Of a DNA stretch of 64,000 nt, positions 1-64,000 are shown piece by piece; the first letter of the stretch is position 1, and each line of letters begins with the position of its first letter. Origin of the DNA: an uncultured Acidobacteriota bacterium (GTDB taxonomy: Bacteria; Acidobacteriota; Thermoanaerobaculia; Multivoradales; UBA5704). The stretch is taken from assembly GCA_963700145.1 (NCBI GenBank), contig OY969474.1, positions 3,104,001 through 3,168,000 on the forward strand, written 5' to 3'. The translations under genes and the position numbers were made by a program. The notes below the pieces were generated by a model. The model saw nothing but the letters and a program-made list of their open reading frames with translations. It searched no databases and had not been told where the DNA came from.

Positions 1-69
1 CGGGCGCGGGATCTCGCGGCGGACGACTTCGTAGTCCCCGATGCGCGTGAGCCAGCGAAGGTCGGCCAT
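1..69 (-). CDS. 5' part of a hypothetical protein running off the window (MADLRWLTRIGDYEVVRREIPRP...)
   Basis: ATG at 69, 3 bp after the stop of the upstream minus-strand gene; open to the window edge. Confidence 0.6.
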   Translation of the reverse strand, partial: MADLRWLTRIGDYEVVRREIPRP

Positions 70-72
70 CGC

Positions 73-816
73 TCACGCTCCGAGGAGCTTCGGCAGGTAC
101 TCGGTCAGGGCCGGTATGTAGACGACCGCCTTGGCGAGCAGGGCCTCGAACTTGAAGATCAGGTCGAGCAGCCGCTCGAGCTGGTCGAGGTCGAGATGGG
201 TGCCCTGCTTTCTCGCGCGGAGGTAGTGGACGGTGAGCTTGCCCACCGCCTGCTCGACGGCCTCCTTGAGCCCGGCGGCGCCGTGGATGCGGTAGTCGGT
301 CAGGGCGGCGCGGAGGGCCTGGAGGATTTCGAGGCTGACCTGGCGGAGCGCGGGGTCGAGCTCGGCGCTGGCGGTGAAGGCGAAGAGAGCGTTGAGGCGG
401 GCCTCGACCTCGGCGAGGTCGTCGGTCGCCAGCGAGGTCTCGGGGAACTCCTCGGCGATGCGGGCGCCGCAGAACTCGACGGACTTACAGACGGCCTCGC
501 CGAGGGCCTCCTGGAAGGGAGCGTAGCGGCGGGAGTCCTGGTCGAGGCGGGCGCCGAGGAGGGCCTTGCGCGCCGCGGGGAAGTGGCGGAGGTAGCGCTG
601 GAGGTCGACGCCCGGGATCGAGCGGATCGCGGCCTCGGACTGGACGAAGAGGTCGTCGACGGCGAGGAGGCGGCGGCGGAGGGCGAGGTCGTCGTCCGGC
701 TGGAGCTCGAAGACCTCGGCGAGGACTTGGCGGATCGGGCGCCCCTCGCGGCTCGCGTCGCGCAGGGCGAGGAGCATCTTGTGGAGGCGGAGAGCGGAGT
801 TGATCGTGCGGTCCAT
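73..816 (-). CDS. hypothetical all-helical protein, 247 aa
   Basis: Natural-looking composition; GAGAGG RBS upstream; operon-like spacing with neighbours. Confidence 0.8.
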   Translation of the reverse strand: MDRTINSALRLHKMLLALRDASREGRPIRQVLAEVFELQPDDDLALRRRLLAVDDLFVQSEAAIRSIPGVDLQRYLRHFPAARKALLGARLDQDSRRYAPFQEALGEAVCKSVEFCGARIAEEFPETSLATDDLAEVEARLNALFAFTASAELDPALRQVSLEILQALRAALTDYRIHGAAGLKEAVEQAVGKLTVHYLRARKQGTHLDLDQLERLLDLIFKFEALLAKAVVYIPALTEYLPKLLGA

Positions 817-828
817 CGGGAGCCTCTC

Positions 829-1776
829 CTAGCCCTCGCCGATCGTCAGCGCCTCGCCCGGCACCTCCGGCGCCGGGGTCAGCCAGTTGCGGCCGACGGC
901 GGCCTCATGCCCGCCGGGCTCGTTCCAACGGACGAGGACCCAATCGCACGGGCTCATCCAGCCGTTGCGCGGCGTTGCGGACGGGCGCCGGAGGCTGGCG
1001 ACGAGGCCGTCGTCGAAGCGCACGACGCGTAGGGGCAGCAGGAGCTTCGGCGGGAAGGGGCCGGAGGTCGCCCGCTCGCGCAGCTCGGCGCGCACGGCGG
1101 CGATGTCGAGGCGGATGGAGGCGAGCCAGCGGAGCGCGCCGTAGTAGTCGGGGTCGCGGCTGGTGCCGGGAGTCGCCAGCTCCTCGGCGCTGACGATGCG
1201 GCCGTCCGAGCGCCGGTGCGGCAGGCCGAGGACCGCGCGGAGGAGCGCCGCGGCCGCCTGATTGCGGGGGACCTGGGTGCGGGTGCGCAGGCCCGGCAGC
1301 CAGGGCTCGCCGTCCGGCGAGGAGACGGCGTGGTAGAGCCGGAGCGCGCGGCCGAGCCAGTCGAGGGTCTGCTCGCGCAGCTTCGAGCGGCCGGACTCGA
1401 CCGCCAAGCGGAGCAGCGCGACGTGTGCTTCGAGGTGCATGCCGGCGTGGGGGTCCGGGCAGAGGCACTCGCCGCGGAACATGCCCTGCTTGCGCTCGAG
1501 GGCGTAGAGCTTGTCGGCGTGGGCCATGGCGTGCAGGTACTCCTCGAACACCGCCATGAAGGCCTTCAGGTCGGCGGCCTCGAGGAGGTAGACGCGCCAG
1601 GCCCAGCTCGCCACGAGCATGGCCTGGTAGTTGGCGGTCTCGCGCCAGGGGCCGCCGTCGAGGCCGAGGATGCGGCGGTAGTAGGGCTCGGTGCGCGGGT
1701 CGGAGACGACCTCGCCGCTGAGGCACGCGGCGAGGCGGGCTTGGAGGGCGACGTGGGCGCGGGCGCGGGCCATCAC
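829..1776 (-). CDS. hypothetical protein, 315 aa
   Basis: Non-low-complexity ORF overlapping the stop of the upstream gene. Confidence 0.7.
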   Translation of the reverse strand: MMARARAHVALQARLAACLSGEVVSDPRTEPYYRRILGLDGGPWRETANYQAMLVASWAWRVYLLEAADLKAFMAVFEEYLHAMAHADKLYALERKQGMFRGECLCPDPHAGMHLEAHVALLRLAVESGRSKLREQTLDWLGRALRLYHAVSSPDGEPWLPGLRTRTQVPRNQAAAALLRAVLGLPHRRSDGRIVSAEELATPGTSRDPDYYGALRWLASIRLDIAAVRAELRERATSGPFPPKLLLPLRVVRFDDGLVASLRRPSATPRNGWMSPCDWVLVRWNEPGGHEAAVGRNWLTPAPEVPGEALTIGEG

Positions 1777-2186
1777 CCGGCCTCCGCGCGGCGGGTCGCC
1801 TGCGCCGCGTCCACGGTCTCTTCGATCGCCTGAGCGATGGCGCCTACCCGGACCACGTACCGTCCCGCACCGCGGGCGAGCTGGCGGTCGCTCTGGGTGA
1901 GCTTGCGGTCGGAGGCCTTGCGGCCGAGCCCCGAGAGGAAGCGCTCGAGGTACCGGAGGTCGGCGGCGGCGGCGCGCAGCGCGGTTTCTATCTGCGTCAC
2001 CTCGCCGGGCGGCTCCAAGGCCGGCAGGGTCGCGGCGAACTCGGCCAGCTCCGCCAGGAGGAGGCCCAGGTTGTGCTGCAGCGAGGTGTGGGGGAAGAGG
2101 GCCGCGAAGGTCTCGCGGAATGCCTCGCCGGCGCTGACGGGCGGCTCGGCGGGGCCTTGCGGGGTGGGTCGCTTCGGGGCGGGCAT
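1773..2186 (-). CDS. hypothetical helical protein, 137 aa
   Basis: GGAGG RBS before ATG; amphipathic helical pattern. Confidence 0.75.
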   Translation of the reverse strand: MPAPKRPTPQGPAEPPVSAGEAFRETFAALFPHTSLQHNLGLLLAELAEFAATLPALEPPGEVTQIETALRAAAADLRYLERFLSGLGRKASDRKLTQSDRQLARGAGRYVVRVGAIAQAIEETVDAAQATRRAEAG

Positions 2187-2286
2187 TCGAGAACCTCCAT
2201 TCGTTCGACGCGCCGTTGTGAGAGAGCGGTGCGCCGCCGGCGGAGGTCAGATCTCCGCCGGCGGCCGTTGTGCTGGGCCCGCTCGG

Positions 2287-2709
2287 TCAGCCGGCGGTCG
2301 GCTCCTCCTCAGCCGATGCCGGGGCCGGAGCGGGGGTTGGAGTGGGTGTGGTGCCGGGGACCGGCGGTTGGGTCTCGTCCTTCTTCGGCGGCCGCCCGGA
2401 CAAGGCGTCGGGCTTGAGCCCGAGCTCGTGCAGGACGTTGGCGCGCTTGCCGTAGGTTCCCTTGAGGCGGAACACCATCCGGCCGTAGAGCTCGGCGGTG
2501 CGTTCTTCGGCGATCGCCCGTTGGCGGACCGCCTCGCGGAGCCGGCCTTCGTGGACGTCGGACTGCAGGAGCAGCGCATCGATCTGCTGGACCAGGGCCG
2601 CGAGCTCGGTGTGGTCGGTGGTGAGGAACTCGACCTCGCCGAGGCGGGACTTGAGCCCCTCCGCGAGGAGCCGCCAAGACTTGAGTCGTTCTCCTAGGGT
2701 GTCAGGCAC
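2287..2709 (-). CDS. uncharacterised helical-bundle protein with Pro/Thr-rich tail (about 140 aa)
   Basis: GTG at 2709 preceded by AAAGGAGA; the ORF-track extension to 2952 runs through the repeat array and is probably spurious. Confidence 0.8.
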   Translation of the reverse strand: MPDTLGERLKSWRLLAEGLKSRLGEVEFLTTDHTELAALVQQIDALLLQSDVHEGRLREAVRQRAIAEERTAELYGRMVFRLKGTYGKRANVLHELGLKPDALSGRPPKKDETQPPVPGTTPTPTPAPAPASAEEEPTAG

Positions 2710-2776
2710 GACGGGTTCTCCTTTCGTTCGTTGGGGATTGAGGGTGCGACGCTCCGCGACGCCCGCCGAGCGGCGC

Positions 2777-3028
2777 GAAATGGCCTGCGGGAGGCGCGGA
2801 ACTCCTTGCGGCGGCTTCGGAACCCATTCCCGGAGCGTGGGAATGGGTTGCGCGGGCCGGGGAATGGGTTGCGGAGCGCCGGGAACCCTTTCCGAGCGGC
2901 TCGGAACAGGTTCCGCGGCGCGCGCAACTAGTTCCCGGCGTCGCGCAATCAATTCCCGGCGCCGCGCAACAGGTTCCGAAGAGCGCGCAGGAGGTTCCGA
3001 GGTCCCGGGAGGACATTTCGGGGCTTCC
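2777..3028. repeat. degenerate tandem array, 12 units of 21 bp, palindromic core GSAA-N4-TTSC
   Basis: Cores start at 2777, 2798, 2819, 2840, 2861, 2882, 2903, 2924, 2945, 2966, 2987, 3008 (all 21 bp apart). Confidence 0.9.
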
Positions 3029-3036
3029 GGCGGGGG

Positions 3037-3252
3037 TTACGCCACCTTCTCCAGGGCCGCCGCGAGCTCCAGCTCCTCCGGAGCCAGGGCGCGGGCGGTC
3101 TTGGCGGTGGTGAGGGTGAGGGTGACGGCGCCGCCGGCGATCTGGACGCCGCTGATGCGCCATTCCGGCATCGCGCGGAGCAGCTCCTGGATGCGCTCCG
3201 CCTTCAGATGCTCGGTGACGGGGGTGGGGGGCGGTTTCTGGGGCTTGGCCAT
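3037..3252 (-). CDS. small protein resembling a shortened pterin-4a-carbinolamine dehydratase-like fold
   Basis: LKAERIQELLRAMPEW N-terminus and VTLTLTT...ELELAAALE C-terminus resemble PCD; the central part appears to be missing; AGGAG RBS. Confidence 0.5.
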   Translation of the reverse strand: MAKPQKPPPTPVTEHLKAERIQELLRAMPEWRISGVQIAGGAVTLTLTTAKTARALAPEELELAAALEKVA

Positions 3253-3253
3253 G

Positions 3254-4018
3254 TCAGGTCTCCTGTGAACCGGGACCGGGCGGGATGCCCGGGCCCGAAG
3301 TCGAGTCGGCGAGCTTGTGGACTTGGGTGAAGAGGACGCGCGCCCGTTCGCCGAGGGCGAGGGCTTCTTCGGTGCGGCCTTGTTCGCCGCGCAGCTCGGA
3401 GAGCAGGCGGCAGAAGGTGGCGTTGACGGCGAGGTCGGTCGCCAGATCGAGGCGGGCCTGGGCCTGCTGGAACGCCCAATCGGCGCCGGTCAGATCGCGC
3501 CGGTGGCGCCGCGCGTTGCCGACCAGGGCCCAGGCCTGGCTGGTCAGCTCGGCCAGTAGCGTCACCGGCACGCGCGCGACGTCGAGCTTTCCCACCATCG
3601 TGATGACCAGCCGTGCCAGGTGCTCGCCTTCGCGCGGATCCGCGGCAGTCACTTCGGCGCTCTTGTCGAGGAGGAGGATGGCGAGCGAGGCCGAGGGGCG
3701 CGCGACGGCGGCGCGCTGGTCTCGCCGCAGGCGCAGCAGCTTGTCCAGCTCGCGCTGCGCGGCTTCGCGCTCGCGGAAGATCCCCGGGACCTCCGCCGCG
3801 AGCTTCTTCTCGAGGGCGGTCCACATCGCGCTGTAGTCGAGAGGGCGAGAGCGGCGGGAGGGATGTTCGGGGGAGGCGGCGGGCGTCTGGGCGGCGAGGA
3901 CTTCGCGGAGGACGGCGCGGCAGGCGTCGCAGACGAGAGCGTGGGCGAGCTGCCGCCGCTCGGCCCGCGGGACCGGGGCGAGGACGAACAGGGCGTCGAA
4001 GTGACTCAGGTGGGCCAT
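3254..4018 (-). CDS. TPR-like helical protein with N-terminal HxxxCxxC (ZAS-like) motif
   Basis: HALVCDAC; TPR-like AWALVGNARR...A and EQGRTEEALAL segments. Confidence 0.75.
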   Translation of the reverse strand: MAHLSHFDALFVLAPVPRAERRQLAHALVCDACRAVLREVLAAQTPAASPEHPSRRSRPLDYSAMWTALEKKLAAEVPGIFREREAAQRELDKLLRLRRDQRAAVARPSASLAILLLDKSAEVTAADPREGEHLARLVITMVGKLDVARVPVTLLAELTSQAWALVGNARRHRRDLTGADWAFQQAQARLDLATDLAVNATFCRLLSELRGEQGRTEEALALGERARVLFTQVHKLADSTSGPGIPPGPGSQET

Positions 4019-4195
4019 TTCTTGGCGAGAGGCCGGTGGGCGGGGCCATCGAGCAAAGCTTGTGGGGAATGGCCCCAACTTTGTGTCCCCGCGGCCCGCA
4101 CGCCGGGTACTTTCACCGAGGTATTGTGCTCTGTCAACCCGTTGTGTCTAGAGAAACGGTAAGGGGCACCCGGAGCGGTGGTGTACACTTCCCCC

Positions 4196-4612
4196 ATGGA
4201 CCCGAGCTGGGAGCCGCAGCCGGAGGGCAAGAGGCTGGCCGAGGCCCTCCAGCGGAAGATTCGCGAGTCGGGGCTGGGCTACAGCGAGGTCGAGCGCCGG
4301 CTAGGGATGGGGAAGGACACCCTGCGCCACATCCTGAGCGGCAGGGTCGAACTCAAGGCCAAGCACGTCTACGGGGTTCTCAAGGCTTTGGGGGTCGCGC
4401 CCCCGGAGTTCTTCGCCGAGTTCTACGGGCTGCTGACGCCGGCCCAGGTCGCCAGCCAGCACCTCCACCCGCAGTTTCTGCCGAGCCTCTTCCGCGTCGA
4501 GAGGGGCGCGGTCTGGTTCATCGCCCGCAAGCTCAAGGAGAAGGGCATCCTCACCGACGAGGAAGTCGCGGCGTTCGTCGCCGAATACGAGCGGAGGGGG
4601 CCGACGCTCTAG
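4196..4612 (+). CDS. XRE-family helix-turn-helix regulator
   Basis: SGLGYSEVERRLGMGKDTLRHILSGRVELK HTH pattern; divergent from the TPR gene. Confidence 0.85.
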   Translation: MDPSWEPQPEGKRLAEALQRKIRESGLGYSEVERRLGMGKDTLRHILSGRVELKAKHVYGVLKALGVAPPEFFAEFYGLLTPAQVASQHLHPQFLPSLFRVERGAVWFIARKLKEKGILTDEEVAAFVAEYERRGPTL

Positions 4613-5901
4613 CCGGCTTCGGGGCGGTAGGACCGGCGGAGGCGGCCGGCGAGGTCGTGCAGCACCGCCAGCGCGTGCTCTCCCTGGCGGCCCATCTGAC
4701 CCAGTTCGAGCAGGGCGCCGAGCAGCTCCCGGGTGGCGCCCAGCGCCTGGTAAATCGGGATCGTTTCGCCGATCGTGCGCAGAACGCCGGCGCGGTCGCC
4801 CAGTCGCAGGTAAACCTCGGCCAAGTCGAGCGAGACGTCGGCCACTTCGACTCGCAGGTCGCGCTCGAGGAAGCCTTCGCGCACCTCCAGCAGCCGGGCG
4901 GCCGCCGCCGGGAGGAGACCGAGGTCGCGTTCGATCATGGCCCCTTGCCACTGCCACTTCAGAAGGTGGATCGTGTCTTCACAGACTTCGAAGGCGGCTT
5001 GCCCACGCATGAACAGAAGGTAGGCCGCGATCGGGCGCCCGAGGTCGATGAAGCAGCGCACGAGGTTGTTCGTGGCGGCGCGCGCAAGGTCGTCGGCATC
5101 GCACTGCTGCGCAAGGTCGAGGCCGGCCTGCAATGGCTCGAACGCGGACTCGGGATTGCCGGCGTAGATGTGCGCGATCCCTAGCTTCACCGCGGCGGCA
5201 CTCTCGCCGCGGGGATTGCCGGCGGACCGGTAGCAGCTCGCTGCCTCGGCCGCGAGAGCTGTCGCTGCCTCGAACTCGCGGTGGAATAGGCGAAGAGAGA
5301 AGAAGTGCTCACAGATCCAGCCGCGCACCTCCGGGTCCCCGCTCCCCGCCTCTTGATGAGCGAAGGCCGTGGCGAAGGCGCGCTCGGCTTCCGGCAACTC
5401 GCTCCGGAGCCGGTGTGCGTTGGCGAGGGCCGCCCAGGCGCGGGCCTGAGCATCGTGCGGCGCGGGGACGCTGCCCGCCTTGGTGGAGGCCGCTGCTTGC
5501 GCCGCCGCGACGGCGAGCCGGGCGTCTTGCCACATTCGCTCCGGGTCGCTGTGGCATGCCGCGAGGCTCCGCTCCGCGAGCAGGTCCGCAACTGCGCAGG
5601 CGGCAAAGCGGCCGGAGTTCCGGATCACAAGCTCCCGCTGCGCGAACGGCAGCGCGTCGATCTCGGTGAGCAGGCGCTCGGCGGTCCTCCGCGCGAGCTG
5701 GCGGTCTACCGCTGCCTGAGTTCTGGAGAAGGTTTCCGCGTAGGAGGTCTCGGGCGCCAGGAAGCCGCGCAGGGTCTCCTTGCAGCTCGTGCAGCCCGCC
5801 AGAAGATGGCGGACGAGGCGCTGGCCCTCCTCACCGGAGGCCTTCCCGCTCGCGAACCTTGCGGCGACCTCCGCAGGGACCTCGTGCTCGCTGTCGCTCA
5901 C
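4609..5901 (-). CDS. TPR-repeat protein with N-terminal HxxxxCxxC motif, 430 aa
   Basis: HLLAGCTSC; several TPR-like repeats (AWAALANAHR, LGIAHIYAGN, SLDLAEVYL). Confidence 0.85.
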   Translation of the reverse strand: MSDSEHEVPAEVAARFASGKASGEEGQRLVRHLLAGCTSCKETLRGFLAPETSYAETFSRTQAAVDRQLARRTAERLLTEIDALPFAQRELVIRNSGRFAACAVADLLAERSLAACHSDPERMWQDARLAVAAAQAAASTKAGSVPAPHDAQARAWAALANAHRLRSELPEAERAFATAFAHQEAGSGDPEVRGWICEHFFSLRLFHREFEAATALAAEAASCYRSAGNPRGESAAAVKLGIAHIYAGNPESAFEPLQAGLDLAQQCDADDLARAATNNLVRCFIDLGRPIAAYLLFMRGQAAFEVCEDTIHLLKWQWQGAMIERDLGLLPAAAARLLEVREGFLERDLRVEVADVSLDLAEVYLRLGDRAGVLRTIGETIPIYQALGATRELLGALLELGQMGRQGEHALAVLHDLAGRLRRSYRPEAG

Positions 5902-5985
5902 AGAACCCGCATTCTAACGGAAAGACGTAGACGCGGCGCCGCTCGACCGGCCGGCCGGCGCCGGCCGAGCGGGTATAACTCTGCA

Positions 5986-6231
5986 TCAGGGCTTGCAGGG
6001 CGCTCCGCTCGGATCGATGCACGACCCGTGATCCCCGGTCGGCAGCGGCCCGCCCCCGATCCCTCCCAAGCCGAACCACCCCGCCAGCCGTGCGAACCAG
6101 CCGGCGATCCGGCCGCCGTGGCTCACGGCCACCAGCGGCGTATCCATCACCCCGGCCTCCGCGGCCGGCACCGCCGTCAAGACACACGCCACCACCGCCA
6201 GCCCGAAGGCCGCTTTTCGCAAACCTTTCAT
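5986..6231 (-). CDS. small secreted peptide (81 aa) with C-terminal GSCIDPSGAPC motif
   Basis: GGAGG RBS; signal peptide MKGLRKAAFGLAVVACVLTAVPAAEA; amphipathic GWFARLAGWF helix. Confidence 0.75.
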   Translation of the reverse strand: MKGLRKAAFGLAVVACVLTAVPAAEAGVMDTPLVAVSHGGRIAGWFARLAGWFGLGGIGGGPLPTGDHGSCIDPSGAPCKP

Positions 6232-6371
6232 GGGATTCACCCTCCGGCGGGTCGGAGCCCGACCGGAAGCGGCGCGGGACGCCCGCATTCCGATAGTGCC
6301 ATACGGCCCCAAGACCGGGGCGCGCGAGCAGGGCCATCAGTGGGCAGTCGAAAGGTGATTAGACTACCGGC

Positions 6372-6521
6372 ATGGAGACCGCGGTCTCGGTCCCGCGGCA
6401 GGTCGGCCGCGGCGTCGTGAATGCTCTCGCCGAAGTCGGCAGCGAGCCGGACGTTTTCAGCCGCAGGGCCGCGCGAGGTGTTCTGGAACGCGTCGAGTGG
6501 GAGGAGGAATCGGGCTCATGA
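6372..6521 (+). pseudogene. internally deleted RHH (ChpI-like) antitoxin relic, 49 aa
   Basis: METAVSVP start and NALAEVGSEPDVFSRRAARGVLERVEW end match that family's termini without the central helices; TAGACT -10 just upstream; ATGA overlap with hicB. Confidence 0.55.
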
Positions 6522-6694
6522 CGGTCAGACACAAGGTCGCCCTGCGTAAGAGCGAAGAGGGGTACAGCGTCTCGGTGCCCGGCCTGCCGGGCTGCTGGTC
6601 GCAAGGCACGACCGAGTCCGAGGCGCTGGAGAACATCGAAGACGCCATCCGCGAGTACCTCGCGGTGGTGTCCGACCCCCGCCCCAACCGCTAG
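6518..6694 (+). CDS. hicB: HicB-family antitoxin (short; no hicA nearby)
   Basis: EEGYSVSVPGLPGCWSQGTTESEALENIEDAIREYL signature. Confidence 0.85.
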   Translation: MTVRHKVALRKSEEGYSVSVPGLPGCWSQGTTESEALENIEDAIREYLAVVSDPRPNR

Positions 6695-6756
6695 AATCCC
6701 CTGCCACCCGAGGAATGCCCCGCCGTCCGGAGCCGTTTGGGCGTGGGGAAACCGCC

Positions 6757-7857
6757 ATGCAACCCGCCATGCAACCGACCGACATCTACGGCAGCCTGCA
6801 GCAGCGCGTCATCGGCCAGGAGGAGATCCTGCGCTTCGTTTCGGTGGCGATCTTCAAGCACCTCCAGGGGGAGAAGTACGGCAACCTCCTGCTGATCGGC
6901 AACTCCGGCACCGGCAAGACGACGATCATGCGGGCCATCGAGGAGCTGTACCGGCAGCACGAGGAGCTGCGCGACTACCGGGTGCTGGTGATCATGAACG
7001 CCTCGACGATCGCCAACGAGGAGGGGATGGTGGACGTCGGGCGCCTCCTGACCCGGGTCGAGGAGCGGGCGCGGCAGATCCTGGGGGAGGACGCCACCCC
7101 GGAGGAGATCGCCCGCGCCATGGAGCGGGCCACCGTCTGCCTCGACGAGATCGACAAGGTCTCGGGGCAGATCGGCGGCAAGCCCTACGTCACCGGCATC
7201 AACATCCAGCAGGCCCTGCTCACCCTGATCGAGGGCGAGAGCGTGCTCTGGCCGATCACCGTCGTGCGCGACAAGCTCCCCGAGACGGCGCGCCTGACGG
7301 TCGACACCGGCCGCATGCTCTTCCTCTGCGCCGGCGCCTTCGAGACCCTCTACGACCAGGTCTTCCAGCGCGTCGTCTCGCCCAAAAGCGGCATCAAGCT
7401 GCCGACGACGACCGTCTACGAGAACGGCAAGATCCAGATCCGCGAGTACTTCACCCTGCGCGAGCACTTCAAGCAGGAGGACCTCTTCGCCTACGGCATG
7501 CAGCCGCAGTTCATGTCGCGCTTCGACAACGCGATCATCCTCGAGGACCTCACCGCCGGCACCCTGGCACGCATCTTCCGCGACCTCGAGGACGGCGTCT
7601 TTCGCTCTTCCCAGAACTTCTTCCGCAAGTACGGCATCGAGCTCGAGGTCACCGACCAGGCGGTGCAGAAGATCGCCGAGGAGGCCTCGCGCCACAGCCG
7701 GATCGGTGCGCGCGCCCTCAAGTCGGTCTACGGCCGGATCATCAAGCCCTTCGAGTTCGACCCCTTCTCCCGCCAGGAAGTCAAGGCCAACGGCGGCGGC
7801 CACCGCCTGCTCATCGACGAGCCGCTGGTGACGAGCGCCATGCGGCCGTCGGCATAA
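6757..7857 (+). CDS. divergent ClpX/HslU-like AAA+ ATPase lacking the N-terminal Zn domain
   Basis: VIGQE, Walker A GNSGTGKT, Walker B LDEIDK, QQALLTLIEG, LFLCAGAF, sensor-2 GARAL. Confidence 0.85.
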   Translation: MQPAMQPTDIYGSLQQRVIGQEEILRFVSVAIFKHLQGEKYGNLLLIGNSGTGKTTIMRAIEELYRQHEELRDYRVLVIMNASTIANEEGMVDVGRLLTRVEERARQILGEDATPEEIARAMERATVCLDEIDKVSGQIGGKPYVTGINIQQALLTLIEGESVLWPITVVRDKLPETARLTVDTGRMLFLCAGAFETLYDQVFQRVVSPKSGIKLPTTTVYENGKIQIREYFTLREHFKQEDLFAYGMQPQFMSRFDNAIILEDLTAGTLARIFRDLEDGVFRSSQNFFRKYGIELEVTDQAVQKIAEEASRHSRIGARALKSVYGRIIKPFEFDPFSRQEVKANGGGHRLLIDEPLVTSAMRPSA

Positions 7858-7867
7858 CATACGCCGC

Positions 7868-9922
7868 ATGCGCCGGACCGCCGCTCTCGCCGCCGTGCTG
7901 ACCTTCGCCTCTCTCGTCCCCCTCCACGCCCAACCGGCGCTGCCGGCCACGGCGGTCGAGCAGGCCGTCGCCCGCTTGACCGCGAAGCATGGCGAGGCGC
8001 AGGCGGCACGCATCCGCCGCGGCGTCGAGCAGGTGGCGCAGCGTTGGTGGGCCGAGGACGGCACGCCCGAGGAGTTCCTGGCCTTCGTCGAGGCCAGCTT
8101 CCTGGCCGACCCGGCGGAGCTCGACGTCACCGCCGCCCGCCTCGAGCGGGTGATGGAGCAGACGCTCGGGCACCTGCACGAGGTGCGGCGGGAGATCATG
8201 ACCCCGCTCGACCTCGACACCGGTCCGGTGCGGCGGGTGGACGAGCTGCTGTCGAACGTCGACTTGAGCGCGCACGTCGACGAGGACCTCTACCGCACGA
8301 AGGTCGCCTTCCTCGCCCTGCTCAACTTCCCGGTCCACACCCTCGAGGAGCGGCTGGCGCAGGGGCCCTCGTGGGACCGCGCGGCCTGGGCGCGGTCGCG
8401 CATGATGGACCGCTTCTCCGAGCGCCTGCCCGCGGCCGTCCTCCAGGAGTGGACGGCGGCCACGACGCGCGCCGACCAGTACATCGCCGACTACAACATC
8501 CGCCTCGACCGCCTGGTCACTCCCGAGGGGGAGCGCCTCTTCCAGGAAGGTCTGCGGCTGATCAGCCACTGGGGGCTGCGCGACGAGCTGCAGTCGCTCT
8601 ACGCCGACCCCTCTCCCGCCGCGCTCGCCAAGCAGCGGATGATCCTCGAGGTCATGAAGCGGATCGTGCGCCAGGAGATCCCGCGGACGGTGATCGACAA
8701 CGCCGACCGCCTCTGGGAGCCCTTCGCCAACACCGTCCGGCCGCTCGACCCGGCCGAGGCGGTCGACCCGGAGCGGCTGGCGCGCGAGCGTGAGCCGGAC
8801 ACCCGCTACGAGCGCCTGCTCGAGGTCTTCCGCGCCGCCACCAAGCAGGACCCCTACAGCCCGGCGACGCCGACCTTCGTCGAGCGCAGCTTCGAGCGCG
8901 GGCGCGAGATCCCGGAGAAAGAGGTCGAGGCCCTCCTCGTCTCCATCCTCGAGTCGCCGGAGGTACGCGACCTGGCGGCGCTGATCAAGCGGCGCCTCGG
9001 GCGCCCGCTCGAGCCCTTCGACATCTGGTACACCGGTTTCCGGCCGCGCGGCCGCTACAGCGAGGCCGAGCTGGACGCGGTGGTGCGCGAGCGCTACCCG
9101 ACGGTCGAGGCCTTCCAGGCCAAGCTCCCCGAGGTGCTGCGCGCCCTGGGGTTCACGCCGGAGAAGGCGGCATGGCTGGCCGAGCGCATCGTCGTCGACC
9201 CGGCGCGCGGCGCCGGCCACGCGATGGGCGCCGCGCGGCGCGAGGACAAGGCCCACCTGCGCACCCGCGTGGCCCAGGGGGGGATGGACTACAAGGGCTA
9301 CAACATCGCCATCCACGAGCTGGGGCACAACGTCGAACAGGTCTTCTCGCTCAACGCCATCGACCACTGGTGGCTCACGGGCGTCCCCAACAACGCCTTC
9401 ACCGAGGCGATGGCGTTCGTCTTCCAGCACCGCGACCTGGAGCTGCTGGGGCTCGGCTCCCAGGACGACGCGGCGCGGCGGGCGCAAGCCCTCGCTCTCC
9501 TCTGGAACGCCTACGAGATCGGCGGCGTGGCGATCGTCGACATGCGGGTCTGGAACTGGATGTACGCGCACCAGGAGGCGACGCCGGCCGAGCTGCGCGA
9601 GGCCGTGCTCGGGATCGCGCGCGAGGTCTGGAACCGCTGGTACGCGCCGCACTTCGGGGTGCGCGACTCCGAGGTCCTGGCGATCTACTCGCACATGATC
9701 ATCTACGGCCTCTACCTGCCCGACTACCCGCTCGGGCATCTCATCGCCTTCCAGGTCGCCGAGAAGCTGCACGGTGCGGACTTCGGCGCCGAGTTCGAGC
9801 GCGTGACCCGGCAGGGCCGGCTCACCCCCGACGCCTGGATGCGCGGCGCCGTCGGCGGACCCCTCTCCGCGCGCGCCCTCCTCACCGCGGCGCGCGAGGC
9901 CCTGGCGGCACCGCCGCAGTAG
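7868..9922 (+). CDS. secreted gluzincin metallopeptidase (M3/M2-like)
   Basis: Signal peptide; HELGH plus downstream FTEAMA Glu ligand. Confidence 0.75.
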   Translation: MRRTAALAAVLTFASLVPLHAQPALPATAVEQAVARLTAKHGEAQAARIRRGVEQVAQRWWAEDGTPEEFLAFVEASFLADPAELDVTAARLERVMEQTLGHLHEVRREIMTPLDLDTGPVRRVDELLSNVDLSAHVDEDLYRTKVAFLALLNFPVHTLEERLAQGPSWDRAAWARSRMMDRFSERLPAAVLQEWTAATTRADQYIADYNIRLDRLVTPEGERLFQEGLRLISHWGLRDELQSLYADPSPAALAKQRMILEVMKRIVRQEIPRTVIDNADRLWEPFANTVRPLDPAEAVDPERLAREREPDTRYERLLEVFRAATKQDPYSPATPTFVERSFERGREIPEKEVEALLVSILESPEVRDLAALIKRRLGRPLEPFDIWYTGFRPRGRYSEAELDAVVRERYPTVEAFQAKLPEVLRALGFTPEKAAWLAERIVVDPARGAGHAMGAARREDKAHLRTRVAQGGMDYKGYNIAIHELGHNVEQVFSLNAIDHWWLTGVPNNAFTEAMAFVFQHRDLELLGLGSQDDAARRAQALALLWNAYEIGGVAIVDMRVWNWMYAHQEATPAELREAVLGIAREVWNRWYAPHFGVRDSEVLAIYSHMIIYGLYLPDYPLGHLIAFQVAEKLHGADFGAEFERVTRQGRLTPDAWMRGAVGGPLSARALLTAAREALAAPPQ

Positions 9923-9974
9923 GCAACGAACACCTCCTCCCAACGCTTTTCCCTTCCGGCGCGTTTAGAGCGGT

Positions 9975-10514
9975 GTGACCCAGCCGCTCTGCGCGACCTT
10001 GGACCGACCGCTCGAAGACACCGCCCGCGACCGGCTGGCGGCCCTCTTCGACCTGCACCACGAGCGCCTCTTCCGGCTGGCGCGGCGCCTCGCCGGCGAG
10101 CGCGAGGAGGCGCTCGACCTGGTGCAGGAGACCTTCGTACGCGCCGCGCGGCGGCCGGGCACGGTGCCGGCGCCGGAGAGCGGCGGCGAGGCCTGGCTGG
10201 TGCGGACGCTCGTAAACCTCTGCCGCGACCGCCACCGCCGCCTCGCCGTCCGCCGGCGCCGGCGCCACGAGGTGGAGCCGCCGGAGGGAACGCCCGACCC
10301 CGCGGGCGCCGCGGTGGCGCGCGCCACGGTGCGCCGCGCCCTGGCCGCCCTCCCCGCCCGCCGCCGGGCGGTGGTGGTGCTGCACGAGCTCGAGGAGGTG
10401 CCGGTGGCGGAGGTGGCGCGGCTCCTGGGCATCGCACAGGTAACGGTGCGCTGGCACCTGGCGGCGGCGCGCAAGCAGCTCGCGGTCCTGCTGGGTGAAG
10501 GAGAAAAGTCATGA
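9975..10514 (+). CDS. ECF sigma-70 factor
   Basis: DLVQETF region 2; LPARRRAVVVLHELEE...EVARLLGIAQVTVRWHL region 4. Confidence 0.9.
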   Translation: MTQPLCATLDRPLEDTARDRLAALFDLHHERLFRLARRLAGEREEALDLVQETFVRAARRPGTVPAPESGGEAWLVRTLVNLCRDRHRRLAVRRRRRHEVEPPEGTPDPAGAAVARATVRRALAALPARRRAVVVLHELEEVPVAEVARLLGIAQVTVRWHLAAARKQLAVLLGEGEKS

Positions 10515-11047
10515 AGAACGAATTCCACGACGATCACGACGCGCACCTGCGCACGGCGCTCCGCGACGGCGACCCGGCGGCAGGCGACGGCTTGGCGCCC
10601 GCGGAGGTCCGGGCGCTGCGGCGGGCGATGCTGAACGCCGCCGAGGATGCCCCGCGGCGCGCCTGGCTTCCCGCCGCGGCGCTCACCGCGGCCGCCGCCG
10701 GCATCGCCGCCGCGATCGTCCTCTCGCCGGCACCGCCGCGCGTCGCGACGCCATCCCCCGCCCCGCCCGCGATCGTCGCGTCGGCGCCGCCGCCGCGAGT
10801 CTCGGTCGAGCCCGCCGCACCGGAGCCTCCCGCGGCCGCCCGCCCGGAGCGGCGCGCCCGCGTCGAAGCGCGGGTGCCGGCACCGCGGCCCGAGCCGCCC
10901 CTGCCGCCATCGGCGGAGCCGCCGATCCTTCCCACCCAGCCCGTCCTGGCCGGCGCGGCCCCCGAGCCGCGCCCGTTGCACATCGAGTTCGCCACCCCCG
11001 GCGGCACCCGGGTCATCTGGATGCTCGCCGAAGAATCCGAGTCCTAG
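10511..11047 (+). CDS. putative membrane anti-sigma factor, Pro-rich
   Basis: ATGA-coupled to the ECF gene; one TM segment; C-terminal FATPGGTRVIW motif. Confidence 0.65.
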   Translation: MKNEFHDDHDAHLRTALRDGDPAAGDGLAPAEVRALRRAMLNAAEDAPRRAWLPAAALTAAAAGIAAAIVLSPAPPRVATPSPAPPAIVASAPPPRVSVEPAAPEPPAAARPERRARVEARVPAPRPEPPLPPSAEPPILPTQPVLAGAAPEPRPLHIEFATPGGTRVIWMLAEESES

Positions 11048-11059
11048 AGGAGAACGACC

Positions 11060-11806
11060 GTGCCCCATCTCCGCACCCCTCTCGCCGCCCTCCTGCTCCT
11101 CGCCGGCCTGGCCGCGCCCGCCACGGCCGCGCAGGGCGGGGACGGCTCGCCGCCCTATCAGAACCGCTACCTCATCTCCTACCTCGACCTCCACGCCGCG
11201 GAGCTCCTGGCGTGGGAGCTGTGCCCCCAGAAGGAGCGCTGCAAAGTCGTCAGCACCATGACCGGCGAGGGAGTGAAGGTCCTCGAGGTGCTGGCCGACT
11301 CCGCCACCCACGAGCGGATCGTCCAGGCGCTGGCGCGGGAGGACGCCGCGCCGCGCACTCAGGTCTTCCAGCTCCACCTGCTCGAGGGCTCGACGGCCGG
11401 GGCGGTCGCCGCCCCCTCCGACCTGCCGCTGGGAGCGAGCAAGGCGCTCGAAGACCTGCGCGGCTTCCTCCCCTACAAAAGCTACCGCCTGCTCGATACC
11501 GCGTGGCTCCCCACCACCGGCGGCGTGCAGGCACGCCTGGTCGGCGACGGCGGCGCCTCCTACGCCGTCGACCTGCGCTTCAAGCGCGTCGGCGACCGCA
11601 AGGAGAAGCGGCTCTTCGTCGAGTTCTTCCGCATGCGCGAGGAGGGGACATTGCCGGCCCTCGCCCGCCCGCCCCGCCAGCTCATCGAGACCTCGTTTGG
11701 CCTGGAGATCGGCGAGACCATCGTCGTCGGCACCTCGCGCGTCGACGGCGCGAGCGACAAGGCGCTCGTCGTCCTGCTCACCGCCGTGGCCGAAGCGGCG
11801 CCCTGA
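11060..11806 (+). CDS. secreted hypothetical protein (secretin-N-like / beta-rich C-terminus)
   Basis: Signal peptide; GETIVVG...ALVVLLTA C-terminal strands. Confidence 0.65.
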   Translation: MPHLRTPLAALLLLAGLAAPATAAQGGDGSPPYQNRYLISYLDLHAAELLAWELCPQKERCKVVSTMTGEGVKVLEVLADSATHERIVQALAREDAAPRTQVFQLHLLEGSTAGAVAAPSDLPLGASKALEDLRGFLPYKSYRLLDTAWLPTTGGVQARLVGDGGASYAVDLRFKRVGDRKEKRLFVEFFRMREEGTLPALARPPRQLIETSFGLEIGETIVVGTSRVDGASDKALVVLLTAVAEAAP

Positions 11807-11899
11807 GGCGCGAAGGCTTTTCGCGCCGGGCTCCGGTCACCGGATATGCTCCGCGGGCGCGCGCACGCCCCACATCCCCCCGCGCGCCCGAGGAGCCCC

Positions 11900-14800
11900 A
11901 TGCGACGACTGCATCCCTTCCTGCTCACTCTCCTTCTGCTCGCGCCGGTGGCGGCGCTCACCCAGGACCCGCCTCCGCCGCCGCCCGAGGAGGGCGAGAA
12001 GCCGCCGATCGAGGAGGGCGAGCGGCCGCCGCAGCCGGGCGAGCGCCCGCCGGTCGAAGGGGAGCAGCCGTTCGAGCCGGTCGAGAAGCAGCCGATCGCG
12101 GGCGAGAAGAAACCGGGCGAGGAGGCCGAGAAGGAGGAGGAGAAGTGGGACGTCAACAACCCGCCGGGCCCGAGGGAAGAGGTGACGATCGACGTCACCA
12201 CGGGGACCTGGATGAGCCTCGACATCTCCCCCGACGGCAAGGAGATCGTCTTCGACCTCCTCGGCGACCTCTACGCGGTGCCGATCGGCGGCGGCGAGGC
12301 GCGCGCCCTGACCAACGACATCGCCTGGCAGGAGCAGCCGCGCTACAGCCCCGACGGCAAGAAGCTCGCCTTCACCAGCGACCAGGGGGGCGGCGACAAC
12401 GTCTGGATCTCCGACCGCGACGGCAAGAACCCGCAGCAGGTCAGCAAGGAGACCTTCCGCCTCCTCAACAGCCCCGACTGGTCGCCCGACGGCGAGTACA
12501 TCGTGGCGCGCAAGCACTTCACCTCGCAGCGCTCGGCCGGCGCCGGCGAGATGTGGCTCTACCACCGCAGCGGCGGCGAGGGCCTGCAGCTCACCAAGCG
12601 GCGCACGCAGCAGAAGGACAGCGGCGAGCCCGCCTTCTCCCCCGACGGCCGCTACCTCTACTACAGCGACGACGCGACCCCCGGCGAGGTCTTCGAGTAC
12701 AACAAGGACCCCAACACCCAGATCTACGTCATCCAGCGCCTCGACCGGAAGACCGGCAAGACCGAGCCCTTCGTCACCGGCGCGGGAGGTGCCGTCCGCC
12801 CGACGCCCTCGCCGGACGGCAAGCTCCTCGCCTTCATCCGTCGCATCCGCGGGAAGAGCGTGCTGCACCTGCACGACATCGCCTCGGGCGAGGAGTGGCC
12901 GGTCTACGACAAGCTCGAGCGCGACATGCAGGAGACCTGGGCGATCCACGGCGTCTACCCGGGCATCTCCTGGACACCGGACTCGAAGTCGATCGTCTTC
13001 TGGGCCGAGGGGGAGATCTACCGCCTGGACGTGGCGAGCAAGGTTTGCACCGAGATCCCCTTCCACGTCCGCGCGACCAAGCAGGTGACGCCGGCGGTGC
13101 GCTTCCCGCAGGAGGTGGCGCCGCCCGAGTTCGAGACCAAGATGCTGCGCTGGGTGGAGGTCTCACCCAAGGGCGACCGCGCGGTCTTCCAGACCCTGGG
13201 GCGCCTGTGGGTGCGCGACCTGCCGGACGGCAAGCCGCGCCGCCTCACCCGCCAGGACGACCACTTCGAGTACTTCCCCGCCTTCTCGCGCGACGGCCGC
13301 TCGATCGTCTACACGACCTGGGACGACGACGAGCTGGGACGGGTGCGCGTCGTGCCGACGGTGGGCGGCGACGGGCGGACGATCGTCGACGAGCCCGGGC
13401 ACTATGCCGACCCCGCCTTCACGCCGGACGGCAAGCAGGTCGTCTACGCCAAGATCGCCGGCGGCTACCTGCGCACCCCGGCCTGGTCGCGCGAGACCGG
13501 CATCTACAAGGTGGCGGCCGGCGGCGGCAAGCCGGAGCGGATCACCGAGGACGGCGTGCGCCCGCACTTCGGCGCCGAGAGCGACCGCGTCTACCTCCTC
13601 CGCTTCGGCGAGGAGAACAAGCGGCTCCTCGCCTCGGTGGGGCTCGACGGCAAGGACGACCGCACCCACCTCACGAGCGAGCACGCGAGCGAGTACCGGG
13701 TGTCGCCGGACGGCCGCTGGGTGGCCTGGAGCGAGCGCTTCCAGGTCTACGTCGCGCCCTTCGTCCCCACCGGCCAGACGGTCGAGATCGGCCCCAAGAC
13801 CGCCGCCCTCCCGGTCAAGCAGGTGAGCCGCGACGCCGGCTCCTACCTCCACTGGTCGGGCGACTCGAAGAAGCTCCACTGGTCGCTCGGGCCGCAGCTC
13901 TTCACCCGCGCGCTGACCGACGCCTTCACTTTCCTCGAGGGCTCGCCCGAGAAGCTCCCCGAGCCGGCCGCCGAGGGCGTGGACCTCGGCTTCGATGTCC
14001 CCTACGACGTGCCGACCGGCACGGTCGCCTTCACCGGCGCGCGCATCGTCACCATGCGCGGCGACGAGGTGATCGAGGACGGCACGATCGTCGTCGAGCG
14101 CAACCGCATCAAGGCGGTGGGGCCGCGCGGCCAGGTGGCGGTGCCGGCCGGCGCCCACGTCGTGGACGCCGCCGGCAAGACGATCATCCCCGGCCTCGTC
14201 GACGTCCACTGGCACGGCACCTTCGCCACCGACGACATCGTCCCCGAGGAGAACTGGGGCAACCACGCCTCGCTCACCTTCGGCGTCACCACCGTCCACG
14301 ACCCGTCGAACGACACCGGCTCGACCTTCGCCGCCTCCGAGATGGCGAAGGCCGGCCTCATCACCGCGCCGCGCATCTACTCGACCGGCACCATCCTCTA
14401 CGGCGCCACCACCGCCTTCACCGCGGTCATCGAGAAGCTCGAGGACGCGCGCGGCCACCTGCGGCGGATGAAGGCGGCCGGCGCCTTCAGCGTCAAAAGC
14501 TACAACCAGCCGCGGCGCGACCAGCGGCAGCAGGTGATCACCGCGGCACGCGAGCTGGAGATGCTGGTGGTGCCGGAGGGCGGGTCGCTCTTCCAGCACA
14601 ACATGAACATGATCGTCGACGGCCACACCGGCATCGAGCACTCGATCCCGGTGCCGGCGGTCTACGACGACGTCAAACAGCTCTGGCCGCGGACCCAGGT
14701 CGGCTACACGCCGACCCTGGTCGTCGGCTACGGCGGGCTGTGGGGCGAGGAGTACTGGTACGCGACGACCAACGTCTGGGAAGACCCGCGGCTCCAGAAG

Positions 14801-15286
14801 TTCGTGCCGCGCGAGATCCTCGACGAGCGCTCGCGCCGGCGGCGGACCGCGCCGCCCGAGGAGTGGGGGCACTTCAACAACTCGCGGGTGGCGGCAGAGC
14901 TCGGCAAGCTCGGCGTCAAGGTCAACATCGGCGCCCACGGCCAGCGCGAAGGCCTGGCGGCGCACTGGGAGATCTGGATGCTCGGCCAGGGGGGCATGAC
15001 GCCGCTGGAGGCCCTCCGCGCCGCCACGATCACCGGCGCCTGGTACATCGGCATGGACAAGGACATCGGCTCCCTCGAGCCAGGCAAGCTCGCCGACCTG
15101 GCGGTCCTCGACCAGAACCCCCTGGAAGACATCCGCAACTCGCGCAGCGTCTCGCAGGTCATGGTCAACGGCCGCCTCTACGACGCCGAGACCATGAACC
15201 AGATCGGCAACCACCCGAAGAAGCGCGGGCAGTTCTTCTGGGAAAAACAGGCGCCGGCGTTCGGGGGGAAAGACGGGAAGAAATAG
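11900..15286 (+). CDS. secreted TolB-like PD40 beta-propeller + amidohydrolase fusion
   Basis: Many SPDG repeats; PGLVDVHWH metal motif; GSLEPGKLADL. Confidence 0.92.
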   Translation: MRRLHPFLLTLLLLAPVAALTQDPPPPPPEEGEKPPIEEGERPPQPGERPPVEGEQPFEPVEKQPIAGEKKPGEEAEKEEEKWDVNNPPGPREEVTIDVTTGTWMSLDISPDGKEIVFDLLGDLYAVPIGGGEARALTNDIAWQEQPRYSPDGKKLAFTSDQGGGDNVWISDRDGKNPQQVSKETFRLLNSPDWSPDGEYIVARKHFTSQRSAGAGEMWLYHRSGGEGLQLTKRRTQQKDSGEPAFSPDGRYLYYSDDATPGEVFEYNKDPNTQIYVIQRLDRKTGKTEPFVTGAGGAVRPTPSPDGKLLAFIRRIRGKSVLHLHDIASGEEWPVYDKLERDMQETWAIHGVYPGISWTPDSKSIVFWAEGEIYRLDVASKVCTEIPFHVRATKQVTPAVRFPQEVAPPEFETKMLRWVEVSPKGDRAVFQTLGRLWVRDLPDGKPRRLTRQDDHFEYFPAFSRDGRSIVYTTWDDDELGRVRVVPTVGGDGRTIVDEPGHYADPAFTPDGKQVVYAKIAGGYLRTPAWSRETGIYKVAAGGGKPERITEDGVRPHFGAESDRVYLLRFGEENKRLLASVGLDGKDDRTHLTSEHASEYRVSPDGRWVAWSERFQVYVAPFVPTGQTVEIGPKTAALPVKQVSRDAGSYLHWSGDSKKLHWSLGPQLFTRALTDAFTFLEGSPEKLPEPAAEGVDLGFDVPYDVPTGTVAFTGARIVTMRGDEVIEDGTIVVERNRIKAVGPRGQVAVPAGAHVVDAAGKTIIPGLVDVHWHGTFATDDIVPEENWGNHASLTFGVTTVHDPSNDTGSTFAASEMAKAGLITAPRIYSTGTILYGATTAFTAVIEKLEDARGHLRRMKAAGAFSVKSYNQPRRDQRQQVITAARELEMLVVPEGGSLFQHNMNMIVDGHTGIEHSIPVPAVYDDVKQLWPRTQVGYTPTLVVGYGGLWGEEYWYATTNVWEDPRLQKFVPREILDERSRRRRTAPPEEWGHFNNSRVAAELGKLGVKVNIGAHGQREGLAAHWEIWMLGQGGMTPLEALRAATITGAWYIGMDKDIGSLEPGKLADLAVLDQNPLEDIRNSRSVSQVMVNGRLYDAETMNQIGNHPKKRGQFFWEKQAPAFGGKDGKK

Positions 15287-15291
15287 GCTCG

Positions 15292-15582
15292 CTATTGTGC
15301 GGTGGCGGCGTGTAGCCGCAGGCCTAGCGCCCGTACAACTTTGAGAACCGTCGCGAACTCCGGGTTGCCTTCCGCCGACAGCGCTTTGTAGAGGCTTTCG
15401 CGGCCGAGGCCCGTTTCGCGGGCGATCTGGGTGATCCCTTTGGCGCGGGCGATGTCTCCCAAGGCGGCCGCTACCAGCGCGGCGTCGCCCTCCTGGAGGG
15501 CGGCTTCGAGATAAGCGGCCATGTCCTCGTCGGTTTCCAGGTATTCGGCCGCGTCCCATGGGCGGGTTCGAGTCTTGGCCAT
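15292..15582 (-). CDS. addiction-module antidote protein (HTH, HI1420-like)
   Basis: WDAAEYL...ALGDIARAKG...GLGRESLYKALS...GNPEFATV. Confidence 0.92.
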   Translation of the reverse strand: MAKTRTRPWDAAEYLETDEDMAAYLEAALQEGDAALVAAALGDIARAKGITQIARETGLGRESLYKALSAEGNPEFATVLKVVRALGLRLHAATAQ

Positions 15583-15590
15583 GTCGTCTC

Positions 15591-15887
15591 CTACAATTCT
15601 CGCGCCAGTTTCAGCGCCGCTGCAATGTCCCGGTCCTGGGTACGCTTGTCTCCGCCGGCGAGCAAGATCGCCAGCGTCTGCCCGCGCTGCACGAAGTACA
15701 CCCGGTAGCCGGGGCCGCAGTCGATCCGTAGTTCCGAGACACCCTCCCCCACCGGCCTGACATCGCCAGGGTTGCCCAGCGACAGCCGGCGGATACGGGC
15801 GTTGATGCGTGCCCGCGCCAGTGGATCCCGCAAGCCGCCAAACCAGCCCGCATACACGTCGGTCTGGCGAACCTCGATCACCGCCAC
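15591..15887 (-). CDS. RelE/ParE-superfamily addiction-module toxin (HI1419-like)
   Basis: GNPGDVRPVGEGVSELRID-GPGYRVYF...LLAGGDKRTQ. Confidence 0.92.
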   Translation of the reverse strand: MAVIEVRQTDVYAGWFGGLRDPLARARINARIRRLSLGNPGDVRPVGEGVSELRIDCGPGYRVYFVQRGQTLAILLAGGDKRTQDRDIAAALKLAREL

Positions 15888-15889
15888 AT

Positions 15890-15907
15890 CGTATCCTACG
15901 GGATACG
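15890..15907. promoter_or_regulatory. palindromic operator of the TA operon
   Basis: CGTATCC-TACG-GGATACG perfect inverted repeat immediately 5' of the toxin start. Confidence 0.65.
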
Positions 15908-15943
15908 TGAAGTAGGAGGGGCGGAGGGGACGTCCGGTGGCGG

Positions 15944-16468
15944 CTACTCGATCAGCCGCTCGAGGAGAGACTGCGGCACCAGCTCGCGCAACTCGGGGTA
16001 CTCCTCGAGGAGACGGGCGATGTCGGCTAAGTCTTTCTGGCGCTTGCTGGCGCGCCGGGTGGGGTCGCCTGCGGCCCAGACCTTGCCGCGCAGGACGTCT
16101 TCCAGTTGGGCGACGGGCAGCCGATGGCCGAGGACGTCGCGCAGCTCGGCCCGTTCGGGGAACTCCTGGTAGCGGGGATCGACCTGCAGTTGAATCCGCA
16201 AGTCCGAGCCCGGCGCCGACAGGTTCACCGAGTGCTCGAAGCGCTCCACCCGGATCGGCGCCTCGAACAGACTTCCGACACGCTCGAGCTCGCCGGGGGC
16301 CAGCGCGAGGTCGAGGTCGAGGCTCACGACCGGTTCGGCATAGGCGTTGACCGCCTGACCGCCGATCACGCAGTAGCGGGCGCCGGCCTCCGCGAGGATC
16401 TCCAACGTCCGCTCGAGCAGGTCGGCGTGGTCCATGGTCACGGTTCTCCAGAAGGTTGCCGCCTGCAT
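15944..16468 (-). CDS. nucleotidyltransferase-fold protein (AbiEii-like)
   Basis: YCVIGGQAV...SLDLDL motif; C-terminal KRQKDLADI; GGAGAAGG RBS. Confidence 0.8.
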   Translation of the reverse strand: MQAATFWRTVTMDHADLLERTLEILAEAGARYCVIGGQAVNAYAEPVVSLDLDLALAPGELERVGSLFEAPIRVERFEHSVNLSAPGSDLRIQLQVDPRYQEFPERAELRDVLGHRLPVAQLEDVLRGKVWAAGDPTRRASKRQKDLADIARLLEEYPELRELVPQSLLERLIE

Positions 16469-16479
16469 CGCCTTCTCCG

Positions 16480-17394
16480 TTATGCCGCGCGGCGGACCTG
16501 CTCGGCGCCGCGCGGCCACTCGCCGGCTAGGAAGGCGCCGGCGGCGGTGAAGAACTCTTCGGGGCGCTCGAGGTAGGGGTGGTGGCCGCACTCCTCGATG
16601 GTCAGGAAGCGGGCGTCGCGGGCGTGGGCGGCCCACTCGCGGGAGGCCTGGACGGGGACCAGGTCCTCGGTGCCCTGGATCACCAGTAAGGGCGGAGCGA
16701 GCTGCGGCAGGCGCGGGCGGAAGTCCCAGTCCTTCATCCGCGGCAGGATGTGCTCGAAGTAGACCGGCATGGCGTGGGCCGGCCACTCGTTGGGGAAGGC
16801 GCAGACGTCGGCGACCGGGAAGCGGCCGACCGCGGCCGGGTCCATCATCTGCGCTGGCAGCAGGAAATCGGTGAACCAGGCGTGGCAGTAGGCGACCGGG
16901 TCGGTCTCGTCGAGCCCGGCGCGGCGCAGCTCTTCGATCGACGGCACCCCCGGCGGATAGACCAGCACCTCCGGCCCCGGCAGCTCCTGCAGCCACTCCC
17001 CCGGCCGCCGCGGCGTGATCGGGCAGACCAGCAGCAGCCGCTCGACCCGCTGCGGCTCCTCCAGCGCGTAGAGCGCGGCGATCGCGGCGTGGTAGGAGGA
17101 GCCGAGGAGCGAGAGGCGGCGGAGGCCGAAGAAGCGGCGCACGGCCTCGAGGTCGCGCACGTCCTCCTCGAGCGAGAGCTGGCGGCGATCGGAGACGACG
17201 CTCGAGCGGCCGCGGCTGCGCGGGTCGTAGAAGAGGAGGGTGCGCCCTTCGGCGAGCGGTTGGAGAAGCTCGGCGAGCCAGCTGGCGTTGGGGACGACGA
17301 CCACCTCCGGCGTGTCGTCGAGCGGCAGGCCGACGGCGCGGAAGTAGAGCTGGAGCCCCGGCCGCACGAACACGAAGCCTTCGCTGGTCTGCAT
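16480..17394 (-). CDS. alpha/beta hydrolase (proline iminopeptidase-like)
   Basis: YDPRSRGRS, nucleophile elbow GSSYH, GTED, CGHHPYLE. Confidence 0.85.
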   Translation of the reverse strand: MQTSEGFVFVRPGLQLYFRAVGLPLDDTPEVVVVPNASWLAELLQPLAEGRTLLFYDPRSRGRSSVVSDRRQLSLEEDVRDLEAVRRFFGLRRLSLLGSSYHAAIAALYALEEPQRVERLLLVCPITPRRPGEWLQELPGPEVLVYPPGVPSIEELRRAGLDETDPVAYCHAWFTDFLLPAQMMDPAAVGRFPVADVCAFPNEWPAHAMPVYFEHILPRMKDWDFRPRLPQLAPPLLVIQGTEDLVPVQASREWAAHARDARFLTIEECGHHPYLERPEEFFTAAGAFLAGEWPRGAEQVRRAA

Positions 17395-17493
17395 CGGTAA
17401 GCCCGAGAGGGACGCTCGCCGCGGTGCGGCGACCGCGAGTGTACAACGGCGAGCGAACGCCCGGCACAAAACGCCCGGCACGTGGGCCGGGCG

Positions 17494-18261
17494 CTACGGC
17501 GCCTCGCGCGGCACTTCGATGACGCGGAAGGGGAGGCGGTCGGGGTAGGTGCTCTGCAGGACCCCCATCGCCACGTTGTAGACCGGCGTCCCCGCCGCCG
17601 TCTTCCCCTCCGGCCGGCCGCGGTGGGCGTGGCCGTGGAAGACCGCCGCCACCGGGTAGCGCGAGAGCGGCTCCTCCAGCCGGCTGCACCCCAAGAAGGG
17701 GTAGATCTCGCACGGCTCCCCCTCGACCGTCTCCTCGATCGGCGAGTAGTGGAGCACCGCCACGCGCGGCACCCGCCGCAGCCGCGCCAGCGCCGACTCG
17801 AGCTTCAGCGCCTCGTCCACCGCCTCGCGCACGAAGTCCTTGACGATCTTCTCGCCCCAGGGGCCGAGCGCGCGCTTGCCGAAGCCGCCGGCGAAGCCCT
17901 TGACGCCGGCGAAGCCGATCCCCTCGACCACCTGCGCGTCGCCGTCGAGGATGACGATCCCGGCGTCAGCGAGGATGTTCTTGACCTCGTCCGGGCAGCC
18001 CGACTCGAAGTCGTGGTTGCCGAGCACGGCGACGACCGGCACCTTGACCGTGCCGGTGACGGCGCGGGCGAGGAGGTGCGCCTCCTCGGGGAGGCCGCGG
18101 TCGGTGAGGTCGCCGCAGACCAGCAGCACGTCGGCGTGCTGGCCGACCTGCGCCAGCAGCTCCTGGATGACGGGGGGCGGCGGCGGGTGCTTGGCGAAGT
18201 GGAGGTCGGCGGTCGCGGCGATCCGCACCACTCCGTTGCCCACCGCGGCGGTCGTGGCCAT
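17494..18261 (-). CDS. calcineurin-like metallophosphoesterase
   Basis: ADLH, GDLT, GNHD, GHAH motifs. Confidence 0.9.
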   Translation of the reverse strand: MATTAAVGNGVVRIAATADLHFAKHPPPPPVIQELLAQVGQHADVLLVCGDLTDRGLPEEAHLLARAVTGTVKVPVVAVLGNHDFESGCPDEVKNILADAGIVILDGDAQVVEGIGFAGVKGFAGGFGKRALGPWGEKIVKDFVREAVDEALKLESALARLRRVPRVAVLHYSPIEETVEGEPCEIYPFLGCSRLEEPLSRYPVAAVFHGHAHRGRPEGKTAAGTPVYNVAMGVLQSTYPDRLPFRVIEVPREAP

Positions 18262-18351
18262 GTCCCCGAAAGGAGGCAAGGCATGTGCCAGAAGGGCGCG
18301 GGGCGGCCCGCGGAAACCTCTGATGGTACGTCTCTTGCTGCCTCTGGAGCC

Positions 18352-19239
18352 GTGACCGAGCCCGCCACAGCACCCGCCACTGCACCCGCCAGTGCTCCAG
18401 ACACCGAGCTGTCGCCGGAGACCCGGGACTGCTACCGGCGCGCCCTCGAGACCCTCGAGAAGGCGGGGGTGCCGTTCCTCGTCGGCGGCGCCTACGCCTT
18501 CGGCTCCTACACCGGCATCGTCCGCCACACCAAGGACTTCGACGTCTTCCTCCGCGAGGAGGACCTGCCGCGCGCGCTCGGGGCACTGCGCCGCGCCGGC
18601 TACGCGGTCGGGGTCCACTCCCCGCACTGGCTGGGGAAGGCGTACTGCGGCGACGACTTCATCGATCTGATCTTTTCGGCCGGCAACGGCATCGCGCGCG
18701 TCGACGACCTCTGGTTCGAGCACGCCGTCCCCAGCGAGGTGATGGGGGTGCCGGTCCGGCTCTGCCCCGCCGAGGAGATGATCTGGTCGAAGGCCTTCGT
18801 CATGGAGCGCGAGCGCTACGACGGCGCCGACGTCGCCCACCTGCTGCGCGCCATGGCCGAAAAGCTCGACTGGGAGCGGCTCCTCGCCCGCTTCGGCGAG
18901 AACTGGCGCGTGCTCCTCGCCCACCTCGCGCTCTTCGGCTTCGTCTACCCCGGCGAGCGGCACCGCGTCCCGGCCGCGGTGATGCGGCGGCTCACCGACG
19001 CCCTGGGCGCGGAGCTGGACGCGCCAGCGTCCGGCGAGCGGGTCTGCCGCGGGACGCTGCTGTCGCGCGAGCAGTACCTGCCGGACGTCGAGCGCTGGGG
19101 CTACCGCGACGCCCGGCTGGCGCCGAGCGGCACGATGACCGAGGAGCAGATCGACCTCTGGACGGCGCGCATCGAGGAGGACGGCGCCCAGGCCACCGCG
19201 GCGGCCGTCGTCAGCGCAGGAAGTCCACCCGATCGGTGA
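18352..19239 (+). CDS. nucleotidyltransferase family protein
   Basis: FLVGGAYAF...TKDFDVF motif. Confidence 0.85.
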   Translation: MTEPATAPATAPASAPDTELSPETRDCYRRALETLEKAGVPFLVGGAYAFGSYTGIVRHTKDFDVFLREEDLPRALGALRRAGYAVGVHSPHWLGKAYCGDDFIDLIFSAGNGIARVDDLWFEHAVPSEVMGVPVRLCPAEEMIWSKAFVMERERYDGADVAHLLRAMAEKLDWERLLARFGENWRVLLAHLALFGFVYPGERHRVPAAVMRRLTDALGAELDAPASGERVCRGTLLSREQYLPDVERWGYRDARLAPSGTMTEEQIDLWTARIEEDGAQATAAAVVSAGSPPDR

Positions 19240-19861
19240 TGACGCCGGTCACCCCGAGGGCGGTGCAGCGCCGGTGCTCCTCGGGGGTCTTCATCGCGTA
19301 GACGAAGCTGCGGAAGCCGAGCGCGGCGGCCTGGTCGAGGAGCGCCGGATCGAGCGTCTCGTAGTGCCAGACCGCGGTGCGGATGCGGCCGTCGCGCGGG
19401 AAGAGCCCGGCGAAGGCGTCGAAGCTCGCCGGGCGGGCGGCGACGAGGAGGCCGCACTCGACCTCGGGCAGGTGGGCGAAGCGCTCGACCAGCGGGTGCC
19501 AGAAGGAGGTCACCAGGAAGCGGTGAGTGGCGAGCCGCGCCGCGACCGCCGCCGCCACCGCTTCGAGCGCGGCCGGGGCCTTGATCTCCAGGTTCCAGAG
19601 CAGGTGCGGGAAGCGGTCGAGGGCTTCGTCGAGCGCCGGCACGGCGTGGCCGGCCGCGGCCGCCAGCTCCGCTCGCGTCAGCTCGGCGACGGCGCGGCCG
19701 TCCGGGAGCAGACGGTCGTGGAAGAGGACGGCCTCGCCGTCCGCGGCCAGGCGCACGTCGGTCTCGATGCCGTCGGCGCCGAGCGCGGCGGCGCGGGCGA
19801 AGGCTTCGAGGGTGTTCTCGGGGCAGTCGGTGTGCTGGCCGCGGTGGGAGAGGACGAGCAA
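19211..19861 (-). CDS. glycerophosphodiester phosphodiesterase
   Basis: SHRG...PENT, IETDV, HD, NLEIK, ITD motifs. Confidence 0.9.
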   Translation of the reverse strand: MLVLSHRGQHTDCPENTLEAFARAAALGADGIETDVRLAADGEAVLFHDRLLPDGRAVAELTRAELAAAAGHAVPALDEALDRFPHLLWNLEIKAPAALEAVAAAVAARLATHRFLVTSFWHPLVERFAHLPEVECGLLVAARPASFDAFAGLFPRDGRIRTAVWHYETLDPALLDQAAALGFRSFVYAMKTPEEHRRCTALGVTGVITDRVDFLR

Positions 19862-19874
19862 GGGGAGGCGGGCG

Positions 19875-21173
19875 CTACGGCCAGATGCCGCGCGACAGCG
19901 CGACCTCGGCCACCCGGCGGATCGCCAGCACGTAGGCGGCGGTGCGCATATCGACGGGGTCGCCTTCGGCCGTCAGCTCCTGCAGCGTGTCGATGACCGC
20001 GTCGGTCGCCCGCTCCATGCGCGCGGCGAGCTTCTCGTTGACCACCTCGAGCGGCCACTGCTCGTGCTCGATGTTCTGCACCCACTCGAAGTAGCTGACG
20101 GTGACGCCGCCGGAGTTGGCGAGGATGTCGGGCACTACGGGGATACCGCGCCCGGCGAGGACGCGGTCCGCCTCCGGCGTCGTCGGGCCGTTGGCCGCCT
20201 CGACGACCAGCTTCGCCCGCACCGCGGCGGCGTTGCCAGCGTGGAGCTGGTTCTCGAGGGCGGCGGGAATCAGGATGTCGCAGGGGACGGTGAGCAGCTC
20301 CGCGTTCGACACCGGCTCCGTGCCGTCGAGCCCGGCGACCGAGCGGGTGCGCGCCTTGTGCGCGATCGCCGCCGCCGGGTCGATCCCCGCCTCGCTGTAG
20401 GCGCCGCCGGTCGAGTCCGAGAGGCCAACGATGCGCGCGCCGGCGGCCGAAAAGAGCTCGGCCGCGATCGCCCCGGCGTTGCCGAAGCCCTGGATCGCCA
20501 CCCTGGCGCCGGCCAGCCGCTCGAGCCCGGGCACCACCCCGCGCGCCAGGACCCGCGAGGTGACGAAGAGCGCCCCCTGCGCCGTCGCCTCGCGCCGCCC
20601 GAGCGAGCCGCCCATCTCGACCGGCTTGCCGGTCACCACCGGCAGGTTGTTCTCGCCGGGGTGCATCATCTGGTAGGTGTCGTAGATCCAGGCCATGGTC
20701 ACGGCGTCGGTGTTGACGTCGGGGGCCGGGATGTCGGTGTGCGGGCCGATGCTCCCCCCCAGCTCGACAATGAAGCGGCGCGTCACCTTGCGCAGCTCGG
20801 TCTGCGACAGGTGCTTGGGGTCGCAGACGATCCCGCCCTTGGCGCCGCCGAAGGGGACGTCGGCGACGGCGCACTTCCAGGTCATCCACGAGGCGAGCGC
20901 CCGCACCTCGTCCTCGGTGACGTCGGGGTGGTAGCGGATCCCGCCCTTGCCCGGACCGCGCACGCGGCTGTGCAGGGCGCGGTAGCCGATGAAGGTCCGC
21001 ACCGAGCCGTCGTCCATCTCGACCGGGAACTCCACCGTCATCACGCGGCTGACGCGGCGGAGGTAGTCGAGCAGGCCGTTGCGCAGCTGCGGCACGAAGC
21101 GCGCCGCGCGATCGAACTGCTGCTGCGCGATGTGGTAGGAGTTGAGGTCCTCTACCGGGGGCGGCTGGCTCAT
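19875..21173 (-). CDS. gdhA: Glu/Leu/Phe/Val (glutamate) dehydrogenase
   Basis: GPGKGGIRY, PFGGAKGG, IPAPDVNT, QGFGNAG, EAANGP, NSGGVTVSYFEW. Confidence 0.93.
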   Translation of the reverse strand: MSQPPPVEDLNSYHIAQQQFDRAARFVPQLRNGLLDYLRRVSRVMTVEFPVEMDDGSVRTFIGYRALHSRVRGPGKGGIRYHPDVTEDEVRALASWMTWKCAVADVPFGGAKGGIVCDPKHLSQTELRKVTRRFIVELGGSIGPHTDIPAPDVNTDAVTMAWIYDTYQMMHPGENNLPVVTGKPVEMGGSLGRREATAQGALFVTSRVLARGVVPGLERLAGARVAIQGFGNAGAIAAELFSAAGARIVGLSDSTGGAYSEAGIDPAAAIAHKARTRSVAGLDGTEPVSNAELLTVPCDILIPAALENQLHAGNAAAVRAKLVVEAANGPTTPEADRVLAGRGIPVVPDILANSGGVTVSYFEWVQNIEHEQWPLEVVNEKLAARMERATDAVIDTLQELTAEGDPVDMRTAAYVLAIRRVAEVALSRGIWP

Positions 21174-21198
21174 GGGCGCGCGGGATGCTACACCACTG

Positions 21199-21651
21199 TC
21201 AGCGCGCCGGGCTTGGCAAGGCCAGCCCCGGGTGCCAGCCGGCGGGGGCCATCTCGAACGCGGCGAACTCGAAGGCCGGGGCCACCGTGCAGCCGGCGAG
21301 CGTCCAGGCGCCGAGCGAGCGCGCGCTCTGCCAGGCGCCGGCCGGCACCGTCGCTTGCGGCAGCTCCCCGGCCGCGAGGTCGTCGCCGAGCCGCAGCGCG
21401 CGCACCTCGCGGCCGTCTTCGGAGACCAGCAGCTCGAGCGGCGCGCCGGCGTAGTGGTGCCAGACCTCGACCGCGTCGTTCACCCGGTGCCAGGCCGAGA
21501 GCTCGCCCGCGCGCAGCAGGTAATAGATGGCGGTGAGGGCGCCGCGGCCGCCGTCGCCGGGGCGGTCGCGGAAGGTCTCGCGGTAGAGGCCCCCTTCCGG
21601 ATGGGGGCGGAGGTCGAGGCGGCGGGCGATCTCCTCGGCGCCGCCGCTCAC
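21199..21651 (-). CDS. cupin_5 (DUF985) protein
   Basis: LRPHPEGGLYRET, TAIYYLL, CTVAPAFEF. Confidence 0.9.
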   Translation of the reverse strand: MSGGAEEIARRLDLRPHPEGGLYRETFRDRPGDGGRGALTAIYYLLRAGELSAWHRVNDAVEVWHHYAGAPLELLVSEDGREVRALRLGDDLAAGELPQATVPAGAWQSARSLGAWTLAGCTVAPAFEFAAFEMAPAGWHPGLALPSPAR

Positions 21652-22403
21652 GGCCGCGGCGAGGCGCCGGGCTCGATCCGGTAGGTCAGCGTGACCGTCG
21701 CCTCGACCGAGACCTGCCCGGGGGAGACCGGCGTCGTGTCCATCTGCGCCGACTCCATCGCCATGCGGACGTTGGCGACGCGCGGGGTGAACATCTGCAC
21801 CCCGCCTTCGGCGACCTCGAGGAGCCCCACGAGCCGCACGCCGAGCGCGTCCGCCAGCGCCTCGGCCTTCTGCTTTCCCGCATTGGCCGCTTGGCGCAGC
21901 GCCTGCTGGCGGGCGGCGAGCGCGCCGCGCAGGCCGAAGTTCACCCCTTCGACCTGGTTGGCGCCGGCCTCGAGCCCGGCGTCCACGACCGGCCCGATCA
22001 GGTCCAGCTTCTCGAGCCGCACCGAGACGACGTTGGTCGCCCGGTAGCCGACGATGCGCGGCTCGGCCGGCACCCCGCGCTCCGGCGGCGGCGTGTCCTG
22101 CGAGTAGACCGGGTAGAGCTGCAGCTCCGAGGTCTGGATCTGCTCGCGCGGCACGCCGAGCTTCCCGATCGCCGCCAGCACCGCGTTGGCGATCCGGTTG
22201 ACCTCCCCCTGCGCCTCGCGCGCCGTCGGCCGCTGCGCCACGACCCCCAGCCGCACCGTCGCCTCGTCCGGCGCCGTCTGCACCTGGCCGGTCCCCTGCA
22301 CCGTTAGCGAGGGGACCGGATGGGGCCCCTCGCCCTCCTCGTGGGCCCACGCCACGGGCGCCAAGCAAACTGCCAGGATCAAACACCACGCCGCTCGTCT
22401 CAT
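21648..22403 (-). CDS. SIMPL (DUF541) periplasmic protein
   Basis: Signal peptide; TVQGTG...PDEA, AGANQV, KAEALADALG. Confidence 0.9.
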   Translation of the reverse strand: MRRAAWCLILAVCLAPVAWAHEEGEGPHPVPSLTVQGTGQVQTAPDEATVRLGVVAQRPTAREAQGEVNRIANAVLAAIGKLGVPREQIQTSELQLYPVYSQDTPPPERGVPAEPRIVGYRATNVVSVRLEKLDLIGPVVDAGLEAGANQVEGVNFGLRGALAARQQALRQAANAGKQKAEALADALGVRLVGLLEVAEGGVQMFTPRVANVRMAMESAQMDTTPVSPGQVSVEATVTLTYRIEPGASPRP

Positions 22404-22472
22404 CGCCGACCCTCCCTAGGTTCGTCCCGGAAAGGCTAGCAAAGGGCGGGCCGGGCGGGCGCGAACGGTCAG

Positions 22473-22697
22473 CTAGGGTGACGGCGGAATGATGCCACCG
22501 CCTTCAACGCCATCCGGCGGTACCGGGATGTTGCCACCCAAGCCACCTTCGGGAGGCGGCGGCCCCACTGGAATGGTCCCGCCGGTGCCGCCCCCCTCCC
22601 TCTCCCAAGTTGCCTGCATGGGGCCTCCACCTCTGGTCATCCCAAAACCGACCAACCCTGCCAGGAGAAACAGGAGAACAAAATCTCTTAACCTCAC
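22473..22697 (-). CDS. small secreted Gly/Pro-rich peptide with three GG-x-I-P-like repeats
   Basis: AAAGGAGGAG RBS; hydrophobic N-terminus; GGTIPVGPPPP, GGNIPVPP, GGIIPPSP. Confidence 0.7.
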   Translation of the reverse strand: MRLRDFVLLFLLAGLVGFGMTRGGGPMQATWEREGGGTGGTIPVGPPPPEGGLGGNIPVPPDGVEGGGIIPPSP

Positions 22698-22739
22698 TGC
22701 GCTCCTCCTTTCATTCGGCGCTGCACGCTAGGGCACCCA

Positions 22740-23060
22740 CTATTGAAGCGGCGGCCGGTCCTCGGGAGGAGGAGGCGGCGGCGGCGGCTTGGGCGGTACG
22801 CCGACCTCTCCGCCAATACCTCCGGTTTGCTTCACGAGCAGGCTTATCGCGATGAAAACAGCGCTCAGACCGCAAAAAATGAGCAGGACGCTGTCATAGC
22901 CGAGCAACCCGGCGATCACGCCCGCGATCGCGGCGACCAGAGCGAGGATCTGGAACGTCGCGGGGGGAGGTGACGGCCTGGGCGGTACGCCGACCTCGCC
23001 GCCTATGCCTCCGGATTGCGTTCTTGGACCGATTCGGCTGTCTCCTTCTCGTTCCGGCAT
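22740..23060 (-). CDS. small two-TM protein flanked by a duplicated GGIGGEVGVPP motif
   Basis: AAAAGGAGG RBS; two hydrophobic helices; 40-bp direct repeat at 22791-22830 and 22980-23019. Confidence 0.75.
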   Translation of the reverse strand: MPEREGDSRIGPRTQSGGIGGEVGVPPRPSPPPATFQILALVAAIAGVIAGLLGYDSVLLIFCGLSAVFIAISLLVKQTGGIGGEVGVPPKPPPPPPPPEDRPPLQ

Positions 23061-23127
23061 GCCATCCCTCCTTTTGAGTTCACGGCAGAACGGGCGGCGC
23101 CGCCCGTCGATGTGTTACAGGCGCAGG

Positions 23128-26100
23128 TCATCCTGCTTCGCCGAGCAGGACGAACGGCGCCCAGTAGTAAGGATGCGCTCGTTCCTCTCGTCCGAGAACG
23201 CTAAGCTTGGCGGCGCGCAACGCCTCGCCCACACCGGCGCCCTGCTGCAGGCGACGATAGAACTCGATCATGAGATCGGCGGTCGAAGCGTCTTCCACCG
23301 ACCAGAGGCTTACCACGAGACTGGGGGTGCCTGCGTAGAGGAAGGCCCTCGCGAAGCCGATCAGCCCCTCTCCGGCCACCGCTCTGCCCAAACCACTTTC
23401 ACAAGCCGACAGCACGATCAGCTCCGCGTCGAGCTCGAGATTGAAGATCTCATAGACTTGCAACAGCCCATCCTCGGCAGAATTTTCGGAGCGTGCCAAA
23501 ACCAGGCCGGACAGCTCCGGTCGCACGTCGCTCAAGAACGCGTGCGTCGCAAAGTGAATGCGGCGAGCGGTCGAAAGCGACCGGTCCTGTTTCACGTGGT
23601 CTTCGGTCGCTTCCGGGCCGAGGAAAAGATCGACCTCGCTGGATGCGAAGAGCTGTGCGATGGCCTCGACCTCTCGGCGGCTCTCCGGCAAATCGGCGAG
23701 ATACGTTGCCGCGCCCAGCATTGGAACCTTCGCCGTCCGGCTAGCGACCGGATCGGCAAAAGCGACCAGACTCTTCGCCGCAGTCGACTCTTGGTTGGCG
23801 GCGTGCCCTGCCTCTGCCTGGAGACTGAGCAGAACGCTGGCCGAGGGGGCGTAAGAGACCATATGGGTCCGCAGGAGATACGGCGGGGCCGCAGTGCCTT
23901 CTATCCGGCTTGGCTCCGTCGAGACGAGAGCCTCGAAGGGAACCAGGTGGAGAACACCATCAGCTACAATCACGAGTTTGGGGCGCTTATTCAGAATGCC
24001 GGCGGCAGGTGCAAGGAGGAGTTGATACAATCGATGCGCCGACAAAAGGTACGGACCGAACAGTCGGCGCTCGGGAGACACCAGAGTCTGGCGTAGTCGC
24101 TCCACTTCCTCGGTGATCTCCCGAGCCGGGGGAAGCCGGTAAGTCTCGAATTCTCCCTTTGTCAGCACGAAAAGATAAGAGGCGTCGTGCCCAAGGGCGT
24201 ACTCCAGCAGAGCGACATCCGACTCCAGCGATGCTTGGACTTGTGCGAGCGTCGCGATGGGAGGATAGCGGACCTCCGCGTAACGCGGGTGCTTGAGACG
24301 GATGTCAGACTCCATTTCCTTCAGCTCGTCGAGTGCAGATTTCAGCTCGCGCCTGAGCTCGGCGGTCTCATCCGTCTCGGCATTCAGCCTCGATAGCAGG
24401 TCGACGAGGCGCGACTGCGTCGAAGAGATCTTCGCCGCGAGCTGCCGTTCGCGTTCCTTGAGCTCGGGCGCGACACCTCGTCGGACATCGATTCTGCCCT
24501 CAGCCAGAAGCTCCAAGAGGCTGCGCGCTCGCGCTCTCTCGCTGGTATCGAAGGCCTGCTCCGCAAAACCTCGCGCGGACGGCTTGCTCCCAAGCCGCAT
24601 CAGCAGATCGATGTAGGCGTCGTAGTACTCCCGGCGCGCAGCGAAGTAGGTAGCCCTTAAGTCACGGCTCAGGACCTGTTGCCGGCCCGACTCAATGATG
24701 GCGAGCGCTTCTTCCAGCCGCGGACGTGCGTCTTCCAGGCGGCCGCCTTCGCGGTCGAGCCCCGCCCAGTGGAGAAGGATGCTTGCCTGGAGGATTGAGT
24801 TCTCGGCGCGCCGAGCTAGCTCAAGTGACTTCTCGAGATTCTCCACGGGACCGTCGAGTCCGAGCCTGTGCTGGACCATCCCGAGGTCGAGAAGTGCGCT
24901 GGCTTCCTCAACACGGTTTCCCGCTTCGCGCCGCAGCGCAACGCACTCCTGTAGGCTGGCAAGTGCGGCATTTAGATCACCAAGGGCGAGCTGTGCGATG
25001 CCCGTACGGTGCAACGCCATCCCTTCCACCCGCCGGTTACCGATCTCCCGGCTGATTGACAAGGCCTGCTGGTGGTGATTCAGGGCCGCCTGTGGCTGAT
25101 CAGAAAGCGATTCGACCCAGCCGAGACTGGTAAGCGCCCGCGCTTCAAAGTCTCGATTACCGCCTGCCCTATAGAGCTCTAAGACCTTCCGATACTCGTC
25201 TGCAGCGCGCTCGAGCTCTCCGAGATCGCGGTGTAGGCCGGCCAAGGCCTCCCTAACGTTACCCAAGCTCGTTGAATCGCCGACCGCCTCCCACTGAGCG
25301 ATAGCCTCACCATAGAGGCGAAGGGCTTGCTCGAACTCTCCGCGCGTACGATGGGCAAGAGCGAGGTTACCCGTTATGTACGCTTCGCTCTCAAGACTTC
25401 CAGCTGCCCTGCTAAGCGTCAGAGCTCGATACAAGCGATCCAGTGCAAGTCGCGTTTCACCGAGGTACAGCAGATCCAGGACACCCAGGCTGTTAAGCGT
25501 GTAGGCCTCGCCTTCGAGCTCGCCGGCGACGTGCCAGAGCGGTAGGGCCTCCTCGAACATCTCGAGAGCGCGTCGCGGCTCCCCGCGCTGATTGTGAAAA
25601 AGGCCCAGGTTGTGGAGCGTTGTCGCCGCCTCGGCGGTGTTGGACGTCTCACGCCAGATCGCCAGTGCTCGATGGTAATGGTCGAGCGTCTTGTCGGGCT
25701 CACCCAGGCGGGAGTAGGCGAGCCCGAGATTGTTCAAGGCCTCCCCTTCACCCTGCCGGTGGCCGGCGGCCTTCGCCAGCGCCTCGGCTCGCTCGAATCG
25801 AGCGATCGCCTCGTGCTCGTTTCCCTGCGAGTGCAGCACGAGACCTGCTTCGTTCAGGCATTCCGTCTGACCTACTTTGTCGCCCAGCTGCTCCCACAAG
25901 GCTAAGCTCTCGTCGAACCTGGAGATGGCTTGCTGCTTTGACTGCGAAGTACTTAGCGACTGGAGGTGATAGGCCTCGCTGAACAGTTGCTCGGCTCTAA
26001 CGCGAATCTCGTCGGTGGGCAGCGCAGGACGGCGTGCTTCGAGATTCACGGCGTAGCTACGGTTGTCACCCTCGTCTTTCCTCTCCACGATCAGCCGGAA

Positions 26101-26457
26101 TCGTCCGCTTCTCTGGGCTACCAGCGTCAGCAGCTCGCGCTGTTTGGAGCCGCCGGGACCATCTGCAGTGGCGAGGAGGTCACCGTCGGGCGCAAGCAGG
26201 GTGAGCGCCAAGTCCATGGCGCGCGGTTCCGCACGGATACGCAGGTAGGAGCCGGCCGGCGTCTCTACGCGGTAGGCGTGCTTTTCCCCCGGTGCGAGCT
26301 CCCGCTGGACCGGCTCTCCCAGTCGCAACTCAGGCTCGACAGCGGCGGCCGGGGAGCCCGGCGGCGCACCCGAATGGGTGGCGCAGGCGGCGGCGAGGGC
26401 GAGGAGGAGCGCCGAGAGGGGTTTGGAGACGCGGCCTTGGGCGCGTGAGACCTTCAC
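23128..26457 (-). CDS. lipoprotein with PPC-like domain, TPR repeats and C-terminal CHAT (caspase-like) protease
   Basis: Lipobox LAAAC after GTG at 26457; many TPRs; IHFATHA (His), LSACESG (Cys), SLWSV, HPYYWAPF. Confidence 0.92.
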   Translation of the reverse strand: MKVSRAQGRVSKPLSALLLALAAACATHSGAPPGSPAAAVEPELRLGEPVQRELAPGEKHAYRVETPAGSYLRIRAEPRAMDLALTLLAPDGDLLATADGPGGSKQRELLTLVAQRSGRFRLIVERKDEGDNRSYAVNLEARRPALPTDEIRVRAEQLFSEAYHLQSLSTSQSKQQAISRFDESLALWEQLGDKVGQTECLNEAGLVLHSQGNEHEAIARFERAEALAKAAGHRQGEGEALNNLGLAYSRLGEPDKTLDHYHRALAIWRETSNTAEAATTLHNLGLFHNQRGEPRRALEMFEEALPLWHVAGELEGEAYTLNSLGVLDLLYLGETRLALDRLYRALTLSRAAGSLESEAYITGNLALAHRTRGEFEQALRLYGEAIAQWEAVGDSTSLGNVREALAGLHRDLGELERAADEYRKVLELYRAGGNRDFEARALTSLGWVESLSDQPQAALNHHQQALSISREIGNRRVEGMALHRTGIAQLALGDLNAALASLQECVALRREAGNRVEEASALLDLGMVQHRLGLDGPVENLEKSLELARRAENSILQASILLHWAGLDREGGRLEDARPRLEEALAIIESGRQQVLSRDLRATYFAARREYYDAYIDLLMRLGSKPSARGFAEQAFDTSERARARSLLELLAEGRIDVRRGVAPELKERERQLAAKISSTQSRLVDLLSRLNAETDETAELRRELKSALDELKEMESDIRLKHPRYAEVRYPPIATLAQVQASLESDVALLEYALGHDASYLFVLTKGEFETYRLPPAREITEEVERLRQTLVSPERRLFGPYLLSAHRLYQLLLAPAAGILNKRPKLVIVADGVLHLVPFEALVSTEPSRIEGTAAPPYLLRTHMVSYAPSASVLLSLQAEAGHAANQESTAAKSLVAFADPVASRTAKVPMLGAATYLADLPESRREVEAIAQLFASSEVDLFLGPEATEDHVKQDRSLSTARRIHFATHAFLSDVRPELSGLVLARSENSAEDGLLQVYEIFNLELDAELIVLSACESGLGRAVAGEGLIGFARAFLYAGTPSLVVSLWSVEDASTADLMIEFYRRLQQGAGVGEALRAAKLSVLGREERAHPYYWAPFVLLGEAG

Positions 26458-26507
26458 AGAAGTTTCCCGCGAATCTGTAAGGCAGTCTATCGCATAGACT
26501 TCTGTCA

Positions 26508-27113
26508 ATGCGCCCAGACGACGCGGCGGTGGTGACCGGGTTCTTGAGCGGCGACCCGGCGGCGGTGGCGACCGTCGACGGGTGGATCGCGCGGGCCGCC
26601 TGGCCGTTCCAACGGCGGCTCGGCCACCGCTGGGACGACGTCCTCCAGGACGTGCGCGTCGAGGTCACCCGGCTCTTCCAGCGCCAGGAGTTCCGCGGCG
26701 GCTCGAGCCTCAAGACCTACCTCTGGCGGGTGGTCAACCACACCTGCCTGGACCAGGTCCGCGGCCAGGGGCGCTGGCAGTGGGCCGACCTCGACGTGCT
26801 CGACCGGGGGGAGGAGGAGCTGCCGGCCGCCCAGCGGCGCCCCTCGCTCCAGTCGCAGGAGGAGTCGCGCGACCTGCTGCTGCGGGTCTGGGGGCGGATG
26901 CCCGTCGACTGCCGCGAGCTCTGGGGGATGATCGCCGCCGGCCTCTCCTACCGCGAGATGAGCGGGCGCAAGGGGGTGGCGGAGGGGACGCTGCGGGTGC
27001 GGGTGCTGCGCTGCCGGGAGAAGGCGGCGGCCCTGCGCGAGGAGCTGCGCGCCTGGCGTAACACAAGCGACAGAACTTCGCCTAAGACTGCTGGAAAGAG
27101 CGAACCCGAATGA
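26508..27113 (+). CDS. ECF sigma-70 factor
   Basis: DDVLQDV, FRGGSSLKTYLWRV, GLSYREMS...EGTLRVRVLRC. Confidence 0.88.
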   Translation: MRPDDAAVVTGFLSGDPAAVATVDGWIARAAWPFQRRLGHRWDDVLQDVRVEVTRLFQRQEFRGGSSLKTYLWRVVNHTCLDQVRGQGRWQWADLDVLDRGEEELPAAQRRPSLQSQEESRDLLLRVWGRMPVDCRELWGMIAAGLSYREMSGRKGVAEGTLRVRVLRCREKAAALREELRAWRNTSDRTSPKTAGKSEPE

Positions 27114-28144
27114 CCTGCGAACACGCCACCGAGCTGCTCCCCTGGCTCCTCAACGGCACCCTGGAGCCGGCAGAACGGCAGGAGGTGTTGGAGCACGTCC
27201 GCAAGTGCGAGGCCTGCCGGCGCGCCCTCGACGAGGCGCGGCTGGCCCTCGCCGCGGCCGGCGCCCACCTGCCGGCGGAGGCCCTGGTGGCGGCCGCCTT
27301 CGGCGAGCCGATGCCGCCGGGGATCGATGCCGCTCTGGTCGAGGAGCACCTCGCCGCCTGCCCGCAGTGCGCGGCGGACCTCGAGCTGGCGCGGACGAGC
27401 CACGCCCTGGCCGACGAGGAGGTCCTCCTCTTCCCGCGCACCGCGCCCCCGGCCGCGGTCCCGGCGCGGCAGGCCGCCCCCGCCGGCCGCTGGCGGGCCG
27501 CGGCGCTGGCCGCCGGGCTCGCGGCCGTGCTCTTCGCCGGCGGCTGGCTCACCAACCGCCAGGCGCTCGACCGGATGGAGGAGCGGCTGGCCGGCCGCAC
27601 CGCGCCGCCGGCCCCGGCCGCGCCGGGAGGCGGCCCGGAGGAAGACCGCACCGCCGGGCTGGCCGAAGAGAACCGTCGCCTGCGCGACGAGGCCGCCGCC
27701 CGCGCGGCGGGGGAGCAGGCCGCGCGCGAAGAGGCCGATGGCCTCCGCCAGGAGCTCGCCCGGCGCGAGGCGCCTGCGGGCGGCGGCGCCGCCCCGCAGC
27801 TCAACCCGGTGATCGCCGACCTCTTCCCGCCCGGCGGGGACGTGGTGCGCGGCGGCGGCGAGACCGGCACCACGATCGAGCTGCCGGCGGGCGCCGGCGG
27901 CGCGACGCTCATCCTCAACACCCGCGGGCCCTCCGCCTTCCGCGAGCACGCCGTCGAGCTGCGCGACGCCGCCGGCAAGCCGGTGTGGAGCGCGCGCGGC
28001 CTCGTGACACAGCCGGACGAGGGACCTTTCCACCTCCACCTGCCCCGCCAGGTGCTCGCCCCCGGCACTTACACGCTCGAGGTCTTCGGCCTCGACGGCG
28101 CGCGGCGCGAGAAGGTGCAGACCTACAGGTTCACGATCCGCTAG
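27110..28144 (+). CDS. anti-sigma factor with two zf-HC2 motifs, TM, coiled coil and beta-rich C-terminus
   Basis: HVRKCEAC and HLAACPQC; ATGA-coupled to the sigma gene. Confidence 0.88.
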   Translation: MTCEHATELLPWLLNGTLEPAERQEVLEHVRKCEACRRALDEARLALAAAGAHLPAEALVAAAFGEPMPPGIDAALVEEHLAACPQCAADLELARTSHALADEEVLLFPRTAPPAAVPARQAAPAGRWRAAALAAGLAAVLFAGGWLTNRQALDRMEERLAGRTAPPAPAAPGGGPEEDRTAGLAEENRRLRDEAAARAAGEQAAREEADGLRQELARREAPAGGGAAPQLNPVIADLFPPGGDVVRGGGETGTTIELPAGAGGATLILNTRGPSAFREHAVELRDAAGKPVWSARGLVTQPDEGPFHLHLPRQVLAPGTYTLEVFGLDGARREKVQTYRFTIR

Positions 28145-28167
28145 CGCCCGGCCTACGTGCCGGGCTT

Positions 28168-32233
<4,066 letters not shown>

Positions 32234-32291
32234 GACGCGAGCCTTCCACCGGGGCGGCTGAGATCCTTCGGAGCTCAGCCGCCCTGTTTTT

Positions 32292-33248
32292 TTGGGGATT
32301 ATGCCTGACCAGGGAGCCAGCCGGTCTAAGCTCTCGCGGATGGACAGGCAGGCAGCCGGAGCTGTCTTTCGCCGGTGGGTTGGGCCGGTAGTGAGCTTCC
32401 TTCTGGGATGGGCCTACAATCTGACCGGCCCCAAGAATCCGCTCATTGCCCAAGTTCTTCTTGCCATTGCGGCCCTCTGGAGTTTCGCGGCTTTCGTCAC
32501 GCTTGAAAGCGTCAGGCGGTTGTCGTGGAGGGCCAAAGGTGTCGTTTGGTCCGCCGCGGCTCTAGTTTTGTGCTTCCTGTGGTGGGGTGCTGCTTACCAC
32601 ATCTTCGTCCCACCGCCCGAGATCATTCCAGAACAGCTCGCGGAGGCAGCAGCGGAAGCCGCTCTAAGGAAGCAGGCTGCCGCCCAACCCTTATTTGCGT
32701 TTGTCCTACGCTCTTGCGCTCATGACAGAACTGTTGACTGCCTCGAAATTTGGAACCGCGGAGAGCGGATCAGGTCTTTCACTGTACAGCAGTATGCGTT
32801 TGTCAGGGTTACCGGTAGAGACTATCCAGCGTCTCGGGTTATCCCCACCCTCTATTACCAAGAGCAGCGACCGACGGGAAAGCTTGCGGGCAAATTGACG
32901 ACTCTGGTCGGGGCGCCGCCCAGCGGCGGTTCCCTCCGAACCCTAGACCTTCTCGATTCCCAGATGACGAAGAAGTACGGGGAGTGGAATAGCGTGGTAG
33001 ATATTCGACTCTTTATCGAGATGAAGTACATCGATACCGCCGGAAGTAGCCGTAGCTCCGGCTATGAGATTCTCCTGCGAAATCGCTTCGACCCTATCCG
33101 GATTCTTGACTACGATGTCGGCCGATACGGACATTTCACGCAAGAAGAGGAGCGAATAGAACAGTTATCGGTAGATAGCATCGAGAAGAATTGGGACCGC
33201 TACAGGTCCTCCGACGAAGTATTCCCGAGCCTGTTTCGAGGAGAGTAG
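32292..33248 (+). CDS. hypothetical membrane protein (N-terminal TMs), atypical base composition
   Basis: 318-aa ORF with about 3 hydrophobic segments; visibly more A/T than the flanks; start uncertain. Confidence 0.65.
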   Translation: MGIMPDQGASRSKLSRMDRQAAGAVFRRWVGPVVSFLLGWAYNLTGPKNPLIAQVLLAIAALWSFAAFVTLESVRRLSWRAKGVVWSAAALVLCFLWWGAAYHIFVPPPEIIPEQLAEAAAEAALRKQAAAQPLFAFVLRSCAHDRTVDCLEIWNRGERIRSFTVQQYAFVRVTGRDYPASRVIPTLYYQEQRPTGKLAGKLTTLVGAPPSGGSLRTLDLLDSQMTKKYGEWNSVVDIRLFIEMKYIDTAGSSRSSGYEILLRNRFDPIRILDYDVGRYGHFTQEEERIEQLSVDSIEKNWDRYRSSDEVFPSLFRGE

Positions 33249-33256
33249 CGAGAGTG

Positions 33257-33430
33257 CTAATCCTCCACCCCGAGGGCCCTGCGAATGATCTCGCTCTTGG
33301 ACGTGCGCTCGCGCTCTGCCTTCTGCGCCAACGCTTCGACTTCATCGGGATGCATAGGTAGGCGACTTCGCGCACCAGTCCGCGACTCGTGGCGGGCCGG
33401 CTTGGGCGGCTTCTTGGCCTTGGACGCCAT
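33257..33430 (-). pseudogene. degenerate CopG/RHH-type small DNA-binding protein
   Basis: 57-aa ORF ending HPDEVEALAQKAERERTSKSEIIRRALGVED; the expected beta strand (GLVREVAYL) lies in another frame. Confidence 0.55.
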
Positions 33431-33657
33431 GCCGGGAACATGGCCATAGGTGTGGCGCTACTGTAGACACACTGCCGCGCTAGCTCCTTCGCACGGCCCT
33501 TGCCGTTCCCGCGCGACTGGAGTGCGCTCTTCGGCACGGCGAGAATCCCTCGCATCGCCGTGTCGAATTCCAAGGGCTCGGCGAGGTGCATCGGCCCTCC
33601 CTCGCCTTAGGCTGAGGATAGGTGCCTAAGACCTTGGAAGCGGAGACTGGGCACCGG

Positions 33658-34095
33658 TCACCCCGCCGCGAGAGGATGTCGCCAGCGCAGGTGCGGGAAG
33701 CGGCCGAAATCGGAGTCGGTGGTGACCAAGGTGCAGCCGTGCTCGATGGCGATGGCGGCGTGCTGCGCGTCGGCGACGAGCTTCCCGGTCGCCTTGGCGG
33801 CGCGGCAGAGCTCGCCGACGAGCTCCCAGTGCTTTGGTCCAGGACCCAGTAGAAAAGCTGTCGGCCGGCTCGTCAGCTCGTCTGCGAAGCCGAGCGCCTC
33901 CTCCAGCGTCGACGGGCGGCGAAAGATGCGCGGGTTGGTCACGATGCGGACGAGCCCGACGAGGGTGAGAACCGATAGCGCGAAGGGCTCCGGGCCCGTT
34001 GCCAGGTTCGCGACCCAGTCGGCGAAGCGCGGGTGCTCCGCGTGGCTGTCCGCGCGGTGCGCGTAGACGAGGACGTTGACGTCTGGAAGCAGCAC
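33658..34095 (-). CDS. vapC: VapC-family PIN toxin
   Basis: LLPDVNVLVYA...DAQHAAIAIEHG...TTDSDF. Confidence 0.92.
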   Translation of the reverse strand: MLLPDVNVLVYAHRADSHAEHPRFADWVANLATGPEPFALSVLTLVGLVRIVTNPRIFRRPSTLEEALGFADELTSRPTAFLLGPGPKHWELVGELCRAAKATGKLVADAQHAAIAIEHGCTLVTTDSDFGRFPHLRWRHPLAAG

Positions 34096-34096
34096 G

Positions 34097-34363
34097 TCAG
34101 GTCTCCTCGTCGGCGGATCCGTAGATGGCCTCGTCCTCCGCGACGAGAAGCTCCGAAGTCCGGTCGAGGTCGATGCCGGGACGGGGACCGCCGCCGCCGA
34201 CGGTGATGAGCCGGAACGGAGGCGGCTCGTCTGGGCGGGGCCGCTTGGCGAGATACTCCTCGAGCGCGCGCGACACCAAACCGCTCAAGGACTTCCCCTC
34301 GCGCCGAGCGCGGCTCCGCGCCGCCTCTCCAAGCCGGTCGTCGACGAAGATCGTCGTCCTCAT
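34097..34363 (-). CDS. vapB: VapB-like RHH antitoxin
   Basis: MRTTIFVDD...A.REGKSLS...PGIDLD; immediately upstream of vapC. Confidence 0.85.
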   Translation of the reverse strand: MRTTIFVDDRLGEAARSRARREGKSLSGLVSRALEEYLAKRPRPDEPPPFRLITVGGGGPRPGIDLDRTSELLVAEDEAIYGSADEET

Positions 34364-34405
34364 GTGGCGTAGAGTACCACGGGTTCATACCGTAATACTA
34401 CGACC

Positions 34406-34474
34406 TTAATCCCTCTCGACTAAAGTGTTCCAGGTCTTGAGCTTATCGGCGAGTGAGTTGGGGTTCGTGGGCAT
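34406..34474 (-). pseudogene. truncated paralogue of the 2287-2709 helical protein (MPTNPNSLADKLKTWNTLVERD*)
   Basis: GAAGGAGAGG RBS; SLADKLKTWNTLVE aligns with TLGERLKSWRLLAE; after a 2-nt shift it continues GLRS (compare GLKS). Confidence 0.7.
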
Positions 34475-34510
34475 GATCCTCTCCTTCGAACGGGGGTTTG
34501 CGGGGCGCCG

Positions 34511-34733
34511 GAGATAGATCTCGAGGACCCGGAGATAGATCTCGGCGGTCCGGAGATAGATCTCGAGCTATGGAAGATTCATCTCGGGCGCTCCGGGATA
34601 GATCTCAGAGGGCCGAAGACTTATCTTTCGGAGCTCCGGGATAGATCTCCGTGGCTCTGGGATAGATCTCGGGAGGCCCGGGATAGATCTCCGGGACTCC
34701 GGGATAAATCTCCGGGGCTCCGGGATAGATCTC
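34511..34733. repeat. degenerate tandem array, 11 units of 21 bp (one 22-bp step), palindromic core GAGAT-NN-ATCTC
   Basis: Cores at 34511, 34532, 34553, 34574, 34595, 34616, 34638, 34659, 34680, 34701, 34722. Confidence 0.92.
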
Positions 34734-34840
34734 GGACGAAGAGCGAAAGGGGAGGAAGTCCGGCGGACTACGCCTCGGTTACGCCGGTTGTCGGGGCGGG
34801 GCTCCGGCGTTTCAGCCGCCGCGTCCTTAGAATCCACACG

Positions 34841-35431
34841 ATGGCGGACGACGAGGTGCTGTACTTCGCCACGCCCGCCGCCTGGCGCGGCTGGCTGGAG
34901 AAGCACCACGACAAGGCGAAGGAGCTGTGGGTCGGCTTCTACAAGCGGGACTCGGGGAAGCCGTCGATCACCTGGCCCCAGTCCGTCGACGAGGCGCTCT
35001 GCTTCGGCTGGATCGACGGCGTGCGCAAGTCGATCGACGAGACGCGCTACAAGATCCGTTTCACCCCGCGCAAGCCGACCAGCACCTGGAGCAGCGTCAA
35101 CATCAAGCGCGTCGCCGAGCTCACCGAGCTTGGCCGCATGCGCCCCGCCGGCCTCGCCGCCTTCGAGCGGCGCAGCGAGAAGAGATCGGGGATCTACGCC
35201 TACGAGCAGCGCAAGGAGATCGTGCTCGACCCCGCCTACGAGAAGAAGCTCCGCGCCAACAAGAAGGCCTGGGTGTTCTTCACGTCGTCGGCCCCTTCCT
35301 ACCAGCACGTCATCCTCTTCTGGATCATGGGCGCCAAGCAGGAGCAGACCCGCCTGCGCCGCCTCGAGCGGCTCATCGAGGACTCCGCCGCCGGCCGCAA
35401 GGTCGGGATCATGGGAGCTGCGGCAAAGTGA
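34841..35431 (+). CDS. YdeI/OmpD-associated (bacteriocin-protection) protein
   Basis: WRGWLEKHH, VDEALCFGWIDG, FTPRKP.S.WS, AKQEQTR. Confidence 0.9.
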   Translation: MADDEVLYFATPAAWRGWLEKHHDKAKELWVGFYKRDSGKPSITWPQSVDEALCFGWIDGVRKSIDETRYKIRFTPRKPTSTWSSVNIKRVAELTELGRMRPAGLAAFERRSEKRSGIYAYEQRKEIVLDPAYEKKLRANKKAWVFFTSSAPSYQHVILFWIMGAKQEQTRLRRLERLIEDSAAGRKVGIMGAAAK

Positions 35432-35455
35432 AAGGGGGGCGGTTGCCCGCCCCCC
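35431..35455 (-). terminator. intrinsic terminator hairpin between convergent genes
   Basis: GGGGGGCGG-TTGC-CCGCCCCCC stem-loop with a short T-run on the minus strand. Confidence 0.65.
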
Positions 35456-35488
35456 GGAAGGGTCCTGCTGTTTGCCTAGCGCCCCGCT

Positions 35489-38425
35489 CTAGAAGTCGTA
35501 CCGCAGCGAGAGCTGGAAGGTACGCGGGGTCGCATAGACGCCGTTGAGGGCGCCGAAGCCGGCGCGGGTCGGCGTCGCGCTCGTGGCGCTGCCCCAGACG
35601 GGCTGGGTGACGAAGCGGTTGGCGGCGTCGCTGCAGTTGAAGCACTCCACCCCCACCGCGAGGTCGCCGGGGCCGATGCCGAACTCCTTGAACACCCGCA
35701 GGTCGAGCTGGCGGAAGTCCGGCTGGCGGAAGCTGTTGCGGCCGAAGTGCTCGCCGTTGACCGTCGGGCGGTCGGTCGCGGTCTCACCGTCGAAGTTGAC
35801 GTCGGACCCGACCGTGGCGTTGAAGGGCGAGCCGGTGGCGAAACGGAAGCTGCCCGAGAGGCCGAGCCCCCAGAACGGCGTCCGCCAGAGGGCGTTCGCC
35901 CCGACCTTCCACTCCTGGTCGCGGTTCGACGGCCCCCAGTTGAGGTCGAGGTTGTTGAAGTCCTCGGCCTGGATGCCGGCGAAGTTCCGCTCGTTCGAGT
36001 CGCTGTCCTCGTCCTCCGACCAGGTGATCGACGCGAAGGCGCTCCAGTTGTCGGAGTAGCGGCGGTTGAAGCTGCCGGTGATCGCCTTGAACTCGGACTC
36101 GGCGTCCGAGAGGCTGGTGGTGATCCGGCCGTAGAAGGGGAACGGGAAGACCGTGCGGCTGTAGGTCGGCAGCCCGTTGGCGCCGACGCCGCCGTCGTAG
36201 ACGCGGTTGATGTCGGTCAGGCGCTGGAGCTGCTTGCCCTCGGCGTAGGTCAGGTCGAGTCCCACCGAGGCGTTGGCCATGACCTCGTGCTGCACGCCGA
36301 GCGTCAGGCGGTCGGTGTAGGGGTTCTCGAAGCTCTCGTCGACCGTGAAGACGCCGGGGCGCGGCACGAAGGGCACCCGCGTGAAGTCGATGCGCTCGAC
36401 CCCCACCGGCGTCCAGGACGTGCCGAAGCCCAGGGGACCTGCCAGCGGATCGGTCGGCGCCTGGACGACCCCGTTCACGACCCGGTTGCTGATGATGTAC
36501 TGCGTGCCTTTCAGGCCGTTCGAGGTGTAGAGCTGGGCGAGCAGGATGGCCGGCGTGCGGCTCCAGAAGCGCCCGGCCGAGACGCGCACCACGGTGTCCT
36601 CCCGCGGCGACCAGGAGACGCCGAGGCGCGGCGAGATCTGGTCGGTCAGGTCCATGTCGGGGATGTCGCGGCTGAGGTTGAAGGAGCCGTTCGGGTTGCG
36701 GTCGTCCGGGTTGAGGATCGGGTCGTCCGGGTTGTCGAGCGCCTCGAAGCGCAGGCCGCCGCTGACGGTCAGGTTGGAGCTCGCGAACCACTGGTCCTGG
36801 AAGAAGAGGGCCTGCTCCTTCTGCCCGAAGCTGGCCCGGCCGGCCTCGATCGAGGTCAGGCCGCCGACGCCGCCGAACTGCCGGTACTGCGACCACCGTC
36901 CGGCCAGCAGGTCGGCCTCGTTGTTGAAGACGAAGACGCCGCGCCAGTTGCCGCGGAAGACCTGGTCGATCGAGGTGTCGTTGTACTCGAGCCCGCCCTT
37001 CAGGACGTGGTCGCCGACCGAGTAGGTCACCGTGTCGCCGAACGCCTTGCGCTCGGTGTCCGTGGGGTCGATCGGCAGGAAGCTGACCTCGCCGTAGCGG
37101 AAGGCGCCGAGCTGGATCTCGGGGAGGTTCAGGCCCTTGTCGGCGCGCGGCGTCGACTCCTCGATGAAGTTGAGGTTGAGGTCGTTGAGCAGGCTCGCGC
37201 CGAAGGCGCCCGACCACTGCCCGACCCAGGCGTCGGTGTTGAGCCCCTCGACGCCGTTGTAGCTCGCGGTGCGGGTCTGCGAGTTCGAGGTGCCGTTGAC
37301 TCCCTCGTAGTCGGTGAAGTTGCCGCGCAGCATGAAGCGGTGGGCCGGGCTCGCCTGGAAGTCGAGGCGGCCGAAGAGGACGTCGCCGTCCTGGGTCTGC
37401 ACGTACTGCGGGGACGAGGCGAGCGCCGGGTAGCGGGCGAAGATGTCGGCGTCGAGCACCAGCGGGTTGATCGGGATGGTCTCGCTCTTGGCCTGCTCGT
37501 CGTAGGACACGAAGTAGAAGAGCTTGTCCTGGATGATGCGGCCGCCGAGCGAGCCGCCGTACTGCTCCTTCTCCTGGTCGCCCGGCGCGGTGCCGTTGTT
37601 GAAGTCGGCGATGTAGTCCTGCGGCTGGTTGTAATAGAAGACCGAGCCGTGCAGGTTGTTGGTGCCGCTCTTGGTGATGACGTTGACGAAGCCGCCGCCG
37701 GAGCGCCCGAACTCGACCGAGGCGCCGTTGGTGATGACGGTGAACTCCTTGATCGACTCCTGCGAGATGGCGAGCGGCGCGCGCCCCTCGGCGCCGCCGA
37801 CGGTGCCGCCGAAGAAAGCGTTGTTGAAGTCGACGCCGTCGATGGTGACGTTGGTGTTGATGCCGCGCTGGCCGGAGATCGCCAGGTTGCCGCGCTCGGA
37901 ATCGGTGCGCGTCTGCGGCGTCATCAGCACCAGGTTCTTGAAGTCGCGGCCGCTCACCGGCAGCGCTTCGATCTGCTCGGTCTGGATGGTCGTCGAGGAG
38001 GAGGTGTTGGTGACCTCGACCAGCGGCACCGTGTCGGTGACGGTGATCGTGTCGGCCACCTGCGCCGGCTGCATCGTGAAGTTGATCGTCGGCGCCGAGC
38101 CGAGGAGCAGCCGCACGTCGGGCTGCTCCAAGGTGGCGAACCCGTCGAGCGCGGCGGTCAGCACGTAGGTGCCGGTCGGCAGGTTCAAGAGGCGGTAGAA
38201 GCCGTTCTCGTCGGTGACCCCCGTCACGACGAGCCCCGTCTCGGTGTTGCGAGCCTCGATGGTCACGCCCGGCAGCGGCGTGCCTTCACCGTCGGTGACG
38301 ATGCCGGAGATGCGGCTGGTCGTGACGTCCGTCTGGGCCAGGCCGGGGGCAGCGGCGCCCAGGAACAGGACGGCGGCGAGGAGCGCCCACACTCCCCGCA
38401 TGGGGTTGGTTAGGCCGGACAGCAT
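35489..38425 (-). CDS. Oar-like TonB-dependent receptor with carboxypeptidase-regulatory N-domain
   Basis: Signal peptide; G.PLPGVTI, EFGRSGGG.VNVITKSGTN; C-terminal LSLRYDF. Confidence 0.92.
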   Translation of the reverse strand: MLSGLTNPMRGVWALLAAVLFLGAAAPGLAQTDVTTSRISGIVTDGEGTPLPGVTIEARNTETGLVVTGVTDENGFYRLLNLPTGTYVLTAALDGFATLEQPDVRLLLGSAPTINFTMQPAQVADTITVTDTVPLVEVTNTSSSTTIQTEQIEALPVSGRDFKNLVLMTPQTRTDSERGNLAISGQRGINTNVTIDGVDFNNAFFGGTVGGAEGRAPLAISQESIKEFTVITNGASVEFGRSGGGFVNVITKSGTNNLHGSVFYYNQPQDYIADFNNGTAPGDQEKEQYGGSLGGRIIQDKLFYFVSYDEQAKSETIPINPLVLDADIFARYPALASSPQYVQTQDGDVLFGRLDFQASPAHRFMLRGNFTDYEGVNGTSNSQTRTASYNGVEGLNTDAWVGQWSGAFGASLLNDLNLNFIEESTPRADKGLNLPEIQLGAFRYGEVSFLPIDPTDTERKAFGDTVTYSVGDHVLKGGLEYNDTSIDQVFRGNWRGVFVFNNEADLLAGRWSQYRQFGGVGGLTSIEAGRASFGQKEQALFFQDQWFASSNLTVSGGLRFEALDNPDDPILNPDDRNPNGSFNLSRDIPDMDLTDQISPRLGVSWSPREDTVVRVSAGRFWSRTPAILLAQLYTSNGLKGTQYIISNRVVNGVVQAPTDPLAGPLGFGTSWTPVGVERIDFTRVPFVPRPGVFTVDESFENPYTDRLTLGVQHEVMANASVGLDLTYAEGKQLQRLTDINRVYDGGVGANGLPTYSRTVFPFPFYGRITTSLSDAESEFKAITGSFNRRYSDNWSAFASITWSEDEDSDSNERNFAGIQAEDFNNLDLNWGPSNRDQEWKVGANALWRTPFWGLGLSGSFRFATGSPFNATVGSDVNFDGETATDRPTVNGEHFGRNSFRQPDFRQLDLRVFKEFGIGPGDLAVGVECFNCSDAANRFVTQPVWGSATSATPTRAGFGALNGVYATPRTFQLSLRYDF

Positions 38426-38515
38426 AAGGACCCTCCTTTGGTCTTTGGTGGTCGGTGGGGAACGGCGCGATTCTAGCCCAAAGCGGGTCTAGAATCGCGC
38501 AAGAGGCCCATCCTT

Positions 38516-39319
38516 TTGTACTCCCGCAATCCCGGTCCCGGTCGCGTCGCTCTGGGCGGGCTGGGGCTCGGCGGGCCGGCGCCGCGCGACCTGCTGGCGC
38601 TCCTCGCCGTCCTCTTCGCCACCTTCGCGCTGCAGTTCCTGGCCCCGGCGCTGGTGGCGCCGCTGCGGCTCACCTCCGAGGCCTGGCGCAGCCTCTGGCT
38701 CTGGCAGCCGCTGACCTACGCCGCCATTGGGTACGGGCCGCCCAGCCTCTGGTTCTTGCTCGAGCTGCTGATGCTCTTCTGGTTCGGGCGCGACGTCTAC
38801 GGCCAGCTCGGCCGGCGGCGTTTCTGGCGCACCTTGGCCGCCGGGGCGCTCGCCGCGGCGGCGGCGGCGCTTGCCGTCGATCTCGCCGGCGCGTTCCTCG
38901 CCGGGCGTCCGGCCACCCTCTTCTCGCTGATGCAGGGGCAGCGGATCGTCCTCGTTGTCGTGGTGGCCGCCTTCGCCACCCTCTACCGCGACGCCACGAT
39001 CTACCTCTTCTTCATCCTGCCGCTGCCGGCCCGCTGGCTCCTCTGGACCACTCTCCTGATCGCCTTCATCGGCTTCCTGCAGATGCCGGCGCCGGGGCAG
39101 CCGCGCGACCTGCCGGGGCTCCTCGGGATCTGCGCCGCCGTCGCGGCGACCTGGCTGGCGCTGACCGGCCGCGGCTCCCGCCGCGGCCTGCGCGACTCGC
39201 GGCTGCGGCTCGAGCGCTGGTGGCTCGAGCGGCGGCTGGACCGCCACCGCCGCAAGAGCCGGCTGCGCGTCGTGCGCGAAGACCCGGGCGAGGTGCGCAA
39301 GGGCCCCTGGGTCCACTAG
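38516..39319 (+). CDS. rhomboid-like integral membrane protein
   Basis: LWQPLTY motif and multiple TMs; catalytic dyad not evident. Confidence 0.65.
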   Translation: MYSRNPGPGRVALGGLGLGGPAPRDLLALLAVLFATFALQFLAPALVAPLRLTSEAWRSLWLWQPLTYAAIGYGPPSLWFLLELLMLFWFGRDVYGQLGRRRFWRTLAAGALAAAAAALAVDLAGAFLAGRPATLFSLMQGQRIVLVVVVAAFATLYRDATIYLFFILPLPARWLLWTTLLIAFIGFLQMPAPGQPRDLPGLLGICAAVAATWLALTGRGSRRGLRDSRLRLERWWLERRLDRHRRKSRLRVVREDPGEVRKGPWVH

Positions 39320-39323
39320 CTCC

Positions 39324-39791
39324 CTACATTTCCACCCCCGCCGCCGCCAGCCAGCGCTCCATCCGCGTCACGTGCGTGGCGCGCCAGTAGTAGCGGCCGC
39401 AGCCGGGGCAGCGGCGGAACTTCTCCTGGGTGCGGGCGACGAATGGGGGCACGTGCTGGCGCGCCGTCGCGGCGTCCACCGGCACCAGCGGCGTGTTGCA
39501 GCGCAGGCAGCGGGTGAAGAGGCCCGCCGGGTCGGGCGTCAGCGCCAGCTCGTCGAGCACCTGGCGGAGCTGCTCGGGGACGCGGCCGGAGCGCACCAAG
39601 AGGTGGTCCCGGGCGAGGCGGCGCTCCAGGAGCTTGCGGTCGCGGGTGAGGATCGTCCGGCCCTCGGCGGCGGCGAGCTGCACGAGAGCGCCGTCGTCGA
39701 GCCCCGGGTCGTAGGCCGTGTCGAGGCCGAGCACCCGCAGCCAGCGGGCGAGTGCCCCGAGCATCGCGTCGGCGAAGAGGCGGCCGGCCAT
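39324..39791 (-). CDS. Mut7-C RNase domain protein
   Basis: ADAMLGALARWLRVLGLDT, ILTRD, RCLRCN, CPGCGRYYW. Confidence 0.9.
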   Translation of the reverse strand: MAGRLFADAMLGALARWLRVLGLDTAYDPGLDDGALVQLAAAEGRTILTRDRKLLERRLARDHLLVRSGRVPEQLRQVLDELALTPDPAGLFTRCLRCNTPLVPVDAATARQHVPPFVARTQEKFRRCPGCGRYYWRATHVTRMERWLAAAGVEM

Positions 39792-39873
39792 CCGCGCCGT
39801 TTCTACCACCCGGCCGGCCCGCGAATGAACCGTTCCCGGCCGCCGCGGGACGTACCCTGCGGAGGAGTCTTCT

Positions 39874-41319
39874 ATGAGAAAGCCGCTCCAGATCGCCGGG
39901 CTCGTGGCCTGGGTGCTGTTCGCGACCGCCGCGGCGCGCGCGCAGTACGACGATCCCCCCGATCCCGAGCCGGGCGCCAACTGCCTGGCCGGCGACGTCC
40001 AGATCAACGCCGGGACCAACAACCGCTTCACTCCCGGCAACACGACCATCCAGCAGGGCCAGATCGTCTGCTTCCGCAACAACACGTCGATCCCGCACAG
40101 CGTCCACGCCACCGGCCTCTTCCAGTGCTCGGGCGACTGCGACCCCAACCCCAACAACCCCAGCGGACCGCTGGGCGAGCCGTCCACCGGCTGGGTGACG
40201 CGCATCCGCTTCACCGACACCGGGACGGTCAACTACTTCTGCGACCTGCACGTCAGCATGGGGATGACCGGCACGATCGTCGTCCAAGGCTCCACCGCCA
40301 CCACGCCGGGAGCGCTCTCCTACACCGTCTCCAACTTCTCCGTCTCCGAGGCCGGCGGCAACGCCACGATCAACGTGCGGCGCACCGGCGGCGACGACGG
40401 CGCGGTCTCCGTCCAGTACGCGACGGCGAACGGCAGCGCGACGGCCGGCAGCGACTACACGACCAAGACCGGCACCCTCTCCTGGCCCGACAACGACGAC
40501 AACAACAAGAGCTTCACCGTCGCGATCGCCAACGACACCGCGGACGAGGCGAACGAGACGGTGCAGCTCAGCCTGAGCGCCCCGACCGGCGGCGCCACGC
40601 TCGGCAGCCCGTCGTCGGCGACCCTCACCATCAACGACAACGACGGCGGCGGCGGTGGCGGCGGCGGCACGACGGCGCCGGCGGCGCCGAGCCTCCTCAA
40701 GGCGCGCGGCGACTCGACCACCGAGATCCTCCTCACCTGGAAGGACAACGCGACCAACGAGACGCAGGTCCTGATCGAGCGGCGGCCGCTCGAAGGGGGC
40801 ACCTTCGTCCAGGTCGGCACCGCCGCGGCCAACGCGACCGCGTTCACCGCCGGCGGGCTGACGCCGGAGACCGCCTACGAGTTCCGGGTGCGCGCCGCCA
40901 ACTCCGGCGGCAACTCGGCCTACTCCAACGTCGCCGACGCCTCGACCGACACCAACGACGTCGGACCCTGCATCGACGGCCCCAACACCCTCTGCGTCAA
41001 CAACGAGCGCTTCAAGATCGAGGTCGACTTCGCAACCGCCCAGAACAGCGGCGCCGCCTCGGCCGTGGCGATCCCCACGGCGCCGGCCTCCGGCCTTTTC
41101 TACTTCTTCGGCGCCGACAACATCGAGCTGCTGATCAAGGTGCTCAACGCCTGCGGCGTCAACAACCGCTACTGGGTCTTCTTCGCCGCCACCACGAACG
41201 TCGAGTTCACGGTGAAAGTGCTCGACACCCAAACCGGAAAGACGCGGTTCTACTTCAACCCGCTCAACCGGACCGCGCCGCCGGTCCAGGACACGGACGC
41301 CTTCTCGACCTGTCCGTAA
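39874..41319 (+). CDS. secreted cupredoxin + Calx-beta + FN3 protein with conserved C-terminal domain
   Basis: Type-1 Cu ligands H...CDLHVSMGM; ATAGSDY...DEANET; FN3 YEFRVRA; ELLIKVLNAC...YWVF tail. Confidence 0.85.
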   Translation: MRKPLQIAGLVAWVLFATAAARAQYDDPPDPEPGANCLAGDVQINAGTNNRFTPGNTTIQQGQIVCFRNNTSIPHSVHATGLFQCSGDCDPNPNNPSGPLGEPSTGWVTRIRFTDTGTVNYFCDLHVSMGMTGTIVVQGSTATTPGALSYTVSNFSVSEAGGNATINVRRTGGDDGAVSVQYATANGSATAGSDYTTKTGTLSWPDNDDNNKSFTVAIANDTADEANETVQLSLSAPTGGATLGSPSSATLTINDNDGGGGGGGGTTAPAAPSLLKARGDSTTEILLTWKDNATNETQVLIERRPLEGGTFVQVGTAAANATAFTAGGLTPETAYEFRVRAANSGGNSAYSNVADASTDTNDVGPCIDGPNTLCVNNERFKIEVDFATAQNSGAASAVAIPTAPASGLFYFFGADNIELLIKVLNACGVNNRYWVFFAATTNVEFTVKVLDTQTGKTRFYFNPLNRTAPPVQDTDAFSTCP

Positions 41320-41336
41320 TCAGGGCCCTCCAGGGC

Positions 41337-41383
41337 CGGCCGGCCCCCGTTTTTTCCCGCGAGGGGGCCGGCCGATTTTTTTT
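41337..41383 (+). terminator. rho-independent terminator
   Basis: CGGCCGGCCCCC...GGGGGCCGGCCG stem followed by ATTTTTTTT. Confidence 0.8.
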
Positions 41384-41421
41384 CCACCGGTCTCCTTTAG
41401 GATGCAGCCAGAGAGTCTCCG

Positions 41422-43719
41422 ATGCTGCCGCACGCCGGGAAGATGGTCGCCTTCGCCTCGCTCTGGCTGGGCGTCGTCGCCGGCAACGTGCCGGTCGAGC
41501 TGCTGGTGCCGCCCGGCACGGCGCGCGTCGAGCTCCTCCTGGACGGCCGTCCCGCCGGCGCGCTCGCGGCGGCCCCCTGGAAGCTCCCCGTAGACCTCGG
41601 CGAGGAGATCGCCCCGCACGAGCTGGTCGCCGTGGCGACCGACGCCGCGGGGGCCGAGCTCGGCCGGGCGCGGCAGTGGCTCAACCTGCCGCAGCCGCCC
41701 GCCGTCCTGGAGGTCACGCTGGAGGCCGACCCCGCGACCGGCGGCGTGGCGCGGGTCGCCTGGGCCGCGGTGGGGGGCGTCCAGCCGCTCGCGGTGCGCG
41801 CCGCGCTCGACGAGCAGCCGCTGCCGGTCCGCGACCCCGCCGTCGTCGCCCTGCCGCCCTTCGACGCCGACTCCCCCCACCTGCTGCGCGTCGAGGCCGA
41901 GTTCCCCGACGGCTACTCGGCGCGCCGCGACCTGGTCTTCGGCGGCGTCCTCGCCGAGGAGCTGACGTTCGAGCTGACCCACGTGCCGGTGCTCCTCGAA
42001 GGCAAACGGCTGGCGAGCGAGATCGTGGTGTTGGGCGGCGGCGAGCGGCTGGCGCCGATCGCCGTCGAGGAGGGGGAAGCGGACCTCGTCGTGGTCGTCG
42101 ACCCGAGCGCGCGCGAGGAGCTGCGCGCCCTGGCGCGCGAGGTGTCGCGCATGGGCACCATGCACCCCGGGGCGCGCGGCCTGCTGTCCAAGATCGACGG
42201 CCGCTTCGTCGCGCCGCTGCCGGCGGGGGCGCGGCTGCGGGTGATGTGGCCGGTGGCGCGGCGGACGGCGCGGCAGGCCCTGCGCTGGCAGGTCTTCGCC
42301 CACACCCAGGAGATGCCGGCGCGCGACGGCGGCCTCCTCTGGCACCTGCTGCGGCTGGGCGACCCGGCGCGCAAGGGGGCGGCGGCCTTGACCGACGCCG
42401 TCGCCGTCGCCGGCCTGGCGGCGGCGCAGAACACGCGCCGGCGCGCCGTCCTCCTGCTTCTCGGCCCCGAGCCCCAGGACATGAGCCTCTACGCCGCCGC
42501 CGCCGTGCGCCGCTATCTCGAGCGGCTGCGCGTGCCGCTGCACGTCTGGTCGGTCGGCGGCGAGGAGCCGCCGCCAATGTGGGCGGACGCCGAGCGGGTG
42601 CGCAACCTCGCCGGCTTCGAGCGTGCCATGAAGCGCCTCTCCGACGTGCTGGAGCGGCAGCGCATCGTCTGGGTGCCCGGCGCCCACCTGCCGCAGTCGC
42701 TGGCGCTGGCGCCGGAGGTGCAGGGCGTCGTGCCGATCGGCACGCTGGGGAGCGAGACCGCCGCCGAGGAGGTCGAAGAGGCCGCAGCCGTGGAGCTCGC
42801 GGCCGCCGCCGATCTGGCGCCGGCGCCGGTCCCGAGTCCCGCCGCGGCGGCCGCCATCGCCGTCCCCGCCGGGCTCGCCGCCTTCGCCGCCGGCCCCTTC
42901 TCCTTCCACACCGACCTCGAGGACCGCGCCACCGTCGCCGCGCTCAAGCGCGCGGCGCTCGCTCTGCCGCAGGTCTGGACGGACCGCTTCGGCGTGGCGC
43001 CCGAGGGCCCCCTCGGCGGCACGCTCCTGGTCTTCCGCCGCGACGAGGACTTCCGCGCCTTTGTGCGCGGCGAGGGCGAGGAGGTGGACCGCGGGGTGCG
43101 CGGCAGCGCCCGCGCCAGCCGGGTGGCCCTGGCCGCCGCCGGGGCGCCCACCGAGGAGGTGACGGCGCTTCTCGTCCACGAGCTGGCCCACCTGCTGTCG
43201 CGCCGCTCGTTCGAGCGCGAGCTGCCGCCCTGGCTGGAGGAGGGGCTGGCCGAGGAGCTGGCGCTGGCGCGGCAGGCGCGCAACGGCGCGATCGTGCCCG
43301 GCACCCTGCGCGGCCGCGTGCGGGCGCGGGCGCTCGACGCCGGCTCCAGCCGCCCGACCTTCGCCTCCCGCTTCGAGATCTCCGCCGACGGCGCCTACGG
43401 CGCGCTCTCGGCGCTGCTCGTCGCGCAGCGCAACGGCGCGGCGCCCTCGCTGGCCGAGCTCCTCGCCCTGCCGCACGCGGCCTTCACGCGCTACGAGGGG
43501 CGGCGCGAGCGCTACACCGCCAGCGCCTTTTTCGTCCGTTTCCTCCTCGACGGCCGCGAGCGCCGCGCCCGCGAGCGCTTCCACGCCTTCCTCGACGAAG
43601 TGGCGCGCGGCGGCGCCGCCGACGCCGAGGCCCTGACCGCCGCCCTCGGCGAGCCGCTCGCCCACCTCGAGCGCGACTACCTGGCCTGGCTGCGCCTCCA
43701 GGCGACCGTCAACCGCTAA
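41422..43719 (+). CDS. multidomain hypothetical protein: Ig-like + VWA-like + HExxH peptidase-like C-terminus
   Basis: RVELLLDG Ig-like start; DAVAVAG...RRRAVLLL; VHELAH...PPWLEEGLAE. Confidence 0.7.
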   Translation: MLPHAGKMVAFASLWLGVVAGNVPVELLVPPGTARVELLLDGRPAGALAAAPWKLPVDLGEEIAPHELVAVATDAAGAELGRARQWLNLPQPPAVLEVTLEADPATGGVARVAWAAVGGVQPLAVRAALDEQPLPVRDPAVVALPPFDADSPHLLRVEAEFPDGYSARRDLVFGGVLAEELTFELTHVPVLLEGKRLASEIVVLGGGERLAPIAVEEGEADLVVVVDPSAREELRALAREVSRMGTMHPGARGLLSKIDGRFVAPLPAGARLRVMWPVARRTARQALRWQVFAHTQEMPARDGGLLWHLLRLGDPARKGAAALTDAVAVAGLAAAQNTRRRAVLLLLGPEPQDMSLYAAAAVRRYLERLRVPLHVWSVGGEEPPPMWADAERVRNLAGFERAMKRLSDVLERQRIVWVPGAHLPQSLALAPEVQGVVPIGTLGSETAAEEVEEAAAVELAAAADLAPAPVPSPAAAAAIAVPAGLAAFAAGPFSFHTDLEDRATVAALKRAALALPQVWTDRFGVAPEGPLGGTLLVFRRDEDFRAFVRGEGEEVDRGVRGSARASRVALAAAGAPTEEVTALLVHELAHLLSRRSFERELPPWLEEGLAEELALARQARNGAIVPGTLRGRVRARALDAGSSRPTFASRFEISADGAYGALSALLVAQRNGAAPSLAELLALPHAAFTRYEGRRERYTASAFFVRFLLDGRERRARERFHAFLDEVARGGAADAEALTAALGEPLAHLERDYLAWLRLQATVNR

Positions 43720-45056
43720 GCGCCGTCGCGGGGGCTCGGCTCCTCGGTGCCGTCGAGGTAGAGGCCGACCAGCCGCGCCACCTTCCCCACCGCGTCGCGC
43801 TCGAAGCGGACGCGGAAGAAGTCAAGGTCGCCGACCAGGAAGCGGTCGTCGCCGGCCGCTTGGAGGCGCACCTTCGGGCCGCCCTGCCGCTGGTACCAGA
43901 GCGCCCCGTTCTCGAGCGACACGAGGCGCGGGCCGTAGCTGCCGACGTAGGCCTGCATCTCGCCCTCGGAGAGCGTCACCTGCGCGCGGCGGTCCTCCAA
44001 TAGGCCGCGGGTGAACTCCGCCTCCGCCTTGACCTGCGGGTCAGTTGCCTTCGCGGCGACGGCGGCGAGCGCCTTGGCGTGCGCCACCTCGAGGGCCTCG
44101 GCGGCCGGTACCGCGATGTCGGGCTCGACGCCGGTGCCCTCCCAGTTGGTGCCGGTGATCGGGTTGACGGCGCGGCCGGAGGGGAGGCTGACGACGACCG
44201 GATAGCCCTTCACCCGGTGCTCGTCGGTGGGATGGGCGCCGCCGCCGGTCGTCTCGCCGACGATCGTCGCGCGCTTCAGGTTCTTCAGGTTGTAGGCGAA
44301 CTCCTCGGCGCCGGAGAAGCTGCGCCCGCTGGTCAGGACGAAGACCGGCACGTCGGGGAGACGCGTGCCCGGCACCCAGGCGTGGGTCCAGAACTGCTCG
44401 GTGCGGTCCCCCCTGCGGACGTAGAAGCTGTTGAGGTGGGTCGGCTCCTCGGGCAGCAGGTAGCTGGTCAGGAGCTGGATCATCGTCGGGTTGCCGCCGC
44501 CGTTCTGGCGCAGGTCGAAGATCAGCGCGTCGCTGCCGGCGAGGAAGCTCATCGCCGCGACGGCCGTGGCGCCGCCGAGCTCGGCCGGCGCGAAGCAGTC
44601 GAGCCGCAGGTAGCCGACGTTGCCGGCCAGGCGCTCGATCTTGCGGAAGCAGTAGTTGTCGCGGCGGATCGCGGCGCGCCGGCGCTCCATCTGCTGCTCC
44701 GGCGTGAGCGCGGTGCCGCCGGCCGGGGCCGGCTCCTGCGGCGCCCACATGACGCCGAGGTGGAGGTCCTTGCTCACCGACCGCAGGTCCTCGGTGAGCT
44801 GGTTGGCGAAGGCGTCGAGGGTGGCGAGCCGGTCGTAGGCGCCGCTCGCGAGCTGCCGGCGGACGTGCTCCTCCATCTTCTTGGCCGTCTCCGGGAAGAC
44901 GTAGCTCTCGTTCAGGACGGCGGCGACGTCGTCGACGATCGCCTGCCGGTCCTTGGCGGCGATCGTGGGGGGCGGCGGCGGCGCGGCGACGGCCGGCGTG
45001 GCGAGCGCGGCGGCGAGGCAGAGGGCGGCGAGGCGGTGAGCGGAGTTACGGCGCAT
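43716..45056 (-). CDS. S41 family peptidase
   Basis: Signal peptide; IFDLRQNGGG, SFSGAEEF, VGETTGGG, WEGTGVEPD. Confidence 0.92.
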   Translation of the reverse strand: MRRNSAHRLAALCLAAALATPAVAAPPPPPTIAAKDRQAIVDDVAAVLNESYVFPETAKKMEEHVRRQLASGAYDRLATLDAFANQLTEDLRSVSKDLHLGVMWAPQEPAPAGGTALTPEQQMERRRAAIRRDNYCFRKIERLAGNVGYLRLDCFAPAELGGATAVAAMSFLAGSDALIFDLRQNGGGNPTMIQLLTSYLLPEEPTHLNSFYVRRGDRTEQFWTHAWVPGTRLPDVPVFVLTSGRSFSGAEEFAYNLKNLKRATIVGETTGGGAHPTDEHRVKGYPVVVSLPSGRAVNPITGTNWEGTGVEPDIAVPAAEALEVAHAKALAAVAAKATDPQVKAEAEFTRGLLEDRRAQVTLSEGEMQAYVGSYGPRLVSLENGALWYQRQGGPKVRLQAAGDDRFLVGDLDFFRVRFERDAVGKVARLVGLYLDGTEEPSPRDGA

Positions 45057-45144
45057 ACGGAAACCTCCTTGCGGCCGATGGATACGAGGAGAGCGGAAGG
45101 AGGTTTCAGCGATTAGGATCGGCGGCGAAAGCGAGGAGACCCGA

Positions 45145-45657
45145 ATGGCCACGACCAAGACCCCGAAAGAGCAGTTCCTCGACGCCTACGAGCGCGAGCA
45201 CCGGACGACGATGAAGGTCCTGCGCGCCTACCCGCCCGAGAAGGCGGACCTCCGTCCCCATGAGAAGTGCAAGACCGCGAAGGAGCTGGCCTGGATCTTC
45301 GTCCTCGAGCGCGGCCTCGGCACGATGGGGCTCAAGGACGTCTTCGCGAGCGGCAACGCGGTCGCCGGGCAGGTGCCGCCGCCGCCGGACACCTGGGAAG
45401 AGGTGCTCGCCGCGCTCGAGAAGGCGCACGGCGAGTTCGCCGAGACCGTGCGCTCCTACAGCGACGAGGAGCTCGAGGAGCGGATCAAGTTCTTCGTCGG
45501 CCCCGGCACCCTCGGCGACTGGACGCGCACCGAGTTCGCCTGGTTCCTGCTCCACGACCAGATCCACCATCGCGGGCAGTTCTCGATCTACCTGCGCATG
45601 GCCGGCGGCAAGGTGCCGTCGATCTACGGCCCGAGCGGCGACGAGCCCTGGTTCTAG
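45145..45657 (+). CDS. DinB family protein
   Basis: IHHRGQFSIYLR...VPSIYGPSGDE. Confidence 0.9.
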   Translation: MATTKTPKEQFLDAYEREHRTTMKVLRAYPPEKADLRPHEKCKTAKELAWIFVLERGLGTMGLKDVFASGNAVAGQVPPPPDTWEEVLAALEKAHGEFAETVRSYSDEELEERIKFFVGPGTLGDWTRTEFAWFLLHDQIHHRGQFSIYLRMAGGKVPSIYGPSGDEPWF

Positions 45658-45659
45658 AC

Positions 45660-46766
45660 GTGCGGCGGCGAACCGGCGGCCTGGCGCTGGCGCTTCTCCT
45701 TGCCGGCTGCGGGCCGCCGGCCGAGGAGCTCGCGGCGCGCTTGCGCGACGGCGCGACGGCGGAGCGGCGGCAGGCGGCGGAGGGGCTCGGCCGCAGCGGC
45801 GGGCCCGCGGCGGTGGGTGCGCTCTGCGCCGCGCTGGATGACGCGGAGTGGACCGTGCGCGTCGAAGCGGCGCGCGCTCTCGGGCGGATCGGCGCGGCGG
45901 AGGGGATCGGCTGTCTGACGAAGGCGCTGGAAGAGGACGACGTCCAGACCCAGATCACGGCGGTCAAGGCGCTCGCCGCGATCGGCCGGGCGGCGGCCGG
46001 CCCGATGCTCGCCGCCCTGCCGCGCACCCGCGGCCCGGTCCGCGACGCGCTCGCCGCCGCCGCCGGCCGTGTCGACGACCCGCGCGCCGTGGCGCCGTTG
46101 CGCTCGCTTGTGGCGCGCGCCGACGGGGCCGAGAACGGCGCCGCGAGCGGGCTGGTCGCGCTCGGCCGGCCCGACGTCCTCCTCCCCTTCCTCGAAGAGC
46201 CGGCGGGCTCGCCGCGCCGCCGGGCCGCCGCCCGCGCGCTGGGGATGGCGCGCGACCCGGCCTCGCTCGCGGCGCTCGACCGCGTCCTGCGGCGCCAGGA
46301 CGGGACGCTCGACCCCGACGTCGCGCTGGCGCTCGTCCGCCGCCGCCGGCTCGACCCGGTCATCGCGGCCCTCGACACGGACGCTCCCGACGCCGACCGC
46401 CGCGTCGCCGCCGACGCCCTCGCCGCGAGCCCCGAGCGGCGCGCCGAACGGGCGCTCGACCGCGCGATCGGCCGCCGCGACCTCGCCGCCGTCGCCGGCG
46501 CCCACCTCCGGCTCATCCGGCAGGGCCGCCCCGAGTCCGAGCCGCTCCTCCTCGCCGCCCTCGCCGCCGGCGGCGACGAGCGGATGGCGATCCGCTTCTG
46601 GGAGTGCGGCAACCCAAGGCTCGCCGCCGCCGGCAAGGCCTGGCTCGAAGCCCACGGCCTCAAGGAGGTGGGAGGCCGCTGGGTGCCCGCCGACTTCGAC
46701 TACGTCATCCTCCCCGGCGCCGCCGCGGCGCCGCGCGAGCCGGAAGTGCGCTGGGGACGGCCGTAG
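45660..46766 (+). CDS. HEAT-repeat lipoprotein
   Basis: LLAGC lipobox; VRVEAARALGRIG-type repeats. Confidence 0.8.
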   Translation: MRRRTGGLALALLLAGCGPPAEELAARLRDGATAERRQAAEGLGRSGGPAAVGALCAALDDAEWTVRVEAARALGRIGAAEGIGCLTKALEEDDVQTQITAVKALAAIGRAAAGPMLAALPRTRGPVRDALAAAAGRVDDPRAVAPLRSLVARADGAENGAASGLVALGRPDVLLPFLEEPAGSPRRRAAARALGMARDPASLAALDRVLRRQDGTLDPDVALALVRRRRLDPVIAALDTDAPDADRRVAADALAASPERRAERALDRAIGRRDLAAVAGAHLRLIRQGRPESEPLLLAALAAGGDERMAIRFWECGNPRLAAAGKAWLEAHGLKEVGGRWVPADFDYVILPGAAAAPREPEVRWGRP

Positions 46767-47061
46767 AGAGCCATAGCTTGGGTCTCACGGAGTCCGGGTC
46801 CGTCAAGGCTCTTGAACCTAGAGGACGCACTGGACCATTTTCTCGATCGGTTTCCAGGAGTGGACCCCGCGAGCAGATCGAGGCCGCCCCGAGCACGCCG
46901 GGCAGAGCCCTCGCCCAGCAGAACCCGGCAGGACTGCCGCTCGCACCAGCGTGAGAAACCTGCTCGACTAAACAACCTCGGCGCCGTTGCGCGATGCCGT
47001 TGAAACGACATTGTGCTTCCACGAATCCAGCACTTTCCGACGCGTCGTGGTTTGATCGCCA

Positions 47062-47687
47062 CTAAGCTTCACCGGGGCCATTGGCTCCAAACCAGGTGCG
47101 AAGCAGTTCCCTGAAACGGAGAAAAGCGCGATCCCGGCACCGACTCTAACCCGTTCCGCGAGGTCACGATAAATGGATGACGACCGGGGTTTCCTCACCT
47201 GACGTAGTGCCCACTCGAGGGAACGCTTCGGATCCTGCGGCTTAGTATTCCCTCTCGGCCACAAGCCCTCGTTATCGAGCGCGCTCCGCAGGTCGCGACC
47301 GTGACTGTCCCAGCCGAGCGCCCGCGTGACATGTGGCGAGTCGCTGAACACCCAGACCTCAAGCTCTGGCTCAATCACGACGGCACGGGCCCAGTCCCCT
47401 AGGCCGCCAGAAATGAGTCTGTTCTCCAGCATCCACTCGGTCTCCTCAGCCCCCTCTCCAGGCGCGCCCTGCCATCCCTGATCGAGAAGGACGAGGGCGT
47501 GGCGGGTATCCGCGCAATACCCGCGCAGTAGACCGTCGGGCTCGTGGAAGCAGCCGGGATCGCGACGCGGGTGGACAAGCACTTCGAATTCGATGTGACG
47601 GATCCCGAGGGCCTCTGGCCTAGCCAGTACCCCCTTTACAGTTGCCTCCATGTTCCTGTCCGCCACAACGCAAACAAGATCTCTCAT
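47062..47687 (-). pseudogene. MAD4-like (DUF4276/TOPRIM-like) defence protein with apparent frameshift near 47147
   Basis: DLVCVVAD..ME, HPRRDPGC, IEPELEVW, KPQDPK; the family-like C-terminus RCRDRAFLRFRELLRTWF is in another frame, ending at 47062. Confidence 0.7.
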
Positions 47688-48994
47688 GCGAGCAACCCAC
47701 TCGCAAGTAGCGTCCCTAGGTCGACTTCCCCCTTCCACTCACGCAGACGCGGGTGCTCGTTGCCCGGCACGACGTCGGTCGCACCTTCCACGTTGCGCGC
47801 GAAACACAGAACCTGGGCCAGCTCCGCCATGCTCACGATTACTGGAGAATGCGTGGCGAGCAACACTTGAGCGCCGTACACCGAGGAAAGCGACTGGAAT
47901 ACCGTCTCGACCGCCCGAGGATGAATGCCGTTCTCGGGCTCTTCGATGAGATAGAGCCCAGAAAGATCTGGCAGATAGGCGAGAAGCGTAAGCGCGAGCA
48001 ATCGAAGCGTACCGTCCGAGACAAGCCAGGAGGGCGCCTCTAGTCCGCTGAGATAGCGCAGGATTAGGTAGCGATGACGATCTTCTTCTCGTTCACGCGT
48101 TGTGATGGATTGGAGATCGGGCAGTGCCTCACGGACGTGCCGGACCCACTCCTCGAAGCGTGCCGGATGCTTCCTCTGAAGCGCGTTGACGACATGCGGA
48201 AGGTTTGAGCCATCAGGAAGGTACCCACGTGCGCGGCCCGGCGGGCTTGGCTTTCGCATGTCCTCGCTTGAAAGGACCAGCCGCTGCACGCCTGCCCCGA
48301 GGACGTCGCGAAACCACGTTGCCACGGGAAACCGCTCCTTGTCCTCTGGAAGACTTGCGAGAGCAGCCTTGTCGGCCCCGAGGCGGAACGGATTGTTCCA
48401 TCCCGAAGTCTCGGAAAGGAACATCACCTTTTCCGGTTCCTCCCCTCGGGAGATAACCTTCTTCCAGCCTGGCGGCGTGTGCCTCCGCGGTGGATGCACA
48501 ATGCTCTCGGGAGGACTCGGAGGTTGGGGAAAGAGCGACCGCTGGGGAGCTGAGCTGGTTCGATCCTCCGCTGGCTTGAGCCACAGGGTCTCGGCGACTA
48601 GTCGTAGGTGGCCTGAAACGTCGATTGCGACCTCATAACGGCACTGTTCGGCACTGCCATTCTTGAGTCGCTCGCGACGATCGGGGGGGATGCTGAGTTC
48701 TACCGCCAGCTCGAATCGGCCGCCGTGTCGCATCCACGTTAGATGCTTGGCGTCGGGAGCCCGGTGCGGGATGCCGAGACGGGAATCGCCCTGAAGCGCG
48801 ACTTCTACTCCTGCACGGACGATGTCGCCCAGCAGAGCAACCACATCGAGAAAAGTCGACTTGCCACTGGCATTCGGTCCGACGAGGACATGGAGTGCAT
48901 CTAGCTCTTGGGAGACATACCGCAAAGAGCGGTAGCTGAGCGCTTCAACCCGCGTCACGATTCCCGCGGTTGTACCGGCGTCCTTCGTGCTCAC
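47684..48994 (-). CDS. ABC/AAA_21-type ATPase (MAD3-like)
   Basis: GPNASGKS, SDGTLR signature, IEEPENGIHP, ATHS. Confidence 0.88.
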   Translation of the reverse strand: MSTKDAGTTAGIVTRVEALSYRSLRYVSQELDALHVLVGPNASGKSTFLDVVALLGDIVRAGVEVALQGDSRLGIPHRAPDAKHLTWMRHGGRFELAVELSIPPDRRERLKNGSAEQCRYEVAIDVSGHLRLVAETLWLKPAEDRTSSAPQRSLFPQPPSPPESIVHPPRRHTPPGWKKVISRGEEPEKVMFLSETSGWNNPFRLGADKAALASLPEDKERFPVATWFRDVLGAGVQRLVLSSEDMRKPSPPGRARGYLPDGSNLPHVVNALQRKHPARFEEWVRHVREALPDLQSITTREREEDRHRYLILRYLSGLEAPSWLVSDGTLRLLALTLLAYLPDLSGLYLIEEPENGIHPRAVETVFQSLSSVYGAQVLLATHSPVIVSMAELAQVLCFARNVEGATDVVPGNEHPRLREWKGEVDLGTLLASGLLA

Positions 48995-49345
48995 CGCATC
49001 TCTCCTCTGCAAATAGAGTCCCTTGATCGCGCTCCGTGCTCAGACCTTCTTGAGCGGGTCTCTGCGGGCGGCCAGGGCCTTGTGGCCAGCTCTAGAACTT
49101 CGGGGGCCGTACCGAAGCCACATTGACAGAGGATGGCAGGATGTCGCGCCGCAGTGATGGTTCGGAGATCTTCGCGCTTGATCATGCAGACGACTCACCC
49201 CCTCGAGGCCCATCGCCGGATACCCCATGGCCTCGGATCTTGACGGCAGGACCTGATGAAGGAACCACATTCTAGCGTGGGCAGCTACTCTGCCGGCTAA
49301 GTCCTACTGCAGTCGGCGTCCTTCGCCCGCGATACGCTCCGGGGC

Positions 49346-50179
49346 ATGGACCCCCGGGACCTCCGTCCGCTCCCCTTCGGCACCTTCATCGGCGAGCGCC
49401 GGCACGCGATCGCCGTGCGGGGGTTTTCGCTGGCGGAGATCGTCGATCGGCGGGACGAGCCGATCTTCCGGCACACGCATGAGGACGCCCACTTCTGCTT
49501 CGTCCTGAAGGGGCGGTGGATTACCGAGGCGCGCGGCGTCGAGGCGGTCTGCGCGCCGGCGACGATGATCTGGAACCCGGCGGGCACGACGCACTTCGAT
49601 CGGTTCCACGCCGGGTCGCGCGGCGGGAGCTTCCTCACGCTCTCGGTCGCGGCCGAGGCGATCGAGCTGGCGGGCGGGCACCGCGGCCTCCTCGATCACG
49701 CCGTGGGCTTCGCGGCGGGGGAGCTGCCGGCCCTCGGCGCCAAGCTCTTCCGCGAGCTGCGCGCCGGCGACGACCTCTCGCCGCTCGTCGTCGAGGGGCT
49801 CGCGCTCGAGCTCCTCGCGCACGCCGCGCGCGAGGCCGATCGCGCCGGCCGCGGGACGCAAGCCTGGCTGGGCCGGGCGCACGAGCTGATCCGCGACAGC
49901 TACCGCAGCCGCCTCACCGTCCGCCAGATCGCCGCCGACCTCGGCGTCAACCCGCTGCACTTGAGCCGCTCCTTCTGGCGGCGCTTCGGCTGCACGCCGG
50001 GCGATTTCCTGCGCCAGTGCCGGGTGCGTCGCGCGGCGGAGCTGCTCGGGAAATCGCGGGTCAGCCTGGCCGAGGTGGCGCTCGAGAGCGGCTTCGCCGA
50101 CCAGGCGCAGCTCACCAAGTCCTTCAAGCGCGTCACCGGGACGACGCCGGGCCGCTACCGCAAGCTCCTCGCTTCCTGA
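49346..50179 (+). CDS. AraC-family transcriptional regulator
   Basis: Cupin HTH.DAH N-domain; LAEVALESGFADQAQLTKSFKR..G.TPG.YR. Confidence 0.92.
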   Translation: MDPRDLRPLPFGTFIGERRHAIAVRGFSLAEIVDRRDEPIFRHTHEDAHFCFVLKGRWITEARGVEAVCAPATMIWNPAGTTHFDRFHAGSRGGSFLTLSVAAEAIELAGGHRGLLDHAVGFAAGELPALGAKLFRELRAGDDLSPLVVEGLALELLAHAAREADRAGRGTQAWLGRAHELIRDSYRSRLTVRQIAADLGVNPLHLSRSFWRRFGCTPGDFLRQCRVRRAAELLGKSRVSLAEVALESGFADQAQLTKSFKRVTGTTPGRYRKLLAS

Positions 50180-50236
50180 CAATCGGCGCGAAACGACAAG
50201 ACGCGGCCGGCGCGGCGCGATAGCTTGGCGCCCGCC

Positions 50237-52207
50237 ATGAACGCCGCGCTCGCGCTCTCCCTGCTGCTCCTGCTCTTCAGCGCTCCGGCGCCCGCCGCCG
50301 CGCCGCCGGCCAAGCGCCCGATGACGGTGGACGACCAGTTCCGCCTCGCCGCGCCCGGCACGCCGCTGCTGTCGCCCGACGGGCGGTGGGTGCTCTACAC
50401 CGTCGAGCGCGCCTCGCTGGCCGAGAACGCGCGCCACACCTCGACCTGGCTCGCCGCCGCCGACGGCCGCGTCCCGGCGCGGGAGTTCCTGCGCGAGGGG
50501 GACTCCTCGCCGACGTGGGCGCCGACCTCGCGCTCGGTCTTCTTCTTCCGCGGCGGCGAGCTTTTCGAGCAGGGGGTCGAGGAGACCGGCGCCGTGCAGC
50601 GCAGCCGCCTCGGGGTCGAGGACCCCGGCAGCTGGCAGCTCGCCCGCGACGGCAAGTCCTTCCTCGTCGTCCGCCAGGAGGCCTCCCCGTCCGGGCCCGG
50701 CGCCGACTCCGACGTCGTCTACGTCGACGAGGGCTCGAACGGGCAGACCCGGGACTTCTGGACCAACCTCTGGCGCTACGACCTCGCGGCCGGGACCCTG
50801 GCGCGGGTCACGCAGCGCGACTGGTCGATCGGCGGCTCGGACCTCTCGCCCGACGGTCGCACCGCGGTCGTCGCGGCGCGGCCGGACAACGGGCGGAACA
50901 CGCGGGCCAAGACCGAGTTCTACACCGTCGATCTCGCGACCGGCGCGGTCCGCCAGCTCACCCGCAACGGGGTGCCCGAGAGCGGCCCGCTCTGGTCGCC
51001 GGACGGCAAGTCCGTCCTCTTCACCGCGGTGCGCCTCGACCGCTGGGAGCACGGCAACGGCGACCTCTGGCTGCTGGACGTCGAGAGCGGCGAGGCGCGG
51101 AACCTGACGCCGAACCACACCGGGCGGTTCATCCAGCCGGTCTTCGCGCCGGACGGGAGCGCGCTCTTCGTCACCAGCGGCTACGGCACCACCCGCTTCC
51201 CGGTGCGCATCGACGTCGCCTCCGGCCGCATCGCCCCGCTCGTCGAGACGGCGGGCAACGTCCGAGTCGGCTCCTGGTCCGACGACCGGCGGAGCTTCGC
51301 CTACGTCTACCAGGACTTCACGACGCCGCCGGACGTCTACGTCGGCCGCACCGGCGACGCCGCCGACCGCCAGCACCGCGTCACCGACTTGAACCCCTGG
51401 GTGCGCGAGGAGATCGCGCTGGGTTCGGTCGAGACGGTGCGCTGGCCGAGCCTCGACGGCAAGGAGATCGAGGGCCTGCTCCACCTGCCGCCCGGCGCCG
51501 CCGCCGCTCCCGGACCGCGCCCGCTCCTCGTCCACGTCGCCTGCGGGCCGGGCTGCGCCTGGCTGAACCAGTTCGCGGTCAAGAACCACGTCTGGGCGGG
51601 GCTCGGCTACGCCCAGCTCTCGCCCAACGTCCGCGGCGCGAGCAACTACGACGACGCGCACATGCAAGGCAACCGCTTCGACATCGGCGGCGGCGACCGG
51701 CAGGACCTTCTAGCCGGCGTCGACGCGATGATCGCGCGCCAGATCGCGGACCCGGAGCGGTTGGGGATCGGCGGCTGGTCCTACGGCGGCATCCTCGCCG
51801 GCTACACGATCACCACGACCACGCGCTTCAAGGCCGCGAGCCTCGGCGCGATGGTGAGCGACTGGACGAGCGAGTACGGCGCCGGCGCCAACTACGACAT
51901 GGAGCTCTGGTACATCGGCGGCGATCCGTGGAGCAACCCGCAGTGGCGCGAGCGCAGCCCGCTGACCCACGCCGACCGCGTGCGCACGCCGACCATCCTG
52001 CACCACGGCGACCTAGACGACACCGACTCGCCGTTCCACAGCCTCAACTACTTCGCCGCGATCAAGCGGGCCGGCACGCCGGCGCGCCTCATCCGCTACC
52101 CGACCGAGGGGCACGACTTCCGGCAGCCGCGCAGCCTCAAGCTCCGCGACACGGAAGACATCGCCTGGATGCAGCGGTACGTGCGGGGAGCGGAGAGCCC
52201 GCCCTAG
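50237..52207 (+). CDS. secreted S9 family peptidase (acylaminoacyl peptidase-like)
   Basis: Propeller SPDG repeats; GWSYGG, HGDLD, EGH. Confidence 0.92.
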   Translation: MNAALALSLLLLLFSAPAPAAAPPAKRPMTVDDQFRLAAPGTPLLSPDGRWVLYTVERASLAENARHTSTWLAAADGRVPAREFLREGDSSPTWAPTSRSVFFFRGGELFEQGVEETGAVQRSRLGVEDPGSWQLARDGKSFLVVRQEASPSGPGADSDVVYVDEGSNGQTRDFWTNLWRYDLAAGTLARVTQRDWSIGGSDLSPDGRTAVVAARPDNGRNTRAKTEFYTVDLATGAVRQLTRNGVPESGPLWSPDGKSVLFTAVRLDRWEHGNGDLWLLDVESGEARNLTPNHTGRFIQPVFAPDGSALFVTSGYGTTRFPVRIDVASGRIAPLVETAGNVRVGSWSDDRRSFAYVYQDFTTPPDVYVGRTGDAADRQHRVTDLNPWVREEIALGSVETVRWPSLDGKEIEGLLHLPPGAAAAPGPRPLLVHVACGPGCAWLNQFAVKNHVWAGLGYAQLSPNVRGASNYDDAHMQGNRFDIGGGDRQDLLAGVDAMIARQIADPERLGIGGWSYGGILAGYTITTTTRFKAASLGAMVSDWTSEYGAGANYDMELWYIGGDPWSNPQWRERSPLTHADRVRTPTILHHGDLDDTDSPFHSLNYFAAIKRAGTPARLIRYPTEGHDFRQPRSLKLRDTEDIAWMQRYVRGAESPP

Positions 52208-53031
52208 GCGAGGCTGCGCAGCCGCTCGGCGAGCTTCCCGAGGCCCCAGCGCGCGAAAAGGTCAGCGGCGCCCTGCCAGTCCGGCTCGGCGTCGGGAAAC
52301 TTCGGGATCGGCGCCGTGCGGTCCAGCGTCGCGATGCGGAGGTAGGCGCGGAGGTTCTCGGCCTGGCCGGCGAAGCCGCCGGCCTGGAGCGTCGCCTCCA
52401 GCGAGCCGTTGCGCTTCAAGATCGCCGCGGCGCTCACCGGCCCGACGCCGGGCGCGCCCGGGATCTTGTCCGAGGGATCGCCGCGCAAGGCGATGAAGTC
52501 CGGCACCAATGCCGGCGGCACGCCGTAGCGCTTCTCGACCTCGGCCGGCCCCACCCGCTCCAGCTCGCTGACGCCGCGGCGCGGATGGAGGATCGTCGTC
52601 CGCTCGCTGGCGAGCTGGAAGAGGTCGCGGTCATTGCTCAAGACGAGCGCCGTGCCGCGCCGCTTCTCCTCCGCCGCCACCCCGGCAGCGAGGAAGTCGT
52701 CCGCTTCATAACCGGCCTGTTTGGCCGCGGCGAACCCGAACGCCGCGACCAGCTCCGGCAGCCGGTCGAGCTGGAAGCGGAGCTCGGGCGCGAAGTGCCG
52801 CCCCGACTGGTACTGCGGCAGCAGCGCGTGGCGGTAGGTCGAAACGTCGAGCGTGTCCAGCCCCACCAGCACCGCTCGCGGCCGCTCCGCCTCCCACACC
52901 GAGACCAGCATGTTGGTGAACCCGACGAGCGCATTGGCCGGCCGCCGGTCCCCATCCCGAATCGACGGCGGCAACGCATGAAACGCCCGATGCGCGAGGT
53001 TGTCGCCGTCGACGACGAGGAGCGGCTTCAT
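52204..53031 (-). CDS. stand-alone 5'-3' exonuclease / flap endonuclease
   Basis: LVVDGDNLAHRAFHA, YEADD, SNDRDL, GDPSDKIPGAPGVG H3TH. Confidence 0.9.
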   Translation of the reverse strand: MKPLLVVDGDNLAHRAFHALPPSIRDGDRRPANALVGFTNMLVSVWEAERPRAVLVGLDTLDVSTYRHALLPQYQSGRHFAPELRFQLDRLPELVAAFGFAAAKQAGYEADDFLAAGVAAEEKRRGTALVLSNDRDLFQLASERTTILHPRRGVSELERVGPAEVEKRYGVPPALVPDFIALRGDPSDKIPGAPGVGPVSAAAILKRNGSLEATLQAGGFAGQAENLRAYLRIATLDRTAPIPKFPDAEPDWQGAADLFARWGLGKLAERLRSLA

Positions 53032-53258
53032 AAGTAGGGGGCCAAGTCGTCTTCCGTGAGGATGCTCCGCTCCTTCGCCTGGCGACTCCAGTAGCCCTGG
53101 AGCCCCGCCAGTTCCCGCTCGAGGCGCGTCCGGCGAGCGAGACGGAGGGCGTCCGCGACAACGGCACTTAGCGTCTTCCCCTCCGCCTGCGCGACCTTCT
53201 CGGCCTCCCGGGCGAGCGCAGAAGGCAGAGTGATCGTTTTCTTGACGGCGGCACCCAT
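53028..53258 (-). CDS. CopG/RHH antitoxin-like protein
   Basis: KKTITLP...AEGKTLSAVVADALR...ILTEDDL; AAGGAG RBS; ATGA-coupled to the exonuclease. Confidence 0.75.
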   Translation of the reverse strand: MGAAVKKTITLPSALAREAEKVAQAEGKTLSAVVADALRLARRTRLERELAGLQGYWSRQAKERSILTEDDLAPYL

Positions 53259-53341
53259 CACCATGCTCCTTCGGCAGGTAGAAATCATGCCAGATGAGGC
53301 GGGACCTTGGCGTCAGACCTCGAGAAGACAGCGTAGCGGCC

Positions 53342-53690
53342 GGCAAAGTCGCTGCCGGCGCCGGAGTCATCCCGACGGGTGCGGCGGCGCTTCCGGCCGA
53401 CGTTGGAGATGTCGCGGCGACTCCCGAAATACACCAGCCGGCCGGAGGATGGTGCACGGCGGGCGCCGGAGACGTTTCCCCAGGCCCCGCGGCATTATCC
53501 GGAACGCTCGCCGAATTATCCTCGGCGCCTGCGGCATTATCCCCAGCGCTTGGAGATCTGTCCTCAGCCGCTGCCCCATTATCCCCAGCGCCCGGGGGGT
53601 GTACCCCGGCGACAGAAGGGTGTATAGCAGCCGCCGCGGCATTATCCGGAACGCCCGCGGCATTTCCCCCAGGAGCCGCGGAAAACGACT
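53342..53690. repeat. degenerate 21-bp-period array (about 16-17 units), best core GCGGCATTATCC
   Basis: Clear units at 53468, 53489, 53510, 53531, 53552, 53573, 53594, 53615, 53636, 53657; weaker in-phase units back to 53342. Confidence 0.8.
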
Positions 53691-53784
53691 TCAGCGGCCC
53701 GGAAGTTATTGGGAACCCGGGGCTTACGTGGAAACCACCACGCTGGAGCCGCCGGGCCAACCTCCGGTGCTACCATCGTTCCTC

Positions 53785-54033
53785 GTGAGTCCCCGCGATC
53801 GCCTTCACGTCCTGGTCGACGAGCTGCCGGACTCTGACGTGCCGACCGCCGAACGTGTCCTCGAAGCGCTCCGCGCCGCCCCGGCTCCCTCCTATTCTCT
53901 CGAGGACGCACCGCTCGACGACGAGCCCGACGAGGACGACCGCGACGGCGGCCTCACCGAGGCCCGCGCGCAGGCGGACCGTGGCGAGCTGATCCCTCAC
54001 CAAGAAGCCAAGCGAATCCTCGGCGTCCGGTGA
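53785..54033 (+). CDS. putative antitoxin (acidic), probably leaderless
   Basis: RDRLHVLVDELP...APLDDEP...RGELIPH; TGCTACCAT extended -10 upstream; GTGA overlap with the toxin. Confidence 0.75.
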   Translation: MSPRDRLHVLVDELPDSDVPTAERVLEALRAAPAPSYSLEDAPLDDEPDEDDRDGGLTEARAQADRGELIPHQEAKRILGVR

Positions 54034-54290
54034 CGCCCCTGCGGATCGACTGGACCTCGCGCGCCCTGCGCGAGGCCAAGCGGCTCGATCCCCCGGCGCG
54101 GCAGCGCATCGCGACAGCGCTGGACGCATTCGTCGAGACGGAGCGCGGCGACATCGTGCTCCTCACCGATGTCACGCCGCCCGAGTACCGGCTACGCGTC
54201 GGCCCCTGGCGCGTACGCTTCCGCGTCGACCGCAAGGCCGGCGCCCTGGTGGTACTGCGCGTCCTACCGCGAGGAAAGGCCTACCGCTAG
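54030..54290 (+). CDS. relE: RelE/ParE family toxin
   Basis: YRLRVGPWRVRF...VLRVLPRGKAYR. Confidence 0.9.
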   Translation: MTPLRIDWTSRALREAKRLDPPARQRIATALDAFVETERGDIVLLTDVTPPEYRLRVGPWRVRFRVDRKAGALVVLRVLPRGKAYR

Positions 54291-54299
54291 CCGGCCGGG

Positions 54300-54335
54300 T
54301 TCCCATTTTGGGAACGCTCCTTCCCAATCTGGGAA
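54300..54335. repeat. two palindromes TTCCCA-N3-TGGGAA spaced 21 bp apart
   Basis: TTCCCATTTTGGGAA at 54300 and TTCCCAATCTGGGAA at 54321, between convergent genes. Confidence 0.75.
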
Positions 54336-54336
54336 C

Positions 54337-55275
54337 TCAGCCCCGAAACACCGTGTCCGCATGCCATTCCAGAAACTCCGGCCGCGGTCGCTCCGCTTCG
54401 CCGGAGGGCCGCCAGATCTCGCGGCCTTCGAGCGGGTAGTAGATCTCGCCGTTGTCGAACTCGTCCTTGAGCCGGCGGCTGACGCGCACCCGCCCGTCGG
54501 GCGTCACGGTGACGTAGCCGCGGTCGAAGAGGCGATGGAGGTCCGAGCGCAAGAGGAGGCCGTTGTCGATCCGGTGGAGCCCGCCTTCGCCCACCGGCCG
54601 GATGTGCGCCGCCTCGAGCACCGGCAGCGCCCGCTCCTGCGTCACGGCGCATCGCCGCTGGTAGGTGTCGGTGATCAGCACCCGGAACGACCCCTGCCCC
54701 AACCGCGGCCGTACCAGCACCGGCTCGCCGAACATCGGCAGCTGCTCTTCCGCCAGCTCCGCCGGCTGGCTCATCCGCAGGACGCCCTGCACCCGCATCC
54801 AGAGCGAGCGCCCGGGCTCCTGCAGCGCGTCGTAGGTTTTCCCTTGCTGCGTAGCGAGGTGGAAGTCCGCCGGGATCGGGATCCAGTCGATCTCGTCGAA
54901 GAAGAACGGCTGGGTGAGGATGACGCAGCCGATCTCCGGGTCCTCCCGCGGATCGAGGAACGCCCGTCGGTACCTCCCGATCCGCGCCCGCATCTCCGCG
55001 AACGTGCGCGCGCCGTTCTTCTCCTCGAACGCCTCCCAAGCGCGGCTCGCCGGCAGCCGGGAGAAGTGGGCGAAGAACCCGCCGCCAACGATGAAGTTCT
55101 GGGGTGCGTGGAGCTTGAAGAGGAGCGGCTCCCCGGGCTGGAGGCGACGAAACGTCGAGCTCCCGCCCGGCTGCCAGAAGTTGACCTCGTCGATCAGCGG
55201 CTGGCTGCGCAGGAAGCGGAACCAGTCACTGTCGGTGATTGCAACGTAGAGGTTCACGAACTCTGTTGTGATCAA
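54337..55275 (-). CDS. HNH endonuclease (predicted restriction endonuclease, COG3440-like); start may be GTG at 55257
   Basis: EVNFWQP...FKLH N-domain; R.GQGSFR, RCAVT, LEAAHI, NGLLLRSDLHRLFD. Confidence 0.88.
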   Translation of the reverse strand: MITTEFVNLYVAITDSDWFRFLRSQPLIDEVNFWQPGGSSTFRRLQPGEPLLFKLHAPQNFIVGGGFFAHFSRLPASRAWEAFEEKNGARTFAEMRARIGRYRRAFLDPREDPEIGCVILTQPFFFDEIDWIPIPADFHLATQQGKTYDALQEPGRSLWMRVQGVLRMSQPAELAEEQLPMFGEPVLVRPRLGQGSFRVLITDTYQRRCAVTQERALPVLEAAHIRPVGEGGLHRIDNGLLLRSDLHRLFDRGYVTVTPDGRVRVSRRLKDEFDNGEIYYPLEGREIWRPSGEAERPRPEFLEWHADTVFRG

Positions 55276-55341
55276 CCCACAACTAGGAGATCTTAGCGCG
55301 CGGCAACAGGTGCGCCGGCATGAACATCTCGCAAGGCGTCC

Positions 55342-56496
55342 CTACCCGCTCCGCCCGGTCACCGCCCTCGCTTCGCGTGCCGGGCCGGCCGGCTGGTCGA
55401 GCGCCCGCAGGTACTGCCGGTCAAACGCCGCGAGCTGGCTTTCGAGCTCGGAGTACGGGCCGGGGTCCCAGGCGCTCGAGACGGCGCCTTTGTAGGCGTT
55501 GGCGCAGAGCTCCCAGTCCTGGCGGTTGGTGAGGTCCCAGAAGTCGATCGCCGGCTGCGGGTCGAAGCCGGGAGCGGCGATGGCGTCGGGGTGGAAGAGC
55601 CAGTCGCAGAGGATGCGGGTGCGGTCGAGCGCGAGCGGCTGCGCGCGGTGCAGGAGGACGTAGTCGGGGTGGAGCGACATGAAGGCGCTGGGGAAGAGGA
55701 CGTAGTAGTAGACGCGCCCGCGCTGCTCGGGCGAGAGATCGGGGAAGGGCGGCGCGCAGCGCCCGCCGTGCATCGTCATGCTCCCTTCGGGGTTGGTCAT
55801 CCACATCGGGCCGCCCAAGACCGGCCCTTCGTCGAGGTCGTTCTCGGTCTGGCGGTACGGCGTCAGCTTGTTGAGGTGCGGGTGGACGTTGGGGCAGTGG
55901 TAACACTCGCTGTAGTTGTGGAAGAAGAGCTTCCAGTTCGCCTCGACCTCGTAGACGGTCTGGTGTGCCGACTTGAGCTCCGGCAGCCGCCAGGGCTCGA
56001 ACTTGCCGACCAGCGCCGGCAGTGCCTCGGCGAACGGCTGCGGGTCGGGCGCGAGGTTCAGGAACAGGAACCCCTGCCAATCGGCGAGCCCCACCGGGTG
56101 CAGCGGGTAGTCGGCGCGGTCGAAGCCGGCGACGCCGGTCATGTTGGGCGCCGCCCGCAGCGCGCCGTCGAGGCCGTAGGTCCAGGCGTGGTACGGGCAC
56201 TGGATGGCGGCGCCGAGGGTGCCGGCCGGCTCGCTGCACAGGCGCGTGCCGCGGTGGCGGCAGTGGTTGTGGAAGGCGCGCACCGCGCCGTCGCCGTCGC
56301 CGTCGCGCACGACGAGCACGCTCTCGCGGCCGAGCGTGTGGACAAAGTAGGCGCCCGGGCCGTCCAGCTGCGAGACGTGGCCGGCGAGGAGCCAGGAGCG
56401 GCCGAAGACGCGCTCGTGCTCGAGGCGGTAGATCTCCTCGGAGGTGAAGTACTCGCGGGGCAGGGTGTGCTGGCCGAAGGCGCTACGCTGCTTCAT
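55342..56496 (-). CDS. Rieske non-heme iron oxygenase alpha subunit (choline/glycine-betaine monooxygenase-like)
   Basis: CRHRG...CPYHAWTY; NWK...ECYHC..VHP; QD. Confidence 0.9.
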   Translation of the reverse strand: MKQRSAFGQHTLPREYFTSEEIYRLEHERVFGRSWLLAGHVSQLDGPGAYFVHTLGRESVLVVRDGDGDGAVRAFHNHCRHRGTRLCSEPAGTLGAAIQCPYHAWTYGLDGALRAAPNMTGVAGFDRADYPLHPVGLADWQGFLFLNLAPDPQPFAEALPALVGKFEPWRLPELKSAHQTVYEVEANWKLFFHNYSECYHCPNVHPHLNKLTPYRQTENDLDEGPVLGGPMWMTNPEGSMTMHGGRCAPPFPDLSPEQRGRVYYYVLFPSAFMSLHPDYVLLHRAQPLALDRTRILCDWLFHPDAIAAPGFDPQPAIDFWDLTNRQDWELCANAYKGAVSSAWDPGPYSELESQLAAFDRQYLRALDQPAGPAREARAVTGRSG

Positions 56497-56556
56497 TCCG
56501 GCCGCCATGATAACTTTCGCCGGCCTGCCGGCGCAGCCCCCTCGACGATCGCGACG

Positions 56557-57759
56557 ATGCCGATCCCGTCCCCGTTTCACGAGCGCACTGCCAAGCTCTG
56601 CACCAGCTACCGCTGGAAGGACTGGTCGGGGTACGCCGCGGTGTGCAGCTACGACACCACCCACGACCGCGAGTACTTCGCCTTCCGCGAGTCGGCGGGG
56701 CTGCTCGACGTCTCGCCGCTCTTCAAGTACGAGGTCTACGGGCCGGACGCCGCGGCGCTGCTGTCGCGCATGATGGTGCGCGACGTCTCGAAGCTCAAGA
56801 TCGGCCGCGTCGGCTACAGCTGCTGGTGCGACGACTACGGCAAGGTCATCGACGACGGCACGGTGACGCGGCTCGACGAGGACTACTACCGCGTCACCGC
56901 CGCCGACCCGACGCTGCACTGGCTGCAGACGGTGGGGCGCGGCATGCGCGTGACGCTGGAGGACTCCAGCGCGCGCCTAGCCGCCGTGGCGCTCCAGGGC
57001 CCGCGCTCGCGCGACATCCTGCGCGCCGCCTGCGACGCCGACCTGGACAAGCTCAAGTTCTTCGGCGCCACGCGCACCCGCCTCGACGGCCTCGACGCCT
57101 GGCTCACCCGCACCGGCTACACCGGCGACCTGGGCTACGAGGTGTGGGTCGAGAAGGCCGAGGCGCCGCGCCTCTGGGACGCGCTGATGGACGCCGGCCG
57201 GCCGCACGGCATCACGCCCGCGGGCCTCGACGCGCTCGACGTCTCGCGCATCGAGGCCGGATTCATCCTCCTCGGCGTCGATTACTTCAGCGCCCCCAAG
57301 ACGGTGCTCGAGGCGCGCAAGTCGACGCCCTTCGAGATCGGGCTCGGCTGGCTGGTCGATTTCGAGCGCCCGCGCTTCCCGAGCTTCGTCGGCCGCGAGG
57401 CGCTCGAAGCCGAGAAGGCGCACGGCTCGGCCTGGGCCCTGATGGGCCTGGAGGTCGCCTGGGAGGCGCTGGAGGCGCTCTACGAGAGCTTCTCGCTGCC
57501 GCCCAGCCTGCCGGCGACGGCGCGGCGCGACGGCCTGCCGGTCTACGACGGCGACGGCCGCCAGGTGGGGAAGGTGACGAGCCACACCTGGTCGCCGATT
57601 CTGAAGAAGTACGTCGCGCTCGCTTCGCTGCTGGCGCCGCACGCGGCGCTCGGGACCGTGCTCGAGATGGAGCACACGGTCGAGTTCGAGCGCCGCAAGG
57701 TGCCGACAAAGGTGGTCAAGACGCCGTTCTTCGATCCCGAGAGGAAGCGCAAGCCGTGA
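56557..57759 (+). CDS. GcvT-like folate-dependent aminomethyltransferase
   Basis: LLDVSPL, DDGTV, LQGPRS, RTGYTGDLGYE, RIEAG, PFFDP. Confidence 0.92.
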   Translation: MPIPSPFHERTAKLCTSYRWKDWSGYAAVCSYDTTHDREYFAFRESAGLLDVSPLFKYEVYGPDAAALLSRMMVRDVSKLKIGRVGYSCWCDDYGKVIDDGTVTRLDEDYYRVTAADPTLHWLQTVGRGMRVTLEDSSARLAAVALQGPRSRDILRAACDADLDKLKFFGATRTRLDGLDAWLTRTGYTGDLGYEVWVEKAEAPRLWDALMDAGRPHGITPAGLDALDVSRIEAGFILLGVDYFSAPKTVLEARKSTPFEIGLGWLVDFERPRFPSFVGREALEAEKAHGSAWALMGLEVAWEALEALYESFSLPPSLPATARRDGLPVYDGDGRQVGKVTSHTWSPILKKYVALASLLAPHAALGTVLEMEHTVEFERRKVPTKVVKTPFFDPERKRKP

Positions 57760-59381
57760 GCGCCGCCGCGAGCTCCGTCCCGAGCCCGTCGCCCGCCGCG
57801 CGCTACGACGCGATCGTCGTCGGTGCCGGGCACAACGGCCTGGTCTGCGCCGCCTACCTCGCCAAGGCGGGGCGGAAGGTGCTGGTCCTCGAGCGCCGCC
57901 ACCAGGTCGGCGGCGCCACGACGACCGAGGAGATCCACCCGGGCTTCAAGTACTCCTGCTGCTCGTACGTCGTCTCGCTGCTGCGCCCGTGGATCATCCG
58001 CGACCTCGACCTGCCGCGCCACGGCTACGAGGTGCTGCCGCTCGAAGAGACCTTCACGCCGTTCCCCGACGGCCGGTACCTGCTGCGCGACTCCGACCCC
58101 GAGCGCACCAAGCGCGCCATCGCCAAGTTCTCGCCGCGCGACGCCGAGGTCTACAAGCCCTTCGGCCAGAAGATGGCCGAGCTCGGGCGGCTGGTCAAGC
58201 CGATGATCGACGGCCCGGCGCCCGACCCGGTGTCGCGCAACCCGCGCGAGCTCTGGCGGCTGGCGAAGTTCGCCAAGCACCTGCGCGGGCAGGGCGAGGA
58301 GTGGCTGATCGGCAACGTCAAGATGATGACGATGTCGGCGGTCGACTTCCTCTCGGAGTGGTTCGAGAGCGAGCAGCTCATCGCGCCGATGTCGGTGTCG
58401 GGGATCATCGGCACCTTTCTGGGCGTGCGCTCGCCGGGCACGGCCTACGTGCTGCTGCACCACTACATGGGCGACATCGACGGCTCCTACCGCGCCTGGG
58501 GCCTGCCCAAGGGGGGCACCGGCGCGGTGGCCGACGCGATCGCCGCCGCGGCGCGCGAGCTCGGCGTCGAGATCCGCGTCAACGCGCCGGTCGCGCACCT
58601 GCAGATGAAGAACGGCCGCGCCACCGGCGTGGTGCTCGAGAACGGCGACGAGATCGCGGCCAAGGTCGTGGTCTCCGGGGTCGACCCCCACCGCACCTTC
58701 CTGCGCCTGGTGGGCGAGGAGCACCTGGAGCCTGACTTCGCCAAGCAGGTCAAGCGCTTCAAGATGCGCGGCTCGACCGGCAAGGTCAACCTGGCGCTCG
58801 ACGCGCTGCCCGAGTTCGCCTGCCTGCCCGGCGACGGGCCGCACCTGCGCGGCGACATCACCATCGCCCCCTCGATCGAGTACCTGGAGCGCGCCTACGA
58901 CGCCGCCAAGTACGGCGCCTACTCGCGCCGGCCGTTCATGGACATTGTCATCCCGTCGCTCACCGACCCGACCGTAGCGCCGCCGGGAAAGCACACGATG
59001 TCGATCTTCGTGCAGTACGCGCCCTACAACCTGAAGGAGGGCGCGGCCGACTGGCCGAACCAGCGCGAAGCCTTCGGCGACGCGGTCGTCGACACGCTCG
59101 CCGAGTACATGCCGAACCTCAAGTCCCGCATCCTCCACCGCCAGGTGCTGACGCCGCTCGATCTGGAGGAGATCTACGGCCTGACCGAGGGCAACATCTT
59201 CCACGGCGAGCTGTCGCTCGAGCAGCTCGCGTTCCTCCGCCCGGTGGCCGGCTGGAGCCGCTACCGGACGCCGATCGAGGGCCTCTGGATGTGCGCCTCG
59301 GGGACCCACCCCGGCGGCGGCATCATGGGCGCGCCGGGCGCGCTGTGCGCGCGCACGCTGCTCGACGGACGAGCGGTCTAG
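57756..59381 (+). CDS. phytoene-desaturase-like FAD oxidoreductase (COG1233)
   Basis: GAGHNGL..AAYLA, GNIFHGE, GTHPGGG. Confidence 0.92.
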   Translation: MSAAASSVPSPSPAARYDAIVVGAGHNGLVCAAYLAKAGRKVLVLERRHQVGGATTTEEIHPGFKYSCCSYVVSLLRPWIIRDLDLPRHGYEVLPLEETFTPFPDGRYLLRDSDPERTKRAIAKFSPRDAEVYKPFGQKMAELGRLVKPMIDGPAPDPVSRNPRELWRLAKFAKHLRGQGEEWLIGNVKMMTMSAVDFLSEWFESEQLIAPMSVSGIIGTFLGVRSPGTAYVLLHHYMGDIDGSYRAWGLPKGGTGAVADAIAAAARELGVEIRVNAPVAHLQMKNGRATGVVLENGDEIAAKVVVSGVDPHRTFLRLVGEEHLEPDFAKQVKRFKMRGSTGKVNLALDALPEFACLPGDGPHLRGDITIAPSIEYLERAYDAAKYGAYSRRPFMDIVIPSLTDPTVAPPGKHTMSIFVQYAPYNLKEGAADWPNQREAFGDAVVDTLAEYMPNLKSRILHRQVLTPLDLEEIYGLTEGNIFHGELSLEQLAFLRPVAGWSRYRTPIEGLWMCASGTHPGGGIMGAPGALCARTLLDGRAV

Positions 59382-59391
59382 TGGGAGCTCG

Positions 59392-60945
59392 GTGAGCGCC
59401 GCCCGCTACGACGCCGTCGTCATCGGCGCCGGCCAGAACGGCCTCGCCGCCGCCGCGCGCCTTGCCGCCGCCGGCAAGAAGGTGGTGGTCCTCGAGCGGC
59501 GCGACGCGGCCGGCGGCCTCGCCGGCGCGAGCGAATTCCACCCCGACTACCGGGTGCCTGGCATCCTCCACGACGAAGGCCTGGTGTCGCCGCGCGTCGC
59601 GGCGGCGCTCGGCCTGGAGCGGCACGGCCTCGCCTGGCGCGAGGCGCCGCCGATCCTCCTCACCGAGGATGGCGGCCCCGGCCTGCTCCTCGACCGCGAC
59701 CCGGCGCGCGCCGCCGGCGGCGAGCTGGGCGCGCGCTCGCGCCACGACGCCGAGGCGTACGGGCGCTACCGCGGCTTCCTCGCGAAGCTCCGCCCGCTCG
59801 TCGCGGCGGTGATGAGCGCGCCGCCGCCACCGCTCTCGCCGGCCGGCGCCGGCGACTTCTGGGAGGTCGCCAAGAGCGGGCTCGGCCTCTGGCGTCTCGG
59901 CCGCCGCGACACGCTGGAGCTGATGCGCGTGGCGCCGATGTGCGTCGCCGATTTCCTGAACGAGCTGTTCGCCACGCCGCTCCTGGTCGAAGGGCTGGCG
60001 GCGCCGGCGGTTACCGGCACCTTCGCCGGGCCCTGGTCGGCCGGCACCAATACCAACTTGCTGCTGCTGGAGGCCGCGCCCGGGACGTACGTCGCGGGCG
60101 GACCGGCCGCGCTCGTCGCGGCGCTGGAGCGCGCCGCGCGCGCCGCTGGCGCCGAGGTCCGATTCGGCGCCGAGGTGGCGCGCATCCGCGTCGAAGGCGG
60201 CCGCGCCGCCGGCGTGACGCTCGCCTCGGGCGAAGCGCTCGACGCCGCCGCGGTCGTCGCCACCGGCGATCCCAAGCGTACCTTCCTCGAGCTGATCGCC
60301 CCGGGCACTCTGCCGATCCGTATCGAGGACGAGTACCGCCGCATCCGCATGCGCGGCACCGCGGCGAAGCTGCACCTCGCGCTCGACGGCCCGCTCGAGC
60401 TGGCGGCTCGGCCGGGCGAGCGCTTCGAGTCGATCCGCATCGGCGGCGGCCACGTCGACGACCTGGAGCGGGCCTTCGACGCCGTCAAGTACCGCGAGGT
60501 CTCCGAGCAGCCGCACCTGGAGGTCCGCGTCCCCACCGTCGCCGATCCGGCGCTCGCCCCGGCGGGGCACCACGTCGTCTCGGTCCTCGCCAGCTACGCC
60601 CCCTACGACGTCGCCGGCGGCTGGACCGAGGAGCGCCGCGCCGCGCTCCTCGAATCGATCCTCGCAACGCTCGAGCGCCACGCCCCCGGTCTGCGCGAGC
60701 GGGTCGTGGCGCAGGAGCTGCTGACCCCGGCCGACCTCGAGGCCCGCTACGCCCTGACCGGCGGCCAGCTCCACCACGGCGAGCCGGCCCTCGACCAGAT
60801 GCTGGTCCTGCGCCCGACGCCCTCGGCGGCGCGCTACGCCACCTCGGTCCCCGGCCTCTACCTGGGCGGCAGCGGCAGCCACGCCGGCGGCGGCGTCACC
60901 TGCACCGCCGGGTGGCTGGCCGCGGGTGGCGCGCTGGCCCAGTAG
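59392..60945 (+). CDS. second phytoene-desaturase-like FAD oxidoreductase
   Basis: GAGQNGL, TPADLE, GGQLHHGE, GSHAGGG. Confidence 0.9.
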   Translation: MSAARYDAVVIGAGQNGLAAAARLAAAGKKVVVLERRDAAGGLAGASEFHPDYRVPGILHDEGLVSPRVAAALGLERHGLAWREAPPILLTEDGGPGLLLDRDPARAAGGELGARSRHDAEAYGRYRGFLAKLRPLVAAVMSAPPPPLSPAGAGDFWEVAKSGLGLWRLGRRDTLELMRVAPMCVADFLNELFATPLLVEGLAAPAVTGTFAGPWSAGTNTNLLLLEAAPGTYVAGGPAALVAALERAARAAGAEVRFGAEVARIRVEGGRAAGVTLASGEALDAAAVVATGDPKRTFLELIAPGTLPIRIEDEYRRIRMRGTAAKLHLALDGPLELAARPGERFESIRIGGGHVDDLERAFDAVKYREVSEQPHLEVRVPTVADPALAPAGHHVVSVLASYAPYDVAGGWTEERRAALLESILATLERHAPGLRERVVAQELLTPADLEARYALTGGQLHHGEPALDQMLVLRPTPSAARYATSVPGLYLGGSGSHAGGGVTCTAGWLAAGGALAQ

Positions 60946-61218
60946 GTCAGCGAACGCCTTTCCGTCGGACGTCGAACGCTACGAACCCAGAACGCGAACG
61001 TCGCGGCCTATCCCACGCTCGCGCCGATCTCGTGGTGTTTTTTCAGCGCAATCCTGCCCCGGCCGGCGCCAGCCGCAGCCGGGAAACACCTCGCCACAGG
61101 TGGGAAAATCCTCCAGGCATTCGGCAGCGTTACCCGACGGCGGTGCACAGACTGCTGAGGGCGCGCTGGCCTACGAGTGACTTCGGGTCGGCTAGCCTCA
61201 GCCGTGCGGCTCTCGCGC

Positions 61219-63177
61219 TCATTTGACTCCGGCGGCCGTTTGCAGAATCTCTTTCGCCATCTCCTCCAGCTCACGCTGGCTGATGTTGATTCCGATGATG
61301 TCGAAGTTGAGTTTCTCGGTGTCACGCAGACGCCGAGCTATGCCCTCACTCGGCACATCCTTCGGAAGGACTCCGAATATTTTTGTCTTGGAGACACTTC
61401 TTACCCACACAAGGTACTCGTCGTCGCCGATGAAGATGGTTGGTAGCGAGCCGTCCTCGAGTTGATCGAGCCGCTCGATGGTGCCCCGCGCCTGCCCGCC
61501 CAATTCCCCGAGCTTGTGCTCCTTTGCGACTTCTTTCTCGAACTGCTCGAGGCTGCCCTCAAACGGCTGACCAAGTTTCTCAGCCGCGAGCTTGGCCTTC
61601 GCCAGCCGCCGCTCCGCCACAGCCCGCAGCGCTGCGCGATCGGACGCGGTGACGTCGTACACGTATGAGAGCTCTCGCGCGACGGCCTTCCCAGCCTTCG
61701 TCTCATCCACCGCTAGAACCTCTATGACGCCCTGAATACGAGCGCTCTCATCGGCCGTGCGTTGGCCGTACCACTGCTGCCTGATCTCCTGCGACGGCAG
61801 TCTCCAGCCGACGATCCCGTCGCTCAGCTTGCGGCGATGGACGTCCGTGATCATGTATCCGGGGAAGTATTCGGCACGCCGCGCGGTGGCTGCGATGCCG
61901 AGCGCCTTGGCCCCGTGGATGTCCTGCAAGAGTCGCACGGTGCGGCTCTCCTTCAATTCCTCCAGGAGCTGCCCCTTTGCTTGCCCAATGGCCAGGCCCC
62001 TCTCCGTCTTGGCCGCGTCCACGACGCGCTTGAGCGCCAACTCGTCGAGTTCTTTGAGTAACGGGCGGCTCTCGCCGAGTTTGGCAAGGGCAGCGAGCAG
62101 CTTCTTGCGGGAGAGGGAAGCCGCGGGACCCAGCAGGCGACCGGCCGCCGCCGCCGAACCGCCCGGCTGCGAACCTTTCCCCACAAGCGAGGCGAGCGCC
62201 TTCTCCACGTCCTGCGCGAGCTGCGTCGGGAGCGGCTTTTCCGCCTTGAGCAGCTTGCCGGCCTCGCGCACAGCGCGCCGTACGGAGGGGTCAGCGGTGG
62301 CACGCTCACCCATGGTCACGATGAAGGCCCAATGCTGCGCGTCGCGCCCGTAGAGCCGCGCGAGACGCGAAGCGGTATAGAACGCGAACCCGCCCCGCGC
62401 GATGCGCCCGAGCGCCGGCAGCATCATGGCGATGCCGATGATCCCGCGTTCCTCCACGCTCAACTTGCGACAGAACAGATCGCGGCCAGTCGCCGCCTCG
62501 ATCAGCGCCATCGCGTTCCCGACGTACGGCAGGCACGACACGACGAAAGCGATGAGTTCGTCAAGGAGCGCCGGCTCCAGCTTGGTAATTGAGGAGACTT
62601 TGCCGAGCCCAAGGTCTTGCGCCGCTCGTAGCGAGACGACGACGTCCTGCCGCTCTTCCAAAACAGCCACCAAGCCGGCAACGGCCGACGCCTTGTAGAA
62701 GGTTGGGTCGTAGCGGTGCGCGGCCATGTACTCCTGGACGGCGACGAGGAACTCATTCCGGGCCTCCTGGACGCGCGGGTGTTCCTCGATGAAGTATCGC
62801 GTCTCGCAGTCTCCTTGGGTGTGCGCCTTGACGCTGAGAGACCGAAGCGTCGCCCCGACGGCCGCGGTGTACTCGTTCTGCTTCGCGATGACTTCGGCGT
62901 CGGTCGGCTCGTACTGCCGCAGGAGCTCCGCCGCGCGCCTGGCGGAGGCGCTCTGCCAGAGAAATGGGCCGCGGGAGCCCGGCTCCCGTGCCGAGGCATG
63001 CTCGTGGAAGTTGATGACCTCGGCCGGCCGGAGCCTTAGTTCTTCGTCCATCAGCTCAACGATGGTGCGGAGGAGCGCGATGCCGTAGGCGGTCTCCGAG
63101 CCGCCGGCGAGAGCAACGTGAAGTTTGGTGCGCGTTTCCTGGAGCGCGCGACGGTAGTCGTCGATCGTACTGGACAT
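61219..63177 (-). CDS. polymorphic-toxin-like protein with PT-TG-like domain and putative nuclease C-terminus
   Basis: CLPYVGNAMALIEAATGRDLFCRKLSVEER pre-toxin TG pattern; GQLLEE...SDG...DETKAG. Confidence 0.65.
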   Translation of the reverse strand: MSSTIDDYRRALQETRTKLHVALAGGSETAYGIALLRTIVELMDEELRLRPAEVINFHEHASAREPGSRGPFLWQSASARRAAELLRQYEPTDAEVIAKQNEYTAAVGATLRSLSVKAHTQGDCETRYFIEEHPRVQEARNEFLVAVQEYMAAHRYDPTFYKASAVAGLVAVLEERQDVVVSLRAAQDLGLGKVSSITKLEPALLDELIAFVVSCLPYVGNAMALIEAATGRDLFCRKLSVEERGIIGIAMMLPALGRIARGGFAFYTASRLARLYGRDAQHWAFIVTMGERATADPSVRRAVREAGKLLKAEKPLPTQLAQDVEKALASLVGKGSQPGGSAAAAGRLLGPAASLSRKKLLAALAKLGESRPLLKELDELALKRVVDAAKTERGLAIGQAKGQLLEELKESRTVRLLQDIHGAKALGIAATARRAEYFPGYMITDVHRRKLSDGIVGWRLPSQEIRQQWYGQRTADESARIQGVIEVLAVDETKAGKAVARELSYVYDVTASDRAALRAVAERRLAKAKLAAEKLGQPFEGSLEQFEKEVAKEHKLGELGGQARGTIERLDQLEDGSLPTIFIGDDEYLVWVRSVSKTKIFGVLPKDVPSEGIARRLRDTEKLNFDIIGINISQRELEEMAKEILQTAAGVK

Positions 63178-63215
63178 GGTTGGGTGGCGGGGCGTGGTTG
63201 CCACCGCCCGCCTTC

Positions 63216-64000
63216 TCAAGTGAACTTGGGCAGTCCGGCGTCCGGCTGGAGCCATACCAACGTTGTCGGGACGGTGAACTCCCAGGGTGTTCCTTCCGGA
63301 GTCGCGCCCGCGAGGTCGTCAGTCTGGTTGCGTATCTCTTCGGTAATCGAGATGTAGAGGTCGCTCCCGAGCGTGGGCCGCTCGCCCCCGTGCCAGACCT
63401 TTTTCCCCAGGTCCGTCTCCTTCGACTGAAGCAGGTACTGCACAGCATCAGCGTAAGGCATCGGCACCGGCACCACGACGCGTGCCGCTCCAGCGGTGAG
63501 GAAGCGGGCGAAAAGGGGGTCTGGATCCGACAGGTTGCTCACCTCGACCCAGTTCCTCTTCCGCCCCCAGAAGTACGGGTAGAACAGGTACGTCATCTGC
63601 TCCCACTCGAAGGCCTGCTCGAAGAACTGGACGATGCGACCCTCCGCGAGCGCCTCCAGCACTTGTACCTCGGGATGGTGCGCGGGCTTATCCGCTGGGT
63701 CCGTCATCGCGTTGAACTGCTTGAAGTGCTGCCCCGTCATCATGGTGATGCAAAGCTTTTTGAGTTCATCCTTCTCGATGGTCCTGTTCAGCCCGGGGTT
63801 CCGGCCCTCGATTGCGATCCCGCCGGCTGCCTCTGCCTGCGCGACCTTCTGGTCGTAGGCATTCTTCAGCGCTTGGTACGCAGCCTGAATCTTGTCGAAG
63901 GTCTGGAGCTGCCACTTTTGTAACGTCCGCTGCCCAGCGTCATCGCGCAAACAGACACCCTGGGCATTGACCGCGAAGCCTCTCACGTCGTAGGCCGCGA
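63216..64000 (-). CDS. C-terminal part of a large uncharacterised protein (runs off the window)
   Basis: Open frame with conserved-looking FFEQAFEWEQM.Y.FYPYFW, DPLFARFLTAGAARVVVPV and PTTLV motifs. Confidence 0.75.
   Translation of the reverse strand, partial: AAYDVRGFAVNAQGVCLRDDAGQRTLQKWQLQTFDKIQAAYQALKNAYDQKVAQAEAAGGIAIEGRNPGLNRTIEKDELKKLCITMMTGQHFKQFNAMTDPADKPAHHPEVQVLEALAEGRIVQFFEQAFEWEQMTYLFYPYFWGRKRNWVEVSNLSDPDPLFARFLTAGAARVVVPVPMPYADAVQYLLQSKETDLGKKVWHGGERPTLGSDLYISITEEIRNQTDDLAGATPEGTPWEFTVPTTLVWLQPDAGLPKFT

Follow-up and report, generated by a model that had tools for sequence, protein, structure and literature searches.

Plasmid centromeres include repeat arrays that work with small centromere-binding proteins, as in parC/ParR of R1 and pSK41 and in parH/ParG. 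We found a similar arrangement in the genome of an uncultured soil acidobacterium: tandem, phased short repeats lie directly beside a small-protein gene, paralogous units carry different repeat sequences, and the array is in or near the promoter region. Unlike plasmid centromeres, the arrays described here are chromosomal, number about 100 per genome, mostly have no accompanying gene, and can lie downstream of the gene when there is one. In contrast to the ribbon-helix-helix or winged-HTH binders of the type Ib and type II systems, the protein is predicted to be all-helical, with no ribbon-helix-helix signature and no significant Pfam or NCBIfam match (E at least 0.038, below the cutoff). We also found no ParA, ParM, or TubZ partition NTPase among 14 proteins around the intact locus (other loci were checked by clustering only).

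Other known systems share some of these features. The iterons of theta plasmids have about 20- to 22-bp phasing, lie beside the rep gene, and have extra "decoy" (titrating) arrays elsewhere, but our protein lacks a winged-helix Rep domain, there is no sign of an origin, and the cores are mostly palindromic rather than directional. CRISPR repeats are 23 to 50 bp long with unique spacers of similar length, whereas the units here are 20 to 21 bp, with semiconserved spacers of 7 to 9 bp. The pairing of DCoH/PCD with the helical dimerization domain of HNF1 is echoed by a Pterin_4a-fold protein encoded beside a small helical protein; however, the eukaryotic pair is not known to be linked to repeat arrays, and the pairing here is putative. 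REP/BIME elements and their RAYT proteins (compare PMC3733652, PMC12306157) similarly comprise several types of palindromic intergenic repeats with a "master" gene beside its own type. Like REP/BIME elements, our arrays are biased to gene ends and convergent regions (31 of 107 arrays lie between convergent genes, versus 232 of 1893 intergenic regions). Unlike them, the units occur almost only in long phased arrays rather than dispersed singly or as doublets, and the protein has no Y1 (IS200/IS605-type) transposase domain.

Two loci on the minus strand of the window (the whole 64,000-nucleotide stretch that we analyzed) were proposed in a first-pass annotation to share the order array, ribosome-binding site, gene. 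This order was borne out at both, with locus A intact and locus B decayed. The features of locus A are as follows.

73..2186, minus strand: three genes of unknown family (137, 315, and 247 aa) downstream of the family gene, common to a five-copy element
2287..2709, minus strand: family gene, an intact 140-aa ORF that starts with GTG at 2709; the genome has 16 paralogues, this one included
2718..2724, minus strand: ribosome-binding site AAAGGAG, within a C/A-rich leader (2710-2770)
2771..3028, no strand: array A, about 12 units of 21 bp with cores G[GC]AA-N4-TT[CG]C
3037..3252, minus strand: 71-aa ORF, a DCoH/PCD-like (Pterin_4a) relative with an internal deletion that keeps the N- and C-terminal parts only
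3254..4018, minus strand: 254-aa unknown protein, first in the same-strand gene run and within the five-copy element
4123..4150, minus strand: sigma-70-like promoter match upstream of the 254-aa gene, 9 of 12 positions (consensus scan only)
4181..4612, plus strand: divergent HTH_3 (Xre-type) regulator of the five-copy element

Array A has an autocorrelation of 0.61 at period 21 and is reported by TRF as two fragments. Its units 1 to 4 read GGAA-N4-TTGC and later units GCAA-N4-TTCC. Many of these cores are imperfect palindromes, which corrects the earlier description. The locus sits in the five-copy element, which spans 7 kb or more and in which the array is central, with conserved flanks on both sides, and not at an edge.

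Locus B lies about 32 kb away and consists of an array and a frameshifted stub of the gene, followed by vapBC.

32301..34810, no strand: strain-variable island containing locus B, from strain comparison
33658..34363, minus strand: vapBC toxin-antitoxin pair (PIN domain, 51 bits; VapB_antitoxin, 23.9 bits), in place of the rest of the gene
34406..34474, minus strand: family-gene remnant of 22 codons, ATG at 34474, with a single inserted base and a stop codon
34487-34478, minus strand: ribosome-binding site
34502..34735, no strand: array B (TRF: period 21, 11.0 copies, score 165), core GAGATCTATC(T/C)C

Homology of the remnant to an intact paralogue stops near codon 26. The 22-aa fragment had been assigned to the family, and we found that it scores 16.7 bits against an HMM of the 16 paralogues (E of 3e-7 as a single target). 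Over 27 aa, it shares 78% identity with the paralogue at genome position 3204321, and the core of array B recurs in the array of that paralogue.

We then considered the whole genome (5.46 Mb) and found 107 arrays with a period of 20 or 21 bp and many different, mostly palindromic cores. Of about 436 core-to-core steps in 46 arrays taken together, 364 measured exactly 21 bp. Since 21 bp is two turns of B-DNA, sites so spaced face one side of the helix. The units are almost never found singly: in three examples, 45/49, 18/18, and 12/12 core matches were within arrays. Some 90 arrays lack a family gene, and arrays are frequently found beside IS-like gene clusters.

A 21-bp unit is also seven codons, and in about 10 of 16 loci (read by eye) the frame is open over 100 or more codons ahead of the start. 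The units could thus encode heptad repeats, as an N-terminal extension or a separate repeat protein. We regard this as extremely improbable. A unit that lacks a stop in one frame will lack it throughout the array, a 20-bp period occurs in 16 of the 146 merged arrays, and a gene caller based on codon usage left most arrays uncalled. The N termini line up at a conserved start codon that follows a strong ribosome-binding site, and palindromic symmetry is a property of DNA.

To relate arrays to the gene, we compared family genes with all other called genes. An array lies within 150 bp upstream of 16/16 family genes, compared with 33/4215 others (Fisher p = 7e-33), a link far beyond chance. All 16 paralogues have a GGAG-type ribosome-binding site 6 to 10 nt before the start codon, and 8 of the 16 cassettes have a DCoH/PCD-like gene on the other side of the array. 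The idea of a recurring, undescribed array-plus-gene cassette thus holds genome-wide and, as shown below, across the lineage. So does that of a conserved architecture without conserved sequence. In contrast, the proposal that each paralogue reads its own array sequence was not supported: paralogues 3106, 3387, and 2032 are 74 to 76% identical yet lie behind unrelated cores, and paralogues 3889 and 3204 are just 60% identical and share a core type. Orthologues at least 91% identical keep the core type in 4/4 cases, indicating that array and gene are inherited together; protein similarity among paralogues 3106, 3387, and 2032 did not predict core type. Eight array-type clusters contain one family gene, seven multimember types contain none in this genome, and none contains two, but this one-gene-per-type pattern alone is not significant (permutation p = 0.074).

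We found the family gene in 22/24 searched genomes of one taxonomic family of Thermoanaerobaculia and in 0/16 that belong to different families of this order. At 8/8 loci from four further genomes of the same genus, 21- or 42-bp periodicity was present upstream. In other genera, an array was within 350 bp on either side at only 6/19 loci, and in L028 and L048 it lay on the downstream side; twice, such a downstream array follows a terminator-like hairpin and T run, as seen in G010. Genome G010 has 48 gene matches, and its 400-kb sample has 13 merged arrays. Three of the six family genes in this sample have an array beside them, one of these also with a DCoH-like gene upstream, and the other three have none within 8 kb. 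In 300 kb of G022, a genome of the same family with no gene match, we found no such array and a single period-21 TRF row that seems to be of another kind. In 400 kb of G031, from another family and without the gene, no such array was recognized, and one period-21 row was present. The array density of G000 predicts about 6 and 8 arrays in these two samples, respectively. Gene and array thus co-occur, in a comparison of partial samples from four kin genomes.

These data bear on whether the array acts as RNA, that is, as a structured 5' leader or intercistronic element controlling translation or stability of the helical gene. The match at 4123..4150, two genes upstream in the five-copy element, is the only promoter-like match within 1700-4300. 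If it is real, array A would probably be transcribed inside an operon, and the array is followed by an unstructured C/A-rich leader and a strong ribosome-binding site. However, the palindromes leave loops of 0 to 2 nt, and at symmetric core positions single-sided changes (716) far exceed double changes (101, where independence predicts 113). The G010 array beyond a terminator-like hairpin and T run, the many gene-free arrays, the enrichment of arrays between convergent genes, and the lack of any Rfam match in positions 1-40000 of the window also argue against this reading. The leader RNA suggested earlier is accordingly disfavored, and we consider it very unlikely.

The family comprises more than 1300 sequence clusters and is unnamed. 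An AF2 model contains helices only: a short N-terminal helix forms a hairpin with a helix of about 60 residues, followed by a basic, proline-rich disordered tail. R58 and R64 lie on the long helix; R58 is invariant in the 16 paralogues, and the equivalents of both are conserved at 90% or more in the 50. There was no PHROGs or PADLOC match at E <= 0.01.

We favor, with a probability of about 0.45, the reading that the arrays are double-stranded docking tracks for the cassette protein or proteins, in a fast-turnover and partly selfish system. The 16/16 linkage, the 21-bp phasing, the co-occurrence and coinheritance of gene and array, and the helical model with conserved arginines all point this way. 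Because the array can be on either side of the gene with the linkage kept, a cis-acting site fits better than a leader. Each array would be a noncoding row of about 10 to 12 short, mostly twofold symmetric sites two helical turns apart, and thus all on one side of the helix. We infer that the family protein binds the array. This small coiled-coil protein, alone or with the DCoH-like protein, would assemble on the tracks, probably as dimers that polymerize along them; palindromic sites suit a dimer. What it reads would probably be the shape and phasing of the sites or a small number of bases, and not the entire core. The gene-adjacent array could be a "home" site for nucleation or self-control, and the complex may serve as a roadblock or insulator, as a nucleoid anchor, or in self-propagation. 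The cassette would duplicate within the genome, with arrays diverging rapidly by concerted evolution and being copied, with little or no flank, into new intergenic places. Locus A would then be a working cassette and locus B a dead one. Counted against docking tracks are the lack of a recognized DNA-binding fold in the protein, the unrelated cores of paralogues 3106, 3387, and 2032, the weaker linkage in other genera and in G010, the gene-free arrays and array types, the permutation result, and the partial sampling of kin genomes.

To follow array turnover, we compared three gene-free arrays across strains. One was private to G000, two were shared only with the closest strain, and none was seen in more distant strains. 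In 4/4 cases the array is bordered directly by conserved DNA on one side and has strain-specific DNA on the other. Gene-free arrays are gained and lost among strains and lie where strain-specific DNA begins or ends. Both relatives compared carry other array types at the position of the locus B island, and the spot adjoining the gene at 34841 has different array types in three strains. The earlier suggestion of a recombination substrate of a mobile unit is partly favored by this turnover.

The same data could also mean that the arrays are selfish or unstable satellite-like repeats that decay and spread in permissive intergenic DNA, with the helical gene as an "autonomous" partner (compare RAYT for REP/REPIN) that does the host no service or is merely comobilized. 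Short remnants of cassette flanks in nine arrays, the lack of common flanks among gene-free arrays of one type, the enrichment between convergent genes, and the neighboring IS-like clusters are consistent with this. Against it, neither the family protein nor 10 scanned neighbors showed a recombinase, transposase, or nuclease domain, no target duplications or defined ends were found for the arrays, and, unlike REPs, the units are nearly absent outside arrays. We consider it unlikely, though it overlaps with docking tracks instead of excluding them.

Alternatively, the arrays could be fragile, recombination-prone landing sites for foreign DNA, with the family gene a small cassette that inserts beside them, such that linkage reflects insertion preference and not binding. 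Besides the island edges, breakpoints of gene remnants cluster, three near codons 22 to 27 (over two array types) and a further two at codon 7, and at genome position 4827551 units of another array type directly follow the start codon of a remnant. However, orthologues inherit array, leader, and gene as a single block, every intact gene comes with an array type of its own, the array is internal to the five-copy element, and no integrase was found. We think this improbable.

Docking tracks could also be taken further, as a self-renewing bacterial "satellite DNA with its own protein," in which the coiled-coil protein and its DCoH-like partner build, maintain, or spread the tracks, and the coated tracks mark or create the edges of variable DNA. 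This extension is speculative and rather unlikely; if true, it would amount to a boundary-forming or chromatin-like system of a kind not described in bacteria. As it stands, about 0.5% of the genome consists of rigidly phased repeat tracks that annotation does not explain, with comparable density in one related genome sampled. Protein-coated tracks would be a new chromosomal use of the centromere/iteron principle and could explain how soil Acidobacteriota insulate, silence, or reshuffle variable DNA; self-propagating arrays would be a new class of bacterial repeat element. Either reading can be put to the test with a single small protein and a 250-bp DNA.

True dehydratases of the Pterin_4a/DCoH fold have a catalytic histidine pair. 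We saw no adjacent histidine pair in the DCoH-like alignment by eye. The 71-aa ORF had no match at E < 0.01, and its twin scored 17 bits against PF01329. By tblastn, homology between the ORF and the full-length DCoH-like genes covers their N- and C-terminal parts. Four full-length paralogues elsewhere score 37 to 61 bits against PF01329 (cutoff, 26). The 315-aa protein encoded downstream of the locus A gene was modeled with a pTM of 0.81, and its best structural match had a Z score of 7.0.

Both loci in the window were re-read in sequence, and we found the layout described in the first-pass annotation at each of them: on the minus strand, an array of 21-bp repeats is followed by a ribosome-binding site and a gene for a small helical protein (the family gene; array and family gene together are called the cassette), which at locus B has decayed. 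The relevant features are as follows.

Locus A, between about 3028 and 2771, minus strand: array of about 12 units of 21 bp with cores G[GC]AA-N4-TT[CG]C
Locus A, 3' of the array, minus strand: C/A-rich leader with ribosome-binding site AAAGGAG at 2724-2718
Locus A, 2709-2287, minus strand: family gene, 140 aa from a GTG at 2709
Locus B, 34502-34735, minus strand: array of 11 units, period 21 (TRF score 165), core GAGATCTATC(T/C)C
Locus B, after the array, minus strand: ribosome-binding site and a 22-codon ORF from an ATG at 34474

Units 1-4 of array A read GGAA-N4-TTGC and units 7, 8, and 10 read GCAA-N4-TTCC, the reverse complement, and thus the whole array forms a loose dyad. The DNA of the locus B stub aligns, up to a one-base insertion, with an intact paralogue (genome position 3204321) that stands behind an array with the core of array B; past this insertion, homology is lost near codon 26. 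A vapBC pair comes after the stub. The 22-codon fragment scored 16.7 bits against the family HMM, and judged from its sequence the stub is a true remnant of the family gene.

To place these loci in their genome (G000), a single contig of 5.46 Mb with 71.5% G+C, we iterated an HMM on ORFs with the arrays masked, as unmasked stop-to-stop ORFs drew in translated arrays (182 "hits"). The iteration converged on 16 full-length paralogues. Using the gene set of a codon-usage gene caller built for this analysis, we found an array within 150 bp upstream of 16/16 family genes versus 33 of 4215 other genes (Fisher p = 7e-33), which bears out the earlier proposal that arrays are commoner beside homologues than elsewhere. 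A printout in 21-bp register showed that each of the 16 upstream regions has its own array and then a GGAG-type ribosome-binding site. Nine more arrays, locus B among them, carry short cassette remnants consisting of the leader, the first 7-32 codons, or a C-terminal piece, and some 80-90 arrays have no trace of the family gene. One array type abuts another at G000:C1:4827734-4828134, where GGAAGCTTCC-type units stand right after the start codon of a GGATGTATCC-type cassette remnant.

Genome-wide, TRF rows numbered 286 at period 21, 82 at period 42, and 36 at period 20; merging them gave 146 arrays of at least 75 bp (0.51% of the genome). We kept 107 arrays after dropping those within well-scoring genes or with weak periodicity. 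Their cores vary widely (examples are CCGGAAGCTTCCGG, GAGATCTATCTC, CGGATGTATCCG, GTATCAGCGCCTGATAC, GGGAAAGCTATCCC, and CCGTTACCGTAACGG), and most have two-fold symmetry. Of the core-to-core steps in 46 arrays with clear palindromes, 364 measured 21 bp, 39 measured 20 bp, and about 33 had another length. Long core motifs are nearly confined to arrays (e.g., 45/49, 18/18, and 12/12 matches inside), and the entity is therefore the array and not the single unit. Gaps between convergent genes are enriched in arrays: they hold 31 of the 107 arrays but make up 232 of the 1893 intergenic regions that are 50 bp or longer. Where the neighboring genes are in tandem, the array often begins no more than 40 bp past the stop codon of the upstream gene. 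Repeats of another kind, with a 78-79 bp period in which about 37 bp are conserved and the inserts vary, were seen at G000:C1:1080507-1088171; these are probably CRISPR arrays.

Locus A lies midway in a five-copy element that spans at least 7 kb and whose copies share 77-92% DNA identity (named by genome position in kilobases: 3106, which is locus A, 3889, 3204, 3387, and 2032). The element encodes, in order, a TPR protein (430 aa), a divergent HTH_3 regulator, a 254-aa protein, and a 71-aa ORF, then the array and family gene, and then proteins of 137, 315, 247, and 204 aa. Homology between copies is interrupted at the intergenic region of array and leader. The remaining 11 family genes are in unrelated neighborhoods, and therefore only array and gene together stay constant. 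Searches of the locus A operon proteins against PADLOC, PHROGs, and NCBIfam found HTH and TPR domains only, and a sequence search of the PDB with three neighboring proteins found nothing meaningful. No other protein of the element could be assigned to a recognizable family. The 315-aa protein (829-1776, minus strand) has numerous Cys, His, Asp, and Glu positions that do not vary across 13 homologues. Its model is fair (pTM, 0.81), with an alpha/alpha-toroid lyase as the best structural match (Z 7.0); this modeled similarity is weak, and no function can be read from it.

We searched 40 relatives and found the family gene in 22/24 genomes of one taxonomic family, with 4 to 48 matches each, and in 0/16 genomes of other families of the same order. 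Flank periodicity, called where the autocorrelation reached 0.45 or more in the 350 bp next to the family gene, was analyzed at 27 of the 28 loci outside G000 (all but L042). Strong 21/42-bp periodicity was present upstream in 8/8 same-genus loci. Among the 19 loci from other genera, it was upstream in 4, downstream in 2, and on neither side in 13, two of which were borderline. A 400-kb sample of G010, a genome of another genus with 48 gene matches, contained 13 arrays and six family genes. Here, an array lies 35-110 bp downstream of three family genes, and none lies within 8 kb of the other three. Two of these downstream arrays come after a GC-rich hairpin and T run, which we read from the sequence as a putative intrinsic terminator. 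One G010 locus has the order DCoH-like gene, family gene, array, the first of these being a gene of the Pterin_4a (PCD/DCoH) fold. Apart from one period-21 row each (5.8 copies in G022), we found no such array in 300 kb of G022, which belongs to the same family and lacks the family gene, or in a 400-kb sample of G031, a genome from a different family; at the array density of G000, about 6 and about 8 arrays, respectively, are expected in these samples. The gene-array co-occurrence covers four related genomes in partial samples.

These placements bear on the nature of the arrays, for which a structured leader RNA had been one early suggestion. At symmetric core positions among distinct unit variants, 2092 pairs were unchanged, 716 had changed on one side, and 101 on both sides, versus 113 double changes expected under independence; 59 of the 101 double changes were complementary. 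With no excess of doubles, and because a protein dimer also predicts symmetric changes, compensatory change does not discriminate here as a test for base pairing. Loops left by the palindromes measure 0-2 nt, and Rfam found no family in window 1-40000. Taken together, the missing excess of double changes, the short loops, the arrays downstream of a terminator-like hairpin, and the arrays between convergent genes make an RNA role unlikely. We also considered the arrays as coding sequence. This is unlikely because some periods are 20 bp, starts and ribosome-binding sites are conserved, the units are palindromic, and the codon-usage gene caller left most arrays uncalled.

Searches of Pfam, NCBIfam, PHROGs, and PADLOC with the family protein itself gave no significant match. 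When 1.8 billion proteins were searched with a profile built from the 16 paralogues, 1312 representative clusters matched at E<=0.001, and 578 did so at E<=1e-10. Its near relatives are all "hypothetical," one being labeled Thermoanaerobaculia bacterium, and its protein atlas matches are Acidobacteriota clusters without names only. The AF2 model (mean pLDDT, 79.8) predicts helices at residues 5-20 and 27-86, followed by another, short one; the tail beyond it is disordered, with many basic residues and prolines. R58, L82, G87, L93, and P100 are invariant among the 16 paralogues, and across 50 sequences the positions of R58 and R64 show at least 90% conservation. Foldseek with this model found nothing in the PDB at E<=0.001, and a wide VIA-align search gave generic helical hairpins throughout (best Z, 6.5).

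A DCoH-like gene lies across the array from the family gene in 8/16 cassettes. Four of the encoded proteins scored 37-61 bits against Pterin_4a (cutoff, 26), and all Pterin_4a matches of the genome are in such cassettes except for one bona fide PCD gene elsewhere. True dehydratases typically have an adjacent histidine pair, and by eye we saw none in the DCoH-like alignment. The window ORF at 3037-3252 (71 aa) belongs to this group but has an internal deletion. Co-folding of residues 1-105 of the family protein with a DCoH-like protein scored 0.00, which carries no weight for or against pairing.

We consider the most economical account of these data to be a lineage-specific two-part cassette, a reading to which we give a probability of about 0.45 as a whole and in which binding and purpose are inferred. 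The array would be a phased double-stranded docking track, and the small coiled-coil protein would assemble on it, sometimes with a DCoH-like partner.

Each paralogue, or a partner, had been proposed to coat its own array; strict pairing of one paralogue with one sequence was not supported. Core type was kept in 4/4 orthologues at 91-98% identity; at 74-83% identity, it was kept in two and changed in one. Since orthologues mostly keep their core type, array and gene are inherited together. Within G000, however, paralogues 3106, 3387, and 2032 share 74-76% identity, differ mostly by conservative changes, and yet stand behind unrelated cores, whereas 3889 and 3204 share a core type at only 60% identity. 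This mismatch disfavors the helical protein as sole determinant of specificity. Recurrent 10-mer sharing defined 15 array types with at least two members, of which 8 have exactly one family gene, 7 have none, and 0 have two; as a statistical argument for one family gene per array type we rejected this (permutation p = 0.074) and keep it as a trend only.

Arrays that lack a gene differ between strains. A 26-unit array is missing at the orthologous site in 3/3 relatives, and a 21-unit array was found in only the closest of three strains, with a different copy number. A third is likewise present, among three relatives, in the closest strain only; a more distant strain retains both flanks of this site with 214 bp between them versus 1079 bp. 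Locus B is in a 2.5-kb island (32301-34810) between conserved flanks, a TonB-like gene and a YdeI/OmdA-domain gene, and vapBC lies inside it in this strain. The same island edge carries two arrays of types other than array B in G003, and vestiges along with other arrays in G004 (L058, L059). In 4/4 cases, the array stands against a conserved flank on one side and strain-specific DNA on the other. In the contigs of four soil DNA sequencing runs, we obtained just short multi-copy pieces, without usable joints. The turnover between strains would also fit arrays that are selfish repeats, which we think possible although rather unlikely, or arrays that are hot spots for insertion, which we judge improbable. 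Same-type arrays have no flanking sequence in common. Recurrent gene clusters beside arrays are the family gene, DCoH-like genes, an Xre-type HTH group (cluster 2), and multi-copy families of about 400, 345, 269, and 106 aa, which from size and copy number only are taken to be IS genes. Neither the selfish-repeat nor the hot-spot explanation is exclusive of a docking track, with which each overlaps.

In its layout, the two-part cassette resembles the centromere or iteron arrays of plasmids and the small proteins that bind them. Unlike those systems, its arrays are chromosomal, number about 100 per genome in many sequence types, have no partition or replication enzyme among the proteins scanned around locus A, and turn over fast at the edges of variable DNA. 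A full-text literature search, at the level of search results, turned up nothing that describes such arrays or the protein, nor does the available portion of a REP survey (PMC12306157) describe them.

We also observed other genes in and near the window. A 1109-aa TPR and CHAT-domain protein is encoded at 23128-26457 (minus strand), in a stretch of lower G+C (about 62%). A HicB-like antitoxin fragment of 58 aa (6518-6694, plus strand) precedes an AAA ATPase of 366 aa (6757-7857, plus strand) that has a ClpB D2-small domain. To the left of the window, at L001:1489-2845 (genome 3097489-3098845), a DprA/SLOG-like protein adjoins a weak phosphoribosyltransferase-like protein, and the two could be a nucleotide-based conflict pair.
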